Assembly (NCBI GenBank): GCA_963754655.1
Contig: CAVWGN010000001.1
Span: 1,376,001 to 1,440,000 of the forward strand
Source: an uncultured Chlamydiae bacterium
Lineage (GTDB): Bacteria > Chlamydiota > Chlamydiia > Chlamydiales > Parachlamydiaceae
Direction of reading: 5' to 3'
DNA: 64,000 bases
Part shown: positions 1-64,000 of the stretch, one piece after another
How the letters are laid out: each line of letters opens with the position of its first letter
How positions within the stretch are numbered: the stretch's first letter is position 1
Notes under the pieces: generated by a model
The model's database searches: none
The model's input: the letters and a program-made list of their open reading frames with translations, nothing else
What the model was told of the DNA's origin: nothing
Translations under genes and position numbers: made by a program

Positions 1-1455
1 GCCACCTCCTCTTAAAGCGCGCAATCCATCCCGCCACATGTAATAGAGACCTTCATGATTAAAATTGTTCTCCGTTACACTGATTCCCGCAAAAAGCTCT
101 TCTACACTACTGTATCCTAAGAAAGCGCTGAATTGGCCAGTATTGGTTTCTTCCACTTCTATGTAAACATCTCTGTAATTTCCTTCTAATAGGGAGGATT
201 CTGTCCCTTTAACAATATAAACATTGACATTCTTAAAGTAGTTCATATTGATGAGACGTCGTTCAGTGGCTTTTAGCTTAAGCGTATTAAACACTTCGCC
301 CGGAATAAGAATCGTTTCATGTAAAATAACGGGAGTTTTGGTAGAAATATTTCCAAACACGCGAATTAATCCTACTCGGAATTGCTCTCCTTCCTCAATC
401 TTAAAGTTAACGTTATAGCGATATTCTCCCTCCACTAGTTCTGGGTCGAAATCTACCACTGCATCAATATAACCAATTCTTCCATAAGCCCCTGTTATCG
501 CCTCAATTGTTTCTCTGATTCCTTCTAAAGAAAAAGGCATCCCTGATCGAATTTCAAACAAACGATCGATCACTGCATCATCAATAACATGATTGCCTTC
601 GAAGGAAAGCGAACCAAATGTATAGAGTTCGCCTTTGTTTGCAATAATGGTGACAATAATGCGATTGGTTTTACAAGATTCCATGACGTTGATCTCGACA
701 GAGGCATCCGCATAACCTCGATTTTGCAAATAATTGGTAATAATAAGCTTATCTTGTTGAATCGCCTCTTCATTATAGATCCCAGCTTGCGTGTACCAAC
801 TAGTAAACAAATTATATTTTTTCGTAATCATTTCATTGAGAACAGCTCTTTTCTCGTCGTCACTAAAGTTAATCAACACAATCTCTTGAATTTTTCCGGA
901 GCGTCCTTCTTCAATTTCGATCGAAATCGTCACTTCATTTGCTTCTGAATCCATTTCAACATGGTAATCAAGTTTAGCTTCAAAATAGCCTTGGCTAATG
1001 TAATAGGCTTTTAACTTATGAAAAGCGAGATTGAATGCTTGCCTTTCAAAAATAGAAAAGCAACTGATGCCTAATTCTTTCTGCAAACGGCTCGTTTTAA
1101 TATGATGATTGCCTTGCCAGTGAATGGTGCGAATGGTTGGTTTAGGCCAAATATGAAGAGTAAGAGAGACATGTTCATTCTCTGAATCGACATCAGGATC
1201 CACACGATCATAATCTTGTGCTAATGTTTTTAAATCTTCATCGAAGTCAGCTTGTGAAAAGATCCCGCCTTCTTTTGTTCGCAAACGTGTGAGGATGCTA
1301 TTTGTATCACAAATGGCTCCTGAACGAGTATGAACAATGACATCGACTTTTTCAATGATTTGATTTTCATATTGTAAAATCTGCCCTAATACAGGTTGCC
1401 AGGGAAGAAATGCAAGGATAAAAAGAACTAGGAGTAAATGAATTTGCTTGGTCAT
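1..1455 (-). CDS. bamA: Outer membrane protein assembly factor BamA/Omp85, 5' part (runs off the window)
   Basis: Not in the ORF track (no stop in window). Read manually from ATG at 1455: MTKQIHLLLVLFILAFLPWQPVLG (signal peptide), POTRA-like ...LRTKEGGIFSQADFDEDLKTL..., and near position 1 ...VEETNTGQFSAFLGYSSVEELFAGISVTENNF...ALRGGG, typical of the first BamA barrel strands; next to recR as in Chlamydiae. Confidence 0.9.
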   Translation of the reverse strand, partial: MTKQIHLLLVLFILAFLPWQPVLGQILQYENQIIEKVDVIVHTRSGAICDTNSILTRLRTKEGGIFSQADFDEDLKTLAQDYDRVDPDVDSENEHVSLTLHIWPKPTIRTIHWQGNHHIKTSRLQKELGISCFSIFERQAFNLAFHKLKAYYISQGYFEAKLDYHVEMDSEANEVTISIEIEEGRSGKIQEIVLINFSDDEKRAVLNEMITKKYNLFTSWYTQAGIYNEEAIQQDKLIITNYLQNRGYADASVEINVMESCKTNRIIVTIIANKGELYTFGSLSFEGNHVIDDAVIDRLFEIRSGMPFSLEGIRETIEAITGAYGRIGYIDAVVDFDPELVEGEYRYNVNFKIEEGEQFRVGLIRVFGNISTKTPVILHETILIPGEVFNTLKLKATERRLINMNYFKNVNVYIVKGTESSLLEGNYRDVYIEVEETNTGQFSAFLGYSSVEELFAGISVTENNFNHEGLYYMWRDGLRALRGGG

Positions 1456-1574
1456 AAATAGCCTCAGAGTTGGCAGAAAGGGAAACCCTCGTTATATCAA
1501 TTTCAGAAAAGGTAATTGATCATAGGCAATTAGAAGCTATTTTGCAACTAGAATGAACTCAGAATCCTATATAA

Positions 1575-2171
1575 TTAAAATTGGCTTCGCCCTGCTAGTG
1601 CCCGAGCGAGCGTTCCTCCATCGACATAATCAAGAGAACTTCCCATAGGAAGCCCAAAGGCTAAACGAGAAATATGAATGGGATAATTTGCTAATTCCTG
1701 TTTAAGAAAAAGAGCGGTCGCATCTCCTTCTAATGTAGAATCTAAAGCAATGACGACTTCTTTTACTCGATGGATGATAAGCCGTTCTTTCAATTTAGGT
1801 AGGGATAAATGTTCTGGACCACGCCGATCTAAAGGGGATAGCAGGCCATTTAAGACATGATAAAGGCCATGATATTCTTGAGTCTCCTCTATCGCAAAAA
1901 CATCACGTGGAGAAGCAATAACACATATGACATTTGGGTCGCGTTGTGAAACATGGCAAAAAAAACAGCCTTCGCTTCCCATCAAACAACCGCAGCTGCG
2001 GCATTGTTGCAGTTTCTCCTTTGTTGTGCTGACCACTGCTCCTAATTCTCGAAGCTGTTCTTCTGGCCACGTCAAAAGATGAAAGGCAAAACGCTCAGCA
2101 CTTTTATTCCCAACGCCTGGCAGTCGCCTTAATACCTGAATGAGTTTTAATAAATGATCGGGATAACGCAT
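1575..2171 (-). CDS. recR: Recombination mediator RecR
   Basis: LPGVGNKSAERFA HhH, C4 zinc finger, YHVLNGLLSPLD and TOPRIM (STLEGDATA, GLPMG, YVDGGTL). Confidence 0.97.
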   Translation of the reverse strand: MRYPDHLLKLIQVLRRLPGVGNKSAERFAFHLLTWPEEQLRELGAVVSTTKEKLQQCRSCGCLMGSEGCFFCHVSQRDPNVICVIASPRDVFAIEETQEYHGLYHVLNGLLSPLDRRGPEHLSLPKLKERLIIHRVKEVVIALDSTLEGDATALFLKQELANYPIHISRLAFGLPMGSSLDYVDGGTLARALAGRSQF

Positions 2172-2533
2172 TGTGACTTTGTCTCTTGTACAAATTGTAC
2201 AGATAAAAGCTTAACAAATCGTCTCATAGGTGTAAAGGGAAAAAATTTAAGAGAGGAGTGTTCGGTATCGGTCATGTTTCGAGCTAATTTTTGATTTTTT
2301 TTATTTTTAGAGTGAGATATATTCATTATGATGTTCTTTTGTTTAATTTGTTTTGCGAAGAAAATATTTTACAGAAGAACATCTTGTTTTTGAATTCATT
2401 TAATATAATAAAATTAAATATCTTACGACCTTTCTTAAGTAGTCAATTTTATGATACACGGAAGATTAATAGAGGCTTAAAATATAACTTAAGGGCTATA
2501 AACCCATTTTAGGGTAGTTATAGGCAGGGTGAA

Positions 2534-2660
2534 TTAAGCATGATGCGTATGGGGCATCGCCTTGGGTTAGGGTGTTCATTTGTGCAAAAAATGAGCTTTA
2601 TTTTTCACAATAATTGGCATAGTTGAATAGAAGGTCGCATGTTTATGCCGTCCTTTCAGG
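2534..2660. repeat. Truncated composite REP-palindrome arm (end of family-C/B module followed by family-A left arm)
   Basis: 2541-2567 resembles TGATGCGTATGGGACAACGCCCTGG of the 54.3 kb arm; 2568-2660 is near-identical to 33543-33636 and stops abruptly at CCTTTCAGG. Confidence 0.8.
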
Positions 2661-2919
2661 GACAATTGCAGAATAAACAATAAATTATTTTAATTTACCA
2701 CTTTCAAAAAAAGGCTCCTTAATATAGTCTAGATGTAGAAAAACTGCCTTAAACTATACAAGGAACCGAAAAATGTTCAGAGAAAAATTATCGCAAATGT
2801 GGAATAACGTACAGTCTACTCTTTTTCCTGATTTAATCAAACGAACTCATGAACTCTGCCCTGAGTATAAAAAATTAGTATCGCCTATGAGCCTATTCAC
2901 AAAGATGTGCTTTTTTTGA
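2661..2919 (+). pseudogene. Probable IS left end with truncated transposase N-terminus (IS1182-like)
   Basis: New sequence GACAATTGCAGAATAAA starts inside a REP hairpin; ORF 2773-2919 MFREKLSQMWNNVQSTLFPDL...YKKLVS resembles N-termini of IS1182-type transposases (from recall, not searched). Confidence 0.4.
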
Positions 2920-3188
2920 TATCACTACCAGAAAAGTAAAAGATAGTCCTTGGTCAGTAAAAATCAAGTGTTTCAATCTATGATTTCTTAAGCTATAGCT
3001 AACAGGATCAAATGCGAATACGTAAGGTGGGGCCATAAATTTAAAATTGAAATTAAGGATGATAGCAAGTTCGTATGTATGTCCTATTTCGTGGTGGAAA
3101 CAAGAAATATTTTATGAACTTGCTCTTTTTTATAAAGTTTTTCATTTCAAGATAAAAAGGTCCAAACTATAGAGCGCTGCCCTTTTGC

Positions 3189-4238
3189 TTAAAAGTCACC
3201 CGGGATTAGAATCTCTCCATCTTCTTGAAGGCTTTCATCTGCATATGCAAGAGCTAAGTCATTTTGCTGAACGTCAGCCATGAAAAGTTCTCGATCTTCT
3301 TGAAAAAGGCTTTCAACAGCAGCCGTGAAGAGTTCTCGATCTTGTTGAAGACTTTCATCTGCATATTGAAGAGCTAAGCCATTTTGATGAATGGCAGCCA
3401 AGACAATTGCTTTATCTTTTTTAAGAGTTTCATCTGCATATCGAATAGCGCAGCCATCTTGCTTAACGGCAGCCAAGACAAACTCTCGATCTTTTTTAAG
3501 GATTTTATCTGCATATCGAAGAGCTAAGGTACTTTGCCGAACAACGGCTAAGAAAATGTTTGGACATTTTCTAAAATACCCAACAATTTCAATAAACATT
3601 TCTTGATATTTAAAATTAGAAAAATTTTTAAGTTTGAAAATAATCGATTTTTCTGCCTTAGCTCGTTTTTCACCTATACAGCCATAGTAAAGTTTTTCAT
3701 TTTTGATAACAGTGAATATTTGATCATCAGTACCTGATGCAAGAGAACTTAAAATAGCCAATTGCTTTTTAGCTATTTGCTGGATGTTTTTATTGATGCT
3801 ATGTTGACATATTTCAGGATCCCATGGGTATCGATCTAAAAGGGGAAGAAATAAACTGTTTGGCCGAAATAATCTTGAACTAAGCATTAACAATCGGTCA
3901 AATGCCCAGCGTGGGACCCGATCGATGAGTTTAACTTCCTGTGTAAAACACTTCTTTTGTTTACTTGTTCTACAATCTAAGGGATGCTTAATAACGGTTT
4001 GAGGACTATTGCGAAGTTGAAAAAGATTCTGCACCACGGCGATACAAGGATTATCTTCAAGAATGCCTTTCCATTTATGACAGGTAAGTAAGATAGAAGA
4101 AATGTCACGCAAAGATTGGTTAGGATTGATAACCTGATCAAAAATAATCTTTAACAGCTCATTAGGCATTACGGTGTCTAAACAGGCTTCATTTGAAGTG
4201 TTTTGTACTATTTGTGAATTAATGGAAATAGGTTGCAT
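3189..4238 (-). CDS. F-box-like + DUF4116-type repeat protein (divergent singleton)
   Basis: MPNELLKIIFDQV...ISSILLTCHKWKGIL F-box-like motif; about 4-5 ADESLKKDREFVLAAV-type repeats. Confidence 0.85.
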   Translation of the reverse strand: MQPISINSQIVQNTSNEACLDTVMPNELLKIIFDQVINPNQSLRDISSILLTCHKWKGILEDNPCIAVVQNLFQLRNSPQTVIKHPLDCRTSKQKKCFTQEVKLIDRVPRWAFDRLLMLSSRLFRPNSLFLPLLDRYPWDPEICQHSINKNIQQIAKKQLAILSSLASGTDDQIFTVIKNEKLYYGCIGEKRAKAEKSIIFKLKNFSNFKYQEMFIEIVGYFRKCPNIFLAVVRQSTLALRYADKILKKDREFVLAAVKQDGCAIRYADETLKKDKAIVLAAIHQNGLALQYADESLQQDRELFTAAVESLFQEDRELFMADVQQNDLALAYADESLQEDGEILIPGDF

Positions 4239-4389
4239 AATTTATCCTTTAGTTAAATTAATTAATCTAAAATTTATATTAAGTATATCAACGATTTTAT
4301 TGTTAATTTTGTGTGGTGTTATTTTAAAATAATCAATTTTAAAAGTAAATAAAATCAAGTATGTTAAATCAAATTACGGAGGTGTTTAT

Positions 4390-4462
4390 TCATTCAAAGA
4401 GTAAAAAAGAGAGGGTCATTGGTTTTTAACCAATGACCCTCTCTTTTTTACTCTTTGAATGA
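4390..4462. terminator. Perfect 35-bp-stem hairpin, probable intrinsic (bidirectional) terminator
   Basis: 4390-4424 is the exact reverse complement of 4428-4462 with a TTT loop; internal A6/T6 tracts; just past the stop of 4486..5862. Confidence 0.75.
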
Positions 4463-4485
4463 TGTGATCTAACGATTCAGTCGTT

Positions 4486-5862
4486 TTAACTTGTTTTTTG
4501 CTCTTCTTTCCTTAATTCTGTTTTTCTTCGTTGTTCTAATTCATTAATTTGATTAACACAAGATTTTATTGTTTTAGAAAATGATGTTTCCAAATTATCT
4601 TCTATCTCATTTGCTTCAGATCGTAATTTTTCCGGCTGATTTTTCAAGTCTTCAAATTCTTTATAGAAAAGGGTGTCATATTGTTCAGCATCGACATGGC
4701 GTTGAACAAATTCCTTTCGTAATTCTATTTGAGGTTGAATTTCAGCCAACTCTAACTCCATATTTAACTCTCGAACTTGACAATGTTTATTGAAACAATC
4801 TTTGACTTGAGCATCCGGTATCTTTGCCAAACTATTATTAATTTCTTTATCTTCCATTCCAGTTTTTTTAAGTGCCTCAATTCGGTTGATTAAAAATTCT
4901 TGGACTTTATGATCCAATGCTCGAATTTTCTCTCTTGTCTTAACCACATATTCGTTTTTCTTGGTGTCGTTGTAAAAATTAGCTTTGCTCAGCATTTCAG
5001 TTGTATTGCTAATATCACTCTTCATTTTTTTAAGTTTACTATCGATTTTTGAAAAACCTGTTTTTTTTGCATTTATTTGAATTTTAAACTGGTTAATATC
5101 AGAACCATTCTTAATTTTAATTCTAGTTGGTTCTGGTATTTTAACTTTATTATCAGCTTTTTTTAATAACTCTGATTTTTCAATCAATTTCTGATCCAAT
5201 TTTTGCAATAGTGACTTGAATTGCTTTTTTTGTTTCGTTTTTAGATCCTTATTAATATCTAATTCATAATAAATGTTTTCAATTTCATTTGAAATAGTTT
5301 GTATTTCATTGTCAATTTTGCTTAGTTTATTAGATAATACTAAAAAATCACCTAATTCCATTTTAAATTCATTTTTTATTATTTGTGAAACTTTAACTTC
5401 TAATACATCATTTAATGTTTTACATGTTTCATTCCAATTAATATTTGTTTTGATTTTGCTGCCTACTGTCGTTTTTGACCTTATATAAGAAATAAATTTC
5501 GTTATATCTCCACTTTCACTTAGATCTTCTAATTCCTTAGTTTCACGTTTAAAATTAAGTTTTATTGTTTTTTGCTCATCTTTAATAGAATTTTTATCTT
5601 CTGTAGCGATTGAGTGGTCTTTAATTAATGTGTCTGCTTTGATTTTATTAACCTTGTTTTGAGGGGAAATATTTTCTTTTATGTGAGATGTATTTTTAAT
5701 TTTTTTATCTTCTATTGAATAATCCTTAGAGGATTTAAGAGTTTCTCTAGTTGCTGATGACACTTTTTTTTGTAAATTTGATTCAAATTTTTCTTCTTTT
5801 CTTTCTAAATCACTGGTGTTAACAGGACTAGGAAAGATATTCTCTGTTTTGACACTACCCAT
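4486..5862 (-). CDS. Hypothetical Lys/Glu-rich coiled-coil protein, very AT-rich
   Basis: 458-aa open frame with heptad-like K/E/L composition; no recognised motif. Confidence 0.75.
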   Translation of the reverse strand: MGSVKTENIFPSPVNTSDLERKEEKFESNLQKKVSSATRETLKSSKDYSIEDKKIKNTSHIKENISPQNKVNKIKADTLIKDHSIATEDKNSIKDEQKTIKLNFKRETKELEDLSESGDITKFISYIRSKTTVGSKIKTNINWNETCKTLNDVLEVKVSQIIKNEFKMELGDFLVLSNKLSKIDNEIQTISNEIENIYYELDINKDLKTKQKKQFKSLLQKLDQKLIEKSELLKKADNKVKIPEPTRIKIKNGSDINQFKIQINAKKTGFSKIDSKLKKMKSDISNTTEMLSKANFYNDTKKNEYVVKTREKIRALDHKVQEFLINRIEALKKTGMEDKEINNSLAKIPDAQVKDCFNKHCQVRELNMELELAEIQPQIELRKEFVQRHVDAEQYDTLFYKEFEDLKNQPEKLRSEANEIEDNLETSFSKTIKSCVNQINELEQRRKTELRKEEQKTS

Positions 5863-6152
5863 AAATAAACCATATGTTATTAATTATTATCAATTTGATA
5901 TAATTAAATTTTTAATATCAATGTATTACAATATTATTATAACATATAAATAAATTATTTTAATTAAATTAATTATTTAAATAGAATTATGATCTAAATT
6001 TTTATAATTAAATAAGTTAACTTTTAATATTAAAAGATGGATCAGATAAAAATGATTATTAAATATTGATTTTTTACGAAAAATGAGTGTTCAATTGACT
6101 TATCTGTTATTAAATAAAGTTTAAGGAGTGAGAAATAGGCGGACATGTTTTG

Positions 6153-7316
6153 TTAAACTAATTGCCGAATACAAAGAAGAGCCACATCATCAAAAGGAGG
6201 TGTACCTTGTGTAAATTGAGCGAGATGTTCTAATAAATGTGCTGTCAAAGTAGGCAGAGTACCTGGCATCCAATTGCTGATATCTTGAAAAAAACGTTGT
6301 TCACCATACTCCTCTCCTTGAGAATTACGCGCTTCAATGATGCCATCCGTATAGAGAATGAGACAATCTTCTTTGTGTAGCGATAAGTGATGATTCTGAT
6401 AAACATAGGTAGACAATATGCCAAGGGGAACTCCTTCATTGCGCGCAATGAGAAGTTGCGTGCCATCAGATTTTAATAAGATGGGAGGGTTATGACCGGC
6501 GTTGGCACAGTCAATGTGTCCAGACTGGACATGGTATATGCCATAAAAAGCTGTGACAAACATGCAAGCCTCATTATCCATGCATAACAAGCGATTAGCC
6601 TCTGCCAAGCAGGCTTCAGGAGAAGTCGCATTTAAAGCAGTGGCTCGAATGATGACGCGGCACATAGCCATAAAAAGAGCTGCAGGAATACCTTTCCCCG
6701 AGACATCTCCAATTACAAAACCTAATCGCTCATGATCCAGAGGGAAAAAGTCAAAGAAATCTCCGCCCACTTGTGTAGCAGGGATCATATTTCCATAAAT
6801 TTCAAATGTTCGAACACTAGGAAAAGGGTCAAAATAATGGGGAATAATCGATTGTTGAATGCTGCTGGCAATGGTCAACTCTCTTTCAAGCTGCGCCAAT
6901 GTCTTTTGGGCTTCCATTGCGTTCTTTAATGTAACGCATTGTTCAATCGCATTAAAAATAGTGACCTCTAAATCTCTAAAATTAATTGGCTTCGTGATAA
7001 AATCACTGGCACCACGATTCATGGCCTTGCGGATATTAGACATATCGCCATAGGCAGAGATAATGACAGTTTTGAAAATGCGGTTTAAATCTTGCAAATG
7101 AGAGAGAAGAACGAGGCCATCCATTTCTGGCATATTGATATCTGTCAGAATGATATGAATGTCTTGATCTTGATAAATCGCCTTGAGTGCTTCCGTTCCA
7201 TTTGGGACAAAGATAAATTCGATTTCCTTTGATTTGAGTTGCTTGGCAAATTTTTGCCTGATTAACAACTCGATATCTGGTTCATCATCGACGACGAGAA
7301 TTTTGGTCGTATTCAT
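6153..7316 (-). CDS. Response regulator receiver + SpoIIE/PP2C (RsbU-like) phosphatase
   Basis: REC: LVVDDE, LTDINMPEMDG, ISAY, ITKP; PP2C: VGGDFFDF, IGDVSGKG, YTDGIIE, DDVALL. Confidence 0.93.
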   Translation of the reverse strand: MNTTKILVVDDEPDIELLIRQKFAKQLKSKEIEFIFVPNGTEALKAIYQDQDIHIILTDINMPEMDGLVLLSHLQDLNRIFKTVIISAYGDMSNIRKAMNRGASDFITKPINFRDLEVTIFNAIEQCVTLKNAMEAQKTLAQLERELTIASSIQQSIIPHYFDPFPSVRTFEIYGNMIPATQVGGDFFDFFPLDHERLGFVIGDVSGKGIPAALFMAMCRVIIRATALNATSPEACLAEANRLLCMDNEACMFVTAFYGIYHVQSGHIDCANAGHNPPILLKSDGTQLLIARNEGVPLGILSTYVYQNHHLSLHKEDCLILYTDGIIEARNSQGEEYGEQRFFQDISNWMPGTLPTLTAHLLEHLAQFTQGTPPFDDVALLCIRQLV

Positions 7317-7360
7317 GAGTCATCCTTTTTCTATCGGTATAGCGTGGTGAGAGTATAATT

Positions 7361-9499
7361 TCAATAAGGAAGCGTAATCTTAAATTCAGCAAATTCGCCT
7401 AATTGACTCTTTGCAGTCAGCGTACCGCCATGACCTTGCACAATAATATTATAGCTAAGCGAAAGTCCTAGACCTGTTCCTTCACCAGGCGGTTTTGTTG
7501 AAAAAAATGGAGTAAAGAGCTGGGGGAAAACTTCCGGAGCAATTCCCAGTCCATTATCCCAAATTTTGATGACAATCTCCTGAGTTTGATTTTCGATTGT
7601 GATTTTGACTGTGGGTTGGTAAGAAGTTGGTGTAGAAGGTTGATTTTTCTTGTGGTAGATCGAATAATAAGCGTTATTTAACAAGTTGAGAATCACACGG
7701 CTAATCTCTTGCGGAACCACTGAAAGGAGGGGGATAGAAGAATCATACTGCTTTTCAATTTTCACATTAAAAGAGGGATCTTGTGCTCGCATACCATGAT
7801 AGGCAAGAGCGATGTAGTCATCAAATAGCTTGTCAATCTTGATTGCGATTTTTTCTCCCGGAGTTCCCCTGGAATGTTGCAGCATATTATAAATAATGCT
7901 ATCTGCTCGTCGTCCATGCTCAATGATTTTGCCAATATTAAGCTTAAGTGTACTCAAAAGCTCTTCTAATTCTTTTTTTTCATTCTCAAAAACCAAGAAT
8001 TTTAAAGAAGTTAAATGTTGCTCAATATCATTTTGCAGTTGAAGGCTAAGCTCTGCAAAATTCATAATGAAATTGAGAGGGTTTTTAATTTCATGTGCAA
8101 TACCTGCTGTTAAAGTCCCCATGGAGGCTAGCTTTTCTTGAATCACTAGACGATCTCTTGTTTGTCGCAGTTCCTTAATCGTTTGCTCTAATTTAACGTT
8201 TTGAATTTCATATTCTTTTGTTCGCGTTGCCACTAAATGATCCAAATGACTGATAAGATGGTCGAGTTTCGAGGCCATGGTATTAAAAGACTGACCTAAT
8301 TTTCCGATTTCATCTCGAGAATTAATGGGAATACGCTGAGATAAATCTCCACTCGCCAAAATCTTGGTTTTTTTAGTTAGTAAGAGGATAGGAGAAGCAA
8401 TTTTACGTGCGACGTGAGAGGCGGCAAAAGTTACAGCTAGGGCTGTGAATGGAACTAACATCCAAAATAGATAGGCGAGTTGATGAATAGGTTCTAAAAG
8501 CAACTCTTCATTGACTTCTGTCACTAAGGCCCAATTAAGAGCGCTTTTAATGTGTCTGCCCGCCATCAAATTTGTCTGGCCATTAAAGTCGATATGGTAA
8601 GCTACTGTATTGGCCTGTCCTAAAGCGGCTTGAATGAATTTTCCAAAAGGACTGCGAGGATCCACTTCTTGACTATTGTGAATTTGTGCTCGAGAAGGGT
8701 TGATGACAAATAAATGATCTTGTACTTTTGTTACGACAAGTAACCTAGCAAGTGCGCCTAATTCATTATAACCAGATAATAAATAATAAATGACATGATT
8801 GTTAAGTTCTACAATAGCAATACTGGTTAGTTGATCTTTAGGGGAAATTAGAGGAATGGCAATGAAAGAAGTGAAAGAATTGGTACTTTTATCAAAAAGC
8901 AAGGGAGTCATATGGATTTTTAATGTCTCTCGGCTTTTCTCTACAATTTTTCTTAAGGATTCATAATGCTGAGCCTTGAAAATATTCTCTCCAATGTCAA
9001 TAGAAGAGGGCACCGAAAAAACCACTACTCCCTCTTTTGTCACTAACCACAGCTTTTGATAGCTTAAAGCCCGCATTCGGAATAATAAGACAGGATAAAA
9101 AGTGAGCTTTGCAAGTTGATATTCAGGAGAATTTTTACCATAGTTGGCTAGAAGGATATTCAGGGCCTTGAATGTGTTTGCGGCTGTTGGATCTCTTATA
9201 AACTCACTTGCATCTAGTTCTTTCTCATAAAAATAATAGTCAAGTAATTTTTCTTGCCTTTCAATTAATGTTTGCAAATACTTGGTTGCTTGATCGAATA
9301 AAATGTGCTTGCTCAACAAATAAGAAATGATAGTTGTCCATACTACAGGAACTAAAGCAATCAGCAAAAACCAAACGATGAGACGCGTTCTGATGTTGCG
9401 AGAGGTCCATGCCACAGGGGCTAAAGCAATCAGCAAAAACCAAGCAAATAGGCGAGTTCTAATGCTGCGATTAGGGATTAAAGCTCTCCAGTTCCACAT
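7361..9499 (-). CDS. Membrane sensor histidine kinase (Cache-like sensor, HAMP, HisKA, HATPase)
   Basis: H-box AHEIKNPLN, N-box LNLLNNA, DNGLG, FTPFFSTK, GTGLGL; HAMP DEIGKLGQSFNTM. Confidence 0.93.
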   Translation of the reverse strand: MWNWRALIPNRSIRTRLFAWFLLIALAPVAWTSRNIRTRLIVWFLLIALVPVVWTTIISYLLSKHILFDQATKYLQTLIERQEKLLDYYFYEKELDASEFIRDPTAANTFKALNILLANYGKNSPEYQLAKLTFYPVLLFRMRALSYQKLWLVTKEGVVVFSVPSSIDIGENIFKAQHYESLRKIVEKSRETLKIHMTPLLFDKSTNSFTSFIAIPLISPKDQLTSIAIVELNNHVIYYLLSGYNELGALARLLVVTKVQDHLFVINPSRAQIHNSQEVDPRSPFGKFIQAALGQANTVAYHIDFNGQTNLMAGRHIKSALNWALVTEVNEELLLEPIHQLAYLFWMLVPFTALAVTFAASHVARKIASPILLLTKKTKILASGDLSQRIPINSRDEIGKLGQSFNTMASKLDHLISHLDHLVATRTKEYEIQNVKLEQTIKELRQTRDRLVIQEKLASMGTLTAGIAHEIKNPLNFIMNFAELSLQLQNDIEQHLTSLKFLVFENEKKELEELLSTLKLNIGKIIEHGRRADSIIYNMLQHSRGTPGEKIAIKIDKLFDDYIALAYHGMRAQDPSFNVKIEKQYDSSIPLLSVVPQEISRVILNLLNNAYYSIYHKKNQPSTPTSYQPTVKITIENQTQEIVIKIWDNGLGIAPEVFPQLFTPFFSTKPPGEGTGLGLSLSYNIIVQGHGGTLTAKSQLGEFAEFKITLPY
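9336..9470. repeat. 69-bp tandem duplication encoding two copies of the kinase N-terminal TM helix
   Basis: 9336-9401 vs 9405-9470; RSIRTRLFAWFLLIALAPVAWT / RNIRTRLIVWFLLIALVPVVWT. Confidence 0.9.
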
Positions 9500-9656
9500 A
9501 GGATCCTCGTACTATCTTTTATTTAAGCTGGCAAGAGCATGCTTTAACCTGATAGAGGTTAAGGAATTTTAAAACAAGTCTGATTGGCTTCTTATTTATT
9601 CTCTTGTCTGTTATAGTATTAGCCTATTTAGAGGTTTGATAGTAAAGGAAATTCTT

Positions 9657-10658
9657 ATGCCACATTCATTAAAAGCTTGCATTATAGGCCTAGGTTCCTA
9701 TCTTCCCCAAAGAGTTTTGACAAATCAAGAGTTAGAGCAAATGGTTGATACGTCAGATGAATGGATTATTTCGCGAACGGGAATGCGCGAGCGTCGGATT
9801 GCTGCAGTGGATGAATTTCCGTCCGATATGGGAGCTAAAGCAGCTGTAATTGCCTTAAAATCTGCTGGTTTGAATGCAGAAGATGTGGAGATGATTGTAG
9901 TAGCTTCTATGAGTCCTGATTATATTTCGCCAAGCACTGCTAATCTCATTCAAGCTAAAATCAATGCTGATAAGGCTGCTGCTATGGATATCCAAGCAGC
10001 TTGTACGGGTTTTCTTTATGCTTTATCAACAGCTCGAGCTTTTGTGGAGGCCGGATATTATCGAAACGTTCTTGTCATTGCAACTGAAAAAATGTCTGCT
10101 TTTATTGATTACAAAGATCGTACAACATGTATCCTTTTTGGTGATGGAGCAGCAGCAGCAGTTGTGAGCGCTCATGGGGAAGGACTACGCATTGACACCT
10201 TATGTTTAGGGTCTGATGGCCAATTGGCTGATCTTGTCAAAATTCCAGCTGGTGGCTCCCGTCACCCTGCCACTGAAGAAACCGTGGGCACAGGCATGCA
10301 TTACTTCCAAATGACAGGTAATGAAGTGTTTAAGCATGCAGTTAGACGGATGAGCGCAGCAGCGCGCGAATGTTTGATAAAAGCAGGACTCACAGAGACT
10401 GACATCAGTTGGCTTGTTCCTCATCAAGCAAATAAGCGAATTATTGATGCAATTGCAAAAAATTTTAGCATTCCAGAAGAGAGGGTGTATCAAACTCTCC
10501 ATAAATATGGCAACACCTCAGCCTCCAGTATCGCAATTGCTTTAGATGAATTAATGCAAGAACAAGAATTTGAAGAAGGAGAGCATCTTCTACTCACTGC
10601 CTTTGGGGGTGGTTTAACCTGGGGAGCTGCGATTTTGACTAAAGTAATAGGTGAATGA
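9657..10658 (+). CDS. fabH: 3-oxoacyl-ACP synthase III
   Basis: AACTGF, PHQANKRI, YGNTSASSI, FGGGLTWG; ATG 9657 follows AAGGAA (the track's TTG at 9636 is an alternative start). Confidence 0.97.
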   Translation: MPHSLKACIIGLGSYLPQRVLTNQELEQMVDTSDEWIISRTGMRERRIAAVDEFPSDMGAKAAVIALKSAGLNAEDVEMIVVASMSPDYISPSTANLIQAKINADKAAAMDIQAACTGFLYALSTARAFVEAGYYRNVLVIATEKMSAFIDYKDRTTCILFGDGAAAAVVSAHGEGLRIDTLCLGSDGQLADLVKIPAGGSRHPATEETVGTGMHYFQMTGNEVFKHAVRRMSAAARECLIKAGLTETDISWLVPHQANKRIIDAIAKNFSIPEERVYQTLHKYGNTSASSIAIALDELMQEQEFEEGEHLLLTAFGGGLTWGAAILTKVIGE

Positions 10659-11611
10659 TGAAAAAATTTCAACGCATTGCTTTTCTTTTTCCAGGCCAGG
10701 GAGCTCAGTATCCAGGCATGGCTCAAGATTTTTTCCATACTTTTTCTGCGGCTCGTCTCACTTTTGAAGAAGCCGATGACTTGCTTAAACGGCCCTTATC
10801 TAAAATTATCTTGCACGGCCCCGACGAGATGTTGACTGAAACGAAGAATAGCCAGACAGGCATTTATGTCGCCAGTATGGCTATCTTGAGAGTCATACAA
10901 GAGCTTTATGATTTTAAACCTTTTGTTTGTGCAGGATTGAGCTTAGGTGAATATACAGCCCTTACAGCTGGCGAATGGCTTTCTTTTCGCCAAACATTGC
11001 CGTTAGTTCAATATCGAGGGCAGTTTATGAATGAGGCTTGCGAATTTGCGAAAGGGACAATGGCTGTCGTTATGGGATTAGATGAGTCAACTGTTGAAGA
11101 ATTAGTCCGTGAAGTGAATTTGCCAAATGAATTATGGATTGCCAATTTCAATTGTCCAGGCCAAGTTGTCATTTCTGGAACTCTAAAAGGCATTGAAGTA
11201 GGCACTATTGCCGCAAAATCACGCAATGCCAAGCGCGTTTTGCCGCTACAAGTTCATGGGGCTTTTCATAGTGGTCTAATGCAAGAAGCTAAAGAAAAAT
11301 TAACTTCATATATTCAACAAGCGCCTTTAGTCAAAGGATCAGCGCAGCTAGTCATGAATGTTCCGGGTCATTTTGTTTCTGATATTGAACAAGTACGCCA
11401 TGATTTGATAGAACAAGTGACGCATTCTGTTCGTTGGGAACATGGAATACGGGCGATGAAGAGTCAAAATATCGATTTATACATTGAAATTGGTCCTGGA
11501 AAAACATTAGCAGGAATGAATAAACGGATTGGGGTAAAAGCGCCTACCCTGACAATCGAAAAAGTAGAAGATCTCGATCAACTCGCCCAAATGAAAATAG
11601 AAGGGAATTGA
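10655..11611 (+). CDS. fabD: Malonyl-CoA:ACP transacylase
   Basis: FPGQGAQ, GLSLGEY, NCPGQVVISG, GAFHS, EIGPGKTL. Confidence 0.97.
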   Translation: MMKKFQRIAFLFPGQGAQYPGMAQDFFHTFSAARLTFEEADDLLKRPLSKIILHGPDEMLTETKNSQTGIYVASMAILRVIQELYDFKPFVCAGLSLGEYTALTAGEWLSFRQTLPLVQYRGQFMNEACEFAKGTMAVVMGLDESTVEELVREVNLPNELWIANFNCPGQVVISGTLKGIEVGTIAAKSRNAKRVLPLQVHGAFHSGLMQEAKEKLTSYIQQAPLVKGSAQLVMNVPGHFVSDIEQVRHDLIEQVTHSVRWEHGIRAMKSQNIDLYIEIGPGKTLAGMNKRIGVKAPTLTIEKVEDLDQLAQMKIEGN

Positions 11612-11612
11612 C

Positions 11613-12365
11613 ATGAAAAATTTATTGCTTGATCAAGTAGCAATTGTGACAGGAGGAAATGCAGGCATTGGAAAAGCAATTGCTCTTAAGTTCGCGGAAG
11701 AAGGCGCCAAAGTAGCCATTTTAGGGACAAATGATGAAACAGGAGCGCATACTATTGCTGAAATGAAGCAATTGATTCCCTCTTCGCAAGTGGTTTTCTA
11801 CAAAGTTGATGTATCACAAACAGCGGACGTGGAAGCAACGATAAAAAAAGTTCTCGAGGATTTTGGAAAAGTTGATATTTTAGTCAATAATGCAGGGATT
11901 ACCGCTGATCAGCTTTTAATGAAAATGTCTGAAGAAGAATGGGATCGCGTCCTCGCAGTCAACCTTAAATCTTGTTATAATACTTGTCGAGCTGTGGTCC
12001 GTTCCATGATGAAGGCCAAAAAAGGAAAAATTATTAATGTTAGTTCTGTTGTGGGACTTATAGGGAATCCTGGCCAAGCGAATTATGCAGCTTCTAAGGC
12101 CGGAATGATTGGATTCAGTAAGGCCTTGGCAAAAGAATTGGCAACTCGTAATATTCTCGTTAACTGTATTGCACCAGGATTTATTCAGACTAAAATGACA
12201 GATACCCTTTCTGAAGAGCAAAAAGAGGCTATTTTAAAGGAAATTCCTTTAGGTCGCTTAGGAGACTGCATGGACATTGCTAATGCTGCTTGGTTTTTGG
12301 CAAGCCCTTTATCCAATTATATGACAGGACAAGTGGTCACGATTGATGGTGGAATGGCCATGTGA
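11613..12365 (+). CDS. fabG: 3-oxoacyl-ACP reductase
   Basis: TGGNAGIG, VNNAGIT, NYAASKAG, IAPGFI; in fab operon. Confidence 0.97.
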   Translation: MKNLLLDQVAIVTGGNAGIGKAIALKFAEEGAKVAILGTNDETGAHTIAEMKQLIPSSQVVFYKVDVSQTADVEATIKKVLEDFGKVDILVNNAGITADQLLMKMSEEEWDRVLAVNLKSCYNTCRAVVRSMMKAKKGKIINVSSVVGLIGNPGQANYAASKAGMIGFSKALAKELATRNILVNCIAPGFIQTKMTDTLSEEQKEAILKEIPLGRLGDCMDIANAAWFLASPLSNYMTGQVVTIDGGMAM

Positions 12366-12547
12366 ATCGCAACCCTTTAAAGCAAGGGTTGGGCAGGCTT
12401 CAAGGCTTATCTTAAAGCTTTATCTTCTAACTTGATTTAAATTGATAATTTTTAAGAAAATGAATCTTTTTTAGAAGTGGAAAAAATTGCAAAACGTAAA
12501 ATTGCAAAACATAAACGGATGAACAAATTTGAATAGAAGGAAATACT

Positions 12548-12784
12548 ATGTCTATTGAACAAGAAGTCATTGATATTGTCGTTGAACAACTAGGTGTTGA
12601 TAAAGATGATGTCACACCAGATAAATCTTTTGTGGAAGATCTAAATGCCGATTCTTTAGATCTTACAGAGCTCATTATGACATTTGAAGAGCGATTTGGA
12701 TGTGAAATCTCTCAAGAAGATGCTGAAAAGCTTAAAACAGTGCGCGATGTCATTAGTTATTTAGAAAAACGCAAAGCGCAATAA
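12548..12784 (+). CDS. acpP: Acyl carrier protein
   Basis: [12 protein letters not shown] phosphopantetheine site; 78 aa, acidic. Confidence 0.97.
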
Positions 12785-12940
12785 TGGCGCAGTTATTCTT
12801 GCCCAGTTCCTAAGATCAGTCGCCTCCGGTCGATCACTATGGGCTAATATCCAATTTCTTTATGTTGACAGCATTGGATTTCCAGTCCACCGTGATTGAA
12901 GCCCGATGGAGATTCTTTCGTTCAAAAAGAGTGAATTTTG

Positions 12941-13203
12941 GGTAACATGTTTATGCCGTCCTTTCAGGACTCGATGTCTTTTTGATAGAACCCAGGCCTT
13001 CGCTTCGCTGCGACCTGGGCTGTAATACGCCGGTCCTTCAGGCCTTAACAAAAGGACTATTTAGGGGACTATAGAAGGGAACTTAAACCTCTCTTGTTAA
13101 GGCCTGAAGGCCGGCCTGTTACAGCCCAGGTCGCAGCGAAGCGGAGGCCTGGGTTCTATCAAAAAGACATCGAGTCCTGAAAGGACGGCATAAACATGTT
13201 ACC
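12941..13203. repeat. Family-A REP doublet (REPIN-like core palindrome, ~263 bp)
   Basis: Inverted ~110-bp arms GGTAACATGTTTATGCCG...CGGCATAAACATGTTACC around a ~42-nt spacer; each arm has three hairpins (GGCCTGAAGG-C, CCCAGG..CCTGGG, GTCCTGAAAGGAC). Confidence 0.9.
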
Positions 13204-13362
13204 TTCAATTGAACCAGCCTGATTTTGCAAGAAAGTTAAGGGTTTATATTCAATTTCTTGCAAATTTTAACATTTATTGGAAATCAAGAAAAGCCTCTAA
13301 ATGCTTAATTAGGGGCTTTTATAAGATTATTTCAAACTCGACTCTTTTATGGCCCCATTCTA

Positions 13363-13641
13363 TTAGTTATGCCTATGCCAGTCCGCAAAAGATTGATAAT
13401 GTTCGCATTCCTTTATGCATGTCTCCATGCTTTGTTCAAATAGATGGATAGGTATTGTGTTTTCCTCTTCATTCCATTTATTCCAACAATAAGTTCTACA
13501 AGGTGTTCTTTCTATTTTATAGCCTTCGTGTATCAATTCCACCCATCTTTTAAATAAATTGAATGGCGATTTGGTTTGATTGTGATAGTTGGAGTCAGAA
13601 GAACTAGGATTGGGTCCTTTAGGATCAAAACGAATAGACAT
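13363..13641 (-). CDS. Small hypothetical protein, Cys-rich C-terminus
   Basis: GGAGG RBS before ATG 13641 (MSIRFDPKGPNP...CRTYCW...CIKECEH). Confidence 0.55.
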   Translation of the reverse strand: MSIRFDPKGPNPSSSDSNYHNQTKSPFNLFKRWVELIHEGYKIERTPCRTYCWNKWNEEENTIPIHLFEQSMETCIKECEHYQSFADWHRHN

Positions 13642-14189
13642 ATTTCCTCCTGGATTGAAATTTTTAGGAGGAAAACACATGTGACTAAGTGTTTTCCTTT
13701 CTGCGTTCACCAGAAAAGAACTCATTAGAAAAATGACACGCTCCCTACGCTAGTATGACTTAGATTAGGTAATAAGGGTTTAACGCTTTTCACATCTTTT
13801 CAGCCCAGGACATGTCTTAAATCTAATCAAAGCAAGTTAAATTTTAAGCTATACCCAAATAGGCAACCCCTGGTGAACAATAAATACGATATACGTAAAT
13901 GCCAAAATTAGCAAGAGTGGGGGAAATCATGAAGGATGAAGACTCGATTACATTAGTTTTTGCCTATTAGGATGGTTTCAAACCCTGATGTGTCAAGCGA
14001 AGAGATGGGCTTAGGCTACGTGACGCATTCAGTCGCCGCGCCGCTTCGCTCTGGGCTCTAGGTGAGGGCTGTGGACCCACCGTTCGGTCGCCCTCTGGGC
14101 TCTGTCACGGTGGGCTAGTATCAGTCGTCCTACGGACTCTAGCGGCATTATCAAAATACCTTGCCTAACATTCAAGCGTTTTTAAATTG

Positions 14190-15513
14190 GATTGTGTAAA
14201 AAATTATGTGCAAAAAAAGGTCATGGTAAGATGATCTCTTATTAACTACAAAAAGAGGTATACCATGACCAAAAAGTATTCTATTGAGAAAAACAAATTA
14301 TCTAAAGAAGTTATTGAACAAGATGTTGATTTAATGAAGTCTCTTATGAAAACTGCTCTCGAAAATTTTTTAGAAGCCGAAATGATCGAGACTTTGGAAG
14401 CAAATAAGAGTGAAAGATCCAAAGAAAGAAAAGGCTATAGAGCAGGTTATTATACAAGGCACTTAGTGACGCGAATAGGCAATATAGAGCTAAAAGTACC
14501 AAGAGACAGAGAGGGAATGTTTTCTACCGAGCTTTTTGAACGATATGAAAGATCGGAAAAAGCATTAGTATCAGCTCTAGCAGAAATGTATGTCCAAGGA
14601 GTATCAACCAGGAAAGTGAAGGCAATCACAGAAGAACTTTGCGGACATGAATTTTCAGCGACGACAATAAGCAACATCAATAAGAGCTTGGACGAGGACT
14701 TAAAGCAGTTTGCAAATAGAAAATTGACAGAAGTTTATCCTTATCTAATTGTAGATGCTCGTTATGAGAAAGTTAGAGAAAATGGGATAGTAAAATCGCA
14801 GGCTATATTAATTGCAGTAGGTGTGAATGGAGAAGGTTACAGGCAAGTATTAGCAGTGGAAATTGCAAATCGAGAATCTCACAATAGTTGGAAAGATTTT
14901 CTATTGAGATTGAAAGAAAGAGGATTAATAGGAGTTGAGTTGATTATTAGTGATGAGCATGCAGGGCTTAGGAAAGCGATAATGGAAGTATTTTATCAAA
15001 TCCCTTGGCAAAGATGTTATGTTCATTTCTTAAGAAATGCAATTGATTATTTACCAAGAAAAGCAAACGACGATTGCTTACAAGAATTGCGATGGATCTA
15101 TGATAGAAAGGATATTAAAGAAGCCAAAACAGATTTGAATATGTGGCTAGAGAAGTGGATGATGAAGTATCCAAAGTTATGTACATGGGTGGAGGAAAAT
15201 ATTTTTGAGACATTAACGTTTTACCAGTTTCCAAAACAACATCATAAGCATTTAAAAAGTTCGAACTTACTCGAGAGAGTAAATGAAGAAATTAAGAGAA
15301 GAACACACGTTATTAGAATTTTTCCAAATGAAGAGAGTTGCTTAAGATTGATATTAGCAATTGCAGTTGAGGTTCATGAGGGATGGGTAGATAAAAGATA
15401 TTTAAATATGGATCTATTAAAAGAGCAAAAGAAACAAGAACAACTGAGCGTTGAAAAAATAGCTTAACCTAATGAGATCTCTTACCAATTTGCACATAAT
15501 ACTTGACACAACT
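14190..15513 (+). mobile_element. IS256-family insertion sequence
   Basis: Imperfect 25-bp TIRs GATTGTGTAAAAAATTATGTGCAAA / TTTGCACATAATACTTGACACAACT; direct repeat TTTAAATTG at 14181-14189 and 15514-15522 (boundary uncertain by 1 nt). Confidence 0.92.
14265..15467 (+). CDS. IS256/Mutator-family DDE transposase
   Basis: LKVPRDR, MYVQGVSTRKV, YLIVDARYEKVR, ISDEHAGL, WQRCYVHFLRN, SNLLERVNEEIKRR. Confidence 0.96.
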   Translation: MTKKYSIEKNKLSKEVIEQDVDLMKSLMKTALENFLEAEMIETLEANKSERSKERKGYRAGYYTRHLVTRIGNIELKVPRDREGMFSTELFERYERSEKALVSALAEMYVQGVSTRKVKAITEELCGHEFSATTISNINKSLDEDLKQFANRKLTEVYPYLIVDARYEKVRENGIVKSQAILIAVGVNGEGYRQVLAVEIANRESHNSWKDFLLRLKERGLIGVELIISDEHAGLRKAIMEVFYQIPWQRCYVHFLRNAIDYLPRKANDDCLQELRWIYDRKDIKEAKTDLNMWLEKWMMKYPKLCTWVEENIFETLTFYQFPKQHHKHLKSSNLLERVNEEIKRRTHVIRIFPNEESCLRLILAIAVEVHEGWVDKRYLNMDLLKEQKKQEQLSVEKIA

Positions 15514-15731
15514 TTTAAATTGTCGCTAGAGTCCGTAGGACGACTGATACTAGCCCACCGTGACAGAGCCCAGAGGGCGACCGAACGGTGGGTCCACAGC
15601 CCTCACCTAGAGCCCAGAGCGAAGCGGCGCGGCGACTGAATGCGTCACGTAGCCTAAGCCCATCTCTTCGCTTGACACATCAGGGTTTGAAACCATCCTA
15701 ATAGGCAAAAACTAATGTAATGGAGTAGTAC

Positions 15732-16228
15732 TACTCAACCACATTAGTTTTGTGTATTTAGACTCTTCAAAGCCTCGGGGCTAGGGTGTTCATTTTGTGC
15801 AAAAAATGAGCTTTATTTTTCACAGTAATTGGCATAGTTGAATAGAAGGTCGCATGTTTATGCCGTCCTTTCAGGACTCGATGTCTTTTTGATAGAACCC
15901 AGGCCTCCGCTTCGCTGCGACCTGGGCTGTAACATGACGGCCCTTCAGGCCTTAACAAAAAGATGATTTAGGGACTATAGAAGAGAGACTTAAACATCTC
16001 TTGTTAAGGCCTGAAGGGCCGTCATGTTACAGCCCAGGTCGCAGCGAAGCGGAGGCCTGGGTTCTATCAAAAAGACATCGAGTCCTGAAAGGACGGCATA
16101 AACATGCGACCTTCTATTCAACTATGCCAATTACTGTGAAAAATAAAGCTCATTTTTTGCACAAAATGAACACCCTAGCCCCGGGGCTTTGAAGCAGTCT
16201 AAATACACAAAACTAATGTGGTTGAGTA
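15732..16228. mobile_element. 497-bp fully palindromic MITE-like element carrying a family-A REP doublet (copy 1)
   Basis: Ends TACTCAACCACATTAG...CTAATGTGGTTGAGTA; ~227-bp arms, 42-nt spacer; same length as and near-identical to 33493-33989; flanks GTAC/GTAG. Confidence 0.88.
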
Positions 16229-17667
16229 GTAGGATTAGATAAGTGCTGTTCATCCTTAATTAAGTACGAAACAAAATAAATAGCTGATCCACTTAAAATA
16301 AAGCCTGGGATCATGGGCAGAATTTCATAACTTGTGAGCATAGGATTTAAAGTAGGCCATAGCATTGAAACAAGTGTCCCAACGATAATTCCGGCCATCG
16401 CTCCATAACGGTTCACAGAAGAAGAATAAAGGCTTATCAAGACTAGAGGACCAAAAGCACTTCCCAATCCCGACCACGAATAAAGAACTGTATTAAGGAC
16501 AGTTGAGCTACGGTTAAAAGATAAAAGAAGTGCTACAAGAGAAATAAAGACAACGCTAAGCTTGGAAAACCAAAGAATTTTGCGATCCGAGGGAGGCTTG
16601 TGATGTAAAGGAACATATAAATCTTCGCTCATCATGGAACCACATACTAATATTTGGGAATCCATTGTAGATAAGTTGGCTCCAATGATCGCGCATAATA
16701 TAAAACCTCCAATGAAAGGATGAAACAAATCTTTGACCATTTCAATAAAAATCATTTCTGGTTTTTCTAACCCGTTGGGAAAGTAGGCAATGGCAACTAA
16801 ACCGATGAAGGCAGCTGCTGCTAAAGCAACAAGTTGCCAAGACATTCCTAGCCATTTTGATTTGTGCATTTCAGAGACGTCCTTAATTCCCATAAATTTA
16901 GTAATGATATGGGGCATCCCAAAATAGCCTAAACCCCATCCTAAAGCAAGGGAAGAGATGGTAAAAAATGCATCAAAATTCTTTTCAGGAGCTAAGGAAA
17001 GTGAAATTCCTTGTTTTTGTGCCATCTCTGTAATCTGATGCCATCCATCAATTTTTGAATAAGCCATGAAGGGGACCAGCAAGAGCATAATCAAAAGAAA
17101 AATGCCTTGAAATAGGTCCGTCCAAGCCACTGTTGTAAAGCCACCTAAAAAGGTATAAATGACAACAACTAACATGGCAATAGATAATCCAATAAAATAA
17201 TCTAATTCAAAGAGAGATTCAAACAAATTTCCCATTGCAATTAAGCCAGCAGATAAATAGTGGGTCAGAAAAATAACCATGACAAGTGCGCTAAGGATGC
17301 GGATGATTCCAGAATGATCTTTAAAACGTTTTTCAAAAAAAGAAGAAAGGGTGTAACAATTATATGCTTCAGTCATTGCACGTAAGCGAGGGGCGACTAA
17401 TTGCCAATTGAGATACATGCCAACTAATAATCCTAAAGCAATCCATATGCGGGATAAGCCTAAAACAAAAATGCTCATGGGAAATGCCATAAACAGCCAA
17501 GCACTCATATCGCTAGCATGGGCAGAAAGAGCAACTAACCAAAAACTCAAAGAGCGGTTGCCCATGATAAAATCTGAAGAAGTTGTCTGCTTTTTATGAA
17601 AAATAAGTCCTATGATTAAAAGAAGGCTAAAATAGACAAGAAAGGCGGCAATGACTGATAAGTGCAT
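16213..17667 (-). CDS. putP: Sodium:proline symporter (SSS family)
   Basis: ALSAHASDMSAWL, LGGFTTVAWTD, GLGYFGMPHI, LSTMDSQIL; many TM helices. Confidence 0.85.
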   Translation of the reverse strand: MHLSVIAAFLVYFSLLLIIGLIFHKKQTTSSDFIMGNRSLSFWLVALSAHASDMSAWLFMAFPMSIFVLGLSRIWIALGLLVGMYLNWQLVAPRLRAMTEAYNCYTLSSFFEKRFKDHSGIIRILSALVMVIFLTHYLSAGLIAMGNLFESLFELDYFIGLSIAMLVVVIYTFLGGFTTVAWTDLFQGIFLLIMLLLVPFMAYSKIDGWHQITEMAQKQGISLSLAPEKNFDAFFTISSLALGWGLGYFGMPHIITKFMGIKDVSEMHKSKWLGMSWQLVALAAAAFIGLVAIAYFPNGLEKPEMIFIEMVKDLFHPFIGGFILCAIIGANLSTMDSQILVCGSMMSEDLYVPLHHKPPSDRKILWFSKLSVVFISLVALLLSFNRSSTVLNTVLYSWSGLGSAFGPLVLISLYSSSVNRYGAMAGIIVGTLVSMLWPTLNPMLTSYEILPMIPGFILSGSAIYFVSYLIKDEQHLSNPTTQPH

Positions 17668-17679
17668 AAAGATTAACTC

Positions 17680-18825
17680 TTAATTATCGGTGATTTTTAT
17701 TTGTAAGCTAATAATTTTAAAGTTGTGTTTAGTATGTTGCTTCTTGGCTAAAAAAGTTAATTCATTTGTTAACATGACATGAATGGTGTCTAACCCATCT
17801 TCGGCAAAGTGGCGTAAGACTTTTGCAAACCATCGCTCTATTGCCTCTTCTGTTTCAAATTGTTCAACCAAACTGCTGTTGTATAAAAATATCATATCTC
17901 GATTCTGCAAAGGAATGTCTTGGCTCTCACTTTTAACGAATTGCTGAGCTTTAATTGACCAGACCAGCGGAGGAAACAGTTTATGAGTATAGTAACGTAA
18001 AATGCGATATTGATCAATAAATTGACATTCAATAAAGGATTTATCCTTAAATTCTTTTTTAGGTAAATGCACCCATTGATTCAATTGAAAAAGACCTGCA
18101 AAACCTTGTTCTTGAGCTTCGAGTAAAGTGAGGATCAGATCACAAGAAGGAGGCAGACCTTTTTCCCTGCCAGTTGAATTCTTGACGTTTGAATTGGATT
18201 GAAACGTTTTACCCTTAAGATGTTGAAATTGTGTCAGTATAGACTTAATATTGACCCACTTGCAACGTTTTAAGAGTGAAGTTTTGACGCAGCTCAAATG
18301 TTCAGAATTCAACTGGCAGGAGGAAGATACCTTAAGAAATAAACCCTTTTGCAACGGTGATAGGGGAACTGAAATCAAGCGCAAGCTGATATGGGAATGA
18401 TTAAAATCTTCAATGACCTTTTGTAACATATAGTGCTGCAAAAGGAGAGCGCATTCATATTCACCATACATTCTTTCACGTATTAAGGAGCTTTCTCTTA
18501 ATCGACTCATATGTTCCACTAAACATTGACTCATAGTGTTTAATGTATGAGCCAATTCCATGATTTCTCTGGGTCCTTTCACTTGAATATTGGCTTCATA
18601 ATCGCCTGCAGCAATTTCAAGCGCAGCTTGATTCAATTGCCTAACAGGTTTACTAATGCGATCGGCGATCACGAATACCGTCCCAAAAACAAGCAAGAGG
18701 GTCAAACACGATCCCATGAGCAAGATCTCACGTGACCAATTGAAATAAAAAAAGAAAAAGGCAAGGAGAAGAAAAGCTGTTAAAGGGGGGAGTAGGAGTA
18801 AAAGCAAGCGCGATCGAATGGTCAT
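17680..18825 (-). CDS. Membrane HAMP-domain protein with degenerate RsbU-like C-terminus and an internal in-frame insertion
   Basis: Two TM helices, HAMP (ISKPVRQL..GPREIMELAHTLNTM), ERMYGEYECALLLQHYML coupling helix; stop/start overlap with the upstream gene. Confidence 0.7.
   Translation of the reverse strand: MTIRSRLLLLLLPPLTAFLLLAFFFFYFNWSREILLMGSCLTLLLVFGTVFVIADRISKPVRQLNQAALEIAAGDYEANIQVKGPREIMELAHTLNTMSQCLVEHMSRLRESSLIRERMYGEYECALLLQHYMLQKVIEDFNHSHISLRLISVPLSPLQKGLFLKVSSSCQLNSEHLSCVKTSLLKRCKWVNIKSILTQFQHLKGKTFQSNSNVKNSTGREKGLPPSCDLILTLLEAQEQGFAGLFQLNQWVHLPKKEFKDKSFIECQFIDQYRILRYYTHKLFPPLVWSIKAQQFVKSESQDIPLQNRDMIFLYNSSLVEQFETEEAIERWFAKVLRHFAEDGLDTIHVMLTNELTFLAKKQHTKHNFKIISLQIKITDN
18166..18320. 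mobile_element. ~155-bp MITE-like element inserted in frame in the HAMP gene
   Basis: Perfect 17-bp TIR CCTGCCAGTTGAATTCT / AGAATTCAACTGGCAGG, imperfect to ~27 bp; no clear TSD. Confidence 0.7.
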
Positions 18826-19265
18826 TTATTATTCTCCGTGGCTTTAAATGGCCTAAGAGGAAGCAAAGAAGTATACACTTGCAAAAAACCAACCGCTACT
18901 GATGGGCATTCTGAAATAATAGTGTATAAATTCGTGCGAGAAAGGGTAAGGACATGTGTTTTCACGGGCGCGAAGGCTGCATAGCCGCGAGGTTTATTGT
19001 TAAATAAAGACTCTTCTCCAAAAAATTCGCCACTCTCAAGCGTGTAAAGAGATCGTTTATGACTTGCCTGTATTTGAACTTCTCCCTGTACAATAAAGTA
19101 CATGCGATTCGCTTCTTCTTCGATGACGAAAATATAGTCACCTGGGTCGAACATCACAAGTCCAAGTTTATCTGCAACTATCAAAAGAAGATCTAAGTCC
19201 AATGCGCTGAAAGGCGCTGTTCTCTTAAGTAAAAATGCTTTATCAATCAATGTTAAACGCTTCAT
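18822..19265 (-). CDS. Cyclic-nucleotide-binding domain protein
   Basis: MYFIVQGEV, GEFFGEESLF..KPR phosphate-binding cassette. Confidence 0.9.
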   Translation of the reverse strand: MKRLTLIDKAFLLKRTAPFSALDLDLLLIVADKLGLVMFDPGDYIFVIEEEANRMYFIVQGEVQIQASHKRSLYTLESGEFFGEESLFNNKPRGYAAFAPVKTHVLTLSRTNLYTIISECPSVAVGFLQVYTSLLPLRPFKATENNK

Positions 19266-22075
19266 GAATCTAATAACTCATAGGCAAAATGGTGAAAAAT
19301 TTCATCCTGTCGTGACATTTGCTGTCGAAGAGATTCGCGCCAGTTAGGCAAGTTTAAGTGATATTTCATTGTTGCGGCAATGATATGGTCAATTTGAGCA
19401 GAAGATTCGCTCATTTTATCTAATAGTTTATTTAAGCTCAAAGGTTGATGTCCAGATTTGGAATAAGCTCGAATTTTTTCTTGGTAAGGAATGTCATCAA
19501 CAAGTGGTTGTAAAAGGCGAAAAATTTGCGGTTCACAAGTTTTTTCCAGCGTTTCCACAACCTGACTGCGCACTTTAGGATTGCGGCTTCGTAAGGAGCG
19601 TGAAAGTAACTCTTCATCTTCTACTTCCCCTGATACACCAAGGATTTGAATGATAAAGTCTAAAACGGAATGATAACCTGTAATGAGGACGTCTTGTAAC
19701 ATACTTAAATCTAAATCAGAATGGAGGGATTGAATAGTATGATAGTGATAAAAATAAAAATAAGCACGTTCGATTTCCTGACGGATGATATCAGACAAGT
19801 TTGCCCTTAATTGAGGAAGGGCCAAGCGTCCTAGAATGCGTCCTGCTAACAGTCGGCAGCGATCTGCAACTTGTGTATCTCGTGTAATGGATAGAAGAGC
19901 GGGAACGGTGCGCAGACCCATTTTAAAAATGACTTCCTCTGCTAAACGCCGCTCATTAGGTCTAAAATGTAAGCTGGCTTGGATAATGTCATCCACTAAA
20001 CTAGAATCACTTACTCCTTCCAAAGCTTTTAAGCAAGCCAAGCGTACCTCATTATCACTGATTTGGTTGAGTTGACTAATGATGAGGGGAGCTTGTCGGA
20101 TAGAGTCCAATATCTCGGCTTGGGCGATCGATTTAGCAGCAATCCGAGCTACCATTAAAGAAGAATGTTTAAGGTAAGAAATGAGAATATCGATATCATG
20201 AGCATCTCCATCAATGCCCAAAATTTGCAAACCCATACAAAGCTCTTCTTCATGATGGGAATCTAAGAGTAGCTTCAGATGATAAGCTGCTAACGTGCGA
20301 TTATAAGCGGCTGTTGTCGGAGGCAAATAAGCTAAAGATTTTTTTAAAGCAATGATGGCAGCTCCTTGAAGCTGAATATCTGAGCTTCTTAACTCTCCCA
20401 TCATTTTTTCTGGATGCAATAAGCCTTGCTTAGCAAGATAAAAATAAACTGTACTTCGCAATCGTGGATCAAAATCTTGTTGTGTCCATTCTTGAAGGGC
20501 ATCTAGAACTAAGCTGTTTTTGGCAAAAGCACTTTGCTCAAATAAATGAACTAGCTTGACCTTTGTTCCCGCTCTCATATGTGAGGCATAGTTTAAAAGA
20601 CGCTTAAGAATGGTAGAATCTTCAAAAGCTAATAGCCCTTCGCAAGCAAATAACTGCGCTTGTTCATCACCTAACTTAAAAATGCCTAATAAGCGGTTCT
20701 CAGCTACTTTTTGCTGTTTGTCGGTCATCTTGCCAATCCAATCTGTCACTGTTCTTTGAAAATGAACAGCATTTTCAGATAAATTGAAAAAAATGGCTTT
20801 TAAATAATTGGCCGATAACGCCAATGCGATGCACAGGACGCAGATGGCTAAAATCAATCCCAACAATTTGCTGTGATTTTGAAAAAAAGAAAGAAGTATT
20901 GCGCTCGTCAGCATTCCAACTGGCTCAAAAAAAGACTCAATGATAATGCGGATTTTATATTTTAATTTTGTCGGAACAGCGTTGAGTAGTAAATTGAAAT
21001 TGTTGTCGTCAATAATATATACCGTACCTTCTACAACAAAAAATCCAATAAGGGGAAAGAGAAGACTATTATTCAATGACCAACCTGTAAAGGCAATGAT
21101 CAAGAGGATTGGAGTGATAAGAAGTAAGCTGCTAATGCCAAAGCGCCTGACCATACGGCTATAGATAAATAAACCAAAAAACAAATTGCCTATGCTCACA
21201 GTAGCTAGACATTGCCCTAAAAATAGAGTTAAACTAGCCTCTGTTCCTCCGCCTGCATTGCTATTGGGTTGATTTGCAAAGTAGTTTTCGAAGGTAAACA
21301 TGTAATTGTATTCTGTAATGACCAGCAGCAGATAAATTAAAAAGTTGCTGGTCATTAGGATCAAGGTAAAACGGGATGAAGTAATGGATTTGATAAAGAA
21401 CTTAAAGTAATTGCCATCTTCATAAACTTGCCCTTCTTGCTCCATATCTTCATGCGCGACTAAGGGAATCTCATGCGCTATTTTGCGCACCCAAAAATAA
21501 GTTACGCTCAATAATCCAATAATCAAGACAATCAGATGATCTAAATCCAAAAATCCAGAATGCATCAATAAGCCAGTACTGGCAGCGCCTAAAAAGATAG
21601 TAGAGCTAAAAAGGCTATAGAGTCGTTTGGCATCCTGCAGATGATGATATTGATCAATATAAGTCCAATAACATGTCATTAAAACTGCAAATAAGTAAAA
21701 TCCTGCTAATTTTAAAGCATACCAAAGCCATTGAGCAGCTGTTCCAATATTCAATAAGAGACAAATAAAGATAAAACAGTAGAAACCTAAACCTAAAAGT
21801 AAAGTCGTAAGATAAATCTGATAAGAAGAAAACTTATGAAAGGAATAAAGCAACACAAAAGCGAGGCAAAACATCCCGCAAGCCATCAAAATGTAGGCTT
21901 TAGGAAGAGATTCTGCGCCAATATGCAATAAAAATAAGGCATCTGCGAATTTAAGCGCACATGTGGCCCCAAATGCCCAAATAAATCCCAAAAACGCAAA
22001 TAGCAAGGCTTGGCGTTCTTCTCCTGGATAAATATTGAAAATGCGCTGTAAAAGCCCTTTTCTTGGAACACTCAT
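19262..22075 (-). CDS. NTT/TLC-like MFS membrane domain fused to HEAT repeats
   Basis: DALFL..IGAESLP, DAKRLYSLF, about 12 TM helices followed by HEAT-like helices (NEVRLACLKAL, VRSQVVETLE). Confidence 0.8.
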   Translation of the reverse strand: MSVPRKGLLQRIFNIYPGEERQALLFAFLGFIWAFGATCALKFADALFLLHIGAESLPKAYILMACGMFCLAFVLLYSFHKFSSYQIYLTTLLLGLGFYCFIFICLLLNIGTAAQWLWYALKLAGFYLFAVLMTCYWTYIDQYHHLQDAKRLYSLFSSTIFLGAASTGLLMHSGFLDLDHLIVLIIGLLSVTYFWVRKIAHEIPLVAHEDMEQEGQVYEDGNYFKFFIKSITSSRFTLILMTSNFLIYLLLVITEYNYMFTFENYFANQPNSNAGGGTEASLTLFLGQCLATVSIGNLFFGLFIYSRMVRRFGISSLLLITPILLIIAFTGWSLNNSLLFPLIGFFVVEGTVYIIDDNNFNLLLNAVPTKLKYKIRIIIESFFEPVGMLTSAILLSFFQNHSKLLGLILAICVLCIALALSANYLKAIFFNLSENAVHFQRTVTDWIGKMTDKQQKVAENRLLGIFKLGDEQAQLFACEGLLAFEDSTILKRLLNYASHMRAGTKVKLVHLFEQSAFAKNSLVLDALQEWTQQDFDPRLRSTVYFYLAKQGLLHPEKMMGELRSSDIQLQGAAIIALKKSLAYLPPTTAAYNRTLAAYHLKLLLDSHHEEELCMGLQILGIDGDAHDIDILISYLKHSSLMVARIAAKSIAQAEILDSIRQAPLIISQLNQISDNEVRLACLKALEGVSDSSLVDDIIQASLHFRPNERRLAEEVIFKMGLRTVPALLSITRDTQVADRCRLLAGRILGRLALPQLRANLSDIIRQEIERAYFYFYHYHTIQSLHSDLDLSMLQDVLITGYHSVLDFIIQILGVSGEVEDEELLSRSLRSRNPKVRSQVVETLEKTCEPQIFRLLQPLVDDIPYQEKIRAYSKSGHQPLSLNKLLDKMSESSAQIDHIIAATMKYHLNLPNWRESLRQQMSRQDEIFHHFAYELLDS

Positions 22076-22354
22076 CTCTTATTTAGATTTCCATTTTAAT
22101 TTTAATTTGATAATAAATATATTGTAAAATCTATAAAATTAAAACAAATTTAGCGCAAATTTAGCAAAATATTAGGGATAATTAGAAATCTTTTTATTAA
22201 AAGCTCAAAAATAAAGGTTTTGCGGACCTTAAAGCCTAAAAATCTTATGAAATTCCATTCTAATCCCACATTCCTAGACCAGGAGAATAAGTTTTTTGAG
22301 TTAGTTAAGAGCTCTGTGGTTAGGCCTGAAGGGCCGTCATGTTACAGCCCAGGT

Positions 22355-22622
22355 GAGTGCGGCCTCTTTTAGTTGAAAAATAAAGTCATAAAAAAAGCCT
22401 CTTCGCTATAATCAAAATGCTACTAAACAACTTTGACACCAGGAAGAGGCTTAAGATGTCATTATACACTATTGAAAATTTACAGAATAATCAAAACATT
22501 CAAAATCTATTAAGCTTTCTCAGCCATGAGGCTAAGAATTGCCAGCTTCATTATGTTGAAAGTTGTGCAAAAAGGAATTACGGAGATATAGCTGCATAGT
22601 CCAACTAAAAGAGGCCGCACTC
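22355..22622 (+). mobile_element. 268-bp internally deleted IS/MITE (possibly ISKra4/Mutator-like)
   Basis: Perfect 21-bp TIR GAGTGCGGCCTCTTTTAGTTG / CAACTAAAAGAGGCCGCACTC; 8-bp TSD GCCCAGGT/GCCCAGGC; short internal ORF ending ..DIAA* just before the right TIR; family call is an inference. Confidence 0.8.
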
Positions 22623-22689
22623 GCCCAGGCGAAGCGGCCTGGGGAAAAGCACACCTATATTCGTAGTCTGAAAGACTACAAGAGGAATT

Positions 22690-22905
22690 GTGGCGCACTC
22701 ACCACTTGCAAGCAGTTTTAATTCATATTATATTTAGCATCAAATCATGCTGGCCATTTATATAAACACAAAACATTTGCAACCTTTCTCCAAAAATAGA
22801 TTTAGAATCAAAAAGAGCACCATAAACAATGACATTTCAAGATGAATATTGCGGATTTCTAAAAAAATATGAGTGCGTTTTGATAAAAAATATGTTTGGG
22901 ATTAG
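22690..22905 (+). pseudogene. Internally deleted, frameshifted Y1 HUH transposase (IS200-like TnpA/RAYT)
   Basis: GAGGA + GTG then MAHSPLA / AVLIHIIFSIK..WPFI*; C-terminus K*I*NQKEHHKQ / TFQDEYCGFLKKYE / FDKKYVWD*; the catalytic Tyr of YIxNQ is now TAG and the HUH region is absent. Confidence 0.75.
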
Positions 22906-23153
22906 ATGATTCTCTTATAGTCCTTCAGACTACATGACAACGGGCAATCTAACCCAGGACGATGTCCTGAGCTATTTCTATTTGAAGCCTTTCAGGCTAT
23001 AAAACAAATAAAGCTATTTAGTTATTTAGGGAATATAACTAATCTTCGTCCTCATTTGCGTAAATTGAATTTGGTAAATCAAAGAATGAGAGCAAGGCCT
23101 TGCATGATATCGCTTAGCTTAAGTTCTTCTCTTCACTAACGCATAGGGAGTTA

Positions 23154-23190
23154 AAACCATCCTAATAGGCAAAACCCATGTGATAAAGTA
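23154..23190. repeat. Solo MITE terminus at the downstream boundary of array 1
   Basis: AAACCATCCTAATAGGCAAAACCCATGTGATAAAGTA|CTAG resembles 15690-15727. Confidence 0.65.
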
Positions 23191-23248
23191 CTAGACTCCT
23201 TTTGGTAACTTAACTGAACCAAAAGGAGTATACGGAAACATCTTAAGC

Positions 23249-24838
23249 TTAGCCATTGTCCTGAATGGCAGCCAAGACAATCTCTTGAATGGTTACATCT
23301 GCATATTGCAGAACCCTGCCATTTTGCTTAACGGCCGCCAAGACAATCTCTAGATCTTTTTTAAGGTTTTCAGCCGTAGATGCAAGAGCCAAACCACAGT
23401 CCTTAACAGCAGCCAAGACAATCTCTCGATCTTTTTTAAGACTTTCATCTGCATAGTGAAGAGCGATGCCAGTTTGCTGAACGGAAGCCAAGACAATCTC
23501 TCGATCTTTTGTAAGGCTTTCATCTGCATATTTAAGAGCCCGGCCATCTTGGTTAACGGCCGCCAAAACAATCTCTCGATCTTTTTTAAGGCTTTTACCT
23601 GCATAGCCAAGAGCATCGCCATCTTGCTGAACGGCTGCCAAAACAATCTCTCGATCTTTTCTAAGGCTTGCATCTGCATATTCAAGAGCCCAGCCAACTT
23701 GGTTAACAGCAGCCAAGACAATTTCTCGATCTTTTGTAAGGCTTTTATCTACAAATTGGAGAGCCTTGCCATTTTGCTGAACGGCAGCCAAGATAATCTC
23801 TCGATCATTTTTAAGACTTTTATCTGCATAGACAAGAGTATAACCATCTTGGTTAACGGCAGCTAAGACAATCTCTCGATCCTTTTTAAGGCTTGCATCT
23901 GCATAGAGAAGAGCCCAGCCAACTTGGTTAACAGCAGCCAAGACAATTTCTCGATCTTTTGTAAGGCTTTCATCTACAAATTGGAGAGCCTTGCCATTTT
24001 GCTGAACGGCAGCCAAGATAATCTCTCGATCATTTTTAAGACTTTTATCTGCATAGACAAGAGCATAACCATCTTGGTTAACGGCAGCTAAGACAATCTC
24101 TCGATCCTTTTTAAGGCTTTCATGTATATCAAAAACAGCATATCCAAAATAGCGCGCAACTTGAATAAAAATTTTTTTATCGTTAAAATTGGGAAACTTT
24201 TTAAGAGTAGACAGGAGAGATGTTTTTCCCTCGTGCCATCTTTGAGCTTGACCGGCAAAATAAAATCTTTCAATAAACTCATTTTTGATAACGGTTAATT
24301 TTTCTTCATCACTCCCTGATATAAGAAAATTTAAAATAGACAATTGATTTTCAGCAATCATCTGGATGCGTTGATTGGCGCTGTTTTTGCAAATTTCGGG
24401 TTTCCATATATAGCGATGCAAAAGAGAAAGAAATAAACTCTTTGAGTGAAATAATTCTGAATCAATCATCAATAATTTTTCAAATGTTCTTCTATCTTCA
24501 ATGGCTCGATCAATCAATTTAAGCTCTTTAGAAGTAAAATCCCTCTTTTGGTCTGTAACGATACACTCCTCAGGAGGCGTAATAGTGGGGAATCGATCAC
24601 TGTGTGTAATTTGAAAAAGAGTCTGCAATAATGAGATGCAAGGATTTGTCTGAAGAACCCTTTCCCATTTTTTACAGGTAAGTAAAATAGAAGAAATATT
24701 GCGTAAAGGTTGACTCTTTTGATTGACAATCTGATCAAAAATAATTCCTAATATTTCATTAGGCATTGTATTTAAGAAGAATTCGAATTCCTCTGAAGTG
24801 CTTTGCCTTGTTTGTGAATGAGAGTTAGTAATTTGCAT
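23249..24838 (-). CDS. F-box-like + DUF4116-type repeat protein (array 1, ~11 repeats)
   Basis: MPNEILGIIFDQI..ISSILLTCKKWERVL; repeat variants DGY,NGK,VGW,DGY,NGK,VGW,DGD,DGR,TGI,CGL,NGR. Confidence 0.9.
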   Translation of the reverse strand: MQITNSHSQTRQSTSEEFEFFLNTMPNEILGIIFDQIVNQKSQPLRNISSILLTCKKWERVLQTNPCISLLQTLFQITHSDRFPTITPPEECIVTDQKRDFTSKELKLIDRAIEDRRTFEKLLMIDSELFHSKSLFLSLLHRYIWKPEICKNSANQRIQMIAENQLSILNFLISGSDEEKLTVIKNEFIERFYFAGQAQRWHEGKTSLLSTLKKFPNFNDKKIFIQVARYFGYAVFDIHESLKKDREIVLAAVNQDGYALVYADKSLKNDREIILAAVQQNGKALQFVDESLTKDREIVLAAVNQVGWALLYADASLKKDREIVLAAVNQDGYTLVYADKSLKNDREIILAAVQQNGKALQFVDKSLTKDREIVLAAVNQVGWALEYADASLRKDREIVLAAVQQDGDALGYAGKSLKKDREIVLAAVNQDGRALKYADESLTKDREIVLASVQQTGIALHYADESLKKDREIVLAAVKDCGLALASTAENLKKDLEIVLAAVKQNGRVLQYADVTIQEIVLAAIQDNG

Positions 24839-25222
24839 AATTATCCTCTAATTTAATAATTTAATTTTAACATTTATTATAAATTTTTTAATAAATGGTT
24901 ATTATAACAAATGAAATAATTTATAAGGAGATTTATTTATTTATTTATTTTTGTTGCTGCTAATTAGAAATTGCTGCTTTTTTCCATTTAAACATGGTCA
25001 CTTTTGGAAATGAATCCATAGAACAGGAGGTTCTAGCTAGGGGAGGTTTAATAGAGATATGAAGCCTATCACTCATTTATTAACCCAAAAAGTGATCAAG
25101 CCAATTGTCAAAAAGGTGAGTGTGGTTAAATTCAAGGAATGAGAGAAAAACCCTGCCTAATGTTAGAATTATCCTCCTTTCGGTCAACTTGACCAAAAGG
25201 AGCCTAAGAAAAAATCGTAAGC

Positions 25223-26590
25223 TTAGCCATTGTCCTGAATGGCAGCCAAGACAATCTCTTGAATGGTTTCATGTGCATAAGGGAGAGTATCGACATTTTG
25301 CTTCACGGCGGCTAAGACAATTTGTAGATCTTTTTTAAAGATTCCATCTGCAAATTGAAGAGCATTGCCATGTTGCTGAACGGCAGCCAAGACAATCTCT
25401 CGATCTTTTTTAAGGCTTTTATCTACATATTGAAGAATCCAGCCATATTGCTGAACGGCAGCCAAGATAATCTCTCGATCTTTTTTAAGGCTTTCATCTG
25501 CATGTAGAAGAACAGTGCCATCTTGCTTAACGGCAGCCAAGACAATCTTTCGATCTTTTTTAAGGCTTTCATCTGCAAATTGAAGAGCTCTACCATCTTG
25601 CTGAACGGCAGCCAAGCCAATCTCTCGATCTTTTGTAAGGCTTTCATCTGCATATCGAAGAGCTGTGCCATATTGCTGAACAGCAGCCAAGACAATCTCT
25701 TTATCTTTTTTAAGTCTTTCATCTGCATATTCAAAAGCCAAGCCATTTTGCTGAACGGCAGCCAAGACAACCTCTCGATCTTTTTTAAGGCTTTCATCTG
25801 CAAAGTGAAGAGCTGAGCCACTTTGCTTAACGGCAGCCAAGACAATCTCTCGATCTTTTTTAAAGCCTTCATCTATATCAAAAACATCACCTCCGAAACA
25901 GCGAGCAACTTGAATAAAAACTTTTTTATCATCATTAAGATTGCGAAATTTTTTAAGAGTAGACAGGAGAGATGTTTTTCCCTCGTGCCATCTTTGAGCT
26001 TGACCGGCAAAATAAAATCTTTCAATAAACTCATTTTTGATAACAGTTAATTTTTCTTCATCACTCCCTGATATAAGAAAATTTAAAATAGACAATTGAT
26101 TTTCAGCAATCATCCGGATGCGCTGATTGGCGCTGTTTTTGCAAATTTCGGGTTCCCATATATAGCGATGTAAAAGAGAAAGAAATAAACTCTTTGAGTG
26201 AAATAATTCTGAATCAATCATCAATAATTTTTCAAATGTTCTTCTTTCTCCGATGGCTCGATCAATCAATTTAAGCTCTTGAGATGTAAAATCACTCTTT
26301 TGACCATTTGTGACGATACACTCTTGGGGAAGAGTAATAGTGAATCGATCACTGTGTGTCATTTTAAAAAAAGTCTGCAATAATGAGATGCAAGGATTTG
26401 TCTTAAGAATCCTTTCCCATTTTTTACAGGTGAGTAAAATAGAAGCAATATCGCGTAAAGGTTGACTCTTTTGATTGACAATCTGATCAAAAACAATTTC
26501 TAATATCTCATTAGGCATTGTATTTAAAGAGTATTCGAATTCCTCTGAAGTGCTTTGCTTTGTTTGTGAATGAAAGTCAGTAATCTGCAT
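25223..26590 (-). CDS. F-box-like + DUF4116-type repeat protein (array 1, ~8 repeats)
   Basis: Paralog; variants SGS,NGL,YGT,DGR,DGT,YGW,HGN,NVD. Confidence 0.9.
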   Translation of the reverse strand: MQITDFHSQTKQSTSEEFEYSLNTMPNEILEIVFDQIVNQKSQPLRDIASILLTCKKWERILKTNPCISLLQTFFKMTHSDRFTITLPQECIVTNGQKSDFTSQELKLIDRAIGERRTFEKLLMIDSELFHSKSLFLSLLHRYIWEPEICKNSANQRIRMIAENQLSILNFLISGSDEEKLTVIKNEFIERFYFAGQAQRWHEGKTSLLSTLKKFRNLNDDKKVFIQVARCFGGDVFDIDEGFKKDREIVLAAVKQSGSALHFADESLKKDREVVLAAVQQNGLAFEYADERLKKDKEIVLAAVQQYGTALRYADESLTKDREIGLAAVQQDGRALQFADESLKKDRKIVLAAVKQDGTVLLHADESLKKDREIILAAVQQYGWILQYVDKSLKKDREIVLAAVQQHGNALQFADGIFKKDLQIVLAAVKQNVDTLPYAHETIQEIVLAAIQDNG

Positions 26591-26941
26591 AATTATCCTT
26601 TAATTAAATTTTTTAGTTTAATATTTATTATCAATTTTTAATAGATAGATATGATAGCAAATAAATTAATTTATAAGTAGAATTATTATTTTTTTTGTTG
26701 TGCTAATTAGAAATTGCCGCTTTTGGAAATGAACCTCTAGAACAAGAAGGTTCTAATTAAGTTAGGTTTAATAGAGATGTCCGAGCCTATCATTTATCTA
26801 TTAGCCCAAAAGTGATCAAGCCAATTGTCAAAAAGGTGAGTGTGGTTAAATTCAAGGAATGAGAGAAAAACCCTGCCTAATGTTAGAATTATCCTCCTTT
26901 CGGTCAACTTGACCAAAAGGAGCCTAAGAAAAATCTTAAGC

Positions 26942-28384
26942 TTAGCCATTGTCCTGAATGGCAGCCAAGACAATCTCTTGAATGGTTTTGTGTACATAAG
27001 GGAGAGTATCGACATTTTGCTTCACGGCGGCTAAGACAATTTGTAGATCTTTTTTAAAGATTCCATCTGCAAATTGAAGAGCATTGCCATGTTGCTGAAC
27101 GGCAGCCAAGACAATCTCTCGATCTTTTTTAAGGCTTTTATCTACATATTGAAGAATCCAGCCATATTGCTTAACGGCAGCCAAGACAATCTTTCGATCT
27201 TTTGTAAGACTTTCATCTGCATATAAAAGAGCTGTGCCATCTTGCTTAACGGCAGCCAAGACAATCTTTCGATCTTTTTTAAGGCTTTCATCTGCAAATT
27301 GAAGAGTCCTACCATCTTGCTTAACGGCAGCCAAGCCAATCTCTCGATCTTTTGTAAGGCTTTTATCTACCAATTGAAGAGCTCTACTATCTTGCTGAAC
27401 GGCAGCCAAGACAATCTCTCGATCTTTTTTAAGGCTTTCATCTGCATATCGAAGAGCTGTGCCATATTGCTGAACGGCAGCCAAGACAGTGTCTGGGTCT
27501 TTTTTAAGGCTTTCATCTGCAAATTGAAGAAGCCAGCCATTTTGCTTAACGGCAGCCAAGACAATCTCTCGATCTTTTTTAAGGCTTTCATCTATATATT
27601 CAAGAGTCGTGCCATTTTTCTGAACGGCAGCCAAGACAATCTCTCGATCTTTTTTAAAGCCTTCATCTATATCAAAAACATCATCTCCGAAACAGCGAGC
27701 AACTTGAATAAAAACTTTTTTATCATCGTTAAGATTGCGAAATTTTTTAAGAGTAGACAGGAGAGATGTTTTTCCCTCGTGCCATCTTTGAGCTTGACCG
27801 GCAAAATAAAATCTTTCAATAAACTCATTTTTGATAACGGTTAATTTTTCTTCATCACTCCCTGATATAAGAAAATTTAAAATAGACAATTGATTTTCAG
27901 CAATCATCTGGATGCGTTGATTGGCGCTGTTTTTGCAAATTTCGGGTTCCCATATATAGCGATGCAAAAGAGAAAGAAATAAACTCTTTGAGTGAAATAA
28001 TTCTGAATCAATCATCAATAATTTTTCAAATGTTCTTCTTTCTCCAATGGCTCGATCAATCAATTTAAGCTCTTTAGAAGTAAAATCCCTCTTTTGGTCT
28101 GTAACGATACACTCCTCAGGAGGCGTAATAGTGGGGAATCGATCACTGTGTGTAATTTGAAAAAGAGTCTGCAATAATGAGATGCAAGGATTTGTCTGAA
28201 GAACCCTTTCCCATTTTTTACAGGTAAGTAAAATAGAAGAAATATTGCGTAAAGGTTGACTCTTTTGATTGACAATCTGATCAAAAATAATTCCTAATAT
28301 TTCATTAGGCATTGTATTTAAGAAGAATTCGAATTCCTCTGAAGTGCTTTGCCTTGTTTGTGAATGAAAGTTAGTAATTTGCAT
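26942..28384 (-). CDS. F-box-like + DUF4116-type repeat protein (array 1, ~9 repeats)
   Basis: Paralog; N-terminus near-identical to 23249..24838; variants NGT,NGW,YGT,DSR,DGR,DGT,YGW,HGN,NVD. Confidence 0.9.
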   Translation of the reverse strand: MQITNFHSQTRQSTSEEFEFFLNTMPNEILGIIFDQIVNQKSQPLRNISSILLTCKKWERVLQTNPCISLLQTLFQITHSDRFPTITPPEECIVTDQKRDFTSKELKLIDRAIGERRTFEKLLMIDSELFHSKSLFLSLLHRYIWEPEICKNSANQRIQMIAENQLSILNFLISGSDEEKLTVIKNEFIERFYFAGQAQRWHEGKTSLLSTLKKFRNLNDDKKVFIQVARCFGDDVFDIDEGFKKDREIVLAAVQKNGTTLEYIDESLKKDREIVLAAVKQNGWLLQFADESLKKDPDTVLAAVQQYGTALRYADESLKKDREIVLAAVQQDSRALQLVDKSLTKDREIGLAAVKQDGRTLQFADESLKKDRKIVLAAVKQDGTALLYADESLTKDRKIVLAAVKQYGWILQYVDKSLKKDREIVLAAVQQHGNALQFADGIFKKDLQIVLAAVKQNVDTLPYVHKTIQEIVLAAIQDNG

Positions 28385-28767
28385 AATTATCCTCTAATTT
28401 AATAATTTAATTTTAACATTTATTATAAATTTTTTAATAAATGGTTATTATAACAAATGAAATAATTTATAAGGAGATTTATTTATTTATTTATTTTTGT
28501 TGCTGCTAATTAGAAATTGCTGCTTTTTTCCATTTAAACATGGTCATTTTTGGAAATGAATCCATAGAACAGGAGGTTCTAGCTAGGGGAGGTTTAATAG
28601 AGATATGAAGCCTATCACTCATTTATTAACCCAAAAAGTGATCAAGCCAATTGTCAAAAAGGTGAGTGTGGTTAAATTCAAGGAATGAGAGAAAAACCCT
28701 GCCTAATGTTAGAATTATCCTCCTTTCGGTCAACTTGACCAAAAGGAGCCTAAGAAAAATCGTAAGC

Positions 28768-30138
28768 TTAGCCATTGTCCTGAATGGCAGCCAAGACAAT
28801 CTCTTGAATGGTTTTGTGTACATAAGGGAGAGTATCGACATTTTGCTTCACGGCGGCTAAGACAATTTGTAGATCTTTTTTAAAGATTCCATCTGCAAAT
28901 TGAAGAGCATTGCCATGTTGCTGAACGGCAGCCAAGACAATCTCTCGATCTTTTTTAAGGCTTTTATCTACATATTGAAGAATCCAGCCATATTGCTTAA
29001 CGGCAGCCAAGATAATCTCTCGATCTTTTTTAAGGCTTTCATCTGCATGTAGAAGAACAGTGCCATCTTGCTTAACGGCAGCCAAGACAATCTTTCGATC
29101 TTTTTTAAGGCTTTCATCTGCAAATTGAAGAGCTCTACCATCTTGCTGAACGGCAGCCAAGCCAATCTCTCGATCTTTTGTAAGGCTTTCATCTGCATAT
29201 CGAAGAGCTGTGCCATATTGCTGAACGGCAGCCAAGACAATGTCTGGGTCTTTTTTAAAGCTTTCATCTACATATTGAAGAAGCCAGCCATTTTGCTTAA
29301 CGGCAGCCAAGACAATCTCTCGATCTTTTTTAAGGCTTTCATCTGCAAAGTGAAGAGCACTGCCATCATGTTGCTGAACGGCAGCCAAGACAATCTCTCG
29401 ATCTTTTTTAAAGCCTTCATCTATATCAAAAACATCATCTCCGAAACAGCGAGCAACTTGAATAAAAACTTTTTTATCATCGTTAAGATTGCGAAATTTT
29501 TTAAGAATAGACAGGAGAGATGTTTTTCCCTCGTGCCATCTTTGAGCTTGACCGGCAAAATAAAATCTTTCAATAAACTCATTTTTGATAACGGTTAATT
29601 TTTCTTCATCACTCCCTGATAGAAGAGAATTTAAAATAGACAATTGATTTTCAGCAATCATCCGGATGCGCTGATTGGCGCTGTTTTTGCAAATTTCGGG
29701 TTCCCATATATAGCGATGTAAAAGAGAAAGAAATAAACTCTTTGAGTGAAATAATTCTGAATCAATCATCAATAATTTTTCAAATGTTCTTCTTTCTCCG
29801 ATGGCTCGATCAATCAATTTAAGCTCTTGAGATGTAAAATCACTCTTTTGACCATTTGTGACGATACACTCTTGGGGAAGAGTAATAGTGAATCGATCAC
29901 TGTGTGTCATTTTAAAAAAAGTCTGCAATAATGAGATGCAAGGATTTGTCTGAAGAACCCTTTCCCATTTTTTACAGGTGAGTAAAATAGAAGCAATATC
30001 GCGTAAAGGTTGACTCTTTTGATTGACAATCTGATCAAAAATAATTCCTAATATTTCATTAGGCATTGTATTTAAGGAGAATTCGAATTCCTCTGAAGTA
30101 CTTTGCATTGTTTGTGAATGAAAGTCAGTAATTTGCAT
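28768..30138 (-). CDS. F-box-like + DUF4116-type repeat protein (array 1, ~8 repeats)
   Basis: Paralog; variants HDGS,NGW,YGT,DGR,DGT,YGW,HGN,NVD. Confidence 0.9.
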   Translation of the reverse strand: MQITDFHSQTMQSTSEEFEFSLNTMPNEILGIIFDQIVNQKSQPLRDIASILLTCKKWERVLQTNPCISLLQTFFKMTHSDRFTITLPQECIVTNGQKSDFTSQELKLIDRAIGERRTFEKLLMIDSELFHSKSLFLSLLHRYIWEPEICKNSANQRIRMIAENQLSILNSLLSGSDEEKLTVIKNEFIERFYFAGQAQRWHEGKTSLLSILKKFRNLNDDKKVFIQVARCFGDDVFDIDEGFKKDREIVLAAVQQHDGSALHFADESLKKDREIVLAAVKQNGWLLQYVDESFKKDPDIVLAAVQQYGTALRYADESLTKDREIGLAAVQQDGRALQFADESLKKDRKIVLAAVKQDGTVLLHADESLKKDREIILAAVKQYGWILQYVDKSLKKDREIVLAAVQQHGNALQFADGIFKKDLQIVLAAVKQNVDTLPYVHKTIQEIVLAAIQDNG

Positions 30139-30465
30139 AATTATCCTTTAATTGAATCATATAATATAATATTTATTATCAATTTTTTAATAAATAGATA
30201 TGATAACAAATAAATTAATTTAGAAGGAGATTTATTTTTTTTTATGGCTGCTAATTAGAAATTGCTAATTTTCTCACATTTATAAGTGGTCACTTTTGAA
30301 AATGAATTTTCAGAACAAGGAGGTTCTAACTAGGGGAGATTTAATAGAGATGTCCGAGCCTATCATTTATCTATTAGCCCAAAAGTGATCAAGCCAATTG
30401 TCAAAAAGGTGAGTGTGGTAAATTCAAGGAATGAGAGAAAAACCCTGCCTAATGTGGGAATTATC

Positions 30466-30494
30466 CTCCTTTCGGTCAACTTGACCGAAAGGAG
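30466..30494 (-). terminator. Hairpin just downstream of array-1 genes (representative copy)
   Basis: CTCCTTTCGGTCAA-C-TTGACCGAAAGGAG; variants lie ~20 nt after the stop of nearly every array-1 gene; no strong U tract. Confidence 0.55.
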
Positions 30495-30513
30495 TTAACA
30501 ACAAAGCATAATC

Positions 30514-31800
30514 TTAGCCATTTTCCTGAATGGCAGCCAAGACAATCTCTTGAATGGTTTTATGTGCATAGCGAAGAGCATCGGCATTTTGCTTAACGGC
30601 AGTCAAAACAATGTGTAGATCTTTTTTAAAGCTTTCATCTGCAAATGCGAGAGCCAAGCCACGTTGCTTAACGGCCGCCAAGACAATATCTTGATCTTTT
30701 TTAAGGATTTCATCTACATATTGAAGAGCATAGCCATTTTGCTGAACAGCAGCCAAGACAATCTCTCGATTTTTTTTTAGACTCTTATCTGCATGTAGAA
30801 AAGCCAAGCTATCTTGCTGAACGGCAGCCAAGACAATCTTTCGATCTTTTTTAAGGATTTCATCTGCCAATTGAAGAGCATTGCTATTTTCTTGAATGGC
30901 AGCCAAGACAATCTCTCGATCTTTTTTAAGGCTTTTATCTGCAAATTTAAGAACATAGCCAGTTTGCTGAACGGCAGCCAAGACAATCTCTCGATCTTTT
31001 TTAAGGCTTTCATCTGCATATTCAAGAGTCATGCCATTTTTCTGAACGGCAGCCAAGACAATCTCTCGATCTTTTTTAAAGCCTTCATCTATATCAAAAA
31101 CAGAAGCTCCGAAACAGCGAGCAACTTGAATTAAAATTTTTTTATCGTTAAGATTGCGAAATTTTTTAAGAGTAGAGATGATAGGTGTTTGTACATCGTG
31201 TAATCTTTGATTTTGAGCTCCTATATAAAACTTTTCGATAAAGTCATTTTTGATAATCGTTAACTTTTCTTCATCACTCCCTGATATAAGAGAGTTTAAA
31301 AGAGACAATTGATTTTCAGCAATCAGCTTGATGCGTTGATTGGCGCTGTTTTTGCAAACTTTAGGCTTCCATTTATAGCGATCCAAAAGAGAAAGAAATA
31401 AACTCTTTGATTGAAATAATTCTGAATCCATCACTAACAATTTTTCAAATGTTTTTCTTTCTCTAATGGCTCGATCAATTAATTTAAGTTCCTTAGATGT
31501 AAAATCCCTCTTTTGATCTGTGACGATACACTCTGGGGGAGGCGTAATAGTGAATCGATCACTGTGTGCAATTTGAAAAAGAGTCTGCAATAATGAGATG
31601 CAAGGATTTGCCTTAAGAACCCTTTCCCATTTTTTACAGGTAAGTAAAATAGAAGAAATATCATGTAAAGGCCGGTTCTTTTGATTGACAATCTGATCAA
31701 AAACAATGCCTAATATCTCATTAGGCATTGTATTTAAGAAGCATTCGAATTCCTCCGAATTGCTTTGCATTGTTTGTAAATTAAAACTAGTAATTTGCAT
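30514..31800 (-). CDS. F-box-like + DUF4116-type repeat protein (array 1, ~7 repeats)
   Basis: Paralog; variants NGM,TGY,NSN,DSL,NGY,RGL,NAD. Confidence 0.9.
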   Translation of the reverse strand: MQITSFNLQTMQSNSEEFECFLNTMPNEILGIVFDQIVNQKNRPLHDISSILLTCKKWERVLKANPCISLLQTLFQIAHSDRFTITPPPECIVTDQKRDFTSKELKLIDRAIRERKTFEKLLVMDSELFQSKSLFLSLLDRYKWKPKVCKNSANQRIKLIAENQLSLLNSLISGSDEEKLTIIKNDFIEKFYIGAQNQRLHDVQTPIISTLKKFRNLNDKKILIQVARCFGASVFDIDEGFKKDREIVLAAVQKNGMTLEYADESLKKDREIVLAAVQQTGYVLKFADKSLKKDREIVLAAIQENSNALQLADEILKKDRKIVLAAVQQDSLAFLHADKSLKKNREIVLAAVQQNGYALQYVDEILKKDQDIVLAAVKQRGLALAFADESFKKDLHIVLTAVKQNADALRYAHKTIQEIVLAAIQENG

Positions 31801-32176
31801 AATTATCCTTTAGTCGAATTGTTTAATTTAATATTTATTAGAATTTTTTTAATAAATAGAATATGATAGCAAATAAATTGATTTAGAAGGGGATTTATTT
31901 TTTTTATTGCTGCTAATTATAAACTGCTAATTTTCTCACATCTAGAAGTGGCCACTTTTGGAAATGAATTTTCAGAACAAGGGGGTTCTAACTAGGGGAG
32001 GTTTAATAGAGATGTCCGAGCCTATCACTCATCTATTAGCCCAAAAGTGATCAAGCCAATTGTCAAAAAGGTGAGTGTGGTAAATTCAAGGAATGAGAGA
32101 AAAAACCCTGCCTAATGTTAGAATTATCCTCTTTTCGGTCAACTTGACCGAAAAAAGTCTAACACAAAGCGTAAGC

Positions 32177-33319
32177 TTAGCCATTTTCCTGAATGGCAGC
32201 CAGAATAATCTCTTGAATGGTTTCATCTGCACATTGAAGAGCCCACCAGCCGCCTTGCTTAAAAGCAGCCAAAACAATCTGTATGTCTTTTTTAAGATTT
32301 TCATCTGCATACTGAAGAGCCATGCCATATTGTTTAACGGCAGCCAAGACAATCTCTCGATCTTTTTTAAGGGTTTCATCTGCATATTGAAGAGTATTGC
32401 CATCTTCCTGAACGGCAGCCAAGACAATCTCTCGATTTTGCTTTAGGGCTTCATCTGCAAATTGAAGAGCATAGCTATCTGCCTGAACAGCAGCCAAGAC
32501 AATTTCTTGATCTTTTTTAAGGCTTTGATCTGCATATTGAAGAGCCCAGCCACTTGGCTGAACGGCCGCCAAGACAATTTCTCGATCTTTTTTAAAGCTT
32601 TCATCTATATCAAAAACAGAAGCTCCAAAACAGCGAGCAACTTGAATAAAAACTTTTTTATTATTAAGATTACGAAATTTTTTGAGAGTAGAGATGACAG
32701 CTGTTTGTACCTCGTACCATCTTGGATCTTGAGCGCCAGAATAAAATTTTTCGATAAAGTCATTGTTGATAATAGTTAATTTTTCTTCATCACTGCCTGA
32801 TATAAGCGAATTTAAAATAGACAATTGATTTTCAGCAATCATCTTGATGCGTTTATTGATGCTATTTTTGCAAATTTTAGGGTTCCATATATAGCGATAC
32901 AAAAGAGAAAGAAATAAACTCTTGGATTGAAATAATGTTGAATCAATCATCAATAATTTTTCAAATGTTGTTGTTTCTCTGAGGGCTCGATCAATTAATT
33001 TAAGTTCCTTAGATGTAAAATTCTTCTTCTGATCTGTTGCAATACACTCTGAGGGAGGCATAATAGTGAATCGATCACTGTATTTAATTTGAAAAAGAGT
33101 TTGCAATAATGAGATACAAGGATTTGTCTTAAGAATCCTTTCCCATTTTTTACAGGTGAGTAAAATAGAAGAAATATCGCGTAAAGGTTGACTCTTTTGA
33201 TTGACAATTTGATCAAAAATAATTCCTAATATTTCATTAGGAATTAATATTTCTAAAAAACTTTGGAATTCCTCTGCAGTGTTTCGCATTGTTTGTGAAT
33301 AAAAGTTAGTAGTTTTCAT
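32177..33319 (-). CDS. F-box-like + DUF4116-type repeat protein (array 1, ~5 repeats)
   Basis: Paralog; variants SGW,DSY,DGN,YGM,GGWW. Confidence 0.9.
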   Translation of the reverse strand: MKTTNFYSQTMRNTAEEFQSFLEILIPNEILGIIFDQIVNQKSQPLRDISSILLTCKKWERILKTNPCISLLQTLFQIKYSDRFTIMPPSECIATDQKKNFTSKELKLIDRALRETTTFEKLLMIDSTLFQSKSLFLSLLYRYIWNPKICKNSINKRIKMIAENQLSILNSLISGSDEEKLTIINNDFIEKFYSGAQDPRWYEVQTAVISTLKKFRNLNNKKVFIQVARCFGASVFDIDESFKKDREIVLAAVQPSGWALQYADQSLKKDQEIVLAAVQADSYALQFADEALKQNREIVLAAVQEDGNTLQYADETLKKDREIVLAAVKQYGMALQYADENLKKDIQIVLAAFKQGGWWALQCADETIQEIILAAIQENG

Positions 33320-33492
33320 AATTATCCTTTTAATTTAATAATTTATTTTAATATTTATTAAAAATTTTTTAGTAAATAATTATAATAACAAACAAATTAA
33401 TTTATAAGTAGAGTTATTATTTTTTTTGTTGCTACTAATTAGAAATCGCTGCTTTTGGGAATGAGCCTCTAAAACAAGAAGGTTCTAGCTAG

Positions 33493-33989
33493 TACTCAAC
33501 CACATTAGTTTTGTGTATTTAGACTCTTCAAAGCCCCGGGGCTAGGGTGTTCATTTTGTGCAAAAAATGAGCTTTATTTTTCACAATAATTGGCATAGTT
33601 GAATAGAAGGTCGCATGTTTATGCCGTCCTTTCAGGACTCGATGTCTTTTTGATAGAACCCAGGCCTCCGCTTCGCTGCGACCTGGGCTGTAACATGACG
33701 GCCCTTCAGGCCTTAACAAAAAGATGATTTAGGGACTATAGAAGAGAGACTTAAACATCTCTTGTTAAGGCCTGAAGGGCCGTCATGTTACAGCCCAGGT
33801 CGCAGCGAAGCGGAGGCCTGGGTTCTATCAAAAAGACATCGAGTCCTGAAAGGACGGCATAAACATGCGACCTTCTATTCAACTATGCCAATTATTGTGA
33901 AAAATAAAGCTCATTTTTTGCACAAAATGAACACCCTAGCCCCGGGGCTTTGAAGCAGTCTAAATACACAAAACTAATGTGGTTGAGTA
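33493..33989. mobile_element. 497-bp fully palindromic MITE-like element carrying a family-A REP doublet (copy 2)
   Basis: Flanked by CTAG at 33489-33492 and 33990-33993; paralogous spacers (e.g. 25031-25050) show the empty site. Confidence 0.92.
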
Positions 33990-34176
33990 CTAGGTTAGGT
34001 TTAATAGAGATGTCCGAATCTATCACTCATCTATTAACCCAAAAAGTAATCAAGCCAACTGTCAAAAGTGAGCGTGGTAAATTCATAGAATGAGAGAAAG
34101 AACCTGCATGATATTAGAACTAGACTCCTTTCAGTTAATTTAACCGAAAAGGAGTCTAACAAAAAAAATCGTAAGC

Positions 34177-35832
34177 TTAGCCATTTTCCTGAATAGCAGC
34201 CAAGACAATGTCTCGAATGGTTTCGTGTACATAGGAAAGAACACGGTCAGTTTGCTTAACGGCCGTCAAAACAATTTGTAAATCTTTTTTAAAGCTTTCA
34301 TCTGCAGCTGCAAGAGCCCAACCACAGTCCTTAACGGCAGCCAAGACAATCTCTCGATCTTTTTTAAAGATTTCATCTGCAAAGTGAAGAGCTATGCCAC
34401 ATTGCTTAACGGCAGCCAAGACAATCTCTCGATCTTTTTGAAGGCTTTCATGTGCATATTGAAGAGCCCTGCCATCTTGCTGAATGGCAGCTAAGACAAT
34501 GTCACGATCTTTTGTAAAGCTTTCATCCGCATATTTAAGAGCTGTGCCGTAGCACTGAACGGCAGTCAAAACAATCTGTAGAGCTTTTTTAAGACTTTCA
34601 TCTGCCAATTTAAGAGCTAAGCCATTTTGCTGAACGGCCGCTAAGACAATCTCTCGATCTTTTTTAAGGCTTTCATCTGCATATTGAAGAGCATAGCCAT
34701 CTTGCTGAACGGCCGCCAAGACAATCTCTTGGTTTTTTTTAAGGCTTTCATCTGCATATTGAAGAGCATAGCCATTTTGCTGAACGGCCGCCAAGACAAT
34801 TTCTCGATCTTTTTTAAGGCTTTCATCTGCATATTGAAGAGCATAGCCATCTTGCTGAACGGCCGCCAAGACAATCTCTTGGTTTTTTTTAAGGCTTTCA
34901 TCTGCATATTGAAGAGCATAGCCATTTTGCTGAACGGCCGCCAAGACAATCTCTCGATCTTTTTTAAGGCTTTCATCTGCATATTGAAGAGCTTGGAGAC
35001 TAGCCAAGAACATTTCTTGATCTTTTTCAAAGCTTTCACCTGCATATGCAAGAAACCGGACCTTTTGCTGAACGGCAGCCAAGACAATCTCTCGATCTTT
35101 TTTAAAGCTTTCATCTATATCAAAAACAGAAGCTCCGAAACAGCGAGCAACTTGAATAAAAACTTTTTTATCATCGTTAAGATTGCGAAATTTTTTAAGA
35201 GTAGAGACAACAGATTTTTTTATGTCGTAATCTCTTAGATATTTACCGCCCAAATAAAATTTTTCGATAAAGTCATTTTTGATAACGGTTAATTTTTCTT
35301 CATCACTCCCTGATAGAAGAGAATTTAAAATAGACAATTGATTTTCAGCAATCATCTTGATGCGTTGATTGGCGCTGTTTTTGCAAACTTCAGGGTTCCA
35401 TAGATAGTGATGTAAAAGAGAAAGAAATAAACTCTCTGATTGAAATAATTCTGAATTTATCATCAACAATTTTTCAAATGTTTTTCTGCTTCTGATGACT
35501 TGATCAATCAAATTAAGCTCTTGAGATGTAAAATCACTCTTTTGACCATTTATGACGATACACTCCCGGGGAAGAGTAATGGTGAATCGATCACTGTGTG
35601 TCATTTTAAAAAAAGTCTGCAATAATGAGATGCAAGGATTTGTCTGAAGAACCCTTTCCCATTTTTTACAGGTGAGTAAAATAGAAGAAATATCGCGTAA
35701 AGGCTGGCTCTTTTGATTGACAACCTGATCAAAAATAATTTCTAATATCTCATTAGGCATTGTATTTAAGAAGAATTCGAATTCCTCTGAAGTACTTTGC
35801 TTTGTTTGTGAATGAAAGTTAGTAATTTGCAT
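34177..35832 (-). CDS. F-box-like + DUF4116-type repeat protein (array 1, ~12 repeats)
   Basis: Paralog; includes a recent two-repeat tandem duplication (NGY,DGY x2) and an atypical KVRF/short unit. Confidence 0.9.
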   Translation of the reverse strand: MQITNFHSQTKQSTSEEFEFFLNTMPNEILEIIFDQVVNQKSQPLRDISSILLTCKKWERVLQTNPCISLLQTFFKMTHSDRFTITLPRECIVINGQKSDFTSQELNLIDQVIRSRKTFEKLLMINSELFQSESLFLSLLHHYLWNPEVCKNSANQRIKMIAENQLSILNSLLSGSDEEKLTVIKNDFIEKFYLGGKYLRDYDIKKSVVSTLKKFRNLNDDKKVFIQVARCFGASVFDIDESFKKDREIVLAAVQQKVRFLAYAGESFEKDQEMFLASLQALQYADESLKKDREIVLAAVQQNGYALQYADESLKKNQEIVLAAVQQDGYALQYADESLKKDREIVLAAVQQNGYALQYADESLKKNQEIVLAAVQQDGYALQYADESLKKDREIVLAAVQQNGLALKLADESLKKALQIVLTAVQCYGTALKYADESFTKDRDIVLAAIQQDGRALQYAHESLQKDREIVLAAVKQCGIALHFADEIFKKDREIVLAAVKDCGWALAAADESFKKDLQIVLTAVKQTDRVLSYVHETIRDIVLAAIQENG

Positions 35833-36185
35833 AATTATCCTTTAATTTAATATTTATTATTAATTTTTAGTAAATAGGTATATTAACAAATAAATTGATT
35901 TAGAAGAAGGTTTTTTTATTGCTGTTAATTAGAAATTGCCGCTTTGTCCTATTTAGAAATAGCCCCTTTTGGAAATGAATTTCTAGAACAGGAAGATTCT
36001 AACTAGGGAAGCTTTAATAGTAATGTTTGAATCTATCAATCATCTAGTAACTAAAAAGTGATCAAGCCAACTGTCAAAAAGTGAGTATGGTAAATTCAAG
36101 GAATGAGAGAAAGCCTCTGCAGGTTGTTATAACCAAACTCCTTTCGTTCAAGTGACCGAAAGGAGAATAACAAACAATCATAAGC

Positions 36186-37751
36186 TTAGCCATTTTCCTG
36201 AATGGCAGCCAAAACAATCTTTTGAATGGTTTTATCTGCATAGCGAAGAGCATCGGCCTTTTGCTTAACGGCAGCCAAAACAATCTATAGATCTTTTTTA
36301 AGGGTTTCATCTGCATATTCAAGATTCCCGCCATTCTTCTTAACGGCCGCTAAGACAATTTCTCGATCTTTTTTAAGGGTTTCATCTGCAAATTGAAGAT
36401 TAAAGCCTTTTTTCTGAACGGCCGCCAAGACAATCTCTTGAATGGTTTCATCTACATAGCGAAGAGCTCTACCATTTTACTGAACAGCAGCCAAGACAAT
36501 CTGTAGATCTTTTTTAAGGCTTTCATGTGCATATTGAAGAGCATGGCCATTTTTCTGAACGGCAGCTAAGACAATCTTTTGATCTTTTTGAAGGTTTACA
36601 TCTGCATATTTAAGAGATATGCCCTGTTGCTGAACGGCTGCCAAGACAATGTCACGATCTTTTTTAAGGGTTTCATCCGCGTAGAGAAGAGCAGTGCCAT
36701 TTTGCTGAACGGCCGCCAAGACAATCTCTCGATCTTTTTTAAGGCTTTCATCTGCATATTGAAGAGCATAGCCATTTTGCTGAACGGCCGCCAAGACAAT
36801 CTCTGGATCCTTTTTAAGGCTTTTATCTGCATATTGAAGAGCATAGCCATTGTGCTGAACGGCCGCCAAGACAACCTCTCGATCTTTTTTAATGCTTTCA
36901 TCTGCAAATTGAAGAGCTTGGAGGCTAGCCAAGACCATCTCTTTTTCAAAGCTTTGACTTGCACATGCAAGAAACCGGACCTTTTGCTGAACGGCAGCCA
37001 AGACAATCTCCCGATCTTTTTTAAAGTCTTCATCTATATCAAAAACAGAAGCTCCGAAACAGCGCGCAACTTGAATAAAAACTTTTTTATCATCGTTAAG
37101 ATTGCGAAATTTTTTAAGAGTAGAGATGACAGATGTTTTTACGTAGTACCCGCTTGGATATTTAGCGCTCAAATAAAATTTTTCGATAAAGTCATTTTTG
37201 ATAATGGTTAATTTTTCTTCATCGCTCCCTGATAGAAGAGAATTTAAAATAGACAATTGATTTTCAGCAATCATCTTGATGCGTTGATTGGCGCTGTTTT
37301 TGCAAACTTCAGGCTCCCATAGATAGTGATGTAAAAGAGAAAGAAATAAACTCTCTGATTGAAATAATTCTGAATTTATCATTAACAATTTTTCAAATGT
37401 TTTTCTTTCTCTGATGACTTGATCAATCAAATTAAGCTCTTGAGATGTAAAATCACTCTTTTGACCATTTGTGACGATACACTCCCGAGGAAGAGTAATA
37501 GTGAATCGATCACTGTGTGTCATTTTAAAAAAAGTCTGCAATAATGAGATGAAAGGATTTGTCTGAAGAACACTTTCCCATTTTTTACAGGTAAGTAAAA
37601 TAGAAGAAATATCGCTTAAAGACTAGCTCTTTTGATTGACAATCTGATCAAAAATAATTTTTAATATTTCATTAGGCATTGTATTTAAGAAGAATTCGAA
37701 TTCCTCTGAAGTGCTTTGCTTTGTTTGTGAATGAAAGTTAGTAATTTGCAT
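36186..37751 (-). pseudogene. F-box-like + DUF4116-type repeat pseudogene, three in-frame nonsense codons
   Basis: Frame intact from ATG 37751 to TAA 36186 (1566 nt) except TAG 37623-37625, TAA 36477-36479 and TAG 36285-36287, each where paralogs have CAG/CAA. Confidence 0.88.
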
Positions 37752-38124
37752 AATTATCCTTTAATTTAATAATTAATTTTAATAGCTATTATCAATTTTT
37801 TAATAAACGATTATTATAACAAGTAAAATAATTTAGAAGGAGATTTATTTTTTTTATTGCTTCTAATTAGAAATTGCTAATTTTCTCACATTTAGAAGTG
37901 GCCACTTTTGAAAATGAATTTTCAGAAAAAGGAAATTCTAACTAAGGGAGGTTTAATAGAGATGTCCGAGCCTATCACTCATCTATTAGCCCAAAAGTGA
38001 TCAAGCCAATTGTCAAAAAGGTGAGTGTGGTAAATTCAAGGAATGAGAGAAAAACCTGCCTAATGTTAGAATTATTCTCCTTTCGGTCAACTTGACCGAA
38101 AGGAGTCTAACACAAAGCGTAAGC

Positions 38125-39645
38125 TTAGCCATTTTCCTGAATGGCAGCCAAGACAATCTCTTGAATGGTTTCATGTGCATAAGGGAGAGTATCGACATTT
38201 TGCTTCACGGCGGCTAAGACAATTTGTAGATCTTTTTTAAAGCCTTCATCTGCAAATGCGAGAGCCAAGCCAAACTGCTTGACGGCAGCTAAGACAATTG
38301 CTCGATCTTTTTTAAGAGTTTCATCTACATATTGAAGAGCATAGCCATTTTGATGAACTGCAGCCAAGACAATCTCTCGATCTTTTTTAAGGCTTTCATC
38401 TGCATATTCAAGGGCCCAGCCATCTTGTTGAACGGCCGCCAAAACAATCTCTCGATCTTTTTTAAGGCTTTCATCCGCATATCGAAGAGCTATTCCAGTT
38501 TGCTTAATAGCAGCCAAAGCAATCTCTCGATCTTTTTTAAGGCTTTTATCTGCATATTGAAGAGCATAGCCATCTTGCTGAACGGCAGCCAAGACAATCT
38601 CTCGATCTTTTTTAAGGCTTTCATCTGCATATTCAAGGGCCCAGCCATCTTGTTGAACGGCAGCCAAGACAATCTCTCGATCTTTTTTAAGGGTTTCATC
38701 TGCATATTTAAGAGCCCAGCCATTTTGCTGAACCGCAACCAAGACAATCTCTCGATCTTTTTTAAGGGTTTCATCTGCATATTGAAGAGCCCAGCCATTT
38801 TGCTGAACCGCAATTAAGACAATCTCTCGATCTTTTTTAAGGGTTTCATCTACCAATTTAAGAGCTAAGCCTTCTTGCTTAACGGCAGCCAAAACAATTT
38901 CTCGATCTTTTTTTAAGCTTTCATGTATATCAAAAATGGAAGCTCCGAAACAGCGAGCAACTTGAATAAATTTTTTTTTATCGTTAAGGTTGAGGAATTT
39001 TTTAAGAGTAGAGATGATAGATGTGTGTATATCATGTAATCTTTGATGGTGCGCGCCCGAATAAAATTTTTCGATAAGGTCATTTTGAATAACGGTTAAT
39101 TTTTCTTCATCACTCCCTGATAGAAGAGAATTTAAAATAGACAATTGATTTTCAGCAATCATCTTGATGCGTTGATTGGCGCTGTTTTTGCAAACTTCAG
39201 GGTTCCATGAATGGCGATCCAAAAGAGAAAGAAATAAACTCTTTGGGTGAAATAATGCTGAATCCATCATCAACAATTTTTCAAATGCTGTTATTTCTCT
39301 ACAGGCTGGATCAATCAATTTAAGTTCCTTAGATGTAAAATCCTTCTTTTGGCTTTGGTTTGTCGCGATACACTCTTGAGGAGGCGTAATAGTAGTGAAT
39401 CGATCACTGTGTGTAATTTGAAAAAGAGTCTGCAATAATGAAATGCAAGGATTTGCTTTAAGAATCCCTTCCCACCTTTTACAGGTAAGTAAAATAGAAG
39501 AAATATCGACTAAAGGCTGTCTTTGTTGATTGACAATCTGATCAAAAATAATATCCAATATCTCATTAGGTATTATATTTGAAAATAATTGGAATTCCTC
39601 CGAAGTGCTTTGCCTTATGTGTGAATGAAAGTTAGTAATTTGCAT
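38125..39645 (-). CDS. F-box-like + DUF4116-type repeat protein (array 1, ~10 repeats)
   Basis: Paralog; variants EGL,NGW,NGW,DGW,DGY,TGI,DGW,NGY,FGL,NVD. Confidence 0.9.
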   Translation of the reverse strand: MQITNFHSHIRQSTSEEFQLFSNIIPNEILDIIFDQIVNQQRQPLVDISSILLTCKRWEGILKANPCISLLQTLFQITHSDRFTTITPPQECIATNQSQKKDFTSKELKLIDPACREITAFEKLLMMDSALFHPKSLFLSLLDRHSWNPEVCKNSANQRIKMIAENQLSILNSLLSGSDEEKLTVIQNDLIEKFYSGAHHQRLHDIHTSIISTLKKFLNLNDKKKFIQVARCFGASIFDIHESLKKDREIVLAAVKQEGLALKLVDETLKKDREIVLIAVQQNGWALQYADETLKKDREIVLVAVQQNGWALKYADETLKKDREIVLAAVQQDGWALEYADESLKKDREIVLAAVQQDGYALQYADKSLKKDREIALAAIKQTGIALRYADESLKKDREIVLAAVQQDGWALEYADESLKKDREIVLAAVHQNGYALQYVDETLKKDRAIVLAAVKQFGLALAFADEGFKKDLQIVLAAVKQNVDTLPYAHETIQEIVLAAIQENG

Positions 39646-40020
39646 AATTATCCTTTAATTTAATAATTTAATTTTAATAGCTATTATCAATTTTTTAATA
39701 AACGATTATTATAACAAGTAAAATAATTTAGAAGGAGATTTATTTTTTTTATTGCTGCTAATTAGAAATTGCTAATTTTCTCACATTTAGAAGTGGCCAC
39801 TTTTGAAAATGAATTTTCAGAAAAAGGAAATTCTAACTAAGGGAGGTTTAATAGAGATGTCCGAGCCTATCACTCATTTATTAACCCAAAAGTGATCAAG
39901 CCAAATGTCAAAAAGTGAGCATGGTAAATTCAAGGAATAAAAGAAAAACGCTGTATGATGTTAGAATTATCCTCCTTTCGGTCAACTTGAACAAAAGGAG
40001 TCTAAGAAAAAATCGTAAGC

Positions 40021-41391
40021 TTAGCCATTTTCCTGAATAGCAGCCAAGACAATCTCTTGAATGGTTTCATCTGCATAGCGAAGAGCGTCGCCTCGTTGCT
40101 GAACGGCAGCCAAGACAATCTCTCGATCTTTTTTAAAGCTTTCATCTACATACATAAGAGCCCAGCCATTTTGCTTAACGGCAGCTAAGACAATCTCTCG
40201 ATCTTTTTTAAAGCTTTCATCTGCAAATTGAAGAGCCCAGCCATTTTTCTTAACGGCAGCCAAGACAATCTCTCGATCTTTTTTAAAAGGTTTATCTGCA
40301 TGTTGAAGAACACTGCCATGTTGCTGAACAGCAGCCAAGACAATCTCTCGATCTTTTTGAAGGCTTTCATGTGCATATTGAAGAGCATAGCCTCTTTGCT
40401 GAACGGCAGCCAAGACAATCTCTCGATCTTTTTTAAGGGTTTCATCTGCATATTCAAGGGCCCAGCCATCTTGCTGAACGGCAGCCAAGACAATCTCTCG
40501 ATCTTTTTTAAGGGTTTCATCTGCATATTGAAGAGCATAGCCACTTTGCTGAACCGCAACCAAGACAATCTCTCGATCTTTTTTAAGGGTTTCATCTACC
40601 AATTTAAGAGCTAAGCCTTCTTGCTTAACGGCAGCCAAAACAATTTCTCGATCTTTTTTAAAGCTTTCATGTATTCCAAAAATGGAAGCTCCGAAACAGC
40701 GAGCAACTTGAATAAAAACTTTTTTATCGTTAAGGTTGAGGAATTTTTTAAGAGTAGAGATGATAGATGTGTGTATATCATATAATCTTTGATGGTGCGT
40801 GCCCGAATAAAATTTTTCGATAAGGTCATTTTGAATAACGGTTAATTTTTCTTCATCACTCCCTGATAGAAGAGAATTTAAAATAGACAATTGATTTTCA
40901 GCAATCATCTTGATGCGTTGATTGGCGCTGTTTTTGCAAACTTCAGGGTTCCATGAATGGCGATCCAAAAGAGAAAGAAATAAACTCTTTGGGTGAAATA
41001 ATGCTGAATCCATCATCAACAATTTTTCAAATGCTGTTATTTCTCTACAGGCTGGATCAATCAATTTAAGTTCCTTAGATGTAAAATCCTTCTTTTGGCT
41101 TTGGTTTGTCGCGATACACTCTTGAGGAGGCGTAATAGTAGTGAATCGATCACTGTGTGTAATTTGAAAAAGAGTCTGCAATAATGAAATGCAAGGATTT
41201 GCTTTAAGAATCCCTTCCCACCTTTTACAGGTAAGTAAAATAGAAGAAATATCGCCTAAAGGCTGTCTTTGTTGATTGACAATCTGATCAAAAATAATAT
41301 CCAATATCTCATTAGGTATTATATTTGAAAATAATTGGAATTCCTCCGAAGTGCTTTGCCTTGTGTGTGAATGAAAGTTAGTAATTTGCAT
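40021..41391 (-). CDS. F-box-like + DUF4116-type repeat protein (array 1, ~8 repeats)
   Basis: Paralog; variants EGL,SGY,DGW,RGY,HGS,NGW,NGW,RGD. Confidence 0.9.
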   Translation of the reverse strand: MQITNFHSHTRQSTSEEFQLFSNIIPNEILDIIFDQIVNQQRQPLGDISSILLTCKRWEGILKANPCISLLQTLFQITHSDRFTTITPPQECIATNQSQKKDFTSKELKLIDPACREITAFEKLLMMDSALFHPKSLFLSLLDRHSWNPEVCKNSANQRIKMIAENQLSILNSLLSGSDEEKLTVIQNDLIEKFYSGTHHQRLYDIHTSIISTLKKFLNLNDKKVFIQVARCFGASIFGIHESFKKDREIVLAAVKQEGLALKLVDETLKKDREIVLVAVQQSGYALQYADETLKKDREIVLAAVQQDGWALEYADETLKKDREIVLAAVQQRGYALQYAHESLQKDREIVLAAVQQHGSVLQHADKPFKKDREIVLAAVKKNGWALQFADESFKKDREIVLAAVKQNGWALMYVDESFKKDREIVLAAVQQRGDALRYADETIQEIVLAAIQENG

Positions 41392-41765
41392 AATTATCCT
41401 TTAATTTAATAATTTAATTTTAATAGCTATTATCAATTTTTTAATAAACGATTATTATAACAAGTAAAATAATTTAGAAGGAGATTTATTTTTTTTATTG
41501 CTGCTAATTAGAAATTGCTAATTTTCTCACATTTAGAAGTGGCCACTTTTGAAAATGAATTTTCAGAAAAAGGAAATTCTAACTAAGGGAGGTTTAATAG
41601 AGATGTCCGAGCCTATCACTCATCTATTAGCCCAAAAGTGATCAAGCCAATTGTCAAAAAGGTGAGTGTGGTAAATTCAAGGAATGAGAGAAAAACCTGC
41701 CTAATGTTAGAATTATTCTCCTTTCGGTCAACTTGACCGAAAGGAGTCTAACACAAAGCGTAAGC

Positions 41766-43132
41766 TTAGCCATTTTCCTGAATGGCAGCCAAGACAATCT
41801 CTTGAATGGTTTCATGTGCATAAGGGAGAGTATCGACATTTTGCTTCACGGCGGCTAAGACAATTTGTAGATCTTTTTTAAAGCCTTCATCTGCAAATGC
41901 GAGAGCCAAGCCAAACTGCTTGACGGCAGCTAAGACAATCGCTCGATCTTTTTAAGAGTTTCATCTGCAAATTGAAGAGCATTGCCATGTTGCTGAACGG
42001 CAGCCAAGACAATCTCTCGATCTTTTTTAAGGCTTTCATCTGCAAATTGAAGAGCATAGCCATGTTGCTTAACGGCAGCCAAAACAATCTCTCGATCTTT
42101 TTTAAAGCCTTCATCTGCAAATGCGAGAGCCAAGCCAAACTGCTTAACGGCAGCTAAGACAATCGCTCGATCTTTTTTAAGAGTTTCATCTACATATCGA
42201 AGAGCATAGCCATTTTGATGAACTGCAGCCAAGACAATCTCTCGATCTTTTTTAAGGCTTTCATCTGCAAATTGAAGAGCATAGCCATGTTGCTTAACGG
42301 CAGCCAAAACAATTTCTCGATCTTTTTTAAGGCTTTCATCCGCATATCGAAGAGCTATTCCATTTTTCTGAACGGCAGCCAAGACAATCTCTCGATCTTT
42401 TTTAAAGCCTTCATCTATATCAAAAACAGAAGCTCCGAAATAGCGAGCAACTTGAATAAAAATTTTTTTATCATCGTTAAGATTGCGAAATTTTTTAAGA
42501 GTAGACAGGAGAGATGTTTTTCCCTCGTGCCATCTTTGAGCTTGACCGGCAAAATAAAATCTTTCAATAAACTCATTTTTGATAACGGTTAATTTTTCTT
42601 CATCACTCCCTGATATAAGAGAATTTAAAATAGACAATTGATTTTCAGCAATCATCCGGATGCGCTGATTGGCGCTGTTTTTGCAAATTTCGGGTTTCCA
42701 TATATAGCGATGCAAAAGAGAAAGAAATAAACTCTTTGAGTGAAATAATTCTGAATCAATCATCAATAATTTTTCAAATGTTCTTCTTTCTCCGATGGCT
42801 CGATCAATCAATTTAAGCTCTTGAGATGTAAAATCACTCTTTTGACCATTTGTGACGATACACTCTGGGGGAGGCGTAATAGTGAATCGATCACTGTGTG
42901 TCATTTTAAAAAAAGTCTGCAATAATGAGATGAAAGGATTTGTCTGAAGAACACTTTCCCATTTTTTACAGGTAAATAAAATAGAAGAAATATCGCTTAA
43001 AGACTGGCTCTTTTGATAGACAATCTGATCAAAAATAATTTTTAATATTTCATTAGGCATTGTATTTAAGAAGAATTCGAATTCCTCTGAAGTGCTTTGC
43101 CTTGTTTGTGAATGAAAGTTAGTAATTTGCAT
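41766..43132 (-). pseudogene. F-box-like + DUF4116-type repeat gene with a 1-nt deletion near the 3' end
   Basis: T5 instead of T6 at 41949-41953; ORF stops at 41930 while the normal ..LAAIQENG* end lies at 41766; could be a sequencing error. Confidence 0.8.
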
Positions 43133-43505
43133 AATTGTCCTTTAATTTAATAATTTAATTTTAATAGCTATTATCAATTTTTTAATAAATACATATGATA
43201 ACAAATAAATTAATTTAGAAGGAGATTTATTTATTTTTGTTGCTGCTAATTAGAAATTGCTGTTTTTTCCATTTAAAAATGATCACTTTTGGAAATGAAT
43301 CCCTAGAATAGGAGGTTCTAACTAGGGGAGGTTTAATAGAGATATGAAGCCTATCACTCATTTATTAACCCAAAAAGCGATCAAGCCAAATGTCAAAAAG
43401 TGAGCATGGTAAATTCAAGGAATAAAAGAAAAACGCTGTATGATGTTAGAATTATCCTCCTTTCGGTCAACTTGAACAAAAGGAGTCTAAGAAAAAATCG
43501 TAAGC

Positions 43506-43860
43506 TTAGCCATTTTCCTGAATAGCAGCCAAGACAATCTCTTGAATGGTTTCATCTGCATAGCGAAGAGCGTCGCCTAGTTGCTGAACGGCTGCCAAGA
43601 CAATCTCTAGATCTTTTCTAAGGTTTTCATCTGCAAATTGAAGAGCATTGCCATGTTGCTGAACAGCAGCTAAGACAATCTCTCGATCTTTTTTAAAGCT
43701 TTCATCTGCATATTCAAGAAAATAGCCCTCTTTCTGAACGGCAGCCAAGACAAGCTCTCGATCTTTTTTAAGGCTTTCATCTGCAAATCGAAAAGCCAAG
43801 CCCTCTTTCTGAACAGCAGTCAAGACAACCTCTTTATCTTTTAAGGCTTTCATCTGCAAA
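43506..43860 (-). pseudogene. Orphan 3' fragment (last ~4.5 repeats) of an array gene
   Basis: Repeats join directly to the half-deleted hairpin of the upstream gene at CAAA|AGGAG (43857-43865); also a T4 for T6 at ~43840. Confidence 0.85.
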
Positions 43861-43883
43861 AGGAGCCTAACAAAATCGTAAGT

Positions 43884-45257
43884 TTAGCCATTATCCTGAA
43901 TGGCAGCCCAGACAATGTCTTGAATGGTTGCATGTGCATAGAAAAAAGCATGGCTATTTTGCTTAACAGCAGCCAAAACAATCTGTAGATCTTTTTTAAG
44001 GGATTCATCTGCCTGGTTAAGAGTCAAGCCATTTTTCTGAACAGCAGCTAAGACAATGTCTCGATCTTTTTTAAGGCTTTCATCTGCATATTCAAGAGCC
44101 CAGCCATTTTCCTTAACGGCAGCCAAGACAATCTCTCGATCTTTTTTAAGGGGTTTATCTGCATGTTGAAGAACACTGCCATGTTGCTGAACAGCAGCTA
44201 AGACAATCTCTCGATCTTGTTTAAGGCTTTCATCTGCATATTCAAGAGCCCAGCCACTTTCCTTAACGGCAGCCAAGACAATCTCTCGATCTTTTTTAAA
44301 GATTCCATCTGCAAATTGAAGAGCATTGCAATGTTGCTGAACGGCAGCCAAGACAATCTCTCGATCTTGTTTAAGGCTTTCATCTGCATATTCAAGAGCA
44401 CTGCCATCATGTTGCTGAACGGCAGCCAAGACAATCTCTCGATCTTGTTTAAGGCTTTCATCTGCATATTCAAGAGCCCAGCCATGTTGCTTAACGGCAA
44501 CCAAAACAATTTCTCGATCTTTTTTAAGGCTTTCATGTATATCAAAAATGGAAGCTCCGAAACAGCGAGCAACTTGAATAAAAATTTTTTTATCGTTAAG
44601 GTTGAGGAATTTTTTAAGAGTAGAGATGATAGATGTGTGTATACCATATAATCTTTGATGGTGCGCGCCCAAGTAAAATTTTTCGATAAGGTCATTTTGA
44701 ATAACGGTTAATTTTTCTTCATCACTCCCTGATATAAGAGAATTTAAAATAGACAATTGATTTTCAGCAATCATCTTGATGCGTTGATTGGCGCTGTTTT
44801 TGCAAACTTCAGGGTTCCATGAATGGCGATCCAAAAGAGAAAGAAATAAACTCTTTGGGTGAAATAATGCTGAATCCATCATCAACAATTTTTCAAATGC
44901 TGTTATTTCTCTACAGGCTGGATCAATCAATTTAAGTTCCTTAGATGTAAAATCCTTCTTTTGGCTTTGGTTTGTCGCGATACACTCTTGAGGAGGCGTA
45001 ATAGTAGTGAATCGATCACTGTGTGTAATTTGAAAAAGAGTCTGCAATAATGAAATGCAAGGATTTGCTTTAAGAATCCCTTCCCACCTTTTACAGGTAA
45101 GTAAAATAGAAGAAATATCGCCTAAAGGCTGTCTTTGTTGATTGACAATCTGATCAAAAATAATATCCAATATCTCATTAGGTATTATATTTGAAAATAA
45201 TTGGAATTCCTCCGAAGTGCTTTGCCTTGTGTGTGAATGAAAGTTAGTAATTTGCAT
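43884..45257 (-). CDS. F-box-like + DUF4116-type repeat protein (first gene of array 1, ~8 repeats)
   Basis: Paralog; variants HGW,HDGS,HCN,SGW,HGS,NGW,NGL,NSH. Confidence 0.9.
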   Translation of the reverse strand: MQITNFHSHTRQSTSEEFQLFSNIIPNEILDIIFDQIVNQQRQPLGDISSILLTCKRWEGILKANPCISLLQTLFQITHSDRFTTITPPQECIATNQSQKKDFTSKELKLIDPACREITAFEKLLMMDSALFHPKSLFLSLLDRHSWNPEVCKNSANQRIKMIAENQLSILNSLISGSDEEKLTVIQNDLIEKFYLGAHHQRLYGIHTSIISTLKKFLNLNDKKIFIQVARCFGASIFDIHESLKKDREIVLVAVKQHGWALEYADESLKQDREIVLAAVQQHDGSALEYADESLKQDREIVLAAVQQHCNALQFADGIFKKDREIVLAAVKESGWALEYADESLKQDREIVLAAVQQHGSVLQHADKPLKKDREIVLAAVKENGWALEYADESLKKDRDIVLAAVQKNGLTLNQADESLKKDLQIVLAAVKQNSHAFFYAHATIQDIVWAAIQDNG

Positions 45258-45529
45258 AATTATCCTTTAATTGAATTATTTTTTTAATTTTTGTTAGCAA
45301 CTTTTATTGATAAATATTATAAAACATAAGCTAATTTAGAAATGTATTTATTTAATTTAATTTCATCAACATTTTTTGTTTAAATAAAAAATATAAAAAA
45401 TAAATTAATGTAGGAAGAGATTTATATAATTTTAAAACAATGATCCTGTTAATTATTTAAGTCCTGGAATAGTAGAAAAATTTAAAGAAAAACGACATAC
45501 AAAGAGAGAGGGATTGACAGGGTGTTTTG

Positions 45530-45719
45530 CTGGGTTCTATCAACAAGACATCGAGTCCTGAAGAGGATGACAGAAAATTGATAATTTCTGACGTATATAA
45601 CTTATTTTAACTGGTCTTGAGTATATTGTGAGTGGTTTCAAAAAATTATTTAAGGTCTTAAATTATCAATTTTCTGTCAGCCTCGAAAGGACGGCATAAA
45701 CAAGTTACCTTCAATTGAA
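45530..45719. repeat. Partial family-A REP arm interrupted by a MITE
   Basis: CTGGGTTCTATCAACAAGACATCGAGTCCTGAA...GAAAGGACGGCATAAACAAGTTACCTTCAATTGAA matches 13149-13213. Confidence 0.85.
45563..45684. mobile_element. 122-bp MITE
   Basis: 25-bp TIR GAGGATGACAGAAAATTGATAATTT / AAATTATCAATTTTCTGTCAGCCTC (1 mismatch); 3-bp TSD GAA deduced from intact REP copies. Confidence 0.85.
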
Positions 45720-45930
45720 TCATGCCAATCTTTTCCCTATATTTGTCCTCTTAAAAAGGAGAGACGGATTTTATAACTACAAATAAAATCTTTATTAATA
45801 ATTGAATTTACTGTTAAAATTCAATTGTTTATTTGATTTAATTATTTAATTAATATAAAATATAAAAAACTTAAAAATTTTAAGTTAATATAAATAACAG
45901 TAATAATTAATTTAATTAAAAGGTTTAATA

Positions 45931-47265
45931 ATGCAAACTACTGTCATTCATTCACAAACAATACCAAATAATTTCAACGAAGTCTTTTTAGATAATTTAA
46001 TTCCTACGGAGTTGTTAAAAATTATTTTTGATCAAGTTATCCATCAAAAGATCCAATCTTTACGTGATATTTCTTCTATTTTACTCACCTGTAAAAAATG
46101 GAAAATTATTTTTGAAGAGAATCCTTGTATCTCATTGATACAGGCTCTTTTTCAACTTAAAGAAAGTGATCAATCGACTATTACCCTAAAGGATTGTATA
46201 ATACCTGACCAAAAAAACCAATTTACATCTCAGGAATTGAAATTGATTGATGGAGTCTGTTTTGAAAAAAGATTTAAAAAATTGTTAATGCTCGATTTAA
46301 AAATATTTCAACCGAAAAGTTTATTTCTTCCGCTTTTGAATCGCTATTTATGGATTCCCGAAGTTTGCAAAAAGAGCGCCAACAAAAACATTCAGAATGT
46401 GGCTGAAGAGCAATTGTCTATTTTAAACTCTCTTGCATCAGGCGCTGAAGACCAAAGACTCAACTTGATCACAAAGGAAGTTATCGAAAAACTCTATCGA
46501 GGTGGTCGAGGTCGAGCATGGGGACAGGCGGAAAAATTCGTTATCTCCACTCTTAAACAATTTCCCAATCTTCATAATAAAGAATTGTTTATTCAAGTAA
46601 GCCGCTGTTTCGGAGCTTCTGTTTTTGATATAGACGAGGAGTTTAAAAAAGATCGAGAGATTGTCTTGGCTGTCATGCAACAAGATGGCCTAGCTCTTGA
46701 GTTTGCAGATGAAAGCCTTAAAAAAGATCGAGAGATTGTCTTAGCTGCCGTTCAGCAAACTGGCTATGCTCTTCAATTTGCAGATGAAACCCTTAAAAAA
46801 GATCGAGAGATTGTCTTAGCTGCCGTTCAGCAAGATGGCTATGCTCTTCAATATGCAGATAAAAGCCTTAAAAAAGATCGAGAGATTGCTTTGGCTGCCA
46901 TTAAGCAAAATAGCTATGCTCTTCAATTAGCAGATAAAAGCTTTAAAAAAGATGAAGAGATTGTCTTGGCTGCCGTTCAGAAAGAGGGCTTGGCTCTTCA
47001 ATTTGCAGATGAAAGCCTTAAAAAAGATCGAAAGATTGTCTTGGCTGCCGTTAAGCAACGCGGCTGGGCTCTTCAATATATAGATAAAAGCCTTAAAAAA
47101 GATCGAGAGATTGTCTTAGCTGCCGTTCAGCAAAGTGGCTATGCTCTTCAATATGCAGATGAAACCCTTAAAAAAGATCGAGAGATTGTCTTAGCTGCCG
47201 TTCAGCAAGATCGTTTTGCTCTTCAATTTGCAGATGAAAGCCTGAAACAGATTATCAACTTTTGA
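45931..47265 (+). CDS. F-box-like + DUF4116-type repeat protein (divergently oriented singleton, ~8 repeats, decayed tail)
   Basis: LIPTELLKIIFDQV..ISSILLTCKKW; out-of-frame repeat relics continue to ~47345. Confidence 0.88.
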   Translation: MQTTVIHSQTIPNNFNEVFLDNLIPTELLKIIFDQVIHQKIQSLRDISSILLTCKKWKIIFEENPCISLIQALFQLKESDQSTITLKDCIIPDQKNQFTSQELKLIDGVCFEKRFKKLLMLDLKIFQPKSLFLPLLNRYLWIPEVCKKSANKNIQNVAEEQLSILNSLASGAEDQRLNLITKEVIEKLYRGGRGRAWGQAEKFVISTLKQFPNLHNKELFIQVSRCFGASVFDIDEEFKKDREIVLAVMQQDGLALEFADESLKKDREIVLAAVQQTGYALQFADETLKKDREIVLAAVQQDGYALQYADKSLKKDREIALAAIKQNSYALQLADKSFKKDEEIVLAAVQKEGLALQFADESLKKDRKIVLAAVKQRGWALQYIDKSLKKDREIVLAAVQQSGYALQYADETLKKDREIVLAAVQQDRFALQFADESLKQIINF

Positions 47266-47690
47266 CAGCTATTCAACAAGACCCGAAACTCGTAAATATG
47301 CGGATGAAAGCCTTAAAAGATGACTCCTTTGTCTTGACTGCATTAAACTCAATAGCAATCTAAGTATTGAGTTCCAATGCGTATACCATTATCCCGTCAC
47401 CATTGTAAGTCCAGGTGATTGGACTGCATGATATCAAGTCCGGATGGATTGTTATGTGTTGGGGTTCTGAAAAACCCCGAATATTTTTTTTAAATCGTTA
47501 TTAGTTTATCTCAAGAAAATCTATAAAAATGATACTGTTTTTGGACATGCCCTGAGCTGGGATGAGGAACCAAAAAAATATTTAATAACTAATTATTAGA
47601 ACGCTTTTCTTTCTATTTTAAAGAGAAAATATCTTAGGCTATTGTACTTTTATTTGGCGGTCTAATATTGTTAGCTGAGAGTCCCTGCAT

Positions 47691-47787
47691 CAGCCTGAAG
47701 GGCTGTAAGTGCAAAAGCCCAGGGCAACGCCCTGGGTATGAGTGAGTTGTGTTATGCAGCCTGAAGGGCTGCAAGTGTCAAATATTT
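47691..47787. repeat. Family-B REP singlet (three hairpins)
   Basis: CAGCCTGAAGGGCTG..CCCAGGGCAACGCCCTGGG..CAGCCTGAAGGGCTG..GTGTCAAATATTT; its 3' half forms the outer arms of the 53.8 and 58.2 kb palindromes. Confidence 0.85.
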
Positions 47788-47820
47788 CTAGTTGTTAAAT
47801 CCGGAACTTCAGCTCTTTTA

Positions 47821-48399
47821 TTAAGAATGAATGATATCCATTGCCCATTTAGCAGCGCAATTTCCAGCAGCTACTCCTCCTAACGCAGGAAGTACAGCAA
47901 CTGTCCAAGAGCCTGCAACAAAAAGAGTACCCAAAGCAATTGCATCAACTGCAGCTATGCCTCCCATCATTAAATCAATAGAACTCATATAGTTGTCATA
48001 TCGAGGATGTGATTTATAAGGGTTGACCTCATCTTTTAAATAGTCATCAGCTAATTTTTTTAAATAATGCGAAATTTCCACTCTCAAAATCAGCGTGATA
48101 ACTGCACTACCCAAAAAAAGTTCTGGGGCAAAATAAGCAGTTGCAATACAGCAACCCGCAAAGAAAATTTTGTCTTTATTGTTATAAACAAAAGTAGAAG
48201 CTTTATCAGCTGTTTCATGATACTTTTGGCTAACATAATGACCTGCTTGTTGGCAGTTTTGGCTTGTGACCTGATAAGCATGCTCAATAGAATCCTGCGT
48301 TCTTTGAACCTGTCTGGTCATTTTATGGTGGAGCGTTGTTCTAATATCTCCTGCCCTATCATAAGTTTGATGAAAAGTGCTTATTAAACTACTTAACAT
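47821..48399 (-). CDS. Hypothetical membrane protein with two long hydrophobic segments
   Basis: Open frame; likely start MLSSLIS after AAAGG; hydrophilic N-half then two hydrophobic hairpins (Inc-like layout is only a guess). Confidence 0.7.
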   Translation of the reverse strand: MLSSLISTFHQTYDRAGDIRTTLHHKMTRQVQRTQDSIEHAYQVTSQNCQQAGHYVSQKYHETADKASTFVYNNKDKIFFAGCCIATAYFAPELFLGSAVITLILRVEISHYLKKLADDYLKDEVNPYKSHPRYDNYMSSIDLMMGGIAAVDAIALGTLFVAGSWTVAVLPALGGVAAGNCAAKWAMDIIHS

Positions 48400-48552
48400 T
48401 TTTATACCTTTATTATTTTGTTTATTAGTCGGTAATAAAATTATATAATAAAGATTATTAAATATCAATTGATATAAAATAAATTAAAGATTAAATTTAA
48501 TTTAAGGAATCTTATTGATTATACAAAAGAAATAGAAGAAACCGCTGTCATG

Positions 48553-48586
48553 AGACTCGTTGACATAAGTTTTTGCCTATTAGGAT
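48553..48586. repeat. Solo MITE terminus upstream of trxB
   Basis: AGACTCGTTGACATAAGTTTTTGCCTATTAGGAT resembles 13940-13973. Confidence 0.6.
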
Positions 48587-48658
48587 TAGGATGCTGAACG
48601 GTGTATACTCTTGATCTTTTTATTAAACCTTCGTTAAACTATCTTCAAAATAAGAAGG

Positions 48659-49618
48659 ATGAGGAATATGCAACGCACAAAACTGTTAATTATTGGGTCG
48701 GGACCGGCTGGATATACCGCAGCAATTTATGCAGCACGGGCGAATTTAGAGCCGGTATTATTTGAAGGATTTTATGCTGGACCTGCAGGTGGACAGCTTA
48801 TGACAACGACGGATGTTGAGAATTATCCCGGCTTTCCGGAGGGAATTTCGGGTCCTGAGCTTGTGGATCGATTTCGCGCGCAAGCAATTCGTTTTGGAAC
48901 GCAAGTGGTAAATGAAGATGTAGTAAGTGTAGATTTGAGCCGACGTCCTTTTATTGCAAAGGGACCCAAAGCCCATTTCGAGGCAGAGTCAGTGATTATT
49001 GCGACTGGGGCAACAGCTAAGCGATTAGATATTGTAGGAACGCGTGATGGAGAATTTTGGCAAAAAGGAGTAACTGCTTGTGCAGTTTGTGATGGCGCCG
49101 CCCCTATTTTTCGTAATCAGCCTCTTTTTGTTGTTGGCGGAGGAGATACAGCAATGGAAGAGTCGCTTTTCTTGACAAAATTTGGAAGCCGTGTCTATAT
49201 CGTGCATAGAAGAGATCAATTGCGAGCTTCAAAAATTATGCAAGAAAGAGTGTTTAAAAATCCTAAAATAGAAATTCTTTGGGATTCTGTTGTAGCGGCT
49301 GTAGAAGGCGATTCCATTGTGCGCAGCGTAAAGCTAGAAAATGTCAAAACAGAGCAGAAAACTACCCTGCCGGCTGGAGGTCTATTTTTTGCCATTGGCC
49401 ATTCACCCAATACTGACTTTTTACAAGGGCAAATCGAACTTCATCCTAATGGCTACATCAAAGTTTTTGAAGGAACACGGACGAATTTAGAGGGGGTGTT
49501 TGCAGCGGGTGATGTGCAAGATCACATCTATCGCCAAGCAATTACAGCAGCGGGATCAGGCTGCATGGCGGCTTTAGAGGCTGAAAGATGGTTAGCCGAA
49601 AAAGGAATTTGCTATTGA
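48659..49618 (+). CDS. trxB: Thioredoxin reductase
   Basis: [50 protein letters not shown]; start may be 48668. Confidence 0.97.
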
Positions 49619-50445
49619 TGTCTCGTTCAAATTGTTGTAAATTTTTCATTTTTCTTTTTCTATTGAATGTTTACCGAGTAGGGGCTACGGAATATCAGCC
49701 TTGGCTTGGAAATTTTTATGAATTTGAGCTTCGTTCGTCTGTAATGTATCAGGGATATACCCACCTTTCTTCAGGCTCGCATCTAAAAAAATATTCCTCT
49801 AATGATGTTTTTCTCAATCTTAGCCTCAGTGTTGCTCGCCCAGATCCAGATGGTAGCCTCGAATTTGAAATCACTGAAGCACGTACTAGAAGGCAAAAAG
49901 GAGAGATTGATCAACTAAAACTAACAGGACGCTATTTGTGGCAAGATGATGTTGCCGGTGATCCTATCAGTTTGATCACAGGCATTAGCTATATTCAAGC
50001 CTTTTCTTCTAGTCTTAAAGATGTGAGTTCTTTTCATCATGGATTATACAATGCTGAGTTTTTTCTTTCTTTAGGTCAAGAGAAGGCAGAAGGGATTTTA
50101 TGGGATTCGCGTTGGTGGAGCGTCTTCGCCATTGGAATGGCTGAACAAGGATCCCCCTGGTTTCGATTTCGTTTAGATTATGATAAACGTTGGGAAGAGA
50201 AGCATGAAACCAAGCTATTTTTGCATTCTTTATGGGGGTTAGGACGTCATCCTCTTCGTTTAAATCATTTCCATGGTTATGGCCCTATTCAACACCAATC
50301 CATTGATTTAGGATGGCGATATACTTATCTTTTAGAGTTTTATGGGAGTGTAAGCCTTGAATATTCTTATCGCGTTTATGCACGCAATTTTCCAGCTTAT
50401 ACTCATCGTGTTATCGCTCAACTTCTCTATACTTTTGGTCTTTGA
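49618..50445 (+). CDS. Hypothetical exported protein, possible beta-barrel
   Basis: ATG overlaps the trxB TGA; signal-peptide-like N-terminus; aromatic-rich, ends LLYTFGL. Confidence 0.7.
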   Translation: MSRSNCCKFFIFLFLLNVYRVGATEYQPWLGNFYEFELRSSVMYQGYTHLSSGSHLKKYSSNDVFLNLSLSVARPDPDGSLEFEITEARTRRQKGEIDQLKLTGRYLWQDDVAGDPISLITGISYIQAFSSSLKDVSSFHHGLYNAEFFLSLGQEKAEGILWDSRWWSVFAIGMAEQGSPWFRFRLDYDKRWEEKHETKLFLHSLWGLGRHPLRLNHFHGYGPIQHQSIDLGWRYTYLLEFYGSVSLEYSYRVYARNFPAYTHRVIAQLLYTFGL

Positions 50446-50662
50446 ATTAAATAATTTAGCGTTATTTATATTCTTACAAAGTTTACTAAACGTATCAATT
50501 GAATTAACAAATATAAAAAACTTAAGCCTATAAAATTTGGTTATTTAAGGAATGTCACGGATTCTTTGATCTCGCTTGCGTAAGGTAGGCTTTTAAACTA
50601 ATTAACGAAAATAAACTATTTGATGAACGGTAGAAAATTTGATTCGTCAACCGAACAACAAC

Positions 50663-52069
50663 TTACAAATGCCAGACCGAGTATAATGCCAGATCGAGTA
50701 TATAGTTTTTGGGAGTTTGTAGTAGTGAAGTTAAGGCAAGTTCAATTCGAAGAGCTAAACTCACATATTCACGAGCTCGGTCATTTTGCTTAAGGGCCAC
50801 CAAGACAATTTCTCGATCTTTTTTAAGGCTTTCATCTGCATATTCAAGAGCTGTGCCATCTTGGTTAACGGCAGCCAAGACAATTTCTCGATCTTTTTTA
50901 AGACTTTCATCTGCACATTGAAGAGCTTCCGCACTTTGCTTAATGGCAGCCAAGGCAATTTCTCGATTTTTTTTAAGGCTGGCATCTGCATATTCAAGAG
51001 CCCAGCCATCTTGCTTAACGGCAGCCAAGACAATTTCTCGATCTTTTTTAAGGCTTTTACCTGCATAGCCAAGAGCATCGCCATCTTGCTGAACGGCTGC
51101 CAAAACAATCTCTCGATCTTTTCTAAGGCTTGCATCTGCATAGAGAAGAGCCCAGCCAACTTGGTTAACAGCAGCCAAGACAATTTCTCGATCTTTTGTA
51201 AGGCTTTCATCTACAAATTGGAGAGCCTTGCCATTTTGCTGAACGGCAGCCAAGATAATCTCTCGATCATTTTTAAGACTTTTATCTGCATAGACAAGAG
51301 CATAACCATCTTGGTTAACGGCAGCTAAGACAATCTCTCGATCCTTTTTAAGGCTTTCATGTATATCAAAAACAGCATATCCAAAATAGCGCGCAACTTG
51401 AATAAAAATTTTTTTATCGTTAAAATTGGGAAACTTTTTAAGGGTGGAGATGACGGATGTTTTTGCCTGCCGCCAGGTTGCACTTCGACTCGCGCCTCTA
51501 TAAAGTTTGGCAATAGAATCATTCTCGATAACCGTTAATCTTTGTTCATCCGTGCCTAATATAAGAGAATTCAAAATAGACAACTGCTCTTCGGCCACAA
51601 GCTGGATATTTTTATTGGCGCTAATTTTGCAAACGTCAAGATCCCAGGAGTAGCGATCCAAAAGAGAAAGAAATAAACTCTTTGGGTAAAATAATTTTGA
51701 ATCAACCATTAATAATTTTTTAAAGTTTTTTTTAAAGCAGACTCGATCCATCAATTTAAGTTCTTGAGATGTAAAAGACTCATTATCAGCTGTGAGGCAT
51801 GCTTGCAGGTGGCTAATAGTGGTAGAGGGTTGATGGCTACCTTTAAGTTGAAAAAGAACCTGCACCAATGAAATGCAAGGATTCTTTTGAAGAACGCCTT
51901 TCCATTTTTTACAAGTGAATAAAATAGAAGAAATATGTTTTGAAGAGTAGTTCGGGTTGACAACTTGATCAAAAATAATTCCTAATACCTCATTAGGAAT
52001 TAGTGTATCTAACAAAGAGTCGTTTGAAGTTTTGTGCATTGTTTGCAAATGAGAATGTATATTTTGCAT
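50663..52069 (-). CDS. F-box-like + DUF4116-type repeat protein (array 2, ~8 repeats)
   Basis: LIPNEVLGIIFDQV..LFTCKKW; variants DGY,NGK,VGW,DGD,DGW,SAE,DGT,NDR; array-2 tail ..DLALYSVWHL. Confidence 0.9.
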   Translation of the reverse strand: MQNIHSHLQTMHKTSNDSLLDTLIPNEVLGIIFDQVVNPNYSSKHISSILFTCKKWKGVLQKNPCISLVQVLFQLKGSHQPSTTISHLQACLTADNESFTSQELKLMDRVCFKKNFKKLLMVDSKLFYPKSLFLSLLDRYSWDLDVCKISANKNIQLVAEEQLSILNSLILGTDEQRLTVIENDSIAKLYRGASRSATWRQAKTSVISTLKKFPNFNDKKIFIQVARYFGYAVFDIHESLKKDREIVLAAVNQDGYALVYADKSLKNDREIILAAVQQNGKALQFVDESLTKDREIVLAAVNQVGWALLYADASLRKDREIVLAAVQQDGDALGYAGKSLKKDREIVLAAVKQDGWALEYADASLKKNREIALAAIKQSAEALQCADESLKKDREIVLAAVNQDGTALEYADESLKKDREIVLVALKQNDRAREYVSLALRIELALTSLLQTPKNYILDLALYSVWHL

Positions 52070-52174
52070 AATTATTCTGTAAATAAGCTATTGGTTTTAC
52101 TATTTAAATTTAATTTTATTAGATGTTATAATATAAAGTTTGTGATTATGATTCAATGTATTAATTCTACCTGA

Positions 52175-52208
52175 TTAGCGCAATTTAGAAATTTCTAAAT
52201 TGCGCTAA
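52175..52208. promoter_or_regulatory. Perfect 34-bp palindrome in the array-2 intergenic spacer
   Basis: TTAGCGCAATTTAGAAA|TTTCTAAATTGCGCTAA; one-mismatch copy at ~56350, degenerate copies at ~54423, ~58756, ~61226; function unknown. Confidence 0.45.
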
Positions 52209-52285
52209 CGCATCAAATTTTAATCGAACAGCAACAAACTATTTAACAAAATATAGAAAATTTCATTGCTCAACCAAATAAAAAC

Positions 52286-53764
52286 TTACAAATGCCAGAC
52301 CGAATATAATGCCAGATCGGATATATAGTTTTTTGGAGTTTGTAGTAGTGAAGTTAAGGCAATTTCAATTCGAAGAGCTAAACTCACATATTCAAGAACT
52401 CGGTCATTTTGCTTAACGGCCGCCAAGACAATGTCTCGATCTTTTTTAAGGCTTTCATCTGCATACTTAAGAGTCAGGCCATCTTGCTTAACGGCAGCCA
52501 AGACAATGTCTCGATCTTTTTTAAGGCTTGCATCTGCATAGAAAAGAGCCCAGCCATCTTGCTTAACGGCCGCTAAGGCAATCTCTCGATCTTTTTTAAG
52601 GCTTTCATCTGCATATTCAAGAGCGCTGCCTCTTTGCTGAACGGCAGCCAAGACAATTTCTCGATCTTTTTTAAGGCTTGCATCTGCATATTTAATAACA
52701 TAGCCATTTTGCTGAATGGCAGCCAAGACAATTTCTTGATCTTTTTTAAGGCTTTCATTTGCATATTTAAGAGCCCAGCCATCTTGCTGAACAGCAGCCA
52801 AGACAATTTCTCGATTTTTTTTAAGGCTTACATCTGCATATTCAAGAGCTAAGCCCTCTTGCTTAACGGCAGCCAAGACAATTTCTCGATCTTTTTTAAG
52901 GCTTTTACCTGCATAGGCAAGAGCACCTCCTGTTTGCTGAACGGCTGCTAAAACAATCTCTCGATCTTTTCTAAGGCTTATATCTGCATAGAAAAGAGCC
53001 AAGCCAACTTGGTTAACGGCAGCTAAGATAATCTCTCGATCTTTTCTAAAACTTTTAATATCAAAAACAGCCTGTCCAAAACAGCGAACAACCTGAGTAA
53101 AAATTTTTTTATCGTTAAAATTGGGAAATTTTTTAAGTGTGGAGATAACAGATGTTTTTGCCAGCTCCCAGGTTGCACTTAAACTCGCGCCTCTATAAAG
53201 TTTTGCGATAGAATCATTTTCCATAACCGTTAATCTTTGTTCATCCGTGCCGAATATAAGAGAATCTAAAATAGACAACTGCTCTTTAGCCACAAGCTGA
53301 ATGTTTTTATTGGCGCTCTTTTTGCAAAATGCAGGATTCCATGGGTAGCGATCCAAAAGAGAAAGAAATAAACTCTTCGGGTGAAATAATTTTGAATCAA
53401 CCATTAATAATTGTTCAAATCTTTGGTCATCGCTTGCTAGATCGATCAGTTTAAGTTCCTGAGATGTAAAAGACTCATTCTCAGTTGTGAGGCATTCTTG
53501 CAGGTGGCTAATAGTGGTAGAGGATTGATGGCTACCTTTAAGTTGAAAAAGAACCTGCACCAATGAAATGCAACGATTCTTTTGGAGAACGCTTTTCCAT
53601 TTTTTACAGGTAAATAAAATAGAAGAAATATGTTTTGAAGAGTAGTCGGGGTTGACAACTCGATCAAAAATAATGCCTAATACCTCATTTGGAATTAGTG
53701 TATCTAACAAAGAGTCGTTTGAAGCTTTGTATATTGTTTGCAAAGGAGACTGTATATTTTGCAT
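52286..53764 (-). CDS. F-box-like + DUF4116-type repeat protein (array 2, ~9 repeats)
   Basis: Paralog; variants VGL,TGG,EGL,DGW,NGY,RGS,DGW,DGL,NDR. Confidence 0.9.
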   Translation of the reverse strand: MQNIQSPLQTIYKASNDSLLDTLIPNEVLGIIFDRVVNPDYSSKHISSILFTCKKWKSVLQKNRCISLVQVLFQLKGSHQSSTTISHLQECLTTENESFTSQELKLIDLASDDQRFEQLLMVDSKLFHPKSLFLSLLDRYPWNPAFCKKSANKNIQLVAKEQLSILDSLIFGTDEQRLTVMENDSIAKLYRGASLSATWELAKTSVISTLKKFPNFNDKKIFTQVVRCFGQAVFDIKSFRKDREIILAAVNQVGLALFYADISLRKDREIVLAAVQQTGGALAYAGKSLKKDREIVLAAVKQEGLALEYADVSLKKNREIVLAAVQQDGWALKYANESLKKDQEIVLAAIQQNGYVIKYADASLKKDREIVLAAVQQRGSALEYADESLKKDREIALAAVKQDGWALFYADASLKKDRDIVLAAVKQDGLTLKYADESLKKDRDIVLAAVKQNDRVLEYVSLALRIEIALTSLLQTPKNYISDLALYSVWHL

Positions 53765-53817
53765 AATTATCTTGTAAATAAACTATTGATTTTACTATTT
53801 AAATTTAATTTATAATT

Positions 53818-54353
53818 TAGAGTTTTTTACCAAAAATATTTGACACTTACAGCCCTTCAGGCTGCATAACACAACTTACTGATAACCAGGGCGTTGTTCC
53901 ATACGCATCAAGCTAAGAGATGAGCGTAGGCTACGCGACGCATTCAGTCGCCGCGCCGCTTCGCTCTGGGCTCTAGGTGAGGAGGTTGAGGACCCACCGT
54001 TCGGTCGCCCTCCGGGCTCGGTCACAGTGGGCTATTACCAGTCGTCCTACGGACTCTAGCGGCATTATCAGAACGCCTTAAATAGCATTCAATGGCTTTC
54101 TACATTGCCGCTAGAGTCCGTAGGACGACTGGTAATAGCCCACTGTGACCGAGCCCGGAGGGCGACACCGAACGGTGGGTCCTCAACCTCCTCGCCTAGA
54201 GCCCAGAGCGAAGCGGCGCGGCGACTGAAGGCGTCGCGTAGCCTACGCTCATCTCTTAGCTTGATGCGTATGGGACAACGCCCTGGTTATCAGTGAGTTG
54301 TGTCATGCAGCCTGAAGGGTTATAAGTGTCAAATATTTTTGGTAAAAAAACTG
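53818..54353. repeat. ~535-bp nested palindrome (family-B outer arms, family-C core, 41-nt spacer), copy 1
   Basis: Arms reverse-complementary around spacer 54065-54105; TTTATAATT on both sides. Confidence 0.92.
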
Positions 54354-54552
54354 TTTATAATTTTATTAGATGCTATAATATAAATTTTATGGTTATAATT
54401 CAATGTATTAATTCTAATTATATTAGCACAATTTATAAATTTTTAAACTGCTCTAACCATCAAATTTTAATCGAACAGCAACACATTCTGGAAGAGACAG
54501 CTTTAATGGGAAAAGAATAGTTCCAGAGAAAAAAGTAAGCAAAGCTTATTTT

Positions 54553-54843
54553 TTATGCGTGAGTTTTCTCAACCCAAATGGCAAAAGCTGTGGCATATTG
54601 CTGACAATGACTAAGAGAAACATGAAGGGTGGTAAGATCGTCAAATAATTCTTGTATGAATGGCAAGAAAATAGCGATTGGTTTACCTGTTGGATGATTT
54701 CGAATCTCAATATCCAACTTTCCAGAGAAAAAGGTAAAAAAGATTATTTTTATGCATGAGTTTTCCTTCGATTCGCCTGTTTGTGTAATAGGTTTGAGGG
54801 CATTGGAAAGCATATGAATGTTAATAATTCTTACGCCTTCAAT
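54553..54843 (-). pseudogene. Collapsed relic of the PIN/TRAM 3' end and acpS
   Basis: MLSNALKPITQ.. fused via a ~50-nt copy of the acpS end/spacer (54721-54768) to ..LDIEIRNHPTGKP..YATAFAIW. Confidence 0.88.
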
Positions 54844-54912
54844 TAAAATATTTCTCTAATATAAACTATTTGACAAACAGTAGAAAATTTGATTGGTCAA
54901 CCGAACAAAAAC

Positions 54913-56244
54913 TTACAAATGCCCGACCGAGTATAATGCCAGATCGAATATATAGTTTCTTGAATTTTGTAGTAGTAAAGTTAAAGCAAGGTCAATTTGA
55001 AGCGCTAAACTCGCATATTGATATCGAAGAGTCAAGCCATATTGCTTAACGGCAGCCCAGACAATGTCTCGATCTTTTTTAAGGCTGTCATCTGCATATT
55101 CACGAGCTTTGCCATCTTGCTGAACGGCAGCCAAGACAATCTCTCGATCTTTTTTAAGGCTTTCATCTGCATATTGAAGAGCTTTGCCATTTTGCTGAAC
55201 GGCTGCTAAAACAATCTCTCGATCTTTTTTAAGGCTTTCATCTGCATATTGAAGAGCATTGCCATGTTCCTGAACAGCAGCCAAAACAATTTCTAGATCT
55301 TTTTTAAGACTTTCATCTGCATAGTGAAGAGCATAGCCTCTTTGCTGAACGGCAGCCAAGACAATCTCTCGATCTTTTTTAAGGCTTTCATCTGCATATT
55401 CAAGGGCCCAGCCATCTTGCTGAACGGCAGCCAAGACAATCTCTCGATCTTTTTTAAGGCTTTCATCTGCATTTCGAAGAGTCCTACCCCTTCGCTGAAC
55501 GCAAGCTAAGACAATCTCTCGATCTTTTTTAACGCGTTCATGTATATCAAAAACAGAATCTCCAAAACAGCGCGCAGCTTGAATAAAAATTTTTTTATCC
55601 TTAAAATTGGAAAAATTTTTAAGTGTGGAGATGACGAATCTTTCTGCTTTCCACCAGGTGGTACCTCGAATCGCGCCTATATAAACTTTTGTGATAGAAT
55701 TATTTGCGATAACCGTTAATCTTTGCTGCTTAGGACCTGATACAAGAGAATTTAAAATAGACAATTGCTCTTTAGCCACTTGATGAATCCTCTTATTGGC
55801 GCTCCATTGGCAAACTTCAGGATCCCATGAATAGTGATCCAAAAGACAAAGAAACAAACTCTTCGGGTGAAATAATTTTGAATCAGCCATTAATAATTTT
55901 TTAAAGGTTCGATCACAGCAGAATCGATCAATCAATTTAAATTCTTGAGAGGTAAAATGCTTCTTTTGGTAAGTTATCATACAATCCTGTAGCGTAATAG
56001 CAGATCGATTACTGTTTTTAAGCTGAAAAAGGGCCTGCACCAATAAAATACAAGGATTTTTTTGGAGAACACTTTTCCATTTTTTACAAGTGAGTAAAAT
56101 AGAAGAAAAATGCCTTGAAGAGCAGCTTAAGTTGATAACTTGATCAAAAACAACTCCTAATATCTCATTAGGAATTAATGTATCTAACAAAGAGTCGCTT
56201 GAAGTTTTTTGCATTGTTTGCAAATGAGAATGTATATTTTGCAT
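54913..56244 (-). CDS. F-box-like + DUF4116-type repeat protein (array 2, ~7 repeats)
   Basis: Paralog; variants RGR,DGW,RGY,HGN,NGK,DGK,YGL. Confidence 0.9.
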   Translation of the reverse strand: MQNIHSHLQTMQKTSSDSLLDTLIPNEILGVVFDQVINLSCSSRHFSSILLTCKKWKSVLQKNPCILLVQALFQLKNSNRSAITLQDCMITYQKKHFTSQEFKLIDRFCCDRTFKKLLMADSKLFHPKSLFLCLLDHYSWDPEVCQWSANKRIHQVAKEQLSILNSLVSGPKQQRLTVIANNSITKVYIGAIRGTTWWKAERFVISTLKNFSNFKDKKIFIQAARCFGDSVFDIHERVKKDREIVLACVQRRGRTLRNADESLKKDREIVLAAVQQDGWALEYADESLKKDREIVLAAVQQRGYALHYADESLKKDLEIVLAAVQEHGNALQYADESLKKDREIVLAAVQQNGKALQYADESLKKDREIVLAAVQQDGKAREYADDSLKKDRDIVWAAVKQYGLTLRYQYASLALQIDLALTLLLQNSRNYIFDLALYSVGHL

Positions 56245-56460
56245 AATTGTCCTGTAAATAAACTATTGACTTTACTATTTAAATTTAATTTAATTAGATG
56301 CTATAATATAAATTTTGTGATTATGATTCAATGTATTAATTCTACCTGATTAGCGCAATTTAGAAATTTCTAAATTGTGCTAACGCATCAAATTTTAATC
56401 GAACAGCAACAAACTATTTAACAAACTGTAGAAAAATTAATTGCTCAACCGAATAAAAAC

Positions 56461-58098
56461 TTACAAATGCCAGACCGAATATAATGCCAGATCGGATATA
56501 TAGTTTTTTGGAGTTTGTAGTAGTGAAGTTAAGGCAAGTTCAATTCGAAGAGCTAAACTCACATATTCAAGAGCTCGGTCATTTTGCTTAAGGGCCGCCA
56601 AGACAATTTCTCGATTTTTTTTAAGGCTTACATCTGCATATTCAAGAGCTAAGCCCTCTTGCTTAACGGCAGCCAAGACAATTTCTCGATCTTTTTTAAG
56701 ACTTTTATCTGCATATTGAAGAGCTCCCGCACTTTGCTTAATGGCAGCCAAGACGATCTCTCGATCTTTTTTAAGGCTTTTATGTGCATAGCGAAGAGCT
56801 TCCCAGCCCCAGCCAACTTGGTTAACGGCTGCCAAAACAATCTCTCGATCTTTTCTAAGGCTTGCATCTGCATATTCAAGAGCCAAGCCAACTTGGTTAA
56901 CGGCAGCCAAGACAATTTCTCGATCTTTTTTAAGGCTTTTACCTGCATATTGAAGACCATTGCCCTCTTGCTGAACGGCTGCCAAAACAATCTCTCGATC
57001 TTTTCTAAGGCTTGCATCTGCATAGAAAAGAGCATCGCCACTTTGCTTAACGGCAGCCAAGACAATTTCTCGATCTTTTTTAAGGCTTTCATCTGCATAG
57101 ACAAGAGCCGTACCATCTTGGTTAACGGCCGCCAAGACAATCTCTTGATCTTTTTTAAGGCTTTCATCTACAAATTGGAGAGCGTTGCCATTTTGCTTAA
57201 CGGCCGCCAAGACAATCTCTTGATCTTTTTTAAGGCTTCCATCTGCATATCGAAGAGCTTGGCCATTTTGCTTAACGGCAGCCAAGATAATATCTCGATC
57301 TTTTTTAAGGCTTTCATCTGCATTTCGAAGAGTCCTACCCCTTCGCTGAACGCAAGCTAAGACAATCTCTCGATCCTTTTTAAGGCTTTCATGTATATCA
57401 AAAACAGAGCGTCCAAAACAGCGCGCAACCTGAATAAAAATTTTTTTATCGTTAAAATTGGGAAACTTTTTAAGGGTGGAGATGACGGATGTTTTTGCCT
57501 GCCGCCAGGTTGCACTTCGACTCGCGCCTCTATAAAGTTTGGCAATAGAATCATTCTCGATAACCGTTAATCTTTGTTCATCCGTGCCGAATATGAGAGA
57601 ATTCAAAATAGACAACTGCTCTTCAGCCACAAGCTGGATATTTTTATTGGCGCTAATTGTGCAAAATTCAGGATTCCATGGGCAGCGATCCAAAAGAGAA
57701 AGAAATAAACTTTTCGGGTGAAATAATTTTGAATCCACCATTAACAATTGTTCAAATCTTTGGTTATCATTTGCTAGATCGATTAGTTTAAGTTCCTGAG
57801 ATGTAAAAGACTCATTCTCAGTTGTGAGGCATTCTTGCAGGTGGCTAATAGTAGAGGGGTGATGGCTACCGTTAAGTTGAAAAAGAGCCTGCACCAATGA
57901 AATACAAGGATTCTTTTGGAGAACGCTTTTCCATTTTTTACAGGTAAATAAAATAGAAGAAATATGTTTTGAAGAGTAGTCAGGGTTGACAACTCGATCA
58001 AAAATAATGCCTAATACCTCATTTGGAATTAGTGTATCTAACAAAGAGTCGTTTGAAGCTTTGTATATTGTTTGCAAAGGAGACTGTATATTTTGCAT
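56461..58098 (-). CDS. F-box-like + DUF4116-type repeat protein (array 2, ~11 repeats)
   Basis: Paralog; variants RGR,NGQ,NGN,DGT,SGD,EGN,VGL,VGWGWE,SAG,EGL,NDR. Confidence 0.9.
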   Translation of the reverse strand: MQNIQSPLQTIYKASNDSLLDTLIPNEVLGIIFDRVVNPDYSSKHISSILFTCKKWKSVLQKNPCISLVQALFQLNGSHHPSTISHLQECLTTENESFTSQELKLIDLANDNQRFEQLLMVDSKLFHPKSLFLSLLDRCPWNPEFCTISANKNIQLVAEEQLSILNSLIFGTDEQRLTVIENDSIAKLYRGASRSATWRQAKTSVISTLKKFPNFNDKKIFIQVARCFGRSVFDIHESLKKDREIVLACVQRRGRTLRNADESLKKDRDIILAAVKQNGQALRYADGSLKKDQEIVLAAVKQNGNALQFVDESLKKDQEIVLAAVNQDGTALVYADESLKKDREIVLAAVKQSGDALFYADASLRKDREIVLAAVQQEGNGLQYAGKSLKKDREIVLAAVNQVGLALEYADASLRKDREIVLAAVNQVGWGWEALRYAHKSLKKDREIVLAAIKQSAGALQYADKSLKKDREIVLAAVKQEGLALEYADVSLKKNREIVLAALKQNDRALEYVSLALRIELALTSLLQTPKNYISDLALYSVWHL

Positions 58099-58151
58099 AA
58101 TTATCCTGTGAATAAACTATTAATTTTACTATTTAAATTTAATTTATAATT

Positions 58152-58686
58152 CAGAGTTTTTTACCAAAAATATTTGACACTTACAGCCCTTCAGGCTGCA
58201 TAACACAACTTACTGATAACCAGGGCATTGCCCCATACGCATCAAGCTAAGAGATGAGCGTAGGCTACGCGACGCATTCAGTCGCCGCGCCGCTTCACTC
58301 TGGGCTCTATGTAAGGGGGTTGAGGACCCACCGTTCGGTCGCCCTCCGGCTCGGTCACGGTGGGCTATTACCAGTCGCCCTACAAACTCTAGCGGCAATG
58401 TAGAAAGCCATTGAATGCTATTTAAGGCGTTCTGATAATGCCGCTAGAGTCCGTAGGACGACTGGTAATAGCCCACCGTGACCGAGCCCGGAGGGCGACC
58501 GAACGGTGGGTCCTCAACCCCCTTACATAGAGCTCAGAGTGAAGCGGCGCGGCGACTGAATGCGTCGCGTAGCCTACGCTCATCTCTTAGCTTGCTGCGT
58601 ATGGGACAACGCCCTGGTTATCAGTAAGTTGTGTTATGCAGCCTGAAGGGCTGTAAGTGTCAAATATTTTTGGTAAAAAAAACCTG
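58152..58686. repeat. ~535-bp nested palindrome, copy 2 (central spacer inverted relative to copy 1)
   Basis: Same flanks as 53818-54353; spacer 58398-58438 is the exact reverse complement of 54065-54105. Confidence 0.92.
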
Positions 58687-58885
58687 TTTATAATTTTATT
58701 AGATATTATAATATAAGTTTTATGGTTATAATTCAATGTATTAATTCTAATTATATTAACACAATTTATAAATTTTTAAACTGCTCTAACCATCAAATTT
58801 TAATCGAACAGTAACACATTCTGGAAGAGATGGCTTTAATGGGAAAAGAATAGTTCCAGAGAAAAAAGTAAGCAAAACTTATTTT

Positions 58886-59268
58886 TTATGCCTGAGTTTT
58901 TCCGACCCAAATGGCAAAAGCTGTGGCATATTGCTGACAATGACTAAGCGAAACATGGAGGGTGGTGAGATCGCCAAATAATTCTTGTGCAAATGGCGAG
59001 AAAATAGCGATTGGTTTACCTGTGGGATGATTTCGAATCTTAATATCTAACCAAGTCAGTCCTTGGAAAAATCCTGTTCCCAAGGTTTTTACAATGGCTT
59101 CTTTAGCTGCAAAGCGGCCTGCTAAGTGAAGAGCAGGCTCTTTGCGTTTGAGACAATAGTCCTGCTCATAGGAGGTAAATACGCGATTGAGAAATCGTTG
59201 TGAATAATGTGTAAGAACTGCTTGAATGCGGGCAGTTTCCACAATGTCATTACCAATTCTCAAATCAT
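58886..59268 (-). pseudogene. acpS: Duplicate acpS frameshifted right after its start codon
   Basis: ATG ATT TGA at 59268 versus ATG ATT TTG GGA in the intact copy; the rest (GNDIVE, GRFAAKEA) is intact and reachable from an upstream ATG at 59323. Confidence 0.8.
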
Positions 59269-59601
59269 AAAGCCAGAAAATTTTTATGTGTCTTAAGCTC
59301 TTGATTATTATTTGAAAAATCATCCTCTGTCAACAGACTTCCCTTTTCTGCTGCATTGCAGAAAATCATTCTACTCGAAGAAGTGTGTTTAACAGACAAG
59401 ACATAAGCTTTAATTGTTTCCCCAATAAATTCAGCTACTTCATTGACAACTACCATTGTTCCATCTTCCAGGTAACCCACACCTTGACGAGCCTCTTTAC
59501 CATAGCGTTGAATCTTGTTGTTAATCGATTCGTCTGCTTGTATAATAGGTTTGAGGGCATTGGAAAGCATATGAATGTTGATAATTCTTACACCTTCAAT
59601 C
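59265..59601 (-). pseudogene. 5'-truncated duplicate of the PIN/TRAM gene 3' end
   Basis: Near-identical to 63570-63906; homology stops at CACCTTCAATC. Confidence 0.88.
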
Positions 59602-59669
59602 CAAATATTCTCTCATATAAACTATTTGACAAACTGTAGAAAGTTTGATCGGTCAAGCGAAAAAAAAAC

Positions 59670-61082
59670 TTACAAATGCCAGACCGAGTGTAATGCCAGA
59701 TCGAGTATATAGTTTTTTGAAGTTTGTAGTAGTAGAGTTAGGGCACGTTCAATTCGAAAATCTAAACTCGCATATTCAAGAGCCTTGCTATCTTGCTGAA
59801 TAGCAGCTAAGACAATCTCTCGATCGTTTGTAAGGCTTTCATCTGCATATTGAAGAGCTAAGCCCTTTTGCTTAACGGCTGCCAAGACAATGTCTCGATC
59901 CTTTTTAAGGCTTTTAGCTGCCCAGTAAAGCATATCGCCATCTTGCTTAATGGCAGCCAAGACAATTTCTCGATCTTTTTTAAAGCTTGCATCTGCATAG
60001 AGAAAAGCCAAGAAATTTTGCTTAACGGCAGCTAAGACAATCTCTCGATCTTTTTTAAGGCTTTTATCTGCATAATCAAGAGCCCAGCCCCTTTGCTGAA
60101 TGGCAGCCCAGACAATCTCTCGATCTTTTTGAAAGCTTTTATCTGCATATTTAAGAGATAAGCCCTCTTGCTGAACAGCAGCCCCGACAATTTCTCGATC
60201 TTTTTTAAGGCTTTCATCTGCATATTTAAAAGCCCCGCCATTTTGCTGAACAGCAGCCAAGACAATCTCTCGATCTTTTTTAAAGCTTTCATCTACCAAC
60301 TCAAGAGCCTCTCCATTTTGCTGAACAGCAGCCAAAACAATCTCTCGATCTTTTTTAAGGCTTTCATGTATATCAAAAACAGCATCTCCAAAACAGTGCG
60401 CAACTTGAATGAAAAATTTTTTATCGTTAAAATTGGGAAATTTTTTAAGGGTGGAGATGACAGATGTTTTTGCCTGCCGCCAGGTTGCACTTCGACTTCC
60501 GCCCCTATAAAGTTTTGTGATAGAATCATTTTCGATAACCGTTAATTTTTGTTCATCCGTGCCTAATATAAGAGAATTCAGAATAGACAACTGCTCTTCA
60601 GCCACAAGCTGGATGTTTTTATTGGCGCTCTTTTTGCAAACGTCAAAATCCCAGGAGTAATGATCCAAAAGAGAAAGAAATAAACTCTTTGGGTGAAATA
60701 ATCTTGAATCAACCATTAGTAATTTTTTAAAGTTTTCTTTAAAGTAGACTTGATCAATCAATTTAAATTCTTGAGATGTAAAAGACTTCTTTTGTCCATC
60801 AGTTGTGAGGCATTCTTGGAGGTGCTTAATAGTGTTAGGGCGTTGATGGCTACCTTTAAGTTGAAAAAGAGCCTGCACCAATGAAATGCAAGGGTTCTTT
60901 TGGAGAACGCTTTTCCATTTTTTACAAGTGAGTAAAATAGAAAAGGTGTCATTTAAAGATTGGCTTTGGTTGACAACTTGATCAAAAACAATTCCTAATA
61001 CCTCCTTAGGAATTAGTGTATCTAACAAAGAGTCGTTTGAAGTTTTGTGTATTGTTTGCAAATGAGAATGTATATTTTGCAT
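59670..61082 (-). CDS. F-box-like + DUF4116-type repeat protein (first gene of array 2, ~8 repeats)
   Basis: Paralog; variants NGE,NGG,EGL,RGW,NFL,DGD,KGL,DSK. Confidence 0.9.
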   Translation of the reverse strand: MQNIHSHLQTIHKTSNDSLLDTLIPKEVLGIVFDQVVNQSQSLNDTFSILLTCKKWKSVLQKNPCISLVQALFQLKGSHQRPNTIKHLQECLTTDGQKKSFTSQEFKLIDQVYFKENFKKLLMVDSRLFHPKSLFLSLLDHYSWDFDVCKKSANKNIQLVAEEQLSILNSLILGTDEQKLTVIENDSITKLYRGGSRSATWRQAKTSVISTLKKFPNFNDKKFFIQVAHCFGDAVFDIHESLKKDREIVLAAVQQNGEALELVDESFKKDREIVLAAVQQNGGAFKYADESLKKDREIVGAAVQQEGLSLKYADKSFQKDREIVWAAIQQRGWALDYADKSLKKDREIVLAAVKQNFLAFLYADASFKKDREIVLAAIKQDGDMLYWAAKSLKKDRDIVLAAVKQKGLALQYADESLTNDREIVLAAIQQDSKALEYASLDFRIERALTLLLQTSKNYILDLALHSVWHL

Positions 61083-61395
61083 AATTATCCTATAAATAAG
61101 CTATGATTTTAATATTTAAATTTAATTAATAATTCAATTTTTTTAATAAAAAAGGTGAGTATAATTTATTATTTCCTATAATATAAATCTTATGATTATA
61201 ATTCAATGTATTGTTTCTAATTATATTAAAAAATATAAAAATTTTTAAATTGCCCGAACCCATCAAATTTTAATCGAACAGCAACACATTCTGTAAGAGA
61301 CGGCTTTAATAGGAAAAGAATATTTCCAGAGAAAAGGGCTGCGAACTGTTGACAAATTTATAGACATATATGTTCGAATTTGATATTTCATTAGC

Positions 61396-61962
61396 ATGAA
61401 ACTAAGTAAATGGGCAAAAAAACAAGGCATAAGCTATAGGACTGCTTGGCGCTGGTTCAAAGCAGGACAACTCCCTGTTCCTGCCGAGCAAACAAAAACA
61501 GGAACAATTCTAATCAAAGAGGAAATGCTTGAGCCAAATGCTGTTGCTATCTATGCACGTGTGTCCTCAGCCGATCAAAAAAATGATCTTAACGGGCAAG
61601 TAAGCCGGCTAGTCACTTTTGCCAATCAAAAAGGCTATCTTGTGGCTCACACAGTAACAGAAATAGGCTCTGGCCTCAATGGCCATCGTCCTAAATTAAT
61701 AAAATTATTGAACAATCCAAAGATCTGGATTATTTTAGTCGAACATCGAGATCGATTGATGAGATTTGGTGCTGAATATGTGGAGTCAGCATTAGCTGCA
61801 CAAGGAAGAAAATTAATAGTTGCAGATGGTTCTGAGTTAAAGGATGATTTAGTTCAAGATATGATAGAAGTGTTAACTTCTTTTTGTGCTAGACTATACG
61901 GACGAAGATCGGCAAAGAACAAAGCTAAAAAAGCATTGGAAACCATGCAAAATGCTAATTAA
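61396..61962 (+). CDS. tnpA: IS607 serine recombinase TnpA
   Basis: N-terminal HTH (GISYRTAWRW), YARVSS, EIGSGLN, EHRDRLMRFG, FCARLYGRRS. Confidence 0.95.
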   Translation: MKLSKWAKKQGISYRTAWRWFKAGQLPVPAEQTKTGTILIKEEMLEPNAVAIYARVSSADQKNDLNGQVSRLVTFANQKGYLVAHTVTEIGSGLNGHRPKLIKLLNNPKIWIILVEHRDRLMRFGAEYVESALAAQGRKLIVADGSELKDDLVQDMIEVLTSFCARLYGRRSAKNKAKKALETMQNAN

Positions 61963-63168
61963 AAGAGCTTACCGATATGAATTAAAGCCGAATATCGCTC
62001 AGCGCATCCTCTTAGCCAAGCATGCAGGATCTGCTCGGTTTGCTTATAACTGGGGGCTTGCTGCAAGAATTGAAAAATATGAAAAAGATGGAATATCTAC
62101 TAACGCTATTGAACAGCACCGATTACTCAATAATTTGAAGGGGTCACAATTTTCTTGGATGTATGAGGTGTCAAAATGTGCGCCCCAAGAGGCTTTGAGA
62201 GATCTTGATCGAGCTTTTCAGAATTTTTTCCACCGCCAGAAGAGTGGTAAGAAAGGAGGATTCCCAAAATTTAAGAGAAAGGGGATCAACGATCATTTCC
62301 GATTAACGGGAACCATTAAAGTTAATAAGCAATCCATTCAATTACCTCGTTTGGGTATCATTCGACTTAAAGAGTGTGCAGAAGTACGAGGAAGAATTCT
62401 TTCCGCTACAGTTTCTCGTCAAGCAGATCGGTGGTATGTTAGTGTAACGGTAGAGTGTGAAATAGAAAATTCCCAGCCAGTTGAAGGACCAGCGATTGGC
62501 ATTGATGTCGGGCTAACCTCTTTTGTTACAACTTCAGAAGGTGAAAAAACTATTTCACCAAAGCCTTTAAATAAATCGCTTAAAAAGATAAGAGTATTAA
62601 ATAAAAAACAAAGTCGCAAACAAAAGGGTTCTAGTAATTATAAGAAATCATCTCTTTTGTTAGCCAGACAGCATCGAAAAATCGGCAATCAACGCACTGA
62701 TTTCCATCATAAATTATCAACAAGATTGGCGAAAACCAAGTCAATTATTGTTGTTGAAGATTTGGATGTACAAACTTTGCAGCAAAAGAATAGGTTGATA
62801 GGTTGAGTAGAGGGATTGCCGATGCAGGATGGAGCGGATTTATACGCATGCTTGCCTATAAGACAGAATGGTATGGCTCGAAGCTAATAAGAGCGCCAAG
62901 GTATTATTCTTCTTCAAAAATCTGTTCTCATTGTCAGCATAAAGCCATCCAAATGCCGCTGAACATCAGGGAATGGGTCTGTCAACGTTGCAGTACACAA
63001 CACGATAGAGACATTAATGCAGCCAAAAATTTATTAAAATTGAGTACCGTGAGTTCCACGGGAATTTACGCTTGTGGAGATTCCTCTTGTGGGATAGGCC
63101 AAAAGTCTATTAGCAATGTATCGATGAAGCAAGAAGTAATGAATGGTATATTTGTCCATAAGTTATAG
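61952..63168 (+). pseudogene. tnpB: TnpB RNA-guided nuclease, frameshifted by an 8-bp tandem duplication
   Basis: RuvC GIDVG / VVEDL / DRDINAAKN, Zn finger CSHC..CQRC; ATAGGTTG duplicated at 62790-62805, removing one copy restores KNRLSRGIADAGW. Confidence 0.92.
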
Positions 63169-63189
63169 AACGGTAAGTAAAGCTTATTT

Positions 63190-63573
63190 TTATGCCTGAG
63201 TTTTTCCGACCCAAATGGCAAAAGCTGTGGCATATTGCTGACAATGACTAAGCGAAACATGGAGGGTGGTGAGATCGCCAAATAGTTCTTGTGCGAATGG
63301 CGAGAAAATAGCGATTGGTTTACCTGTGGGATGATTTCGAATCTCAATATCTAACCAAGTCAGTCCTTGGGAAAATCCTGTTCCCAAGGCCTTTACAATG
63401 GCTTCTTTAGCTGCAAAGCGGCCTGCTAAGTGAAGAGCAGGCTCTTTGCGTTTGAGACAATAGTCCTGCTCATAGGAGGTAAATACGCGATTGAGAAATC
63501 GCTGTGAATAACGGGTAAGAACTGCTTGAATGCGGGCAGTTTCCACAATGTCATTACCAATTCCCAAAATCAT
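63190..63573 (-). CDS. acpS: Holo-ACP synthase
   Basis: GIGNDIVE, AGRFAAKEAIVKALGTG, GKP, VSLSH. Confidence 0.96.
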   Translation of the reverse strand: MILGIGNDIVETARIQAVLTRYSQRFLNRVFTSYEQDYCLKRKEPALHLAGRFAAKEAIVKALGTGFSQGLTWLDIEIRNHPTGKPIAIFSPFAQELFGDLTTLHVSLSHCQQYATAFAIWVGKTQA

Positions 63574-64000
63574 AAAGCCAGAAAATTTTTATGTGTCTCA
63601 AGCTCTTGACTATTATTTGAAAAATCATCCTCTGTCAACAGACTTCCCTCTTCTGCTGCATTGCAGAAAATCATTCTACCCGAAGAAGTGTGCTTAACAG
63701 ACAAGACATAAGCTTTAATTGTTTCCCCAATAAATTCAGCTCCTCCATTGACAACTACCATTGTTCCATCTTCCAGGTAACCCACACCTTGACGAGCCTC
63801 TTTACCATAGCGTTGAATCTTGATGTTAATCGATTCGCCTGCTTGTGTAATAGGTTTGAGGGCATTGGAAAGCATATGAATGTTGATAATTCTTACACCT
63901 TCAATCGACGCTTGTTGAATGCGATTAATATCTGATGTAATGATATGCGTATCCATGAAGCGAGCTAAGCGAATGAGCTTCATCATCGGATCTTTAATTT
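63570..64000 (-). CDS. PIN/TRAM domain protein (YacL-like), 3' part; start lies outside the window
   Basis: IITSDIN, ALKP, GKEARQGVGYLEDGTMVVV, TSSGRMIF. Confidence 0.88.
   Translation of the reverse strand, partial: IKDPMMKLIRLARFMDTHIITSDINRIQQASIEGVRIINIHMLSNALKPITQAGESINIKIQRYGKEARQGVGYLEDGTMVVVNGGAEFIGETIKAYVLSVKHTSSGRMIFCNAAEEGSLLTEDDFSNNSQELETHKNFLAL

Follow-up and report, generated by a model that had tools for sequence, protein, structure and literature searches.

The 64,000-nucleotide stretch of DNA analyzed here (the window) carries tandem genes whose products join an F-box-like N-terminal head to a string of DUF4116 repeats. What are these proteins for, and how has their diversity arisen? 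Variation of their repeats under selection is concentrated at two or three set positions. This suggests a protein set that diversifies itself and grabs targets, and it gives DUF4116, a repeat without known function, a testable job.

Gene arrays and genome-wide family

The span from 23.2 to 61.1 kb contains 17 intact family genes, one pseudogene and one fragment. The original prediction had counted 18 paralogues and a fragment in 23249..61082, with one more at 3.2 kb; these counts hold, but not all 18 are genes, as the 36477 copy is the pseudogene. DUF4116 is matched by 20 of the 20 window ORFs with E-values of 1e-30 to 3e-151 (Pfam PF13475 HMM; 105-491 bits against a cut-off of 24.9). The first array, on the minus strand, comprises members of 529 aa (23249..24838, a chimera by sequence comparison), 455 aa (25223..26590, with an AAIQDNG tail and an F-box-like score of 20.2 bits), 480 aa (26942..28384, DUF4116 match), 456 aa (28768..30138, F-box-like 20.7 bits), 428 aa (30514..31800, the copy modeled with AlphaFold2), 380 aa (32177..33319), 551 aa (34177..35832), 506 aa (38125..39645), 456 aa (40021..41391), 400 aa (41930..43132) and 457 aa (43884..45257). 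The pseudogene (36200..37751, minus strand, start at 37751) has in-frame stops at 37623-37625 and 36477-36479 and one beyond. A frameshift makes the 400-aa member terminate in the +1 repeat frame, and its earlier tail persists out of frame (41769-41951); the repeat-only fragment (43506..43859, minus strand) is an orphan tail behind the 43884 copy, whose first 522 nt are identical to the 40021 copy. An inverted member of another clade (45931..47265, plus strand, 444 aa) precedes the second array, which lies on the minus strand (50663..52069, 468 aa, with a DLALYSVWHL tail; 52286..53764, 492 aa; 54913..56244, 443 aa; 56461..58098, 545 aa; 59670..61082, 470 aa). A dispersed, diverged member with few repeats (3189..4238, minus strand, 349 aa) was assigned by its head (E 1e-102) and by the tree. 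The tails are array-specific, as had been claimed, with the exception of the 45931 copy, which has neither. Intact array genes hold 5-11 repeat anchors and a capping unit, in agreement with the 5-12 repeats predicted, and each gene in the window has a unique repeat string, also as predicted; single units are common to several genes (101 distinct among 119 parsed, several of them DNA-identical).

This is the largest family in the genome, with 88 full-length copies in 24 clusters over 136 kb and a head identity between copies of 44-98% (median 57%). Besides these there are 22 partial head ORFs, so that roughly one in five head ORFs (22 of 110) is broken. The earlier view of the window covered one fifth of the whole family, and neither this genome-wide extent nor the positive selection on the linker described below figured in it. 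The array is not an assembly collapse, since the heads have diverged, the assembly consists of two contigs without N, and the relatives encoded on another ENA contig, of 127 kb (P0033 and P0062), have head identities of 82% and 94-95% and different repeat strings. One DNA sequencing run contains a fraction of 0.12 of the query words, from which only short fragments were recovered, and no RNA sequencing run with family sequence was found among the runs searched. A metagenome scan with the head profile gave 206 pattern matches, of which none was confirmed, and NCBIfam has no match for the family.

F-box-like head, linker and N-terminus

The N-terminal F-box of the family members is weak but credible. 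An F-box-like motif had been predicted in each gene; homology is supported at the level of the family, while the window copies score below the cut-off. Whole window proteins match F-box profiles with E-values of 0.005-0.055, and when window heads were scanned as 100-aa pieces (n = 4) the best F-box-like score, 20.7 bits, fell short of the 24.3-bit cut-off, so none passes. Three paralogues outside the window, chosen as the best scorers of the 88, pass one or both cut-offs: two exceed 24.3 for F-box-like (25.6 and 25.0) and two reach 20.5 for F-box (20.5 and 21.2). At E ≤ 1, F-box-like is matched by 56 of 83 heads and F-box by 28 of 83, and the head profile matches a set of 10 unrelated chlamydial F-box-like segments with P 82.5% and E 1e-5. 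The motif has an insertion of ~6 residues between helices 1 and 2. Head residues P26, L30, F34, S50, L52, T54, C55 and W58 have omega ≤ 0.13, and five of these eight are invariant in the 88 copies; purifying selection on the F-box core is strong, and the head overall has an M0 omega of 0.55.

In the 30514 copy the F-box-like motif spans residues 23-62 (31615..31734, minus strand; core omega ≤ 0.13). The full AlphaFold2 model of this copy places helices in the F-box part at residues 27-38, 46-54 and 58-64 with pLDDT of 45-70, and a head-only model contains the same helices at pLDDT 69-81 with no significant fold match. Structure search gave no confirmation of an F-box fold: the best match to the head model had E 0.8 and Z 6.0, the 50 PDB matches listed included no F-box protein, and F-box names among four of the 50 viral structures listed came with non-significant E-values of 0.6-3.5. 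Three of four ESM Atlas head matches at 0.84-0.86 are F-box clusters, and we treat these as leads only. PDB sequence searches with family sequences returned no matches. The head is followed by a helical linker of ~180 aa that belongs to no known family (residues 63-241 of the 30514 copy; 31078..31614, minus strand) and contains positively selected patches at residues 113-117, 193-205 and 232; the linker alone had no usable match in the ESM Atlas.

The genome, which is chlamydial, encodes a type III injectisome locus (SctV 915 bits against 692, SctU 382 against 358). The first 20 residues of the family are rich in T (12.7%), S (11.8%), L (11.7%), N (10.9%) and Q (10.3%), poor in K+R (3.2%) and disordered in the model, a composition that is compatible with, and no more than compatible with, a type III secretion signal. 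A search for the Skp1 family in 400 genomes of the phylum gave no match, and neither did its control.

Selection and exchange in the DUF4116 repeat

The DUF4116 repeat is 25 aa long and consists of a helix, a short helix and a turn helix; the solenoid of the 30514 copy (30517..31077, minus strand) is modeled with pLDDT of 93-98. Matches to Pfam DUF4116 (PF13475), an alpha-solenoid with no assigned function, lie far above the cut-off, and the available text of a previous study also describes a model of DUF4116 as an alpha-solenoid (PMC8078820). The best Foldseek matches of the full model, designed armadillo/ankyrin solenoids, are not significant (E 0.009, Z 7.2). All 20 amino acids occur at repeat position 16, with W, Y, R and L the commonest, and positions 16, 19 and 20 stand as i, i+3 and i+4 on the short helix and so share one face. 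Site models gave a 2dlnL of 656 with omega of ~4-6 at position 16 and 2-3 at position 19, computed with a grid approximation of our own on trees that recombination has affected; a framework-only control gave a 2dlnL of 1.8 and the window repeats by themselves 94. The first two codon-16 bases have a diversity of 0.67-0.69, against 0.065 and 0.053 at the four-fold sites of the adjacent codons 17 and 18, and omega is 0.5-1 at many framework sites. Repeat positions 16 and 19 are under diversifying selection, and these positions probably set specificity. Other DUF4116 proteins likewise vary most, within each protein, at positions 16, 19 and 14 (666 units in 103 proteins).

The copies exchange repeat blocks by gene conversion. 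A 319-nt tract in the 23249 copy (23887..24205, minus strand) recurs unchanged at 51124-51442 in the second array and joins copies whose heads are only 74% identical. In the 23249 copy the head is 99.4% identical to that of the 26942 copy, some of the repeats derive from the 50663 copy, and three repeats are duplicated internally. Flanking sequence (acpS and the PIN/TRAM gene end) recurs as a partial duplicate at 58883..59561 (minus strand), 97-98% identical to 63187-63866, and this is the footprint of a tandem duplication. The earlier reading that the family diversified in place is supported. The array is inserted into a gene order that three congeners share, with the site of the array empty in them.

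DUF4116 was found at E ≤ 1e-20 in 2649 of 8000 candidate proteins scored, and its carriers are protists, giant viruses, Legionella and chlamydiae. Elsewhere it is fused to an F-box that passes the cut-off (P0087), to HECT (P0084) and to RING (P0141), and further to kinases, PARP and DUF294, partners as would be expected of a targeting module. F-box-like motifs can be seen by eye in DUF4116 proteins of the relatives G020 and G011, of which none of eight has a Pfam F-box match. Searches of five genomes (G002, G004, G009, G011 and G020) with the head profile were all negative; these genome searches miss distant heads, because a family head in G011 surfaced only in a local search (E 4.5e-8).

Candidate mechanism, alternatives and known systems

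We lean, by somewhat more than even judgment, towards a reading in which the bacterium injects these proteins as SCF (Skp1-Cullin1-F-box) substrate adaptors, an arsenal at the level of the species, like NEX1 or GALA with another repeat. The unstructured S/T/N/Q/L-rich first ~20 residues would direct chlamydial type III export into a eukaryotic host, and residues ~23-62, for which homology was found, would dock on host Skp1. The linker and the solenoid, with their observed variation and selection, would form the target-binding surface, with repeat positions 16, 19 and 20 and two linker patches presumably determining its chemistry. By analogy with Orientia Ank5 and GALA, bound proteins may then be ubiquitinated and degraded. 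Renewal of the repertoire proceeds through tandem duplication, point mutations in the variable codons, repeats gained or lost, gene conversion from one array to the other and pseudogenization. Several observations weigh against the adaptor reading: the sub-threshold F-box scores of the window copies scanned, the insertion in the motif, the low pLDDT of the F-box part in the full model and the missing Pfam F-box matches in the eight G020 and G011 proteins. To these are added the broken fifth of the head ORFs and the framework omega of 0.5-1, which fit weak selection on single copies.

An unlikely alternative, though one to be taken seriously, is that the proteins are secreted target blockers or relocators, or Skp1 decoys, which bring about no productive ubiquitination, the F-box being vestigial or a structural part of the head. 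The sub-threshold F-box scores and the ~6-residue insertion agree with this, as do N39, Q40, N65 and C67, residues that are no part of the F-box consensus and whose conservation hints that they pack against the linker, and the available text on Orientia Ank5 describes an F-box-independent action too (PMC11401901). The most strictly kept residues, however, are those of the canonical F-box core, and canonical F-box, HECT and RING have each been joined independently to DUF4116. Genomic drift, by which a duplication-prone cassette would yield mostly redundant copies of neutral diversity in a recombinogenic, IS-rich genome (several IS families of 8-11 copies), accounts for the 22 broken head ORFs and for the slippage-prone A6 runs that open 547 of 768 repeat units, and the head omega lies within the 0.29-0.63 range that Domman et al. 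ascribed to purifying selection and drift (PMC4209131). We consider it improbable as a full explanation: non-synonymous diversity at two codons is about tenfold above synonymous diversity three bases away, which neutral spread cannot produce, and omega exceeds 1 at specific sites with a clean framework control. Copy number may nevertheless be set by drift.

Still less probable is a repeat that reads nucleic acid in the manner of PUF, TALE or PPR proteins, position 16 stacking, position 19 reading a base and the head recruiting host machinery to DNA or RNA. The aromatic residues or Arg at position 16 with Gln, Glu or Lys at position 19 would suit it, a combination that we take to resemble PUF chemistry, and the diverged copy P0051 and the relative P0102 have basic C-terminal stretches that by eye resemble nuclear localization signals. 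A weak coupling between positions 16 and 19 (MI 0.37 against 0.26 shuffled) would suit it too, but may reflect shared descent. Against it, there are 157 different residue pairs, the top four making up only 22%, and mean net charge is -0.63 per repeat. A TALE/PUF four-letter code was rejected, as 20 residues at position 16 are not a small specificity alphabet. That the variable codons are products of targeted mutagenesis, through a diversity-generating retroelement or a comparable system, is scarcely credible. Adenine-directed mutagenesis would account for the predominance of NNT at codon 14, but framework adenines are conserved and the genome (96.7% complete) has no RVT_1 match in a search whose control was positive in 3 of 14, and the retroelement is largely refuted. 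Returning to the adaptor reading, a bolder form of it, which we think quite doubtful, would make DUF4116 a modular scaffold in which each repeat reads one target unit (a peptide residue or base) through positions 16, 19 and 20, so that shuffling of coded repeats would yield ~90 antibody-like degraders whose targets would be rapidly evolving proteins of the host or of co-infecting giant viruses or bacteria. One scaffold carries 733 distinct repeat variants in this genome, and this natural library, together with the link between DUF4116 and ubiquitin ligases, makes DUF4116 function directly testable.

The literature searched, which left out most subscription papers, contained no function for DUF4116, no account of the hypervariable positions, their selection or the F-box fusion family, nothing on Parachlamydiaceae family expansion since 2015 or on F-box birth-death coupled to Skp1, and Domman et al. 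alone on F-box and Skp1 in environmental chlamydiae. In the available text on GALA, the F-box-LRR type III effectors of Ralstonia solanacearum, positive selection on the repeat face is taken as the binding site (PMC2244805, PMC3263339). As described there, GALA resembles the array family in being F-box and solenoid paralogues with functional diversification, injected in the case of GALA, and differs in its CC-LRR and as a small family conserved across a species complex with plant hosts, against ~90 copies confined to one lineage with an all-helical 25-aa repeat. The Orientia tsutsugamushi Ank/F-box effectors, again from the available text, are ankyrin-repeat proteins of an obligate intracellular bacterium of mammalian hosts; in Ank5 a repeat tyrosine binds the target and the F-box directs SCF ubiquitination (PMC11401901), a proven mechanism where that of the array family is inferred.

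The closest likeness is to NEX1a and NEX2 (Neochlamydia) and PEX1 (Protochlamydia), with 138, 73 and 50 members and overall omega of 0.29-0.63 (PMC4209131). These too are lineage-specific Parachlamydiaceae expansions of similar size with tandem arrays and pseudogenes, in which an N-terminal ligase-adaptor motif and a conserved orphan linker precede a variable number of C-terminal repeats. Their repeats are LRR (NEX1, PEX1) or TPR with DUF294 (NEX2), and PEX1 has a BTB head, whereas the array family has DUF4116; LRR, TPR, DUF294 and BTB were absent from the top five Pfam matches of each window copy and from the head matches, and "DUF4116" does not occur in the main text or two of three supplements of Domman et al. 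(PMC4209131). The array family appears to work like NEX/PEX but is another family. NEX/PEX secretion signals were tested, while that of the array family is putative. Domman et al., whose only tests for positive selection were M0 and pairwise and detected none, for that reason questioned whether chlamydial F-box expansions stem from an arms race; convincing recombination was likewise not found there (PMC4209131). The array family, in contrast, shows positive selection in site models and the 319-nt conversion tract. Selection in the array family is strong yet confined to few sites, a signal that whole-gene tests, such as that behind the head omega, would miss.

The array in the window and the extent of the family

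The source genome (G000) is assembled into 2 contigs of 3.16 Mb in total, without N, and the window is G000:C1:1376001-1440000. A genome of the same family (G139) codes for the protein that NCBI assigns to Candidatus Protochlamydia phocaeensis, which places G000 in the Parachlamydiaceae. ORF listing and translation confirmed 18 paralogues within window positions 23249-61082, a repeat-only fragment (43506-43859) and one further family copy outside the array (3189-4238); DUF4116 (PF13475) was matched by 20/20 window ORFs (105-491 bits), and the tails are array-specific, as originally described. One of the 18, starting at 37751, is a pseudogene with several stops, and the 41930 copy terminates in a frameshift; the 45931 copy is inverted.

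The family is larger than had been claimed. A profile built from the window heads (the N-terminal F-box-like region plus helical linker) identified 110 head ORFs in the genome, 88 full-length with repeats and 22 partial, spread over 24 clusters of 1-17 genes and totalling 136 kb. In an all-against-all search it formed the biggest cluster, with 104 ORFs, the next real families having 13. Copies group mostly by location in the head tree. The HEAT-repeat gene, trxB and acpS that flank the arrays lie 0.4-3 kb apart in the congeners G001-G003, versus 26.6 and ~13 kb here; both arrays therefore arose in place, which bears out the proposed diversification in situ. A duplicate of acpS and the end of a PIN/TRAM gene, 97-98% identical, marks one such duplication.

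Outside this genome the head is scarce. It was not found in 40 relatives searched with a single query sequence; the profile matched 2 of 399 other genomes of the phylum (with 1 genome unscored), one match being a true distant homologue, and a local search recovered a head in the relative G011. Only 20 matches were found among 1.84 billion representatives, those outside G000 including the proteins P0050, P0052 and P0058 (head plus DUF4116) and P0060. The close relatives P0033 and P0062 lie on a separate ENA contig and carry different repeat strings. The head-DUF4116 architecture is therefore old and rare, and its expansion recent and real.

Several other features were noted in the genome. Long, near-perfect palindromes with arms of 183-227 nt separate array genes (33489-33993, 53823-54349 and 58123-58714) and could aid rearrangement. 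The window also holds an IS607-like element (61396-63168; resolvase plus a TnpB divided between two ORFs, ~11 related ORFs genome-wide), a Mutator-family transposase (14265-15467; 8 copies in the genome) and a 458-residue lysine-rich coiled-coil ORF (4486-5862) in a 26.5% GC stretch, with no family above cut-off. Elsewhere, five long tandem ORFs (L106:906-12276; G000:C1:1211882-1223273), the first with Myb-like DNA-binding repeats, are candidate nuclear effectors in a bacterium. Effector-like genes also form other tandem families, with 7-13 members and, by eye, F-box-like starts in several; these occupy G000:C1:2071069-2081987, 2326087-2345240, 2510428-2519722 and 1893756-1920773. L038 (G000:C1:124207-126213) and the protein P0102 combine a diverged head and DUF4116 with basic C-terminal stretches that, by eye, resemble nuclear localisation signals.

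Protein architecture and module exchange

Residues 1-20 are rich in T, S, L, N and Q and disordered in the structure model. The F-box-like region (residues ~23-62) matches PF12937 at E<=1 in 56 of 83 heads (5 of the 88 were excluded, their first repeat being mis-parsed), and when 10 unrelated F-box-like segments of chlamydiae were aligned with the head profile, P was 82.5%. The predicted F-box is homologous at family level, and three paralogues score above a curated cut-off, but every window copy tested falls short. Residues 63-241 form a predicted helical domain (pLDDT 82) with no match to a known family. The repeats are predicted to form an alpha-solenoid (pLDDT 93-98; model alignment of 62/88 copies plus P0033), as modelled previously for DUF4116 (PMC8078820). 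In the model secondary structure, repeat positions 4-13 form a long helix and 14 caps a short helix (15-20), on one face of which positions 16, 19 and 20 would lie, given their i, i+3, i+4 spacing.

Conversion is evident in the 23249 copy. Its head is 99.4% identical to that of the neighbouring 26942 copy; the following 319 nt are identical to the 50663 copy of the other array, whose head is 74% identical to its own; beyond these lie a duplication of three repeats, a second identical stretch of 107 nt and a tail of the type found in its own array. Identical tracts of 100-520 nt are common to many other copy pairs. The repeat has an open +1 frame, from which 8 KKIERLS-type and 14 FSKM-type tails derive.

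Selection and candidate function

Parsing gave 768 units of 25 residues, terminal units and those of any other length being excluded; 733 of them are distinct. Entropy is highest at position 16 (3.77 bits; all 20 residues occur), followed by 19 (2.92) and 14 (2.76). In a model-free comparison, four-fold-site diversity averages 0.195 and falls to 0.065 in codon 17 and 0.053 in codon 18, whereas codon 16 reaches 0.67-0.69 at its first and second bases. A grid site-class codon model of our own approximation, applied to 744 distinct units, gave 2dlnL 656, with omega 4-6 at position 16 and 2-3 at 19; the window units only (n=108) gave 94, and a control with the four variable codons removed gave 1.8. 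Across 88 heads omega is 0.55 overall (238/330 columns) and <=0.13 in the F-box core, with positive selection on patches 113-117, 193-205 and 232 (2dlnL 226); these models are likewise approximations on trees disturbed by recombination, a worry that the framework control limits and does not remove.

We somewhat favor the interpretation that the family encodes SCF adaptors. The proteins would be secreted, would bind Skp1, and would bind targets and have them ubiquitinated, in what is probably an amoebal host, judging from the bacterium's family (PMC4209131). SctU and SctV are both encoded above cut-offs. Binders or decoys acting without ubiquitination are a possible but rather unlikely alternative. 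Drift as the source of the variation is improbable, although many repeat framework sites at omega 0.5-1 and decay of about one fifth of head ORFs, which are broken, do count against a purely adaptive picture. A nucleic-acid reader, with chemistry like that of PUF or TALE repeats, is doubtful to a greater degree still: the 157 different pairs at positions 16/19 and a net charge of -0.63 per repeat argue against it. That targeted mutagenesis writes the variable codons is very improbable, since a search of the genome for reverse transcriptase found none.

The adaptor strategy is already known: the family would work like NEX1/NEX2/PEX1 (PMC4209131), GALA (PMC2244805, PMC3263339) and Orientia Ank5 (PMC11401901), but a different repeat sets it apart from all of these. 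PMC1866355 refers to birth-death among the F-box genes of nematodes and plants, and DUF4116 is merely a label in bioRxiv 10.1101/2022.04.12.488082. No description of the family was found in the literature searched for DUF4116 or PF13475, whose coverage takes in few subscription papers; what is new within that literature is the repeat, together with selection at specific sites and the swapping of modules. Separately, Skp1 homologues (loci L062, L063, L068 and L069) occur on 1.8-2.5-Mb viral contigs, their frames breaking near the C-terminus, apparently at introns.

DUF4116 outside the family

The repeat was matched in 17 of 40 relatives. At the loci sampled, it accompanies a hydrophobic head in G004, and PARP, DUF294 and a kinase-like region (the last by eye) in G009; motifs of G020 and G011 that resemble an F-box by eye had no support from Pfam (0 of 8). 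Among the best 120 database matches, DUF4116 is fused with a canonical F-box in P0087 (E 3e-11), with HECT in P0084 (Parachlamydiales), with RING in P0141 and with kinases in Naegleria and Sylvanvirus. Across 666 units taken from 103 of those proteins, within-protein variability is once more greatest at positions 16, 19 and 14. DUF4116 acts as a targeting unit that can be moved between architectures.

Two G009 loci, L089 and L090, encode large proteins with PARP or DUF294/SidM-N-like domains, LRR and DUF4116 repeats. At L074:1935-3849, an HD-domain plus kinase gene and an RNA-ligase-like gene (names by eye) lie between a DUF4116 array and type III secretion genes.

Follow-up and report, generated by a model that had tools for sequence, protein, structure and literature searches.

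About 100 genes of an amoeba-associated chlamydia encode 25-residue helical repeat units that differ almost only at three neighbouring residues

We analyzed a 64,000-nt stretch of DNA (the window) that contains the largest cluster of a lineage-specific gene family in an obligate intracellular Parachlamydiaceae bacterium. The ORF listing shows 18 paralogous genes plus fragments, spanning positions 3189-61082 (Table 1). Twelve paralogous ORFs, all on the minus strand, occupy 23249-45257; six further members, one of them on the plus strand, lie at 45931-61082 and another at 3189-4238, so the family is wider than the interval first described. Genome-wide, 1,090 unit hits fall on 113 ORF segments and cover 151,766 bases, or 4.80% of the 3.16-Mb genome. 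ORF segments of at least 300 aa number 93 and are arranged in 10 clusters.

Table 1. Members of the repeat family and related fragments in the 64,000-nt window.
Position	Strand	Feature
3189..4238	-	Outlying member, 349 aa, 19 kb upstream of the cluster; same N-domain type, a few degenerate repeats
23249..24838	-	F-box-like + DUF4116 gene, 529 aa, 10 in-register units and C-cap; chimera
25223..26590	-	Family member, 455 aa
26942..28384	-	Family member, 480 aa
28768..30138	-	Family member, 456 aa; one-residue insertion (HDGS) in unit 1
30514..31800	-	Family member, 428 aa
32177..33319	-	Family member, 380 aa; last full unit with GGWW insertion
34177..35832	-	Family member, 551 aa
36288..37751	-	Broken member with two in-frame stops (F-box-like segment; repeat array); ORF 36477-37541 is the middle piece
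38125..39645	-	Family member, 506 aa
40021..41391	-	Family member, 456 aa; used for AlphaFold2 model
41769..43132	-	Member cut by frame change: ORF 41930-43132 stops early; array remainder and C-cap in another frame, 41769-41951
43509..43883	-	Headless remnant: repeats and C-cap without N-domain, immediately past the upstream gene's stop codon
43884..45257	-	Family member, 457 aa
45931..47265	+	Family member, opposite strand, 444 aa
50663..52069	-	Second-subfamily member, 468 aa
52286..53764	-	Second-subfamily member, 492 aa
54913..56244	-	Second-subfamily member, 443 aa
56461..58098	-	Second-subfamily member, 545 aa; three-residue insertion VGWGWE
59670..61082	-	Second-subfamily member, 470 aa

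Each protein begins with an N-terminal module of ~240 aa, at the head of which lies an F-box-like motif; behind the module come 5-18 units of the Pfam repeat DUF4116 (PF13475). All four proteins scanned matched this model, with 282-491 bits over 5-9 stretches (gathering cut-off 24.9 bits), and TRF reported a 75-nt period in every family gene. The second subfamily has an N-domain of a different subtype and a hydrophobic C-terminal tail in place of the C-cap. The gene at 23249-24838 is a chimera: its 5' 600 nt are 98-100% identical to the gene at 26942-28384, while nt ~700-900 are 100% identical to the second-subfamily gene at 50663-52069. The broken copies point to birth-and-death turnover.

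Units were anchored on an IVLAAV-like core, the regular expression for which lowers entropy at positions 11-16 only. Of 161 window units, the 124 spaced exactly 25 aa apart were used and the 37 terminal or off-length ones dropped. The consensus of these 124 units is ADESLKKDREIVLAAVQQ-x-G-x-AL-x-Y. Entropy reaches 3.02 bits (13 residue types) at position 19, here called X1, 3.30 bits (15 types) at position 21 (X2) and 2.77 bits (14 types) at position 24 (X3), and every other position has at most 1.55 bits. Among 631 units genome-wide the values at the three positions are 2.86, 3.78 and 2.86 bits, and the next highest is 1.67. The three fixed hypervariable positions described in an earlier note on this DNA are thus real. 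X2, said there to be often aromatic, is indeed W or Y in 51 of the 124 window units and W, Y, F or H in 30% of units genome-wide, where its commonest residues are W, Y, L and R and where X3 is rich in Q, E and K. D, N, S and T are good helix N-cap residues and make up ~70% of X1 genome-wide, so X1 is partly structural. The insertions HDGS, GGWW and VGWGWE, which the note had placed in one loop, were all found, and 12 of the 13 insertions detected genome-wide fall in that loop, between positions 18 and 23. Indels were counted by anchor spacing and pairwise alignment, the unit HMM being prone to split units that carry them; apparent deletions ahead of the C-cap are artefactual, the cap unit being shorter.

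The variable codons differ in how they vary. X1 is mostly a one-nucleotide toggle (NAT, encoding D, N, Y or H, in 459 of 631 units), as is X3 (CAA, GAA or AAA, encoding Q, E or K, in 409 of 631); variation at every codon position is confined to X2. Ranked by diversity, the top five of the unit's 75 nucleotides are 21.1, 21.2, 21.3, 24.1 and 19.1 (codon.position), with heterozygosities of 0.64-0.69, compared with a mean of 0.19 at scaffold third positions.

An AlphaFold2 model of the protein encoded at 40021-41391 has a mean pLDDT of 82.5; the repeats score ~95, their ten-residue blocks averaging 91-98, and values drop to 71-89 at the C-terminal cap. DSSP assigns three short helices to each modelled unit: A (3-7), B (9-18) and C (20-25). 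Position 19 is predicted to be the single non-helical linker residue, or N-cap, ahead of helix C, and positions 21 and 24 to be residues 2 and 5 of that helix, on the side away from A22 and L23, which belong to the conserved core; by helix periodicity X2 and X3 would therefore share a common face. Far from being scattered, the variable sites are fixed in register within six residues, at a turn and on what is predicted to be one face of the third helix. The units should stack as an alpha-solenoid in which positions 19, 21 and 24 form one continuous variable stripe along the array, and the DSSP string and helix periodicity suggest that all three are surface-exposed. In the part of Bassot and Elofsson 2021 (PMC8078820) that concerns it, DUF4116 is likewise a predicted alpha-solenoid. 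Foldseek returned nothing from the PDB at an E value of 0.001 or better for the full-length model, and a PDB sequence search with the whole protein gave chance-level matches only (E 0.2 or worse). The best matches in a wide VIA search were designed armadillo repeat proteins (4rv1, Z 7.2; 6sa7, Z 6.8; 6s9p, Z 6.1), with rmsd values of 7.7-10.8; Z scores below 8 are in the range of common arrangements, and the resemblance is weak.

The assignment of the N-terminal module was examined in several ways. The Pfam F-box-like model matched 8 of 14 N-domains, with a best E value of 0.0022 but under the cut-off (the first member scored 13.4 bits against 24.3), and the F-box model matched 6 of 14, again below cut-off (best E 0.013). 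Since none of the 14 reached the cut-off of either model (PF00646 or PF12937), we use the name F-box-like and do not assign the domain to the F-box family. Helices are predicted at residues 27-38, 46-54 and 56/59-64, in a segment where pLDDT is only ~50-60. A Foldseek search of the PDB with the N-domain model found nothing at an E value of 0.001 or below and no F-box protein, and a profile search of PDB sequences gave no F-box chain and a chance-level match to the APC armadillo (E ~0.5). The nearest ESM Atlas clusters consist of F-box proteins, at a value of 0.84 that counts as no more than a lead. An hhalign comparison of the N-domain alignment with P0059, a protein with both F-box and DUF4116, aligned a single column at 0.1% probability. 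P0059 and the relatives L012 and L013 do carry a Pfam-significant F-box fused to DUF4116, and with the F-box-like N-terminus seen here they are consistent with the idea, raised in the earlier note, that a protein ligand would fit an F-box.

The N-domain is confined to a narrow lineage. Its own genome contains 70 matches to it and 40 relatives none, and only 20 clusters match it among 1.84 billion representatives; 63 pattern matches arose in a scan of genome contigs with the N-domain alignment, none of which tblastn confirmed. DUF4116 itself is widespread, and the proteins that carry it in protists (Naegleria), giant viruses, Legionella and other bacteria belong to the same HMM family. Position 21 was always the most variable in the four relatives sampled, from which anchor extraction yielded 25-108 units (the unit HMM gave 8-37 complete ones), and it was so again in 50 foreign proteins (228 units). 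In the four relatives, positions 3 and 4 are on a par with 19 and 24 in variability; outside the present family, DUF4116 scaffolds are much less uniform, with positions 3, 17 and 18 roughly as variable as 19 and 24. Pfam annotation shows DUF4116 fused to kinase, BRCT, serpin, ANK and F-box domains in other organisms, whereas its partner here is the F-box-like module.

Substitution rates were compared by Nei-Gojobori counting, which is not a recombination-aware site model, and the homology of units is uncertain in an array that recombines. When all pairs were compared, the ratio of dN at the three codons to scaffold dS was 4.99 in the window and 3.21 in the genome. A split-half nearest-neighbour test with 20 replicates gave 5.2 (3.2-7.6) and 3.2 (2.2-4.4), respectively. 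Disjoint pairs anchored on their flanks gave a pN/pS of 2.44 (95% bootstrap interval 2.14-2.82; n=124 pairs), and smaller sets gave 2.48 (2.03-3.04; n=69), 2.65 (1.56-4.80; n=28) and 2.96 (1.23-6.72; n=16). Thus under all three pairing schemes non-synonymous divergence at the variable codons is 2.4-5 times the synonymous divergence of the scaffold, the kind of excess that the proposal of a ligand-facing surface had implied. Scaffold omega was ~0.6; the N-domain had a median omega of 0.53 at a median dS of 0.51, with none of 91 pairs above 1.

It is nevertheless conceivable, though in our view unlikely, that no ligand drives this variation: the three sites would then be the least constrained surface positions, drifting, and the excess an artefact of concerted evolution or uncertain homology. 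Scaffold omega values of 0.57-0.69, the broken and headless copies within the window and the absence of the N-domain family from three genomes of the same genus can all be read in this way, as can the largely one-nucleotide variation of X1 and X3 and the tightest flank-matched set (at least 98%, 8 pairs), whose bootstrap interval takes in 0 and which is not significant. In the part of Domman et al. 2014 (PMC4209131) that treats analogous families, drift was argued for, with global dN/dS of 0.29-0.63 and positive selection not found. Relaxation alone, however, should give a ratio near 1, and bootstrap intervals excluded 1 at five of the six flank thresholds. Comparisons within a codon, where all positions share one genealogy, also argue against it: first-position diversity at codons 19 and 24 (0.64 and 0.65) far exceeds that at the third position (0.25 and 0.39). 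Moreover, the polar scaffold residues K6, K7, D8, R9 and E10 are conserved genome-wide although presumably exposed, and the prominence of position 21 recurs in relatives and foreign proteins alike. A scaffold omega near 0.6-0.8, together with the broken copies, does fit a substantial contribution of drift.

We consider it probable that these proteins are secreted mimics of SCF substrate receptors bearing a diversifying, protein-binding stripe; most likely they form a panel of host-protein binders and not a code for reading nucleic acid. The residues commonest at X2 (W, Y, L and R) and the domains to which DUF4116 is fused elsewhere fit a protein ligand. They would be exported by type III secretion into the amoeba host, where the F-box-like motif would dock on the host Skp1/cullin ligase and the variable stripe would act as the substrate-recognition surface, a different one in each paralogue. 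Recognition would resemble that of ankyrin, LRR or armadillo binders and would not follow a per-repeat code. The sequence shows three processes of diversification: substitutions concentrated at three codons, gain and loss of units, often as three-unit blocks, and recombination that swaps arrays between N-domain subtypes. The genome encodes one FHIPEP export-gate gene and four TLC nucleotide transporters, which suggest a host-associated lifestyle.

The note had also likened the repeat to a code of the TALE or PPR type. In the strict sense, one repeat to one monomer with a small alphabet, this did not hold. Among 631 units there are 317 distinct X1/X2/X3 triplets, not far from the ~367 that independence of the sites would give, and the four commonest account for only 65 of the 631; there is therefore no small alphabet. 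A looser version, in which each triplet reads one or two monomers of an extended peptide or nucleic acid and the string spells the target, strikes us as quite improbable. It would account for the very regular register (635 anchor spacings of exactly 25 aa genome-wide), for rare indels confined to the variable turn and for variable sites fixed on the predicted third helix of a three-helix unit, and designed armadillo proteins are the best structural matches, albeit at Z scores typical of common arrangements. PUF repeats use stacking and edge-contact residues that resemble the W, Y and R of X2 and the Q, E and K of X3. Besides the missing alphabet, a mean net charge of -0.53 per unit appears unfavourable for nucleic acid, and scans of four proteins turned up none of the Pfam families TAL_effector, PPR, PUF or ARM at an E value of 0.01 or below. 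An extended-peptide ligand is compatible with all of these results. The family resembles the TALE, PPR and PUF proteins in having helical repeats in tandem, constant in length and variable at two or three set positions, but those systems are fused to nucleic-acid effector domains and not to an F-box-like module. TALE units with different residues at the variable sites have, in addition, near-identical scaffolds, while here none of four flank-matched pairs with identical scaffold differed there. The present family does not reveal a new nucleic-acid code. By analogy with engineered armadillo proteins, DUF4116 arrays might be natural modular peptide readers, each unit binding one or two residues of a host peptide through the helix C triplet. 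We regard this too as doubtful; if true, this one genome would hold a library of ~1,000 natural reading modules, recombined into ~100 ligase adaptors, and a table of recognition rules could be worked out from it.

Targeted hypermutation of the variable codons, as by a diversity-generating retroelement, would suit variation limited to a few codons of an otherwise homogeneous repeat, but it is rejected as close to refuted: ~1,090 units in ~100 genes and 10 clusters are at odds with a template/variable-repeat pair, the variable nucleotides are not limited to adenines, and reverse transcriptase (PF00078) had no match in this 96.7%-complete genome, while the control search was positive in 3 of 14 genomes.

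The family of putative substrate receptors is best read as a DUF4116 variant of the F-box/repeat expansions known from chlamydiae. According to the sections of Domman et al. 2014 (PMC4209131) on the NEX1, NEX2 and PEX1 families, the Parachlamydiaceae have expanded F-box or BTB proteins with LRR or TPR repeats, which carry functional type III signals. Those families share with the present one an N-terminal ubiquitin-ligase adaptor motif (here only F-box-like) ahead of C-terminal tandem repeats, dozens to more than 100 tandem paralogues, copy numbers uneven among close relatives, and birth-and-death turnover. They differ in their repeats, which are LRR or TPR and not DUF4116, and in their N-domain, which here forms a narrow family of its own. 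The type III signal is putative in the present family, and it shows a site-specific non-synonymous excess, whereas the study of the NEX and PEX families found no positive selection. Literature searches for F-box, Parachlamydiaceae and diversifying selection turned up only this study as relevant, and papers mentioning DUF4116 or PF13475 held nothing on chlamydiae or variable positions. Neither the literature nor the PDB sequence search yielded a function or a solved structure for DUF4116.

Ankyrin repeats and DARPins, LRR and armadillo proteins offer a more general parallel, having short repeats in which a conserved framework presents a few variable positions aligned as one binding surface, as is predicted here. 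Ankyrin, LRR and armadillo binders serve as ubiquitin-ligase substrate receptors and as bacterial effectors. Resemblance of the predicted fold to these proteins is weak (VIA Z 5-7; nothing by Foldseek at E 0.001 or better), with no match in sequence, and the unit, 25 aa in three helices and with a predicted binding role, falls short of the 33 aa of ANK and the 42 aa of ARM.

DUF4116 occurs widely in protists, giant viruses and intracellular bacteria, and this genome holds ~1,090 copies on an almost constant scaffold, so that the likely binding residues can be pinpointed and their change, faster than that of silent sites, becomes visible. A variable-stripe binder may accordingly be proposed as a hypothesis for the DUF4116 family as a whole. 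If the proteins are adaptors, they extend the known chlamydial mass production of ubiquitin-ligase adaptor mimics to a new type of repeat, and so short a natural scaffold is possibly of interest for the design of binding proteins. Among named relatives, TrxB places a Parachlamydiaceae MAG (80%) nearest, followed by Ca. Protochlamydia phocaeensis (76%). No RNA run was listed among the sequencing runs carrying query words; a soil DNA run contained 0.20 of them.

The repeat family in the window reaches beyond 23249-45257, the region to which the earlier note had confined it. The ORF listing places 12 paralogous ORFs within that region, all on the minus strand; six further family genes, of which 45931-47265 is on the plus strand, lie downstream in coordinates as far as 61082, and an outlying member is found at 3189-4238. 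All intact members consist of three parts: an N-terminal module of about 240 amino acids, a tandem array of 25-amino-acid units and a C-terminal end piece. The unit is Pfam DUF4116 (PF13475), with scores of 282-491 bits (cut-off 24.9) in all four proteins scanned. A short C-cap forms the end piece, except that the five genes at 50663-61082 end in a hydrophobic tail. In this second subfamily the tail is conserved, of the L-A-L-R-I-E-L-A-L-T-S-L-L-Q-T-P-K-N-Y ... W-H-L type, and replaces the ETIQEIVLAAIQENG-type cap; it could be either a membrane anchor or a capping helix. The cluster is flanked by ordinary housekeeping genes (BamA, RecR, FabH/D/G, PutP, TrxB) and by insertion sequences, of which the IS256 and IS607/TnpB elements may have contributed to rearrangement of the cluster.

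Flanking elements, neighboring large ORFs and decayed family members in the window
Feature	Coordinates	Strand	Remarks
Large ORF, 458 aa	4486-5862	-	Beside cluster; no NCBIfam match; 26.5% GC stretch
IS256-family transposase	14265-15467	+	Flanks cluster
Large ORF, 937 aa	19262-22075	-	Beside cluster; no NCBIfam match
Decaying member	36288-37751		Two in-frame stops
Decaying member	41769-43132		Frame change near 3' end
Headless array remnant	43509-43883		No N-domain; directly after neighbor's stop codon
IS607 transposase with TnpB gene	61396-62806	+	Flanks cluster

Units were anchored on the IVLAAV-like core, a pattern that restricts positions 11-16 only. Among 161 units in 18 window genes, the 124 with the next anchor exactly 25 amino acids away were kept; the other 37, which were terminal or off-length, were excluded. 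The consensus of the 124 is ADESLKKDREIVLAAVQQ-x-G-x-AL-x-Y, and Shannon entropy is highest at its positions 19, 21 and 24 (X1, X2 and X3; 3.02, 3.30 and 2.77 bits), followed by 1.55 bits at position 25. Across the genome, where anchors are spaced by exactly 25 amino acids in 635 cases, 113 ORF segments contribute 631 in-register units, whose entropies are 2.86, 3.78 and 2.86 bits at the three positions and 1.67 bits at the next highest. The five most diverse nucleotides of the 75-nt unit are 21.2, 21.3, 21.1, 24.1 and 19.1 (codon position and base; heterozygosity 0.64-0.69), compared with a mean of 0.19 at scaffold third codon positions. Amino acid entropy and nucleotide diversity thus bear out the near-constant scaffold with three hypervariable positions that had been proposed from the sequence alone. 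The small insertions quoted at the same time were also found in window units, and 12 of 13 insertions genome-wide fall between positions 18 and 23. The three sites vary in different ways. X1 and X3 mostly toggle at a single nucleotide, with NAT codons (D/N/Y/H) at X1 in 459 of 631 units and CAA/GAA/AAA (Q/E/K) at X3 in 409; X2 alone varies at all three codon positions, using 52 codons, and is most often W, Y, L or R. D, N, S and T are favored helix N-cap residues, and since about 70% of units carry one of these at X1, this position is partly structural.

All rates of change are Nei-Gojobori counts, that is, counting on a recombining repeat rather than site models. Over all pairs of units, the three codons have a dN of 0.94 (window) and 0.90 (genome) against a scaffold dS of 0.19 and 0.28, so that the ratios are 4.99 and 3.21; scaffold omega is 0.69 and 0.57. 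Because selecting similar pairs pushes dS downward, units were also paired by one randomly chosen half of the scaffold codons, with rates taken from the remaining half; 20 replicates gave 5.2 (range 3.2-7.6) for the window and 3.2 (2.2-4.4) for the genome. In a further test, units from different genes, each used once, were paired solely by sequence identity between the units on either side of them, and non-synonymous change at the three codons was divided by scaffold synonymous change. The ratio was 2.44 (bootstrap interval 2.14-2.82; 124 pairs) at flank identities of at least 84%, 2.48 (2.03-3.04; 69 pairs) at 88%, 2.65 (1.56-4.80; 28 pairs) at 92%, 2.96 (1.23-6.72; 16 pairs) at 94% and 5.66 (1.50-14.4; 10 pairs) at 96%; at 98% or more it was 3.44 and not significant (0-14.9; 8 pairs). 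With respect to the dN/dS check that the earlier note had named, these counting methods thus give an excess of non-synonymous change at the three codons over scaffold synonymous change, at ratios of 2.44-5.66. Within single codons, where first and third positions have one common genealogy, first-position diversity is 0.64 and 0.65 at codons 19 and 24, and third-position diversity 0.25 and 0.39. The N-domains are under moderate purifying selection, with a median dN/dS of 0.53, a median dS of 0.51 and none of 91 pairs above 1.

The 456-amino-acid product of 40021-41391 was modeled with AlphaFold2 from 45 paralog or relative rows (mean pLDDT 82.5; ten-residue blocks 91-98 across the repeat array and 71-89 at the C-terminal cap). 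The DSSP string of the model has three helices per unit, at positions 3-7, 9-18 and 20-25, with position 19 as the sole non-helical residue linking helices B and C. Helix C has positions 21 and 24 as its second and fifth residues; these lie three residues and thus about 60 degrees apart, and by helix periodicity the invariant A22 and L23 are directed away from their side. From this predicted secondary structure, X1, X2 and X3 should lie together on one side of helix C, aligned from unit to unit in the solenoid. The idea that the sites are co-facial is supported to the extent of this prediction. An alpha-solenoid was likewise predicted for DUF4116 in a 2021 modeling paper (PMC8078820). No convincing likeness to a solved structure emerged: the PDB sequence search gave no match, Foldseek none at E 0.001 or better, and the top rows of a full-library structure aligner were designed armadillo proteins (Z 6.1-7.2) and ankyrin/DARPin chains (Z about 4-5.6), a range that the tool calls a common arrangement.

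W, Y, L and R, the residues most often seen at X2, are characteristic of protein interfaces, and the string of triplets differs in every window gene; the recently duplicated genes starting at 25223, 26942 and 28768 have the partial string YTR-DRQ-DTL-YWQ-HNQ in common. The best reading of the sequences is a variable protein-binding stripe, the ligand being a prediction, and a modular reader of extended peptides is possible. A nucleic-acid code is unlikely. There are 317 distinct triplets in 631 units (independent sites would give about 367), and the four commonest, DRQ, NWQ, NYQ and DLE, account for only 65 units. None of four flank-matched pairs with identical scaffolds differs at the variable sites, and therefore the hallmark of TALEs, near-identical repeats differing only at code residues, is absent. 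A Pfam scan of four proteins matched no TAL, PPR, PUF or ARM model. Mutual information among the three sites is small, although confounded by shared ancestry, and net charge per unit averages -0.53. Of the original interpretation, then, a fixed and fast-evolving triplet, predicted to occupy one side of a helix, and a probable protein ligand are retained, and the TALE/PPR-type code is not.

The N-terminal module begins with a motif, I/L-P-N-E-I-L-x-I-I-F-D ... I-L-L-T-C-K-K-W, that by sequence is F-box-like rather than a confirmed F-box member. The Pfam F-box-like and F-box models match 8 and 6 of 14 N-domains, all below cut-off (best E 0.0022 and 0.013). The segment was modeled at low confidence (pLDDT about 50-60), a fold search with the N-domain model gave no match, a profile search of PDB sequences found no F-box chain, and hhalign gave no meaningful alignment to one F-box/DUF4116 protein. 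As a lead only, the nearest ESM Atlas clusters are F-box proteins at 0.84. An F-box does score above the Pfam cut-off in DUF4116 proteins of two same-order genomes (L012 and L013) and in another DUF4116 protein, P0059; by analogy, these fusions support an F-box nature for the motif. The roughly 170 residues between motif and repeats have no known relative, and the N-domain as a whole finds matches in just 20 clusters out of 1.84 billion representatives; most of these are proteins or fragments from its own genome.

Gene 23249-24838 is a recent chimera. Its first 600 nt, the N-domain, are 98-100% identical to gene 26942-28384; the first repeats, at about nt 700-900, match 50663-52069 at 100% identity, a gene 27 kb distant that carries the other N-domain subtype. 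This split identity shows that arrays are exchanged between genes. Tandem Repeats Finder detects a 75-nt period in every gene and, in most arrays, a 225-nt period of higher identity (87% versus 78% in 23296-24123; also seen in 41837-42417), which suggests that arrays grow by three-unit blocks. The three broken copies in the table are signs of birth-and-death turnover. A diversity-generating retroelement is excluded because no reverse transcriptase was found in the genome.

Similar logic has been described for the largest chlamydial gene families, those of Neochlamydia and Protochlamydia, which combine F-box or RING with LRR, F-box with TPR, or BTB with LRR (Domman et al. 2014, PMC4209131). According to that paper, these families form tandem arrays, evolve by birth and death, carry functional type III signals and have a global dN/dS of 0.29-0.63, with no positive selection detected. 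The present family differs from these in its repeat (DUF4116), its private N-domain and its site-specific excess of amino acid change. It extends the chlamydial ligase-adaptor expansions and is not a new principle. A literature search on DUF4116/PF13475 found no study that deals with chlamydial copies of the repeat or with its variable positions; the family offers a first functional handle on it.

The genome comprises 3.12 Mb plus a 35-kb second contig (96.7% complete); it has a single FHIPEP export-gate gene along with four TLC nucleotide transporters. Among named relatives, its thioredoxin reductase is closest to those of a Parachlamydiaceae MAG (80%) and of Candidatus Protochlamydia phocaeensis (76%). 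The 113 family segments occupy 151,766 bases, or 4.80% of the genome; 93 are at least 300 amino acids long, in 10 clusters, the largest being that in the window. The N-domain is matched 70 times in its own genome but not once in 40 relatives, of which 3 are congeneric, 21 are from the same family and 16 from the same order. DUF4116 is present in 17 of the 40, with independent expansions in some. Position 21 is the most variable in sampled loci of all four relatives sampled. Positions 19 and 24 are among the top four in G004 and G011 and rank third and seventh in G020; in G009 position 24 is second and position 19 beyond the top eight. In these relatives, positions 3 and 4 vary about as much as 19 and 24, and 228 units from 50 foreign proteins have the same pattern. 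Since the contrast is less marked there, its sharpness in this genome is partly due to a young, homogeneous scaffold. Among named eukaryotic DUF4116 relatives, the best come from Naegleria (P0064, P0069, P0079, P0108 and P0109), several with fused protein kinase domains, a possible hint to the origin of the repeat or to host range.
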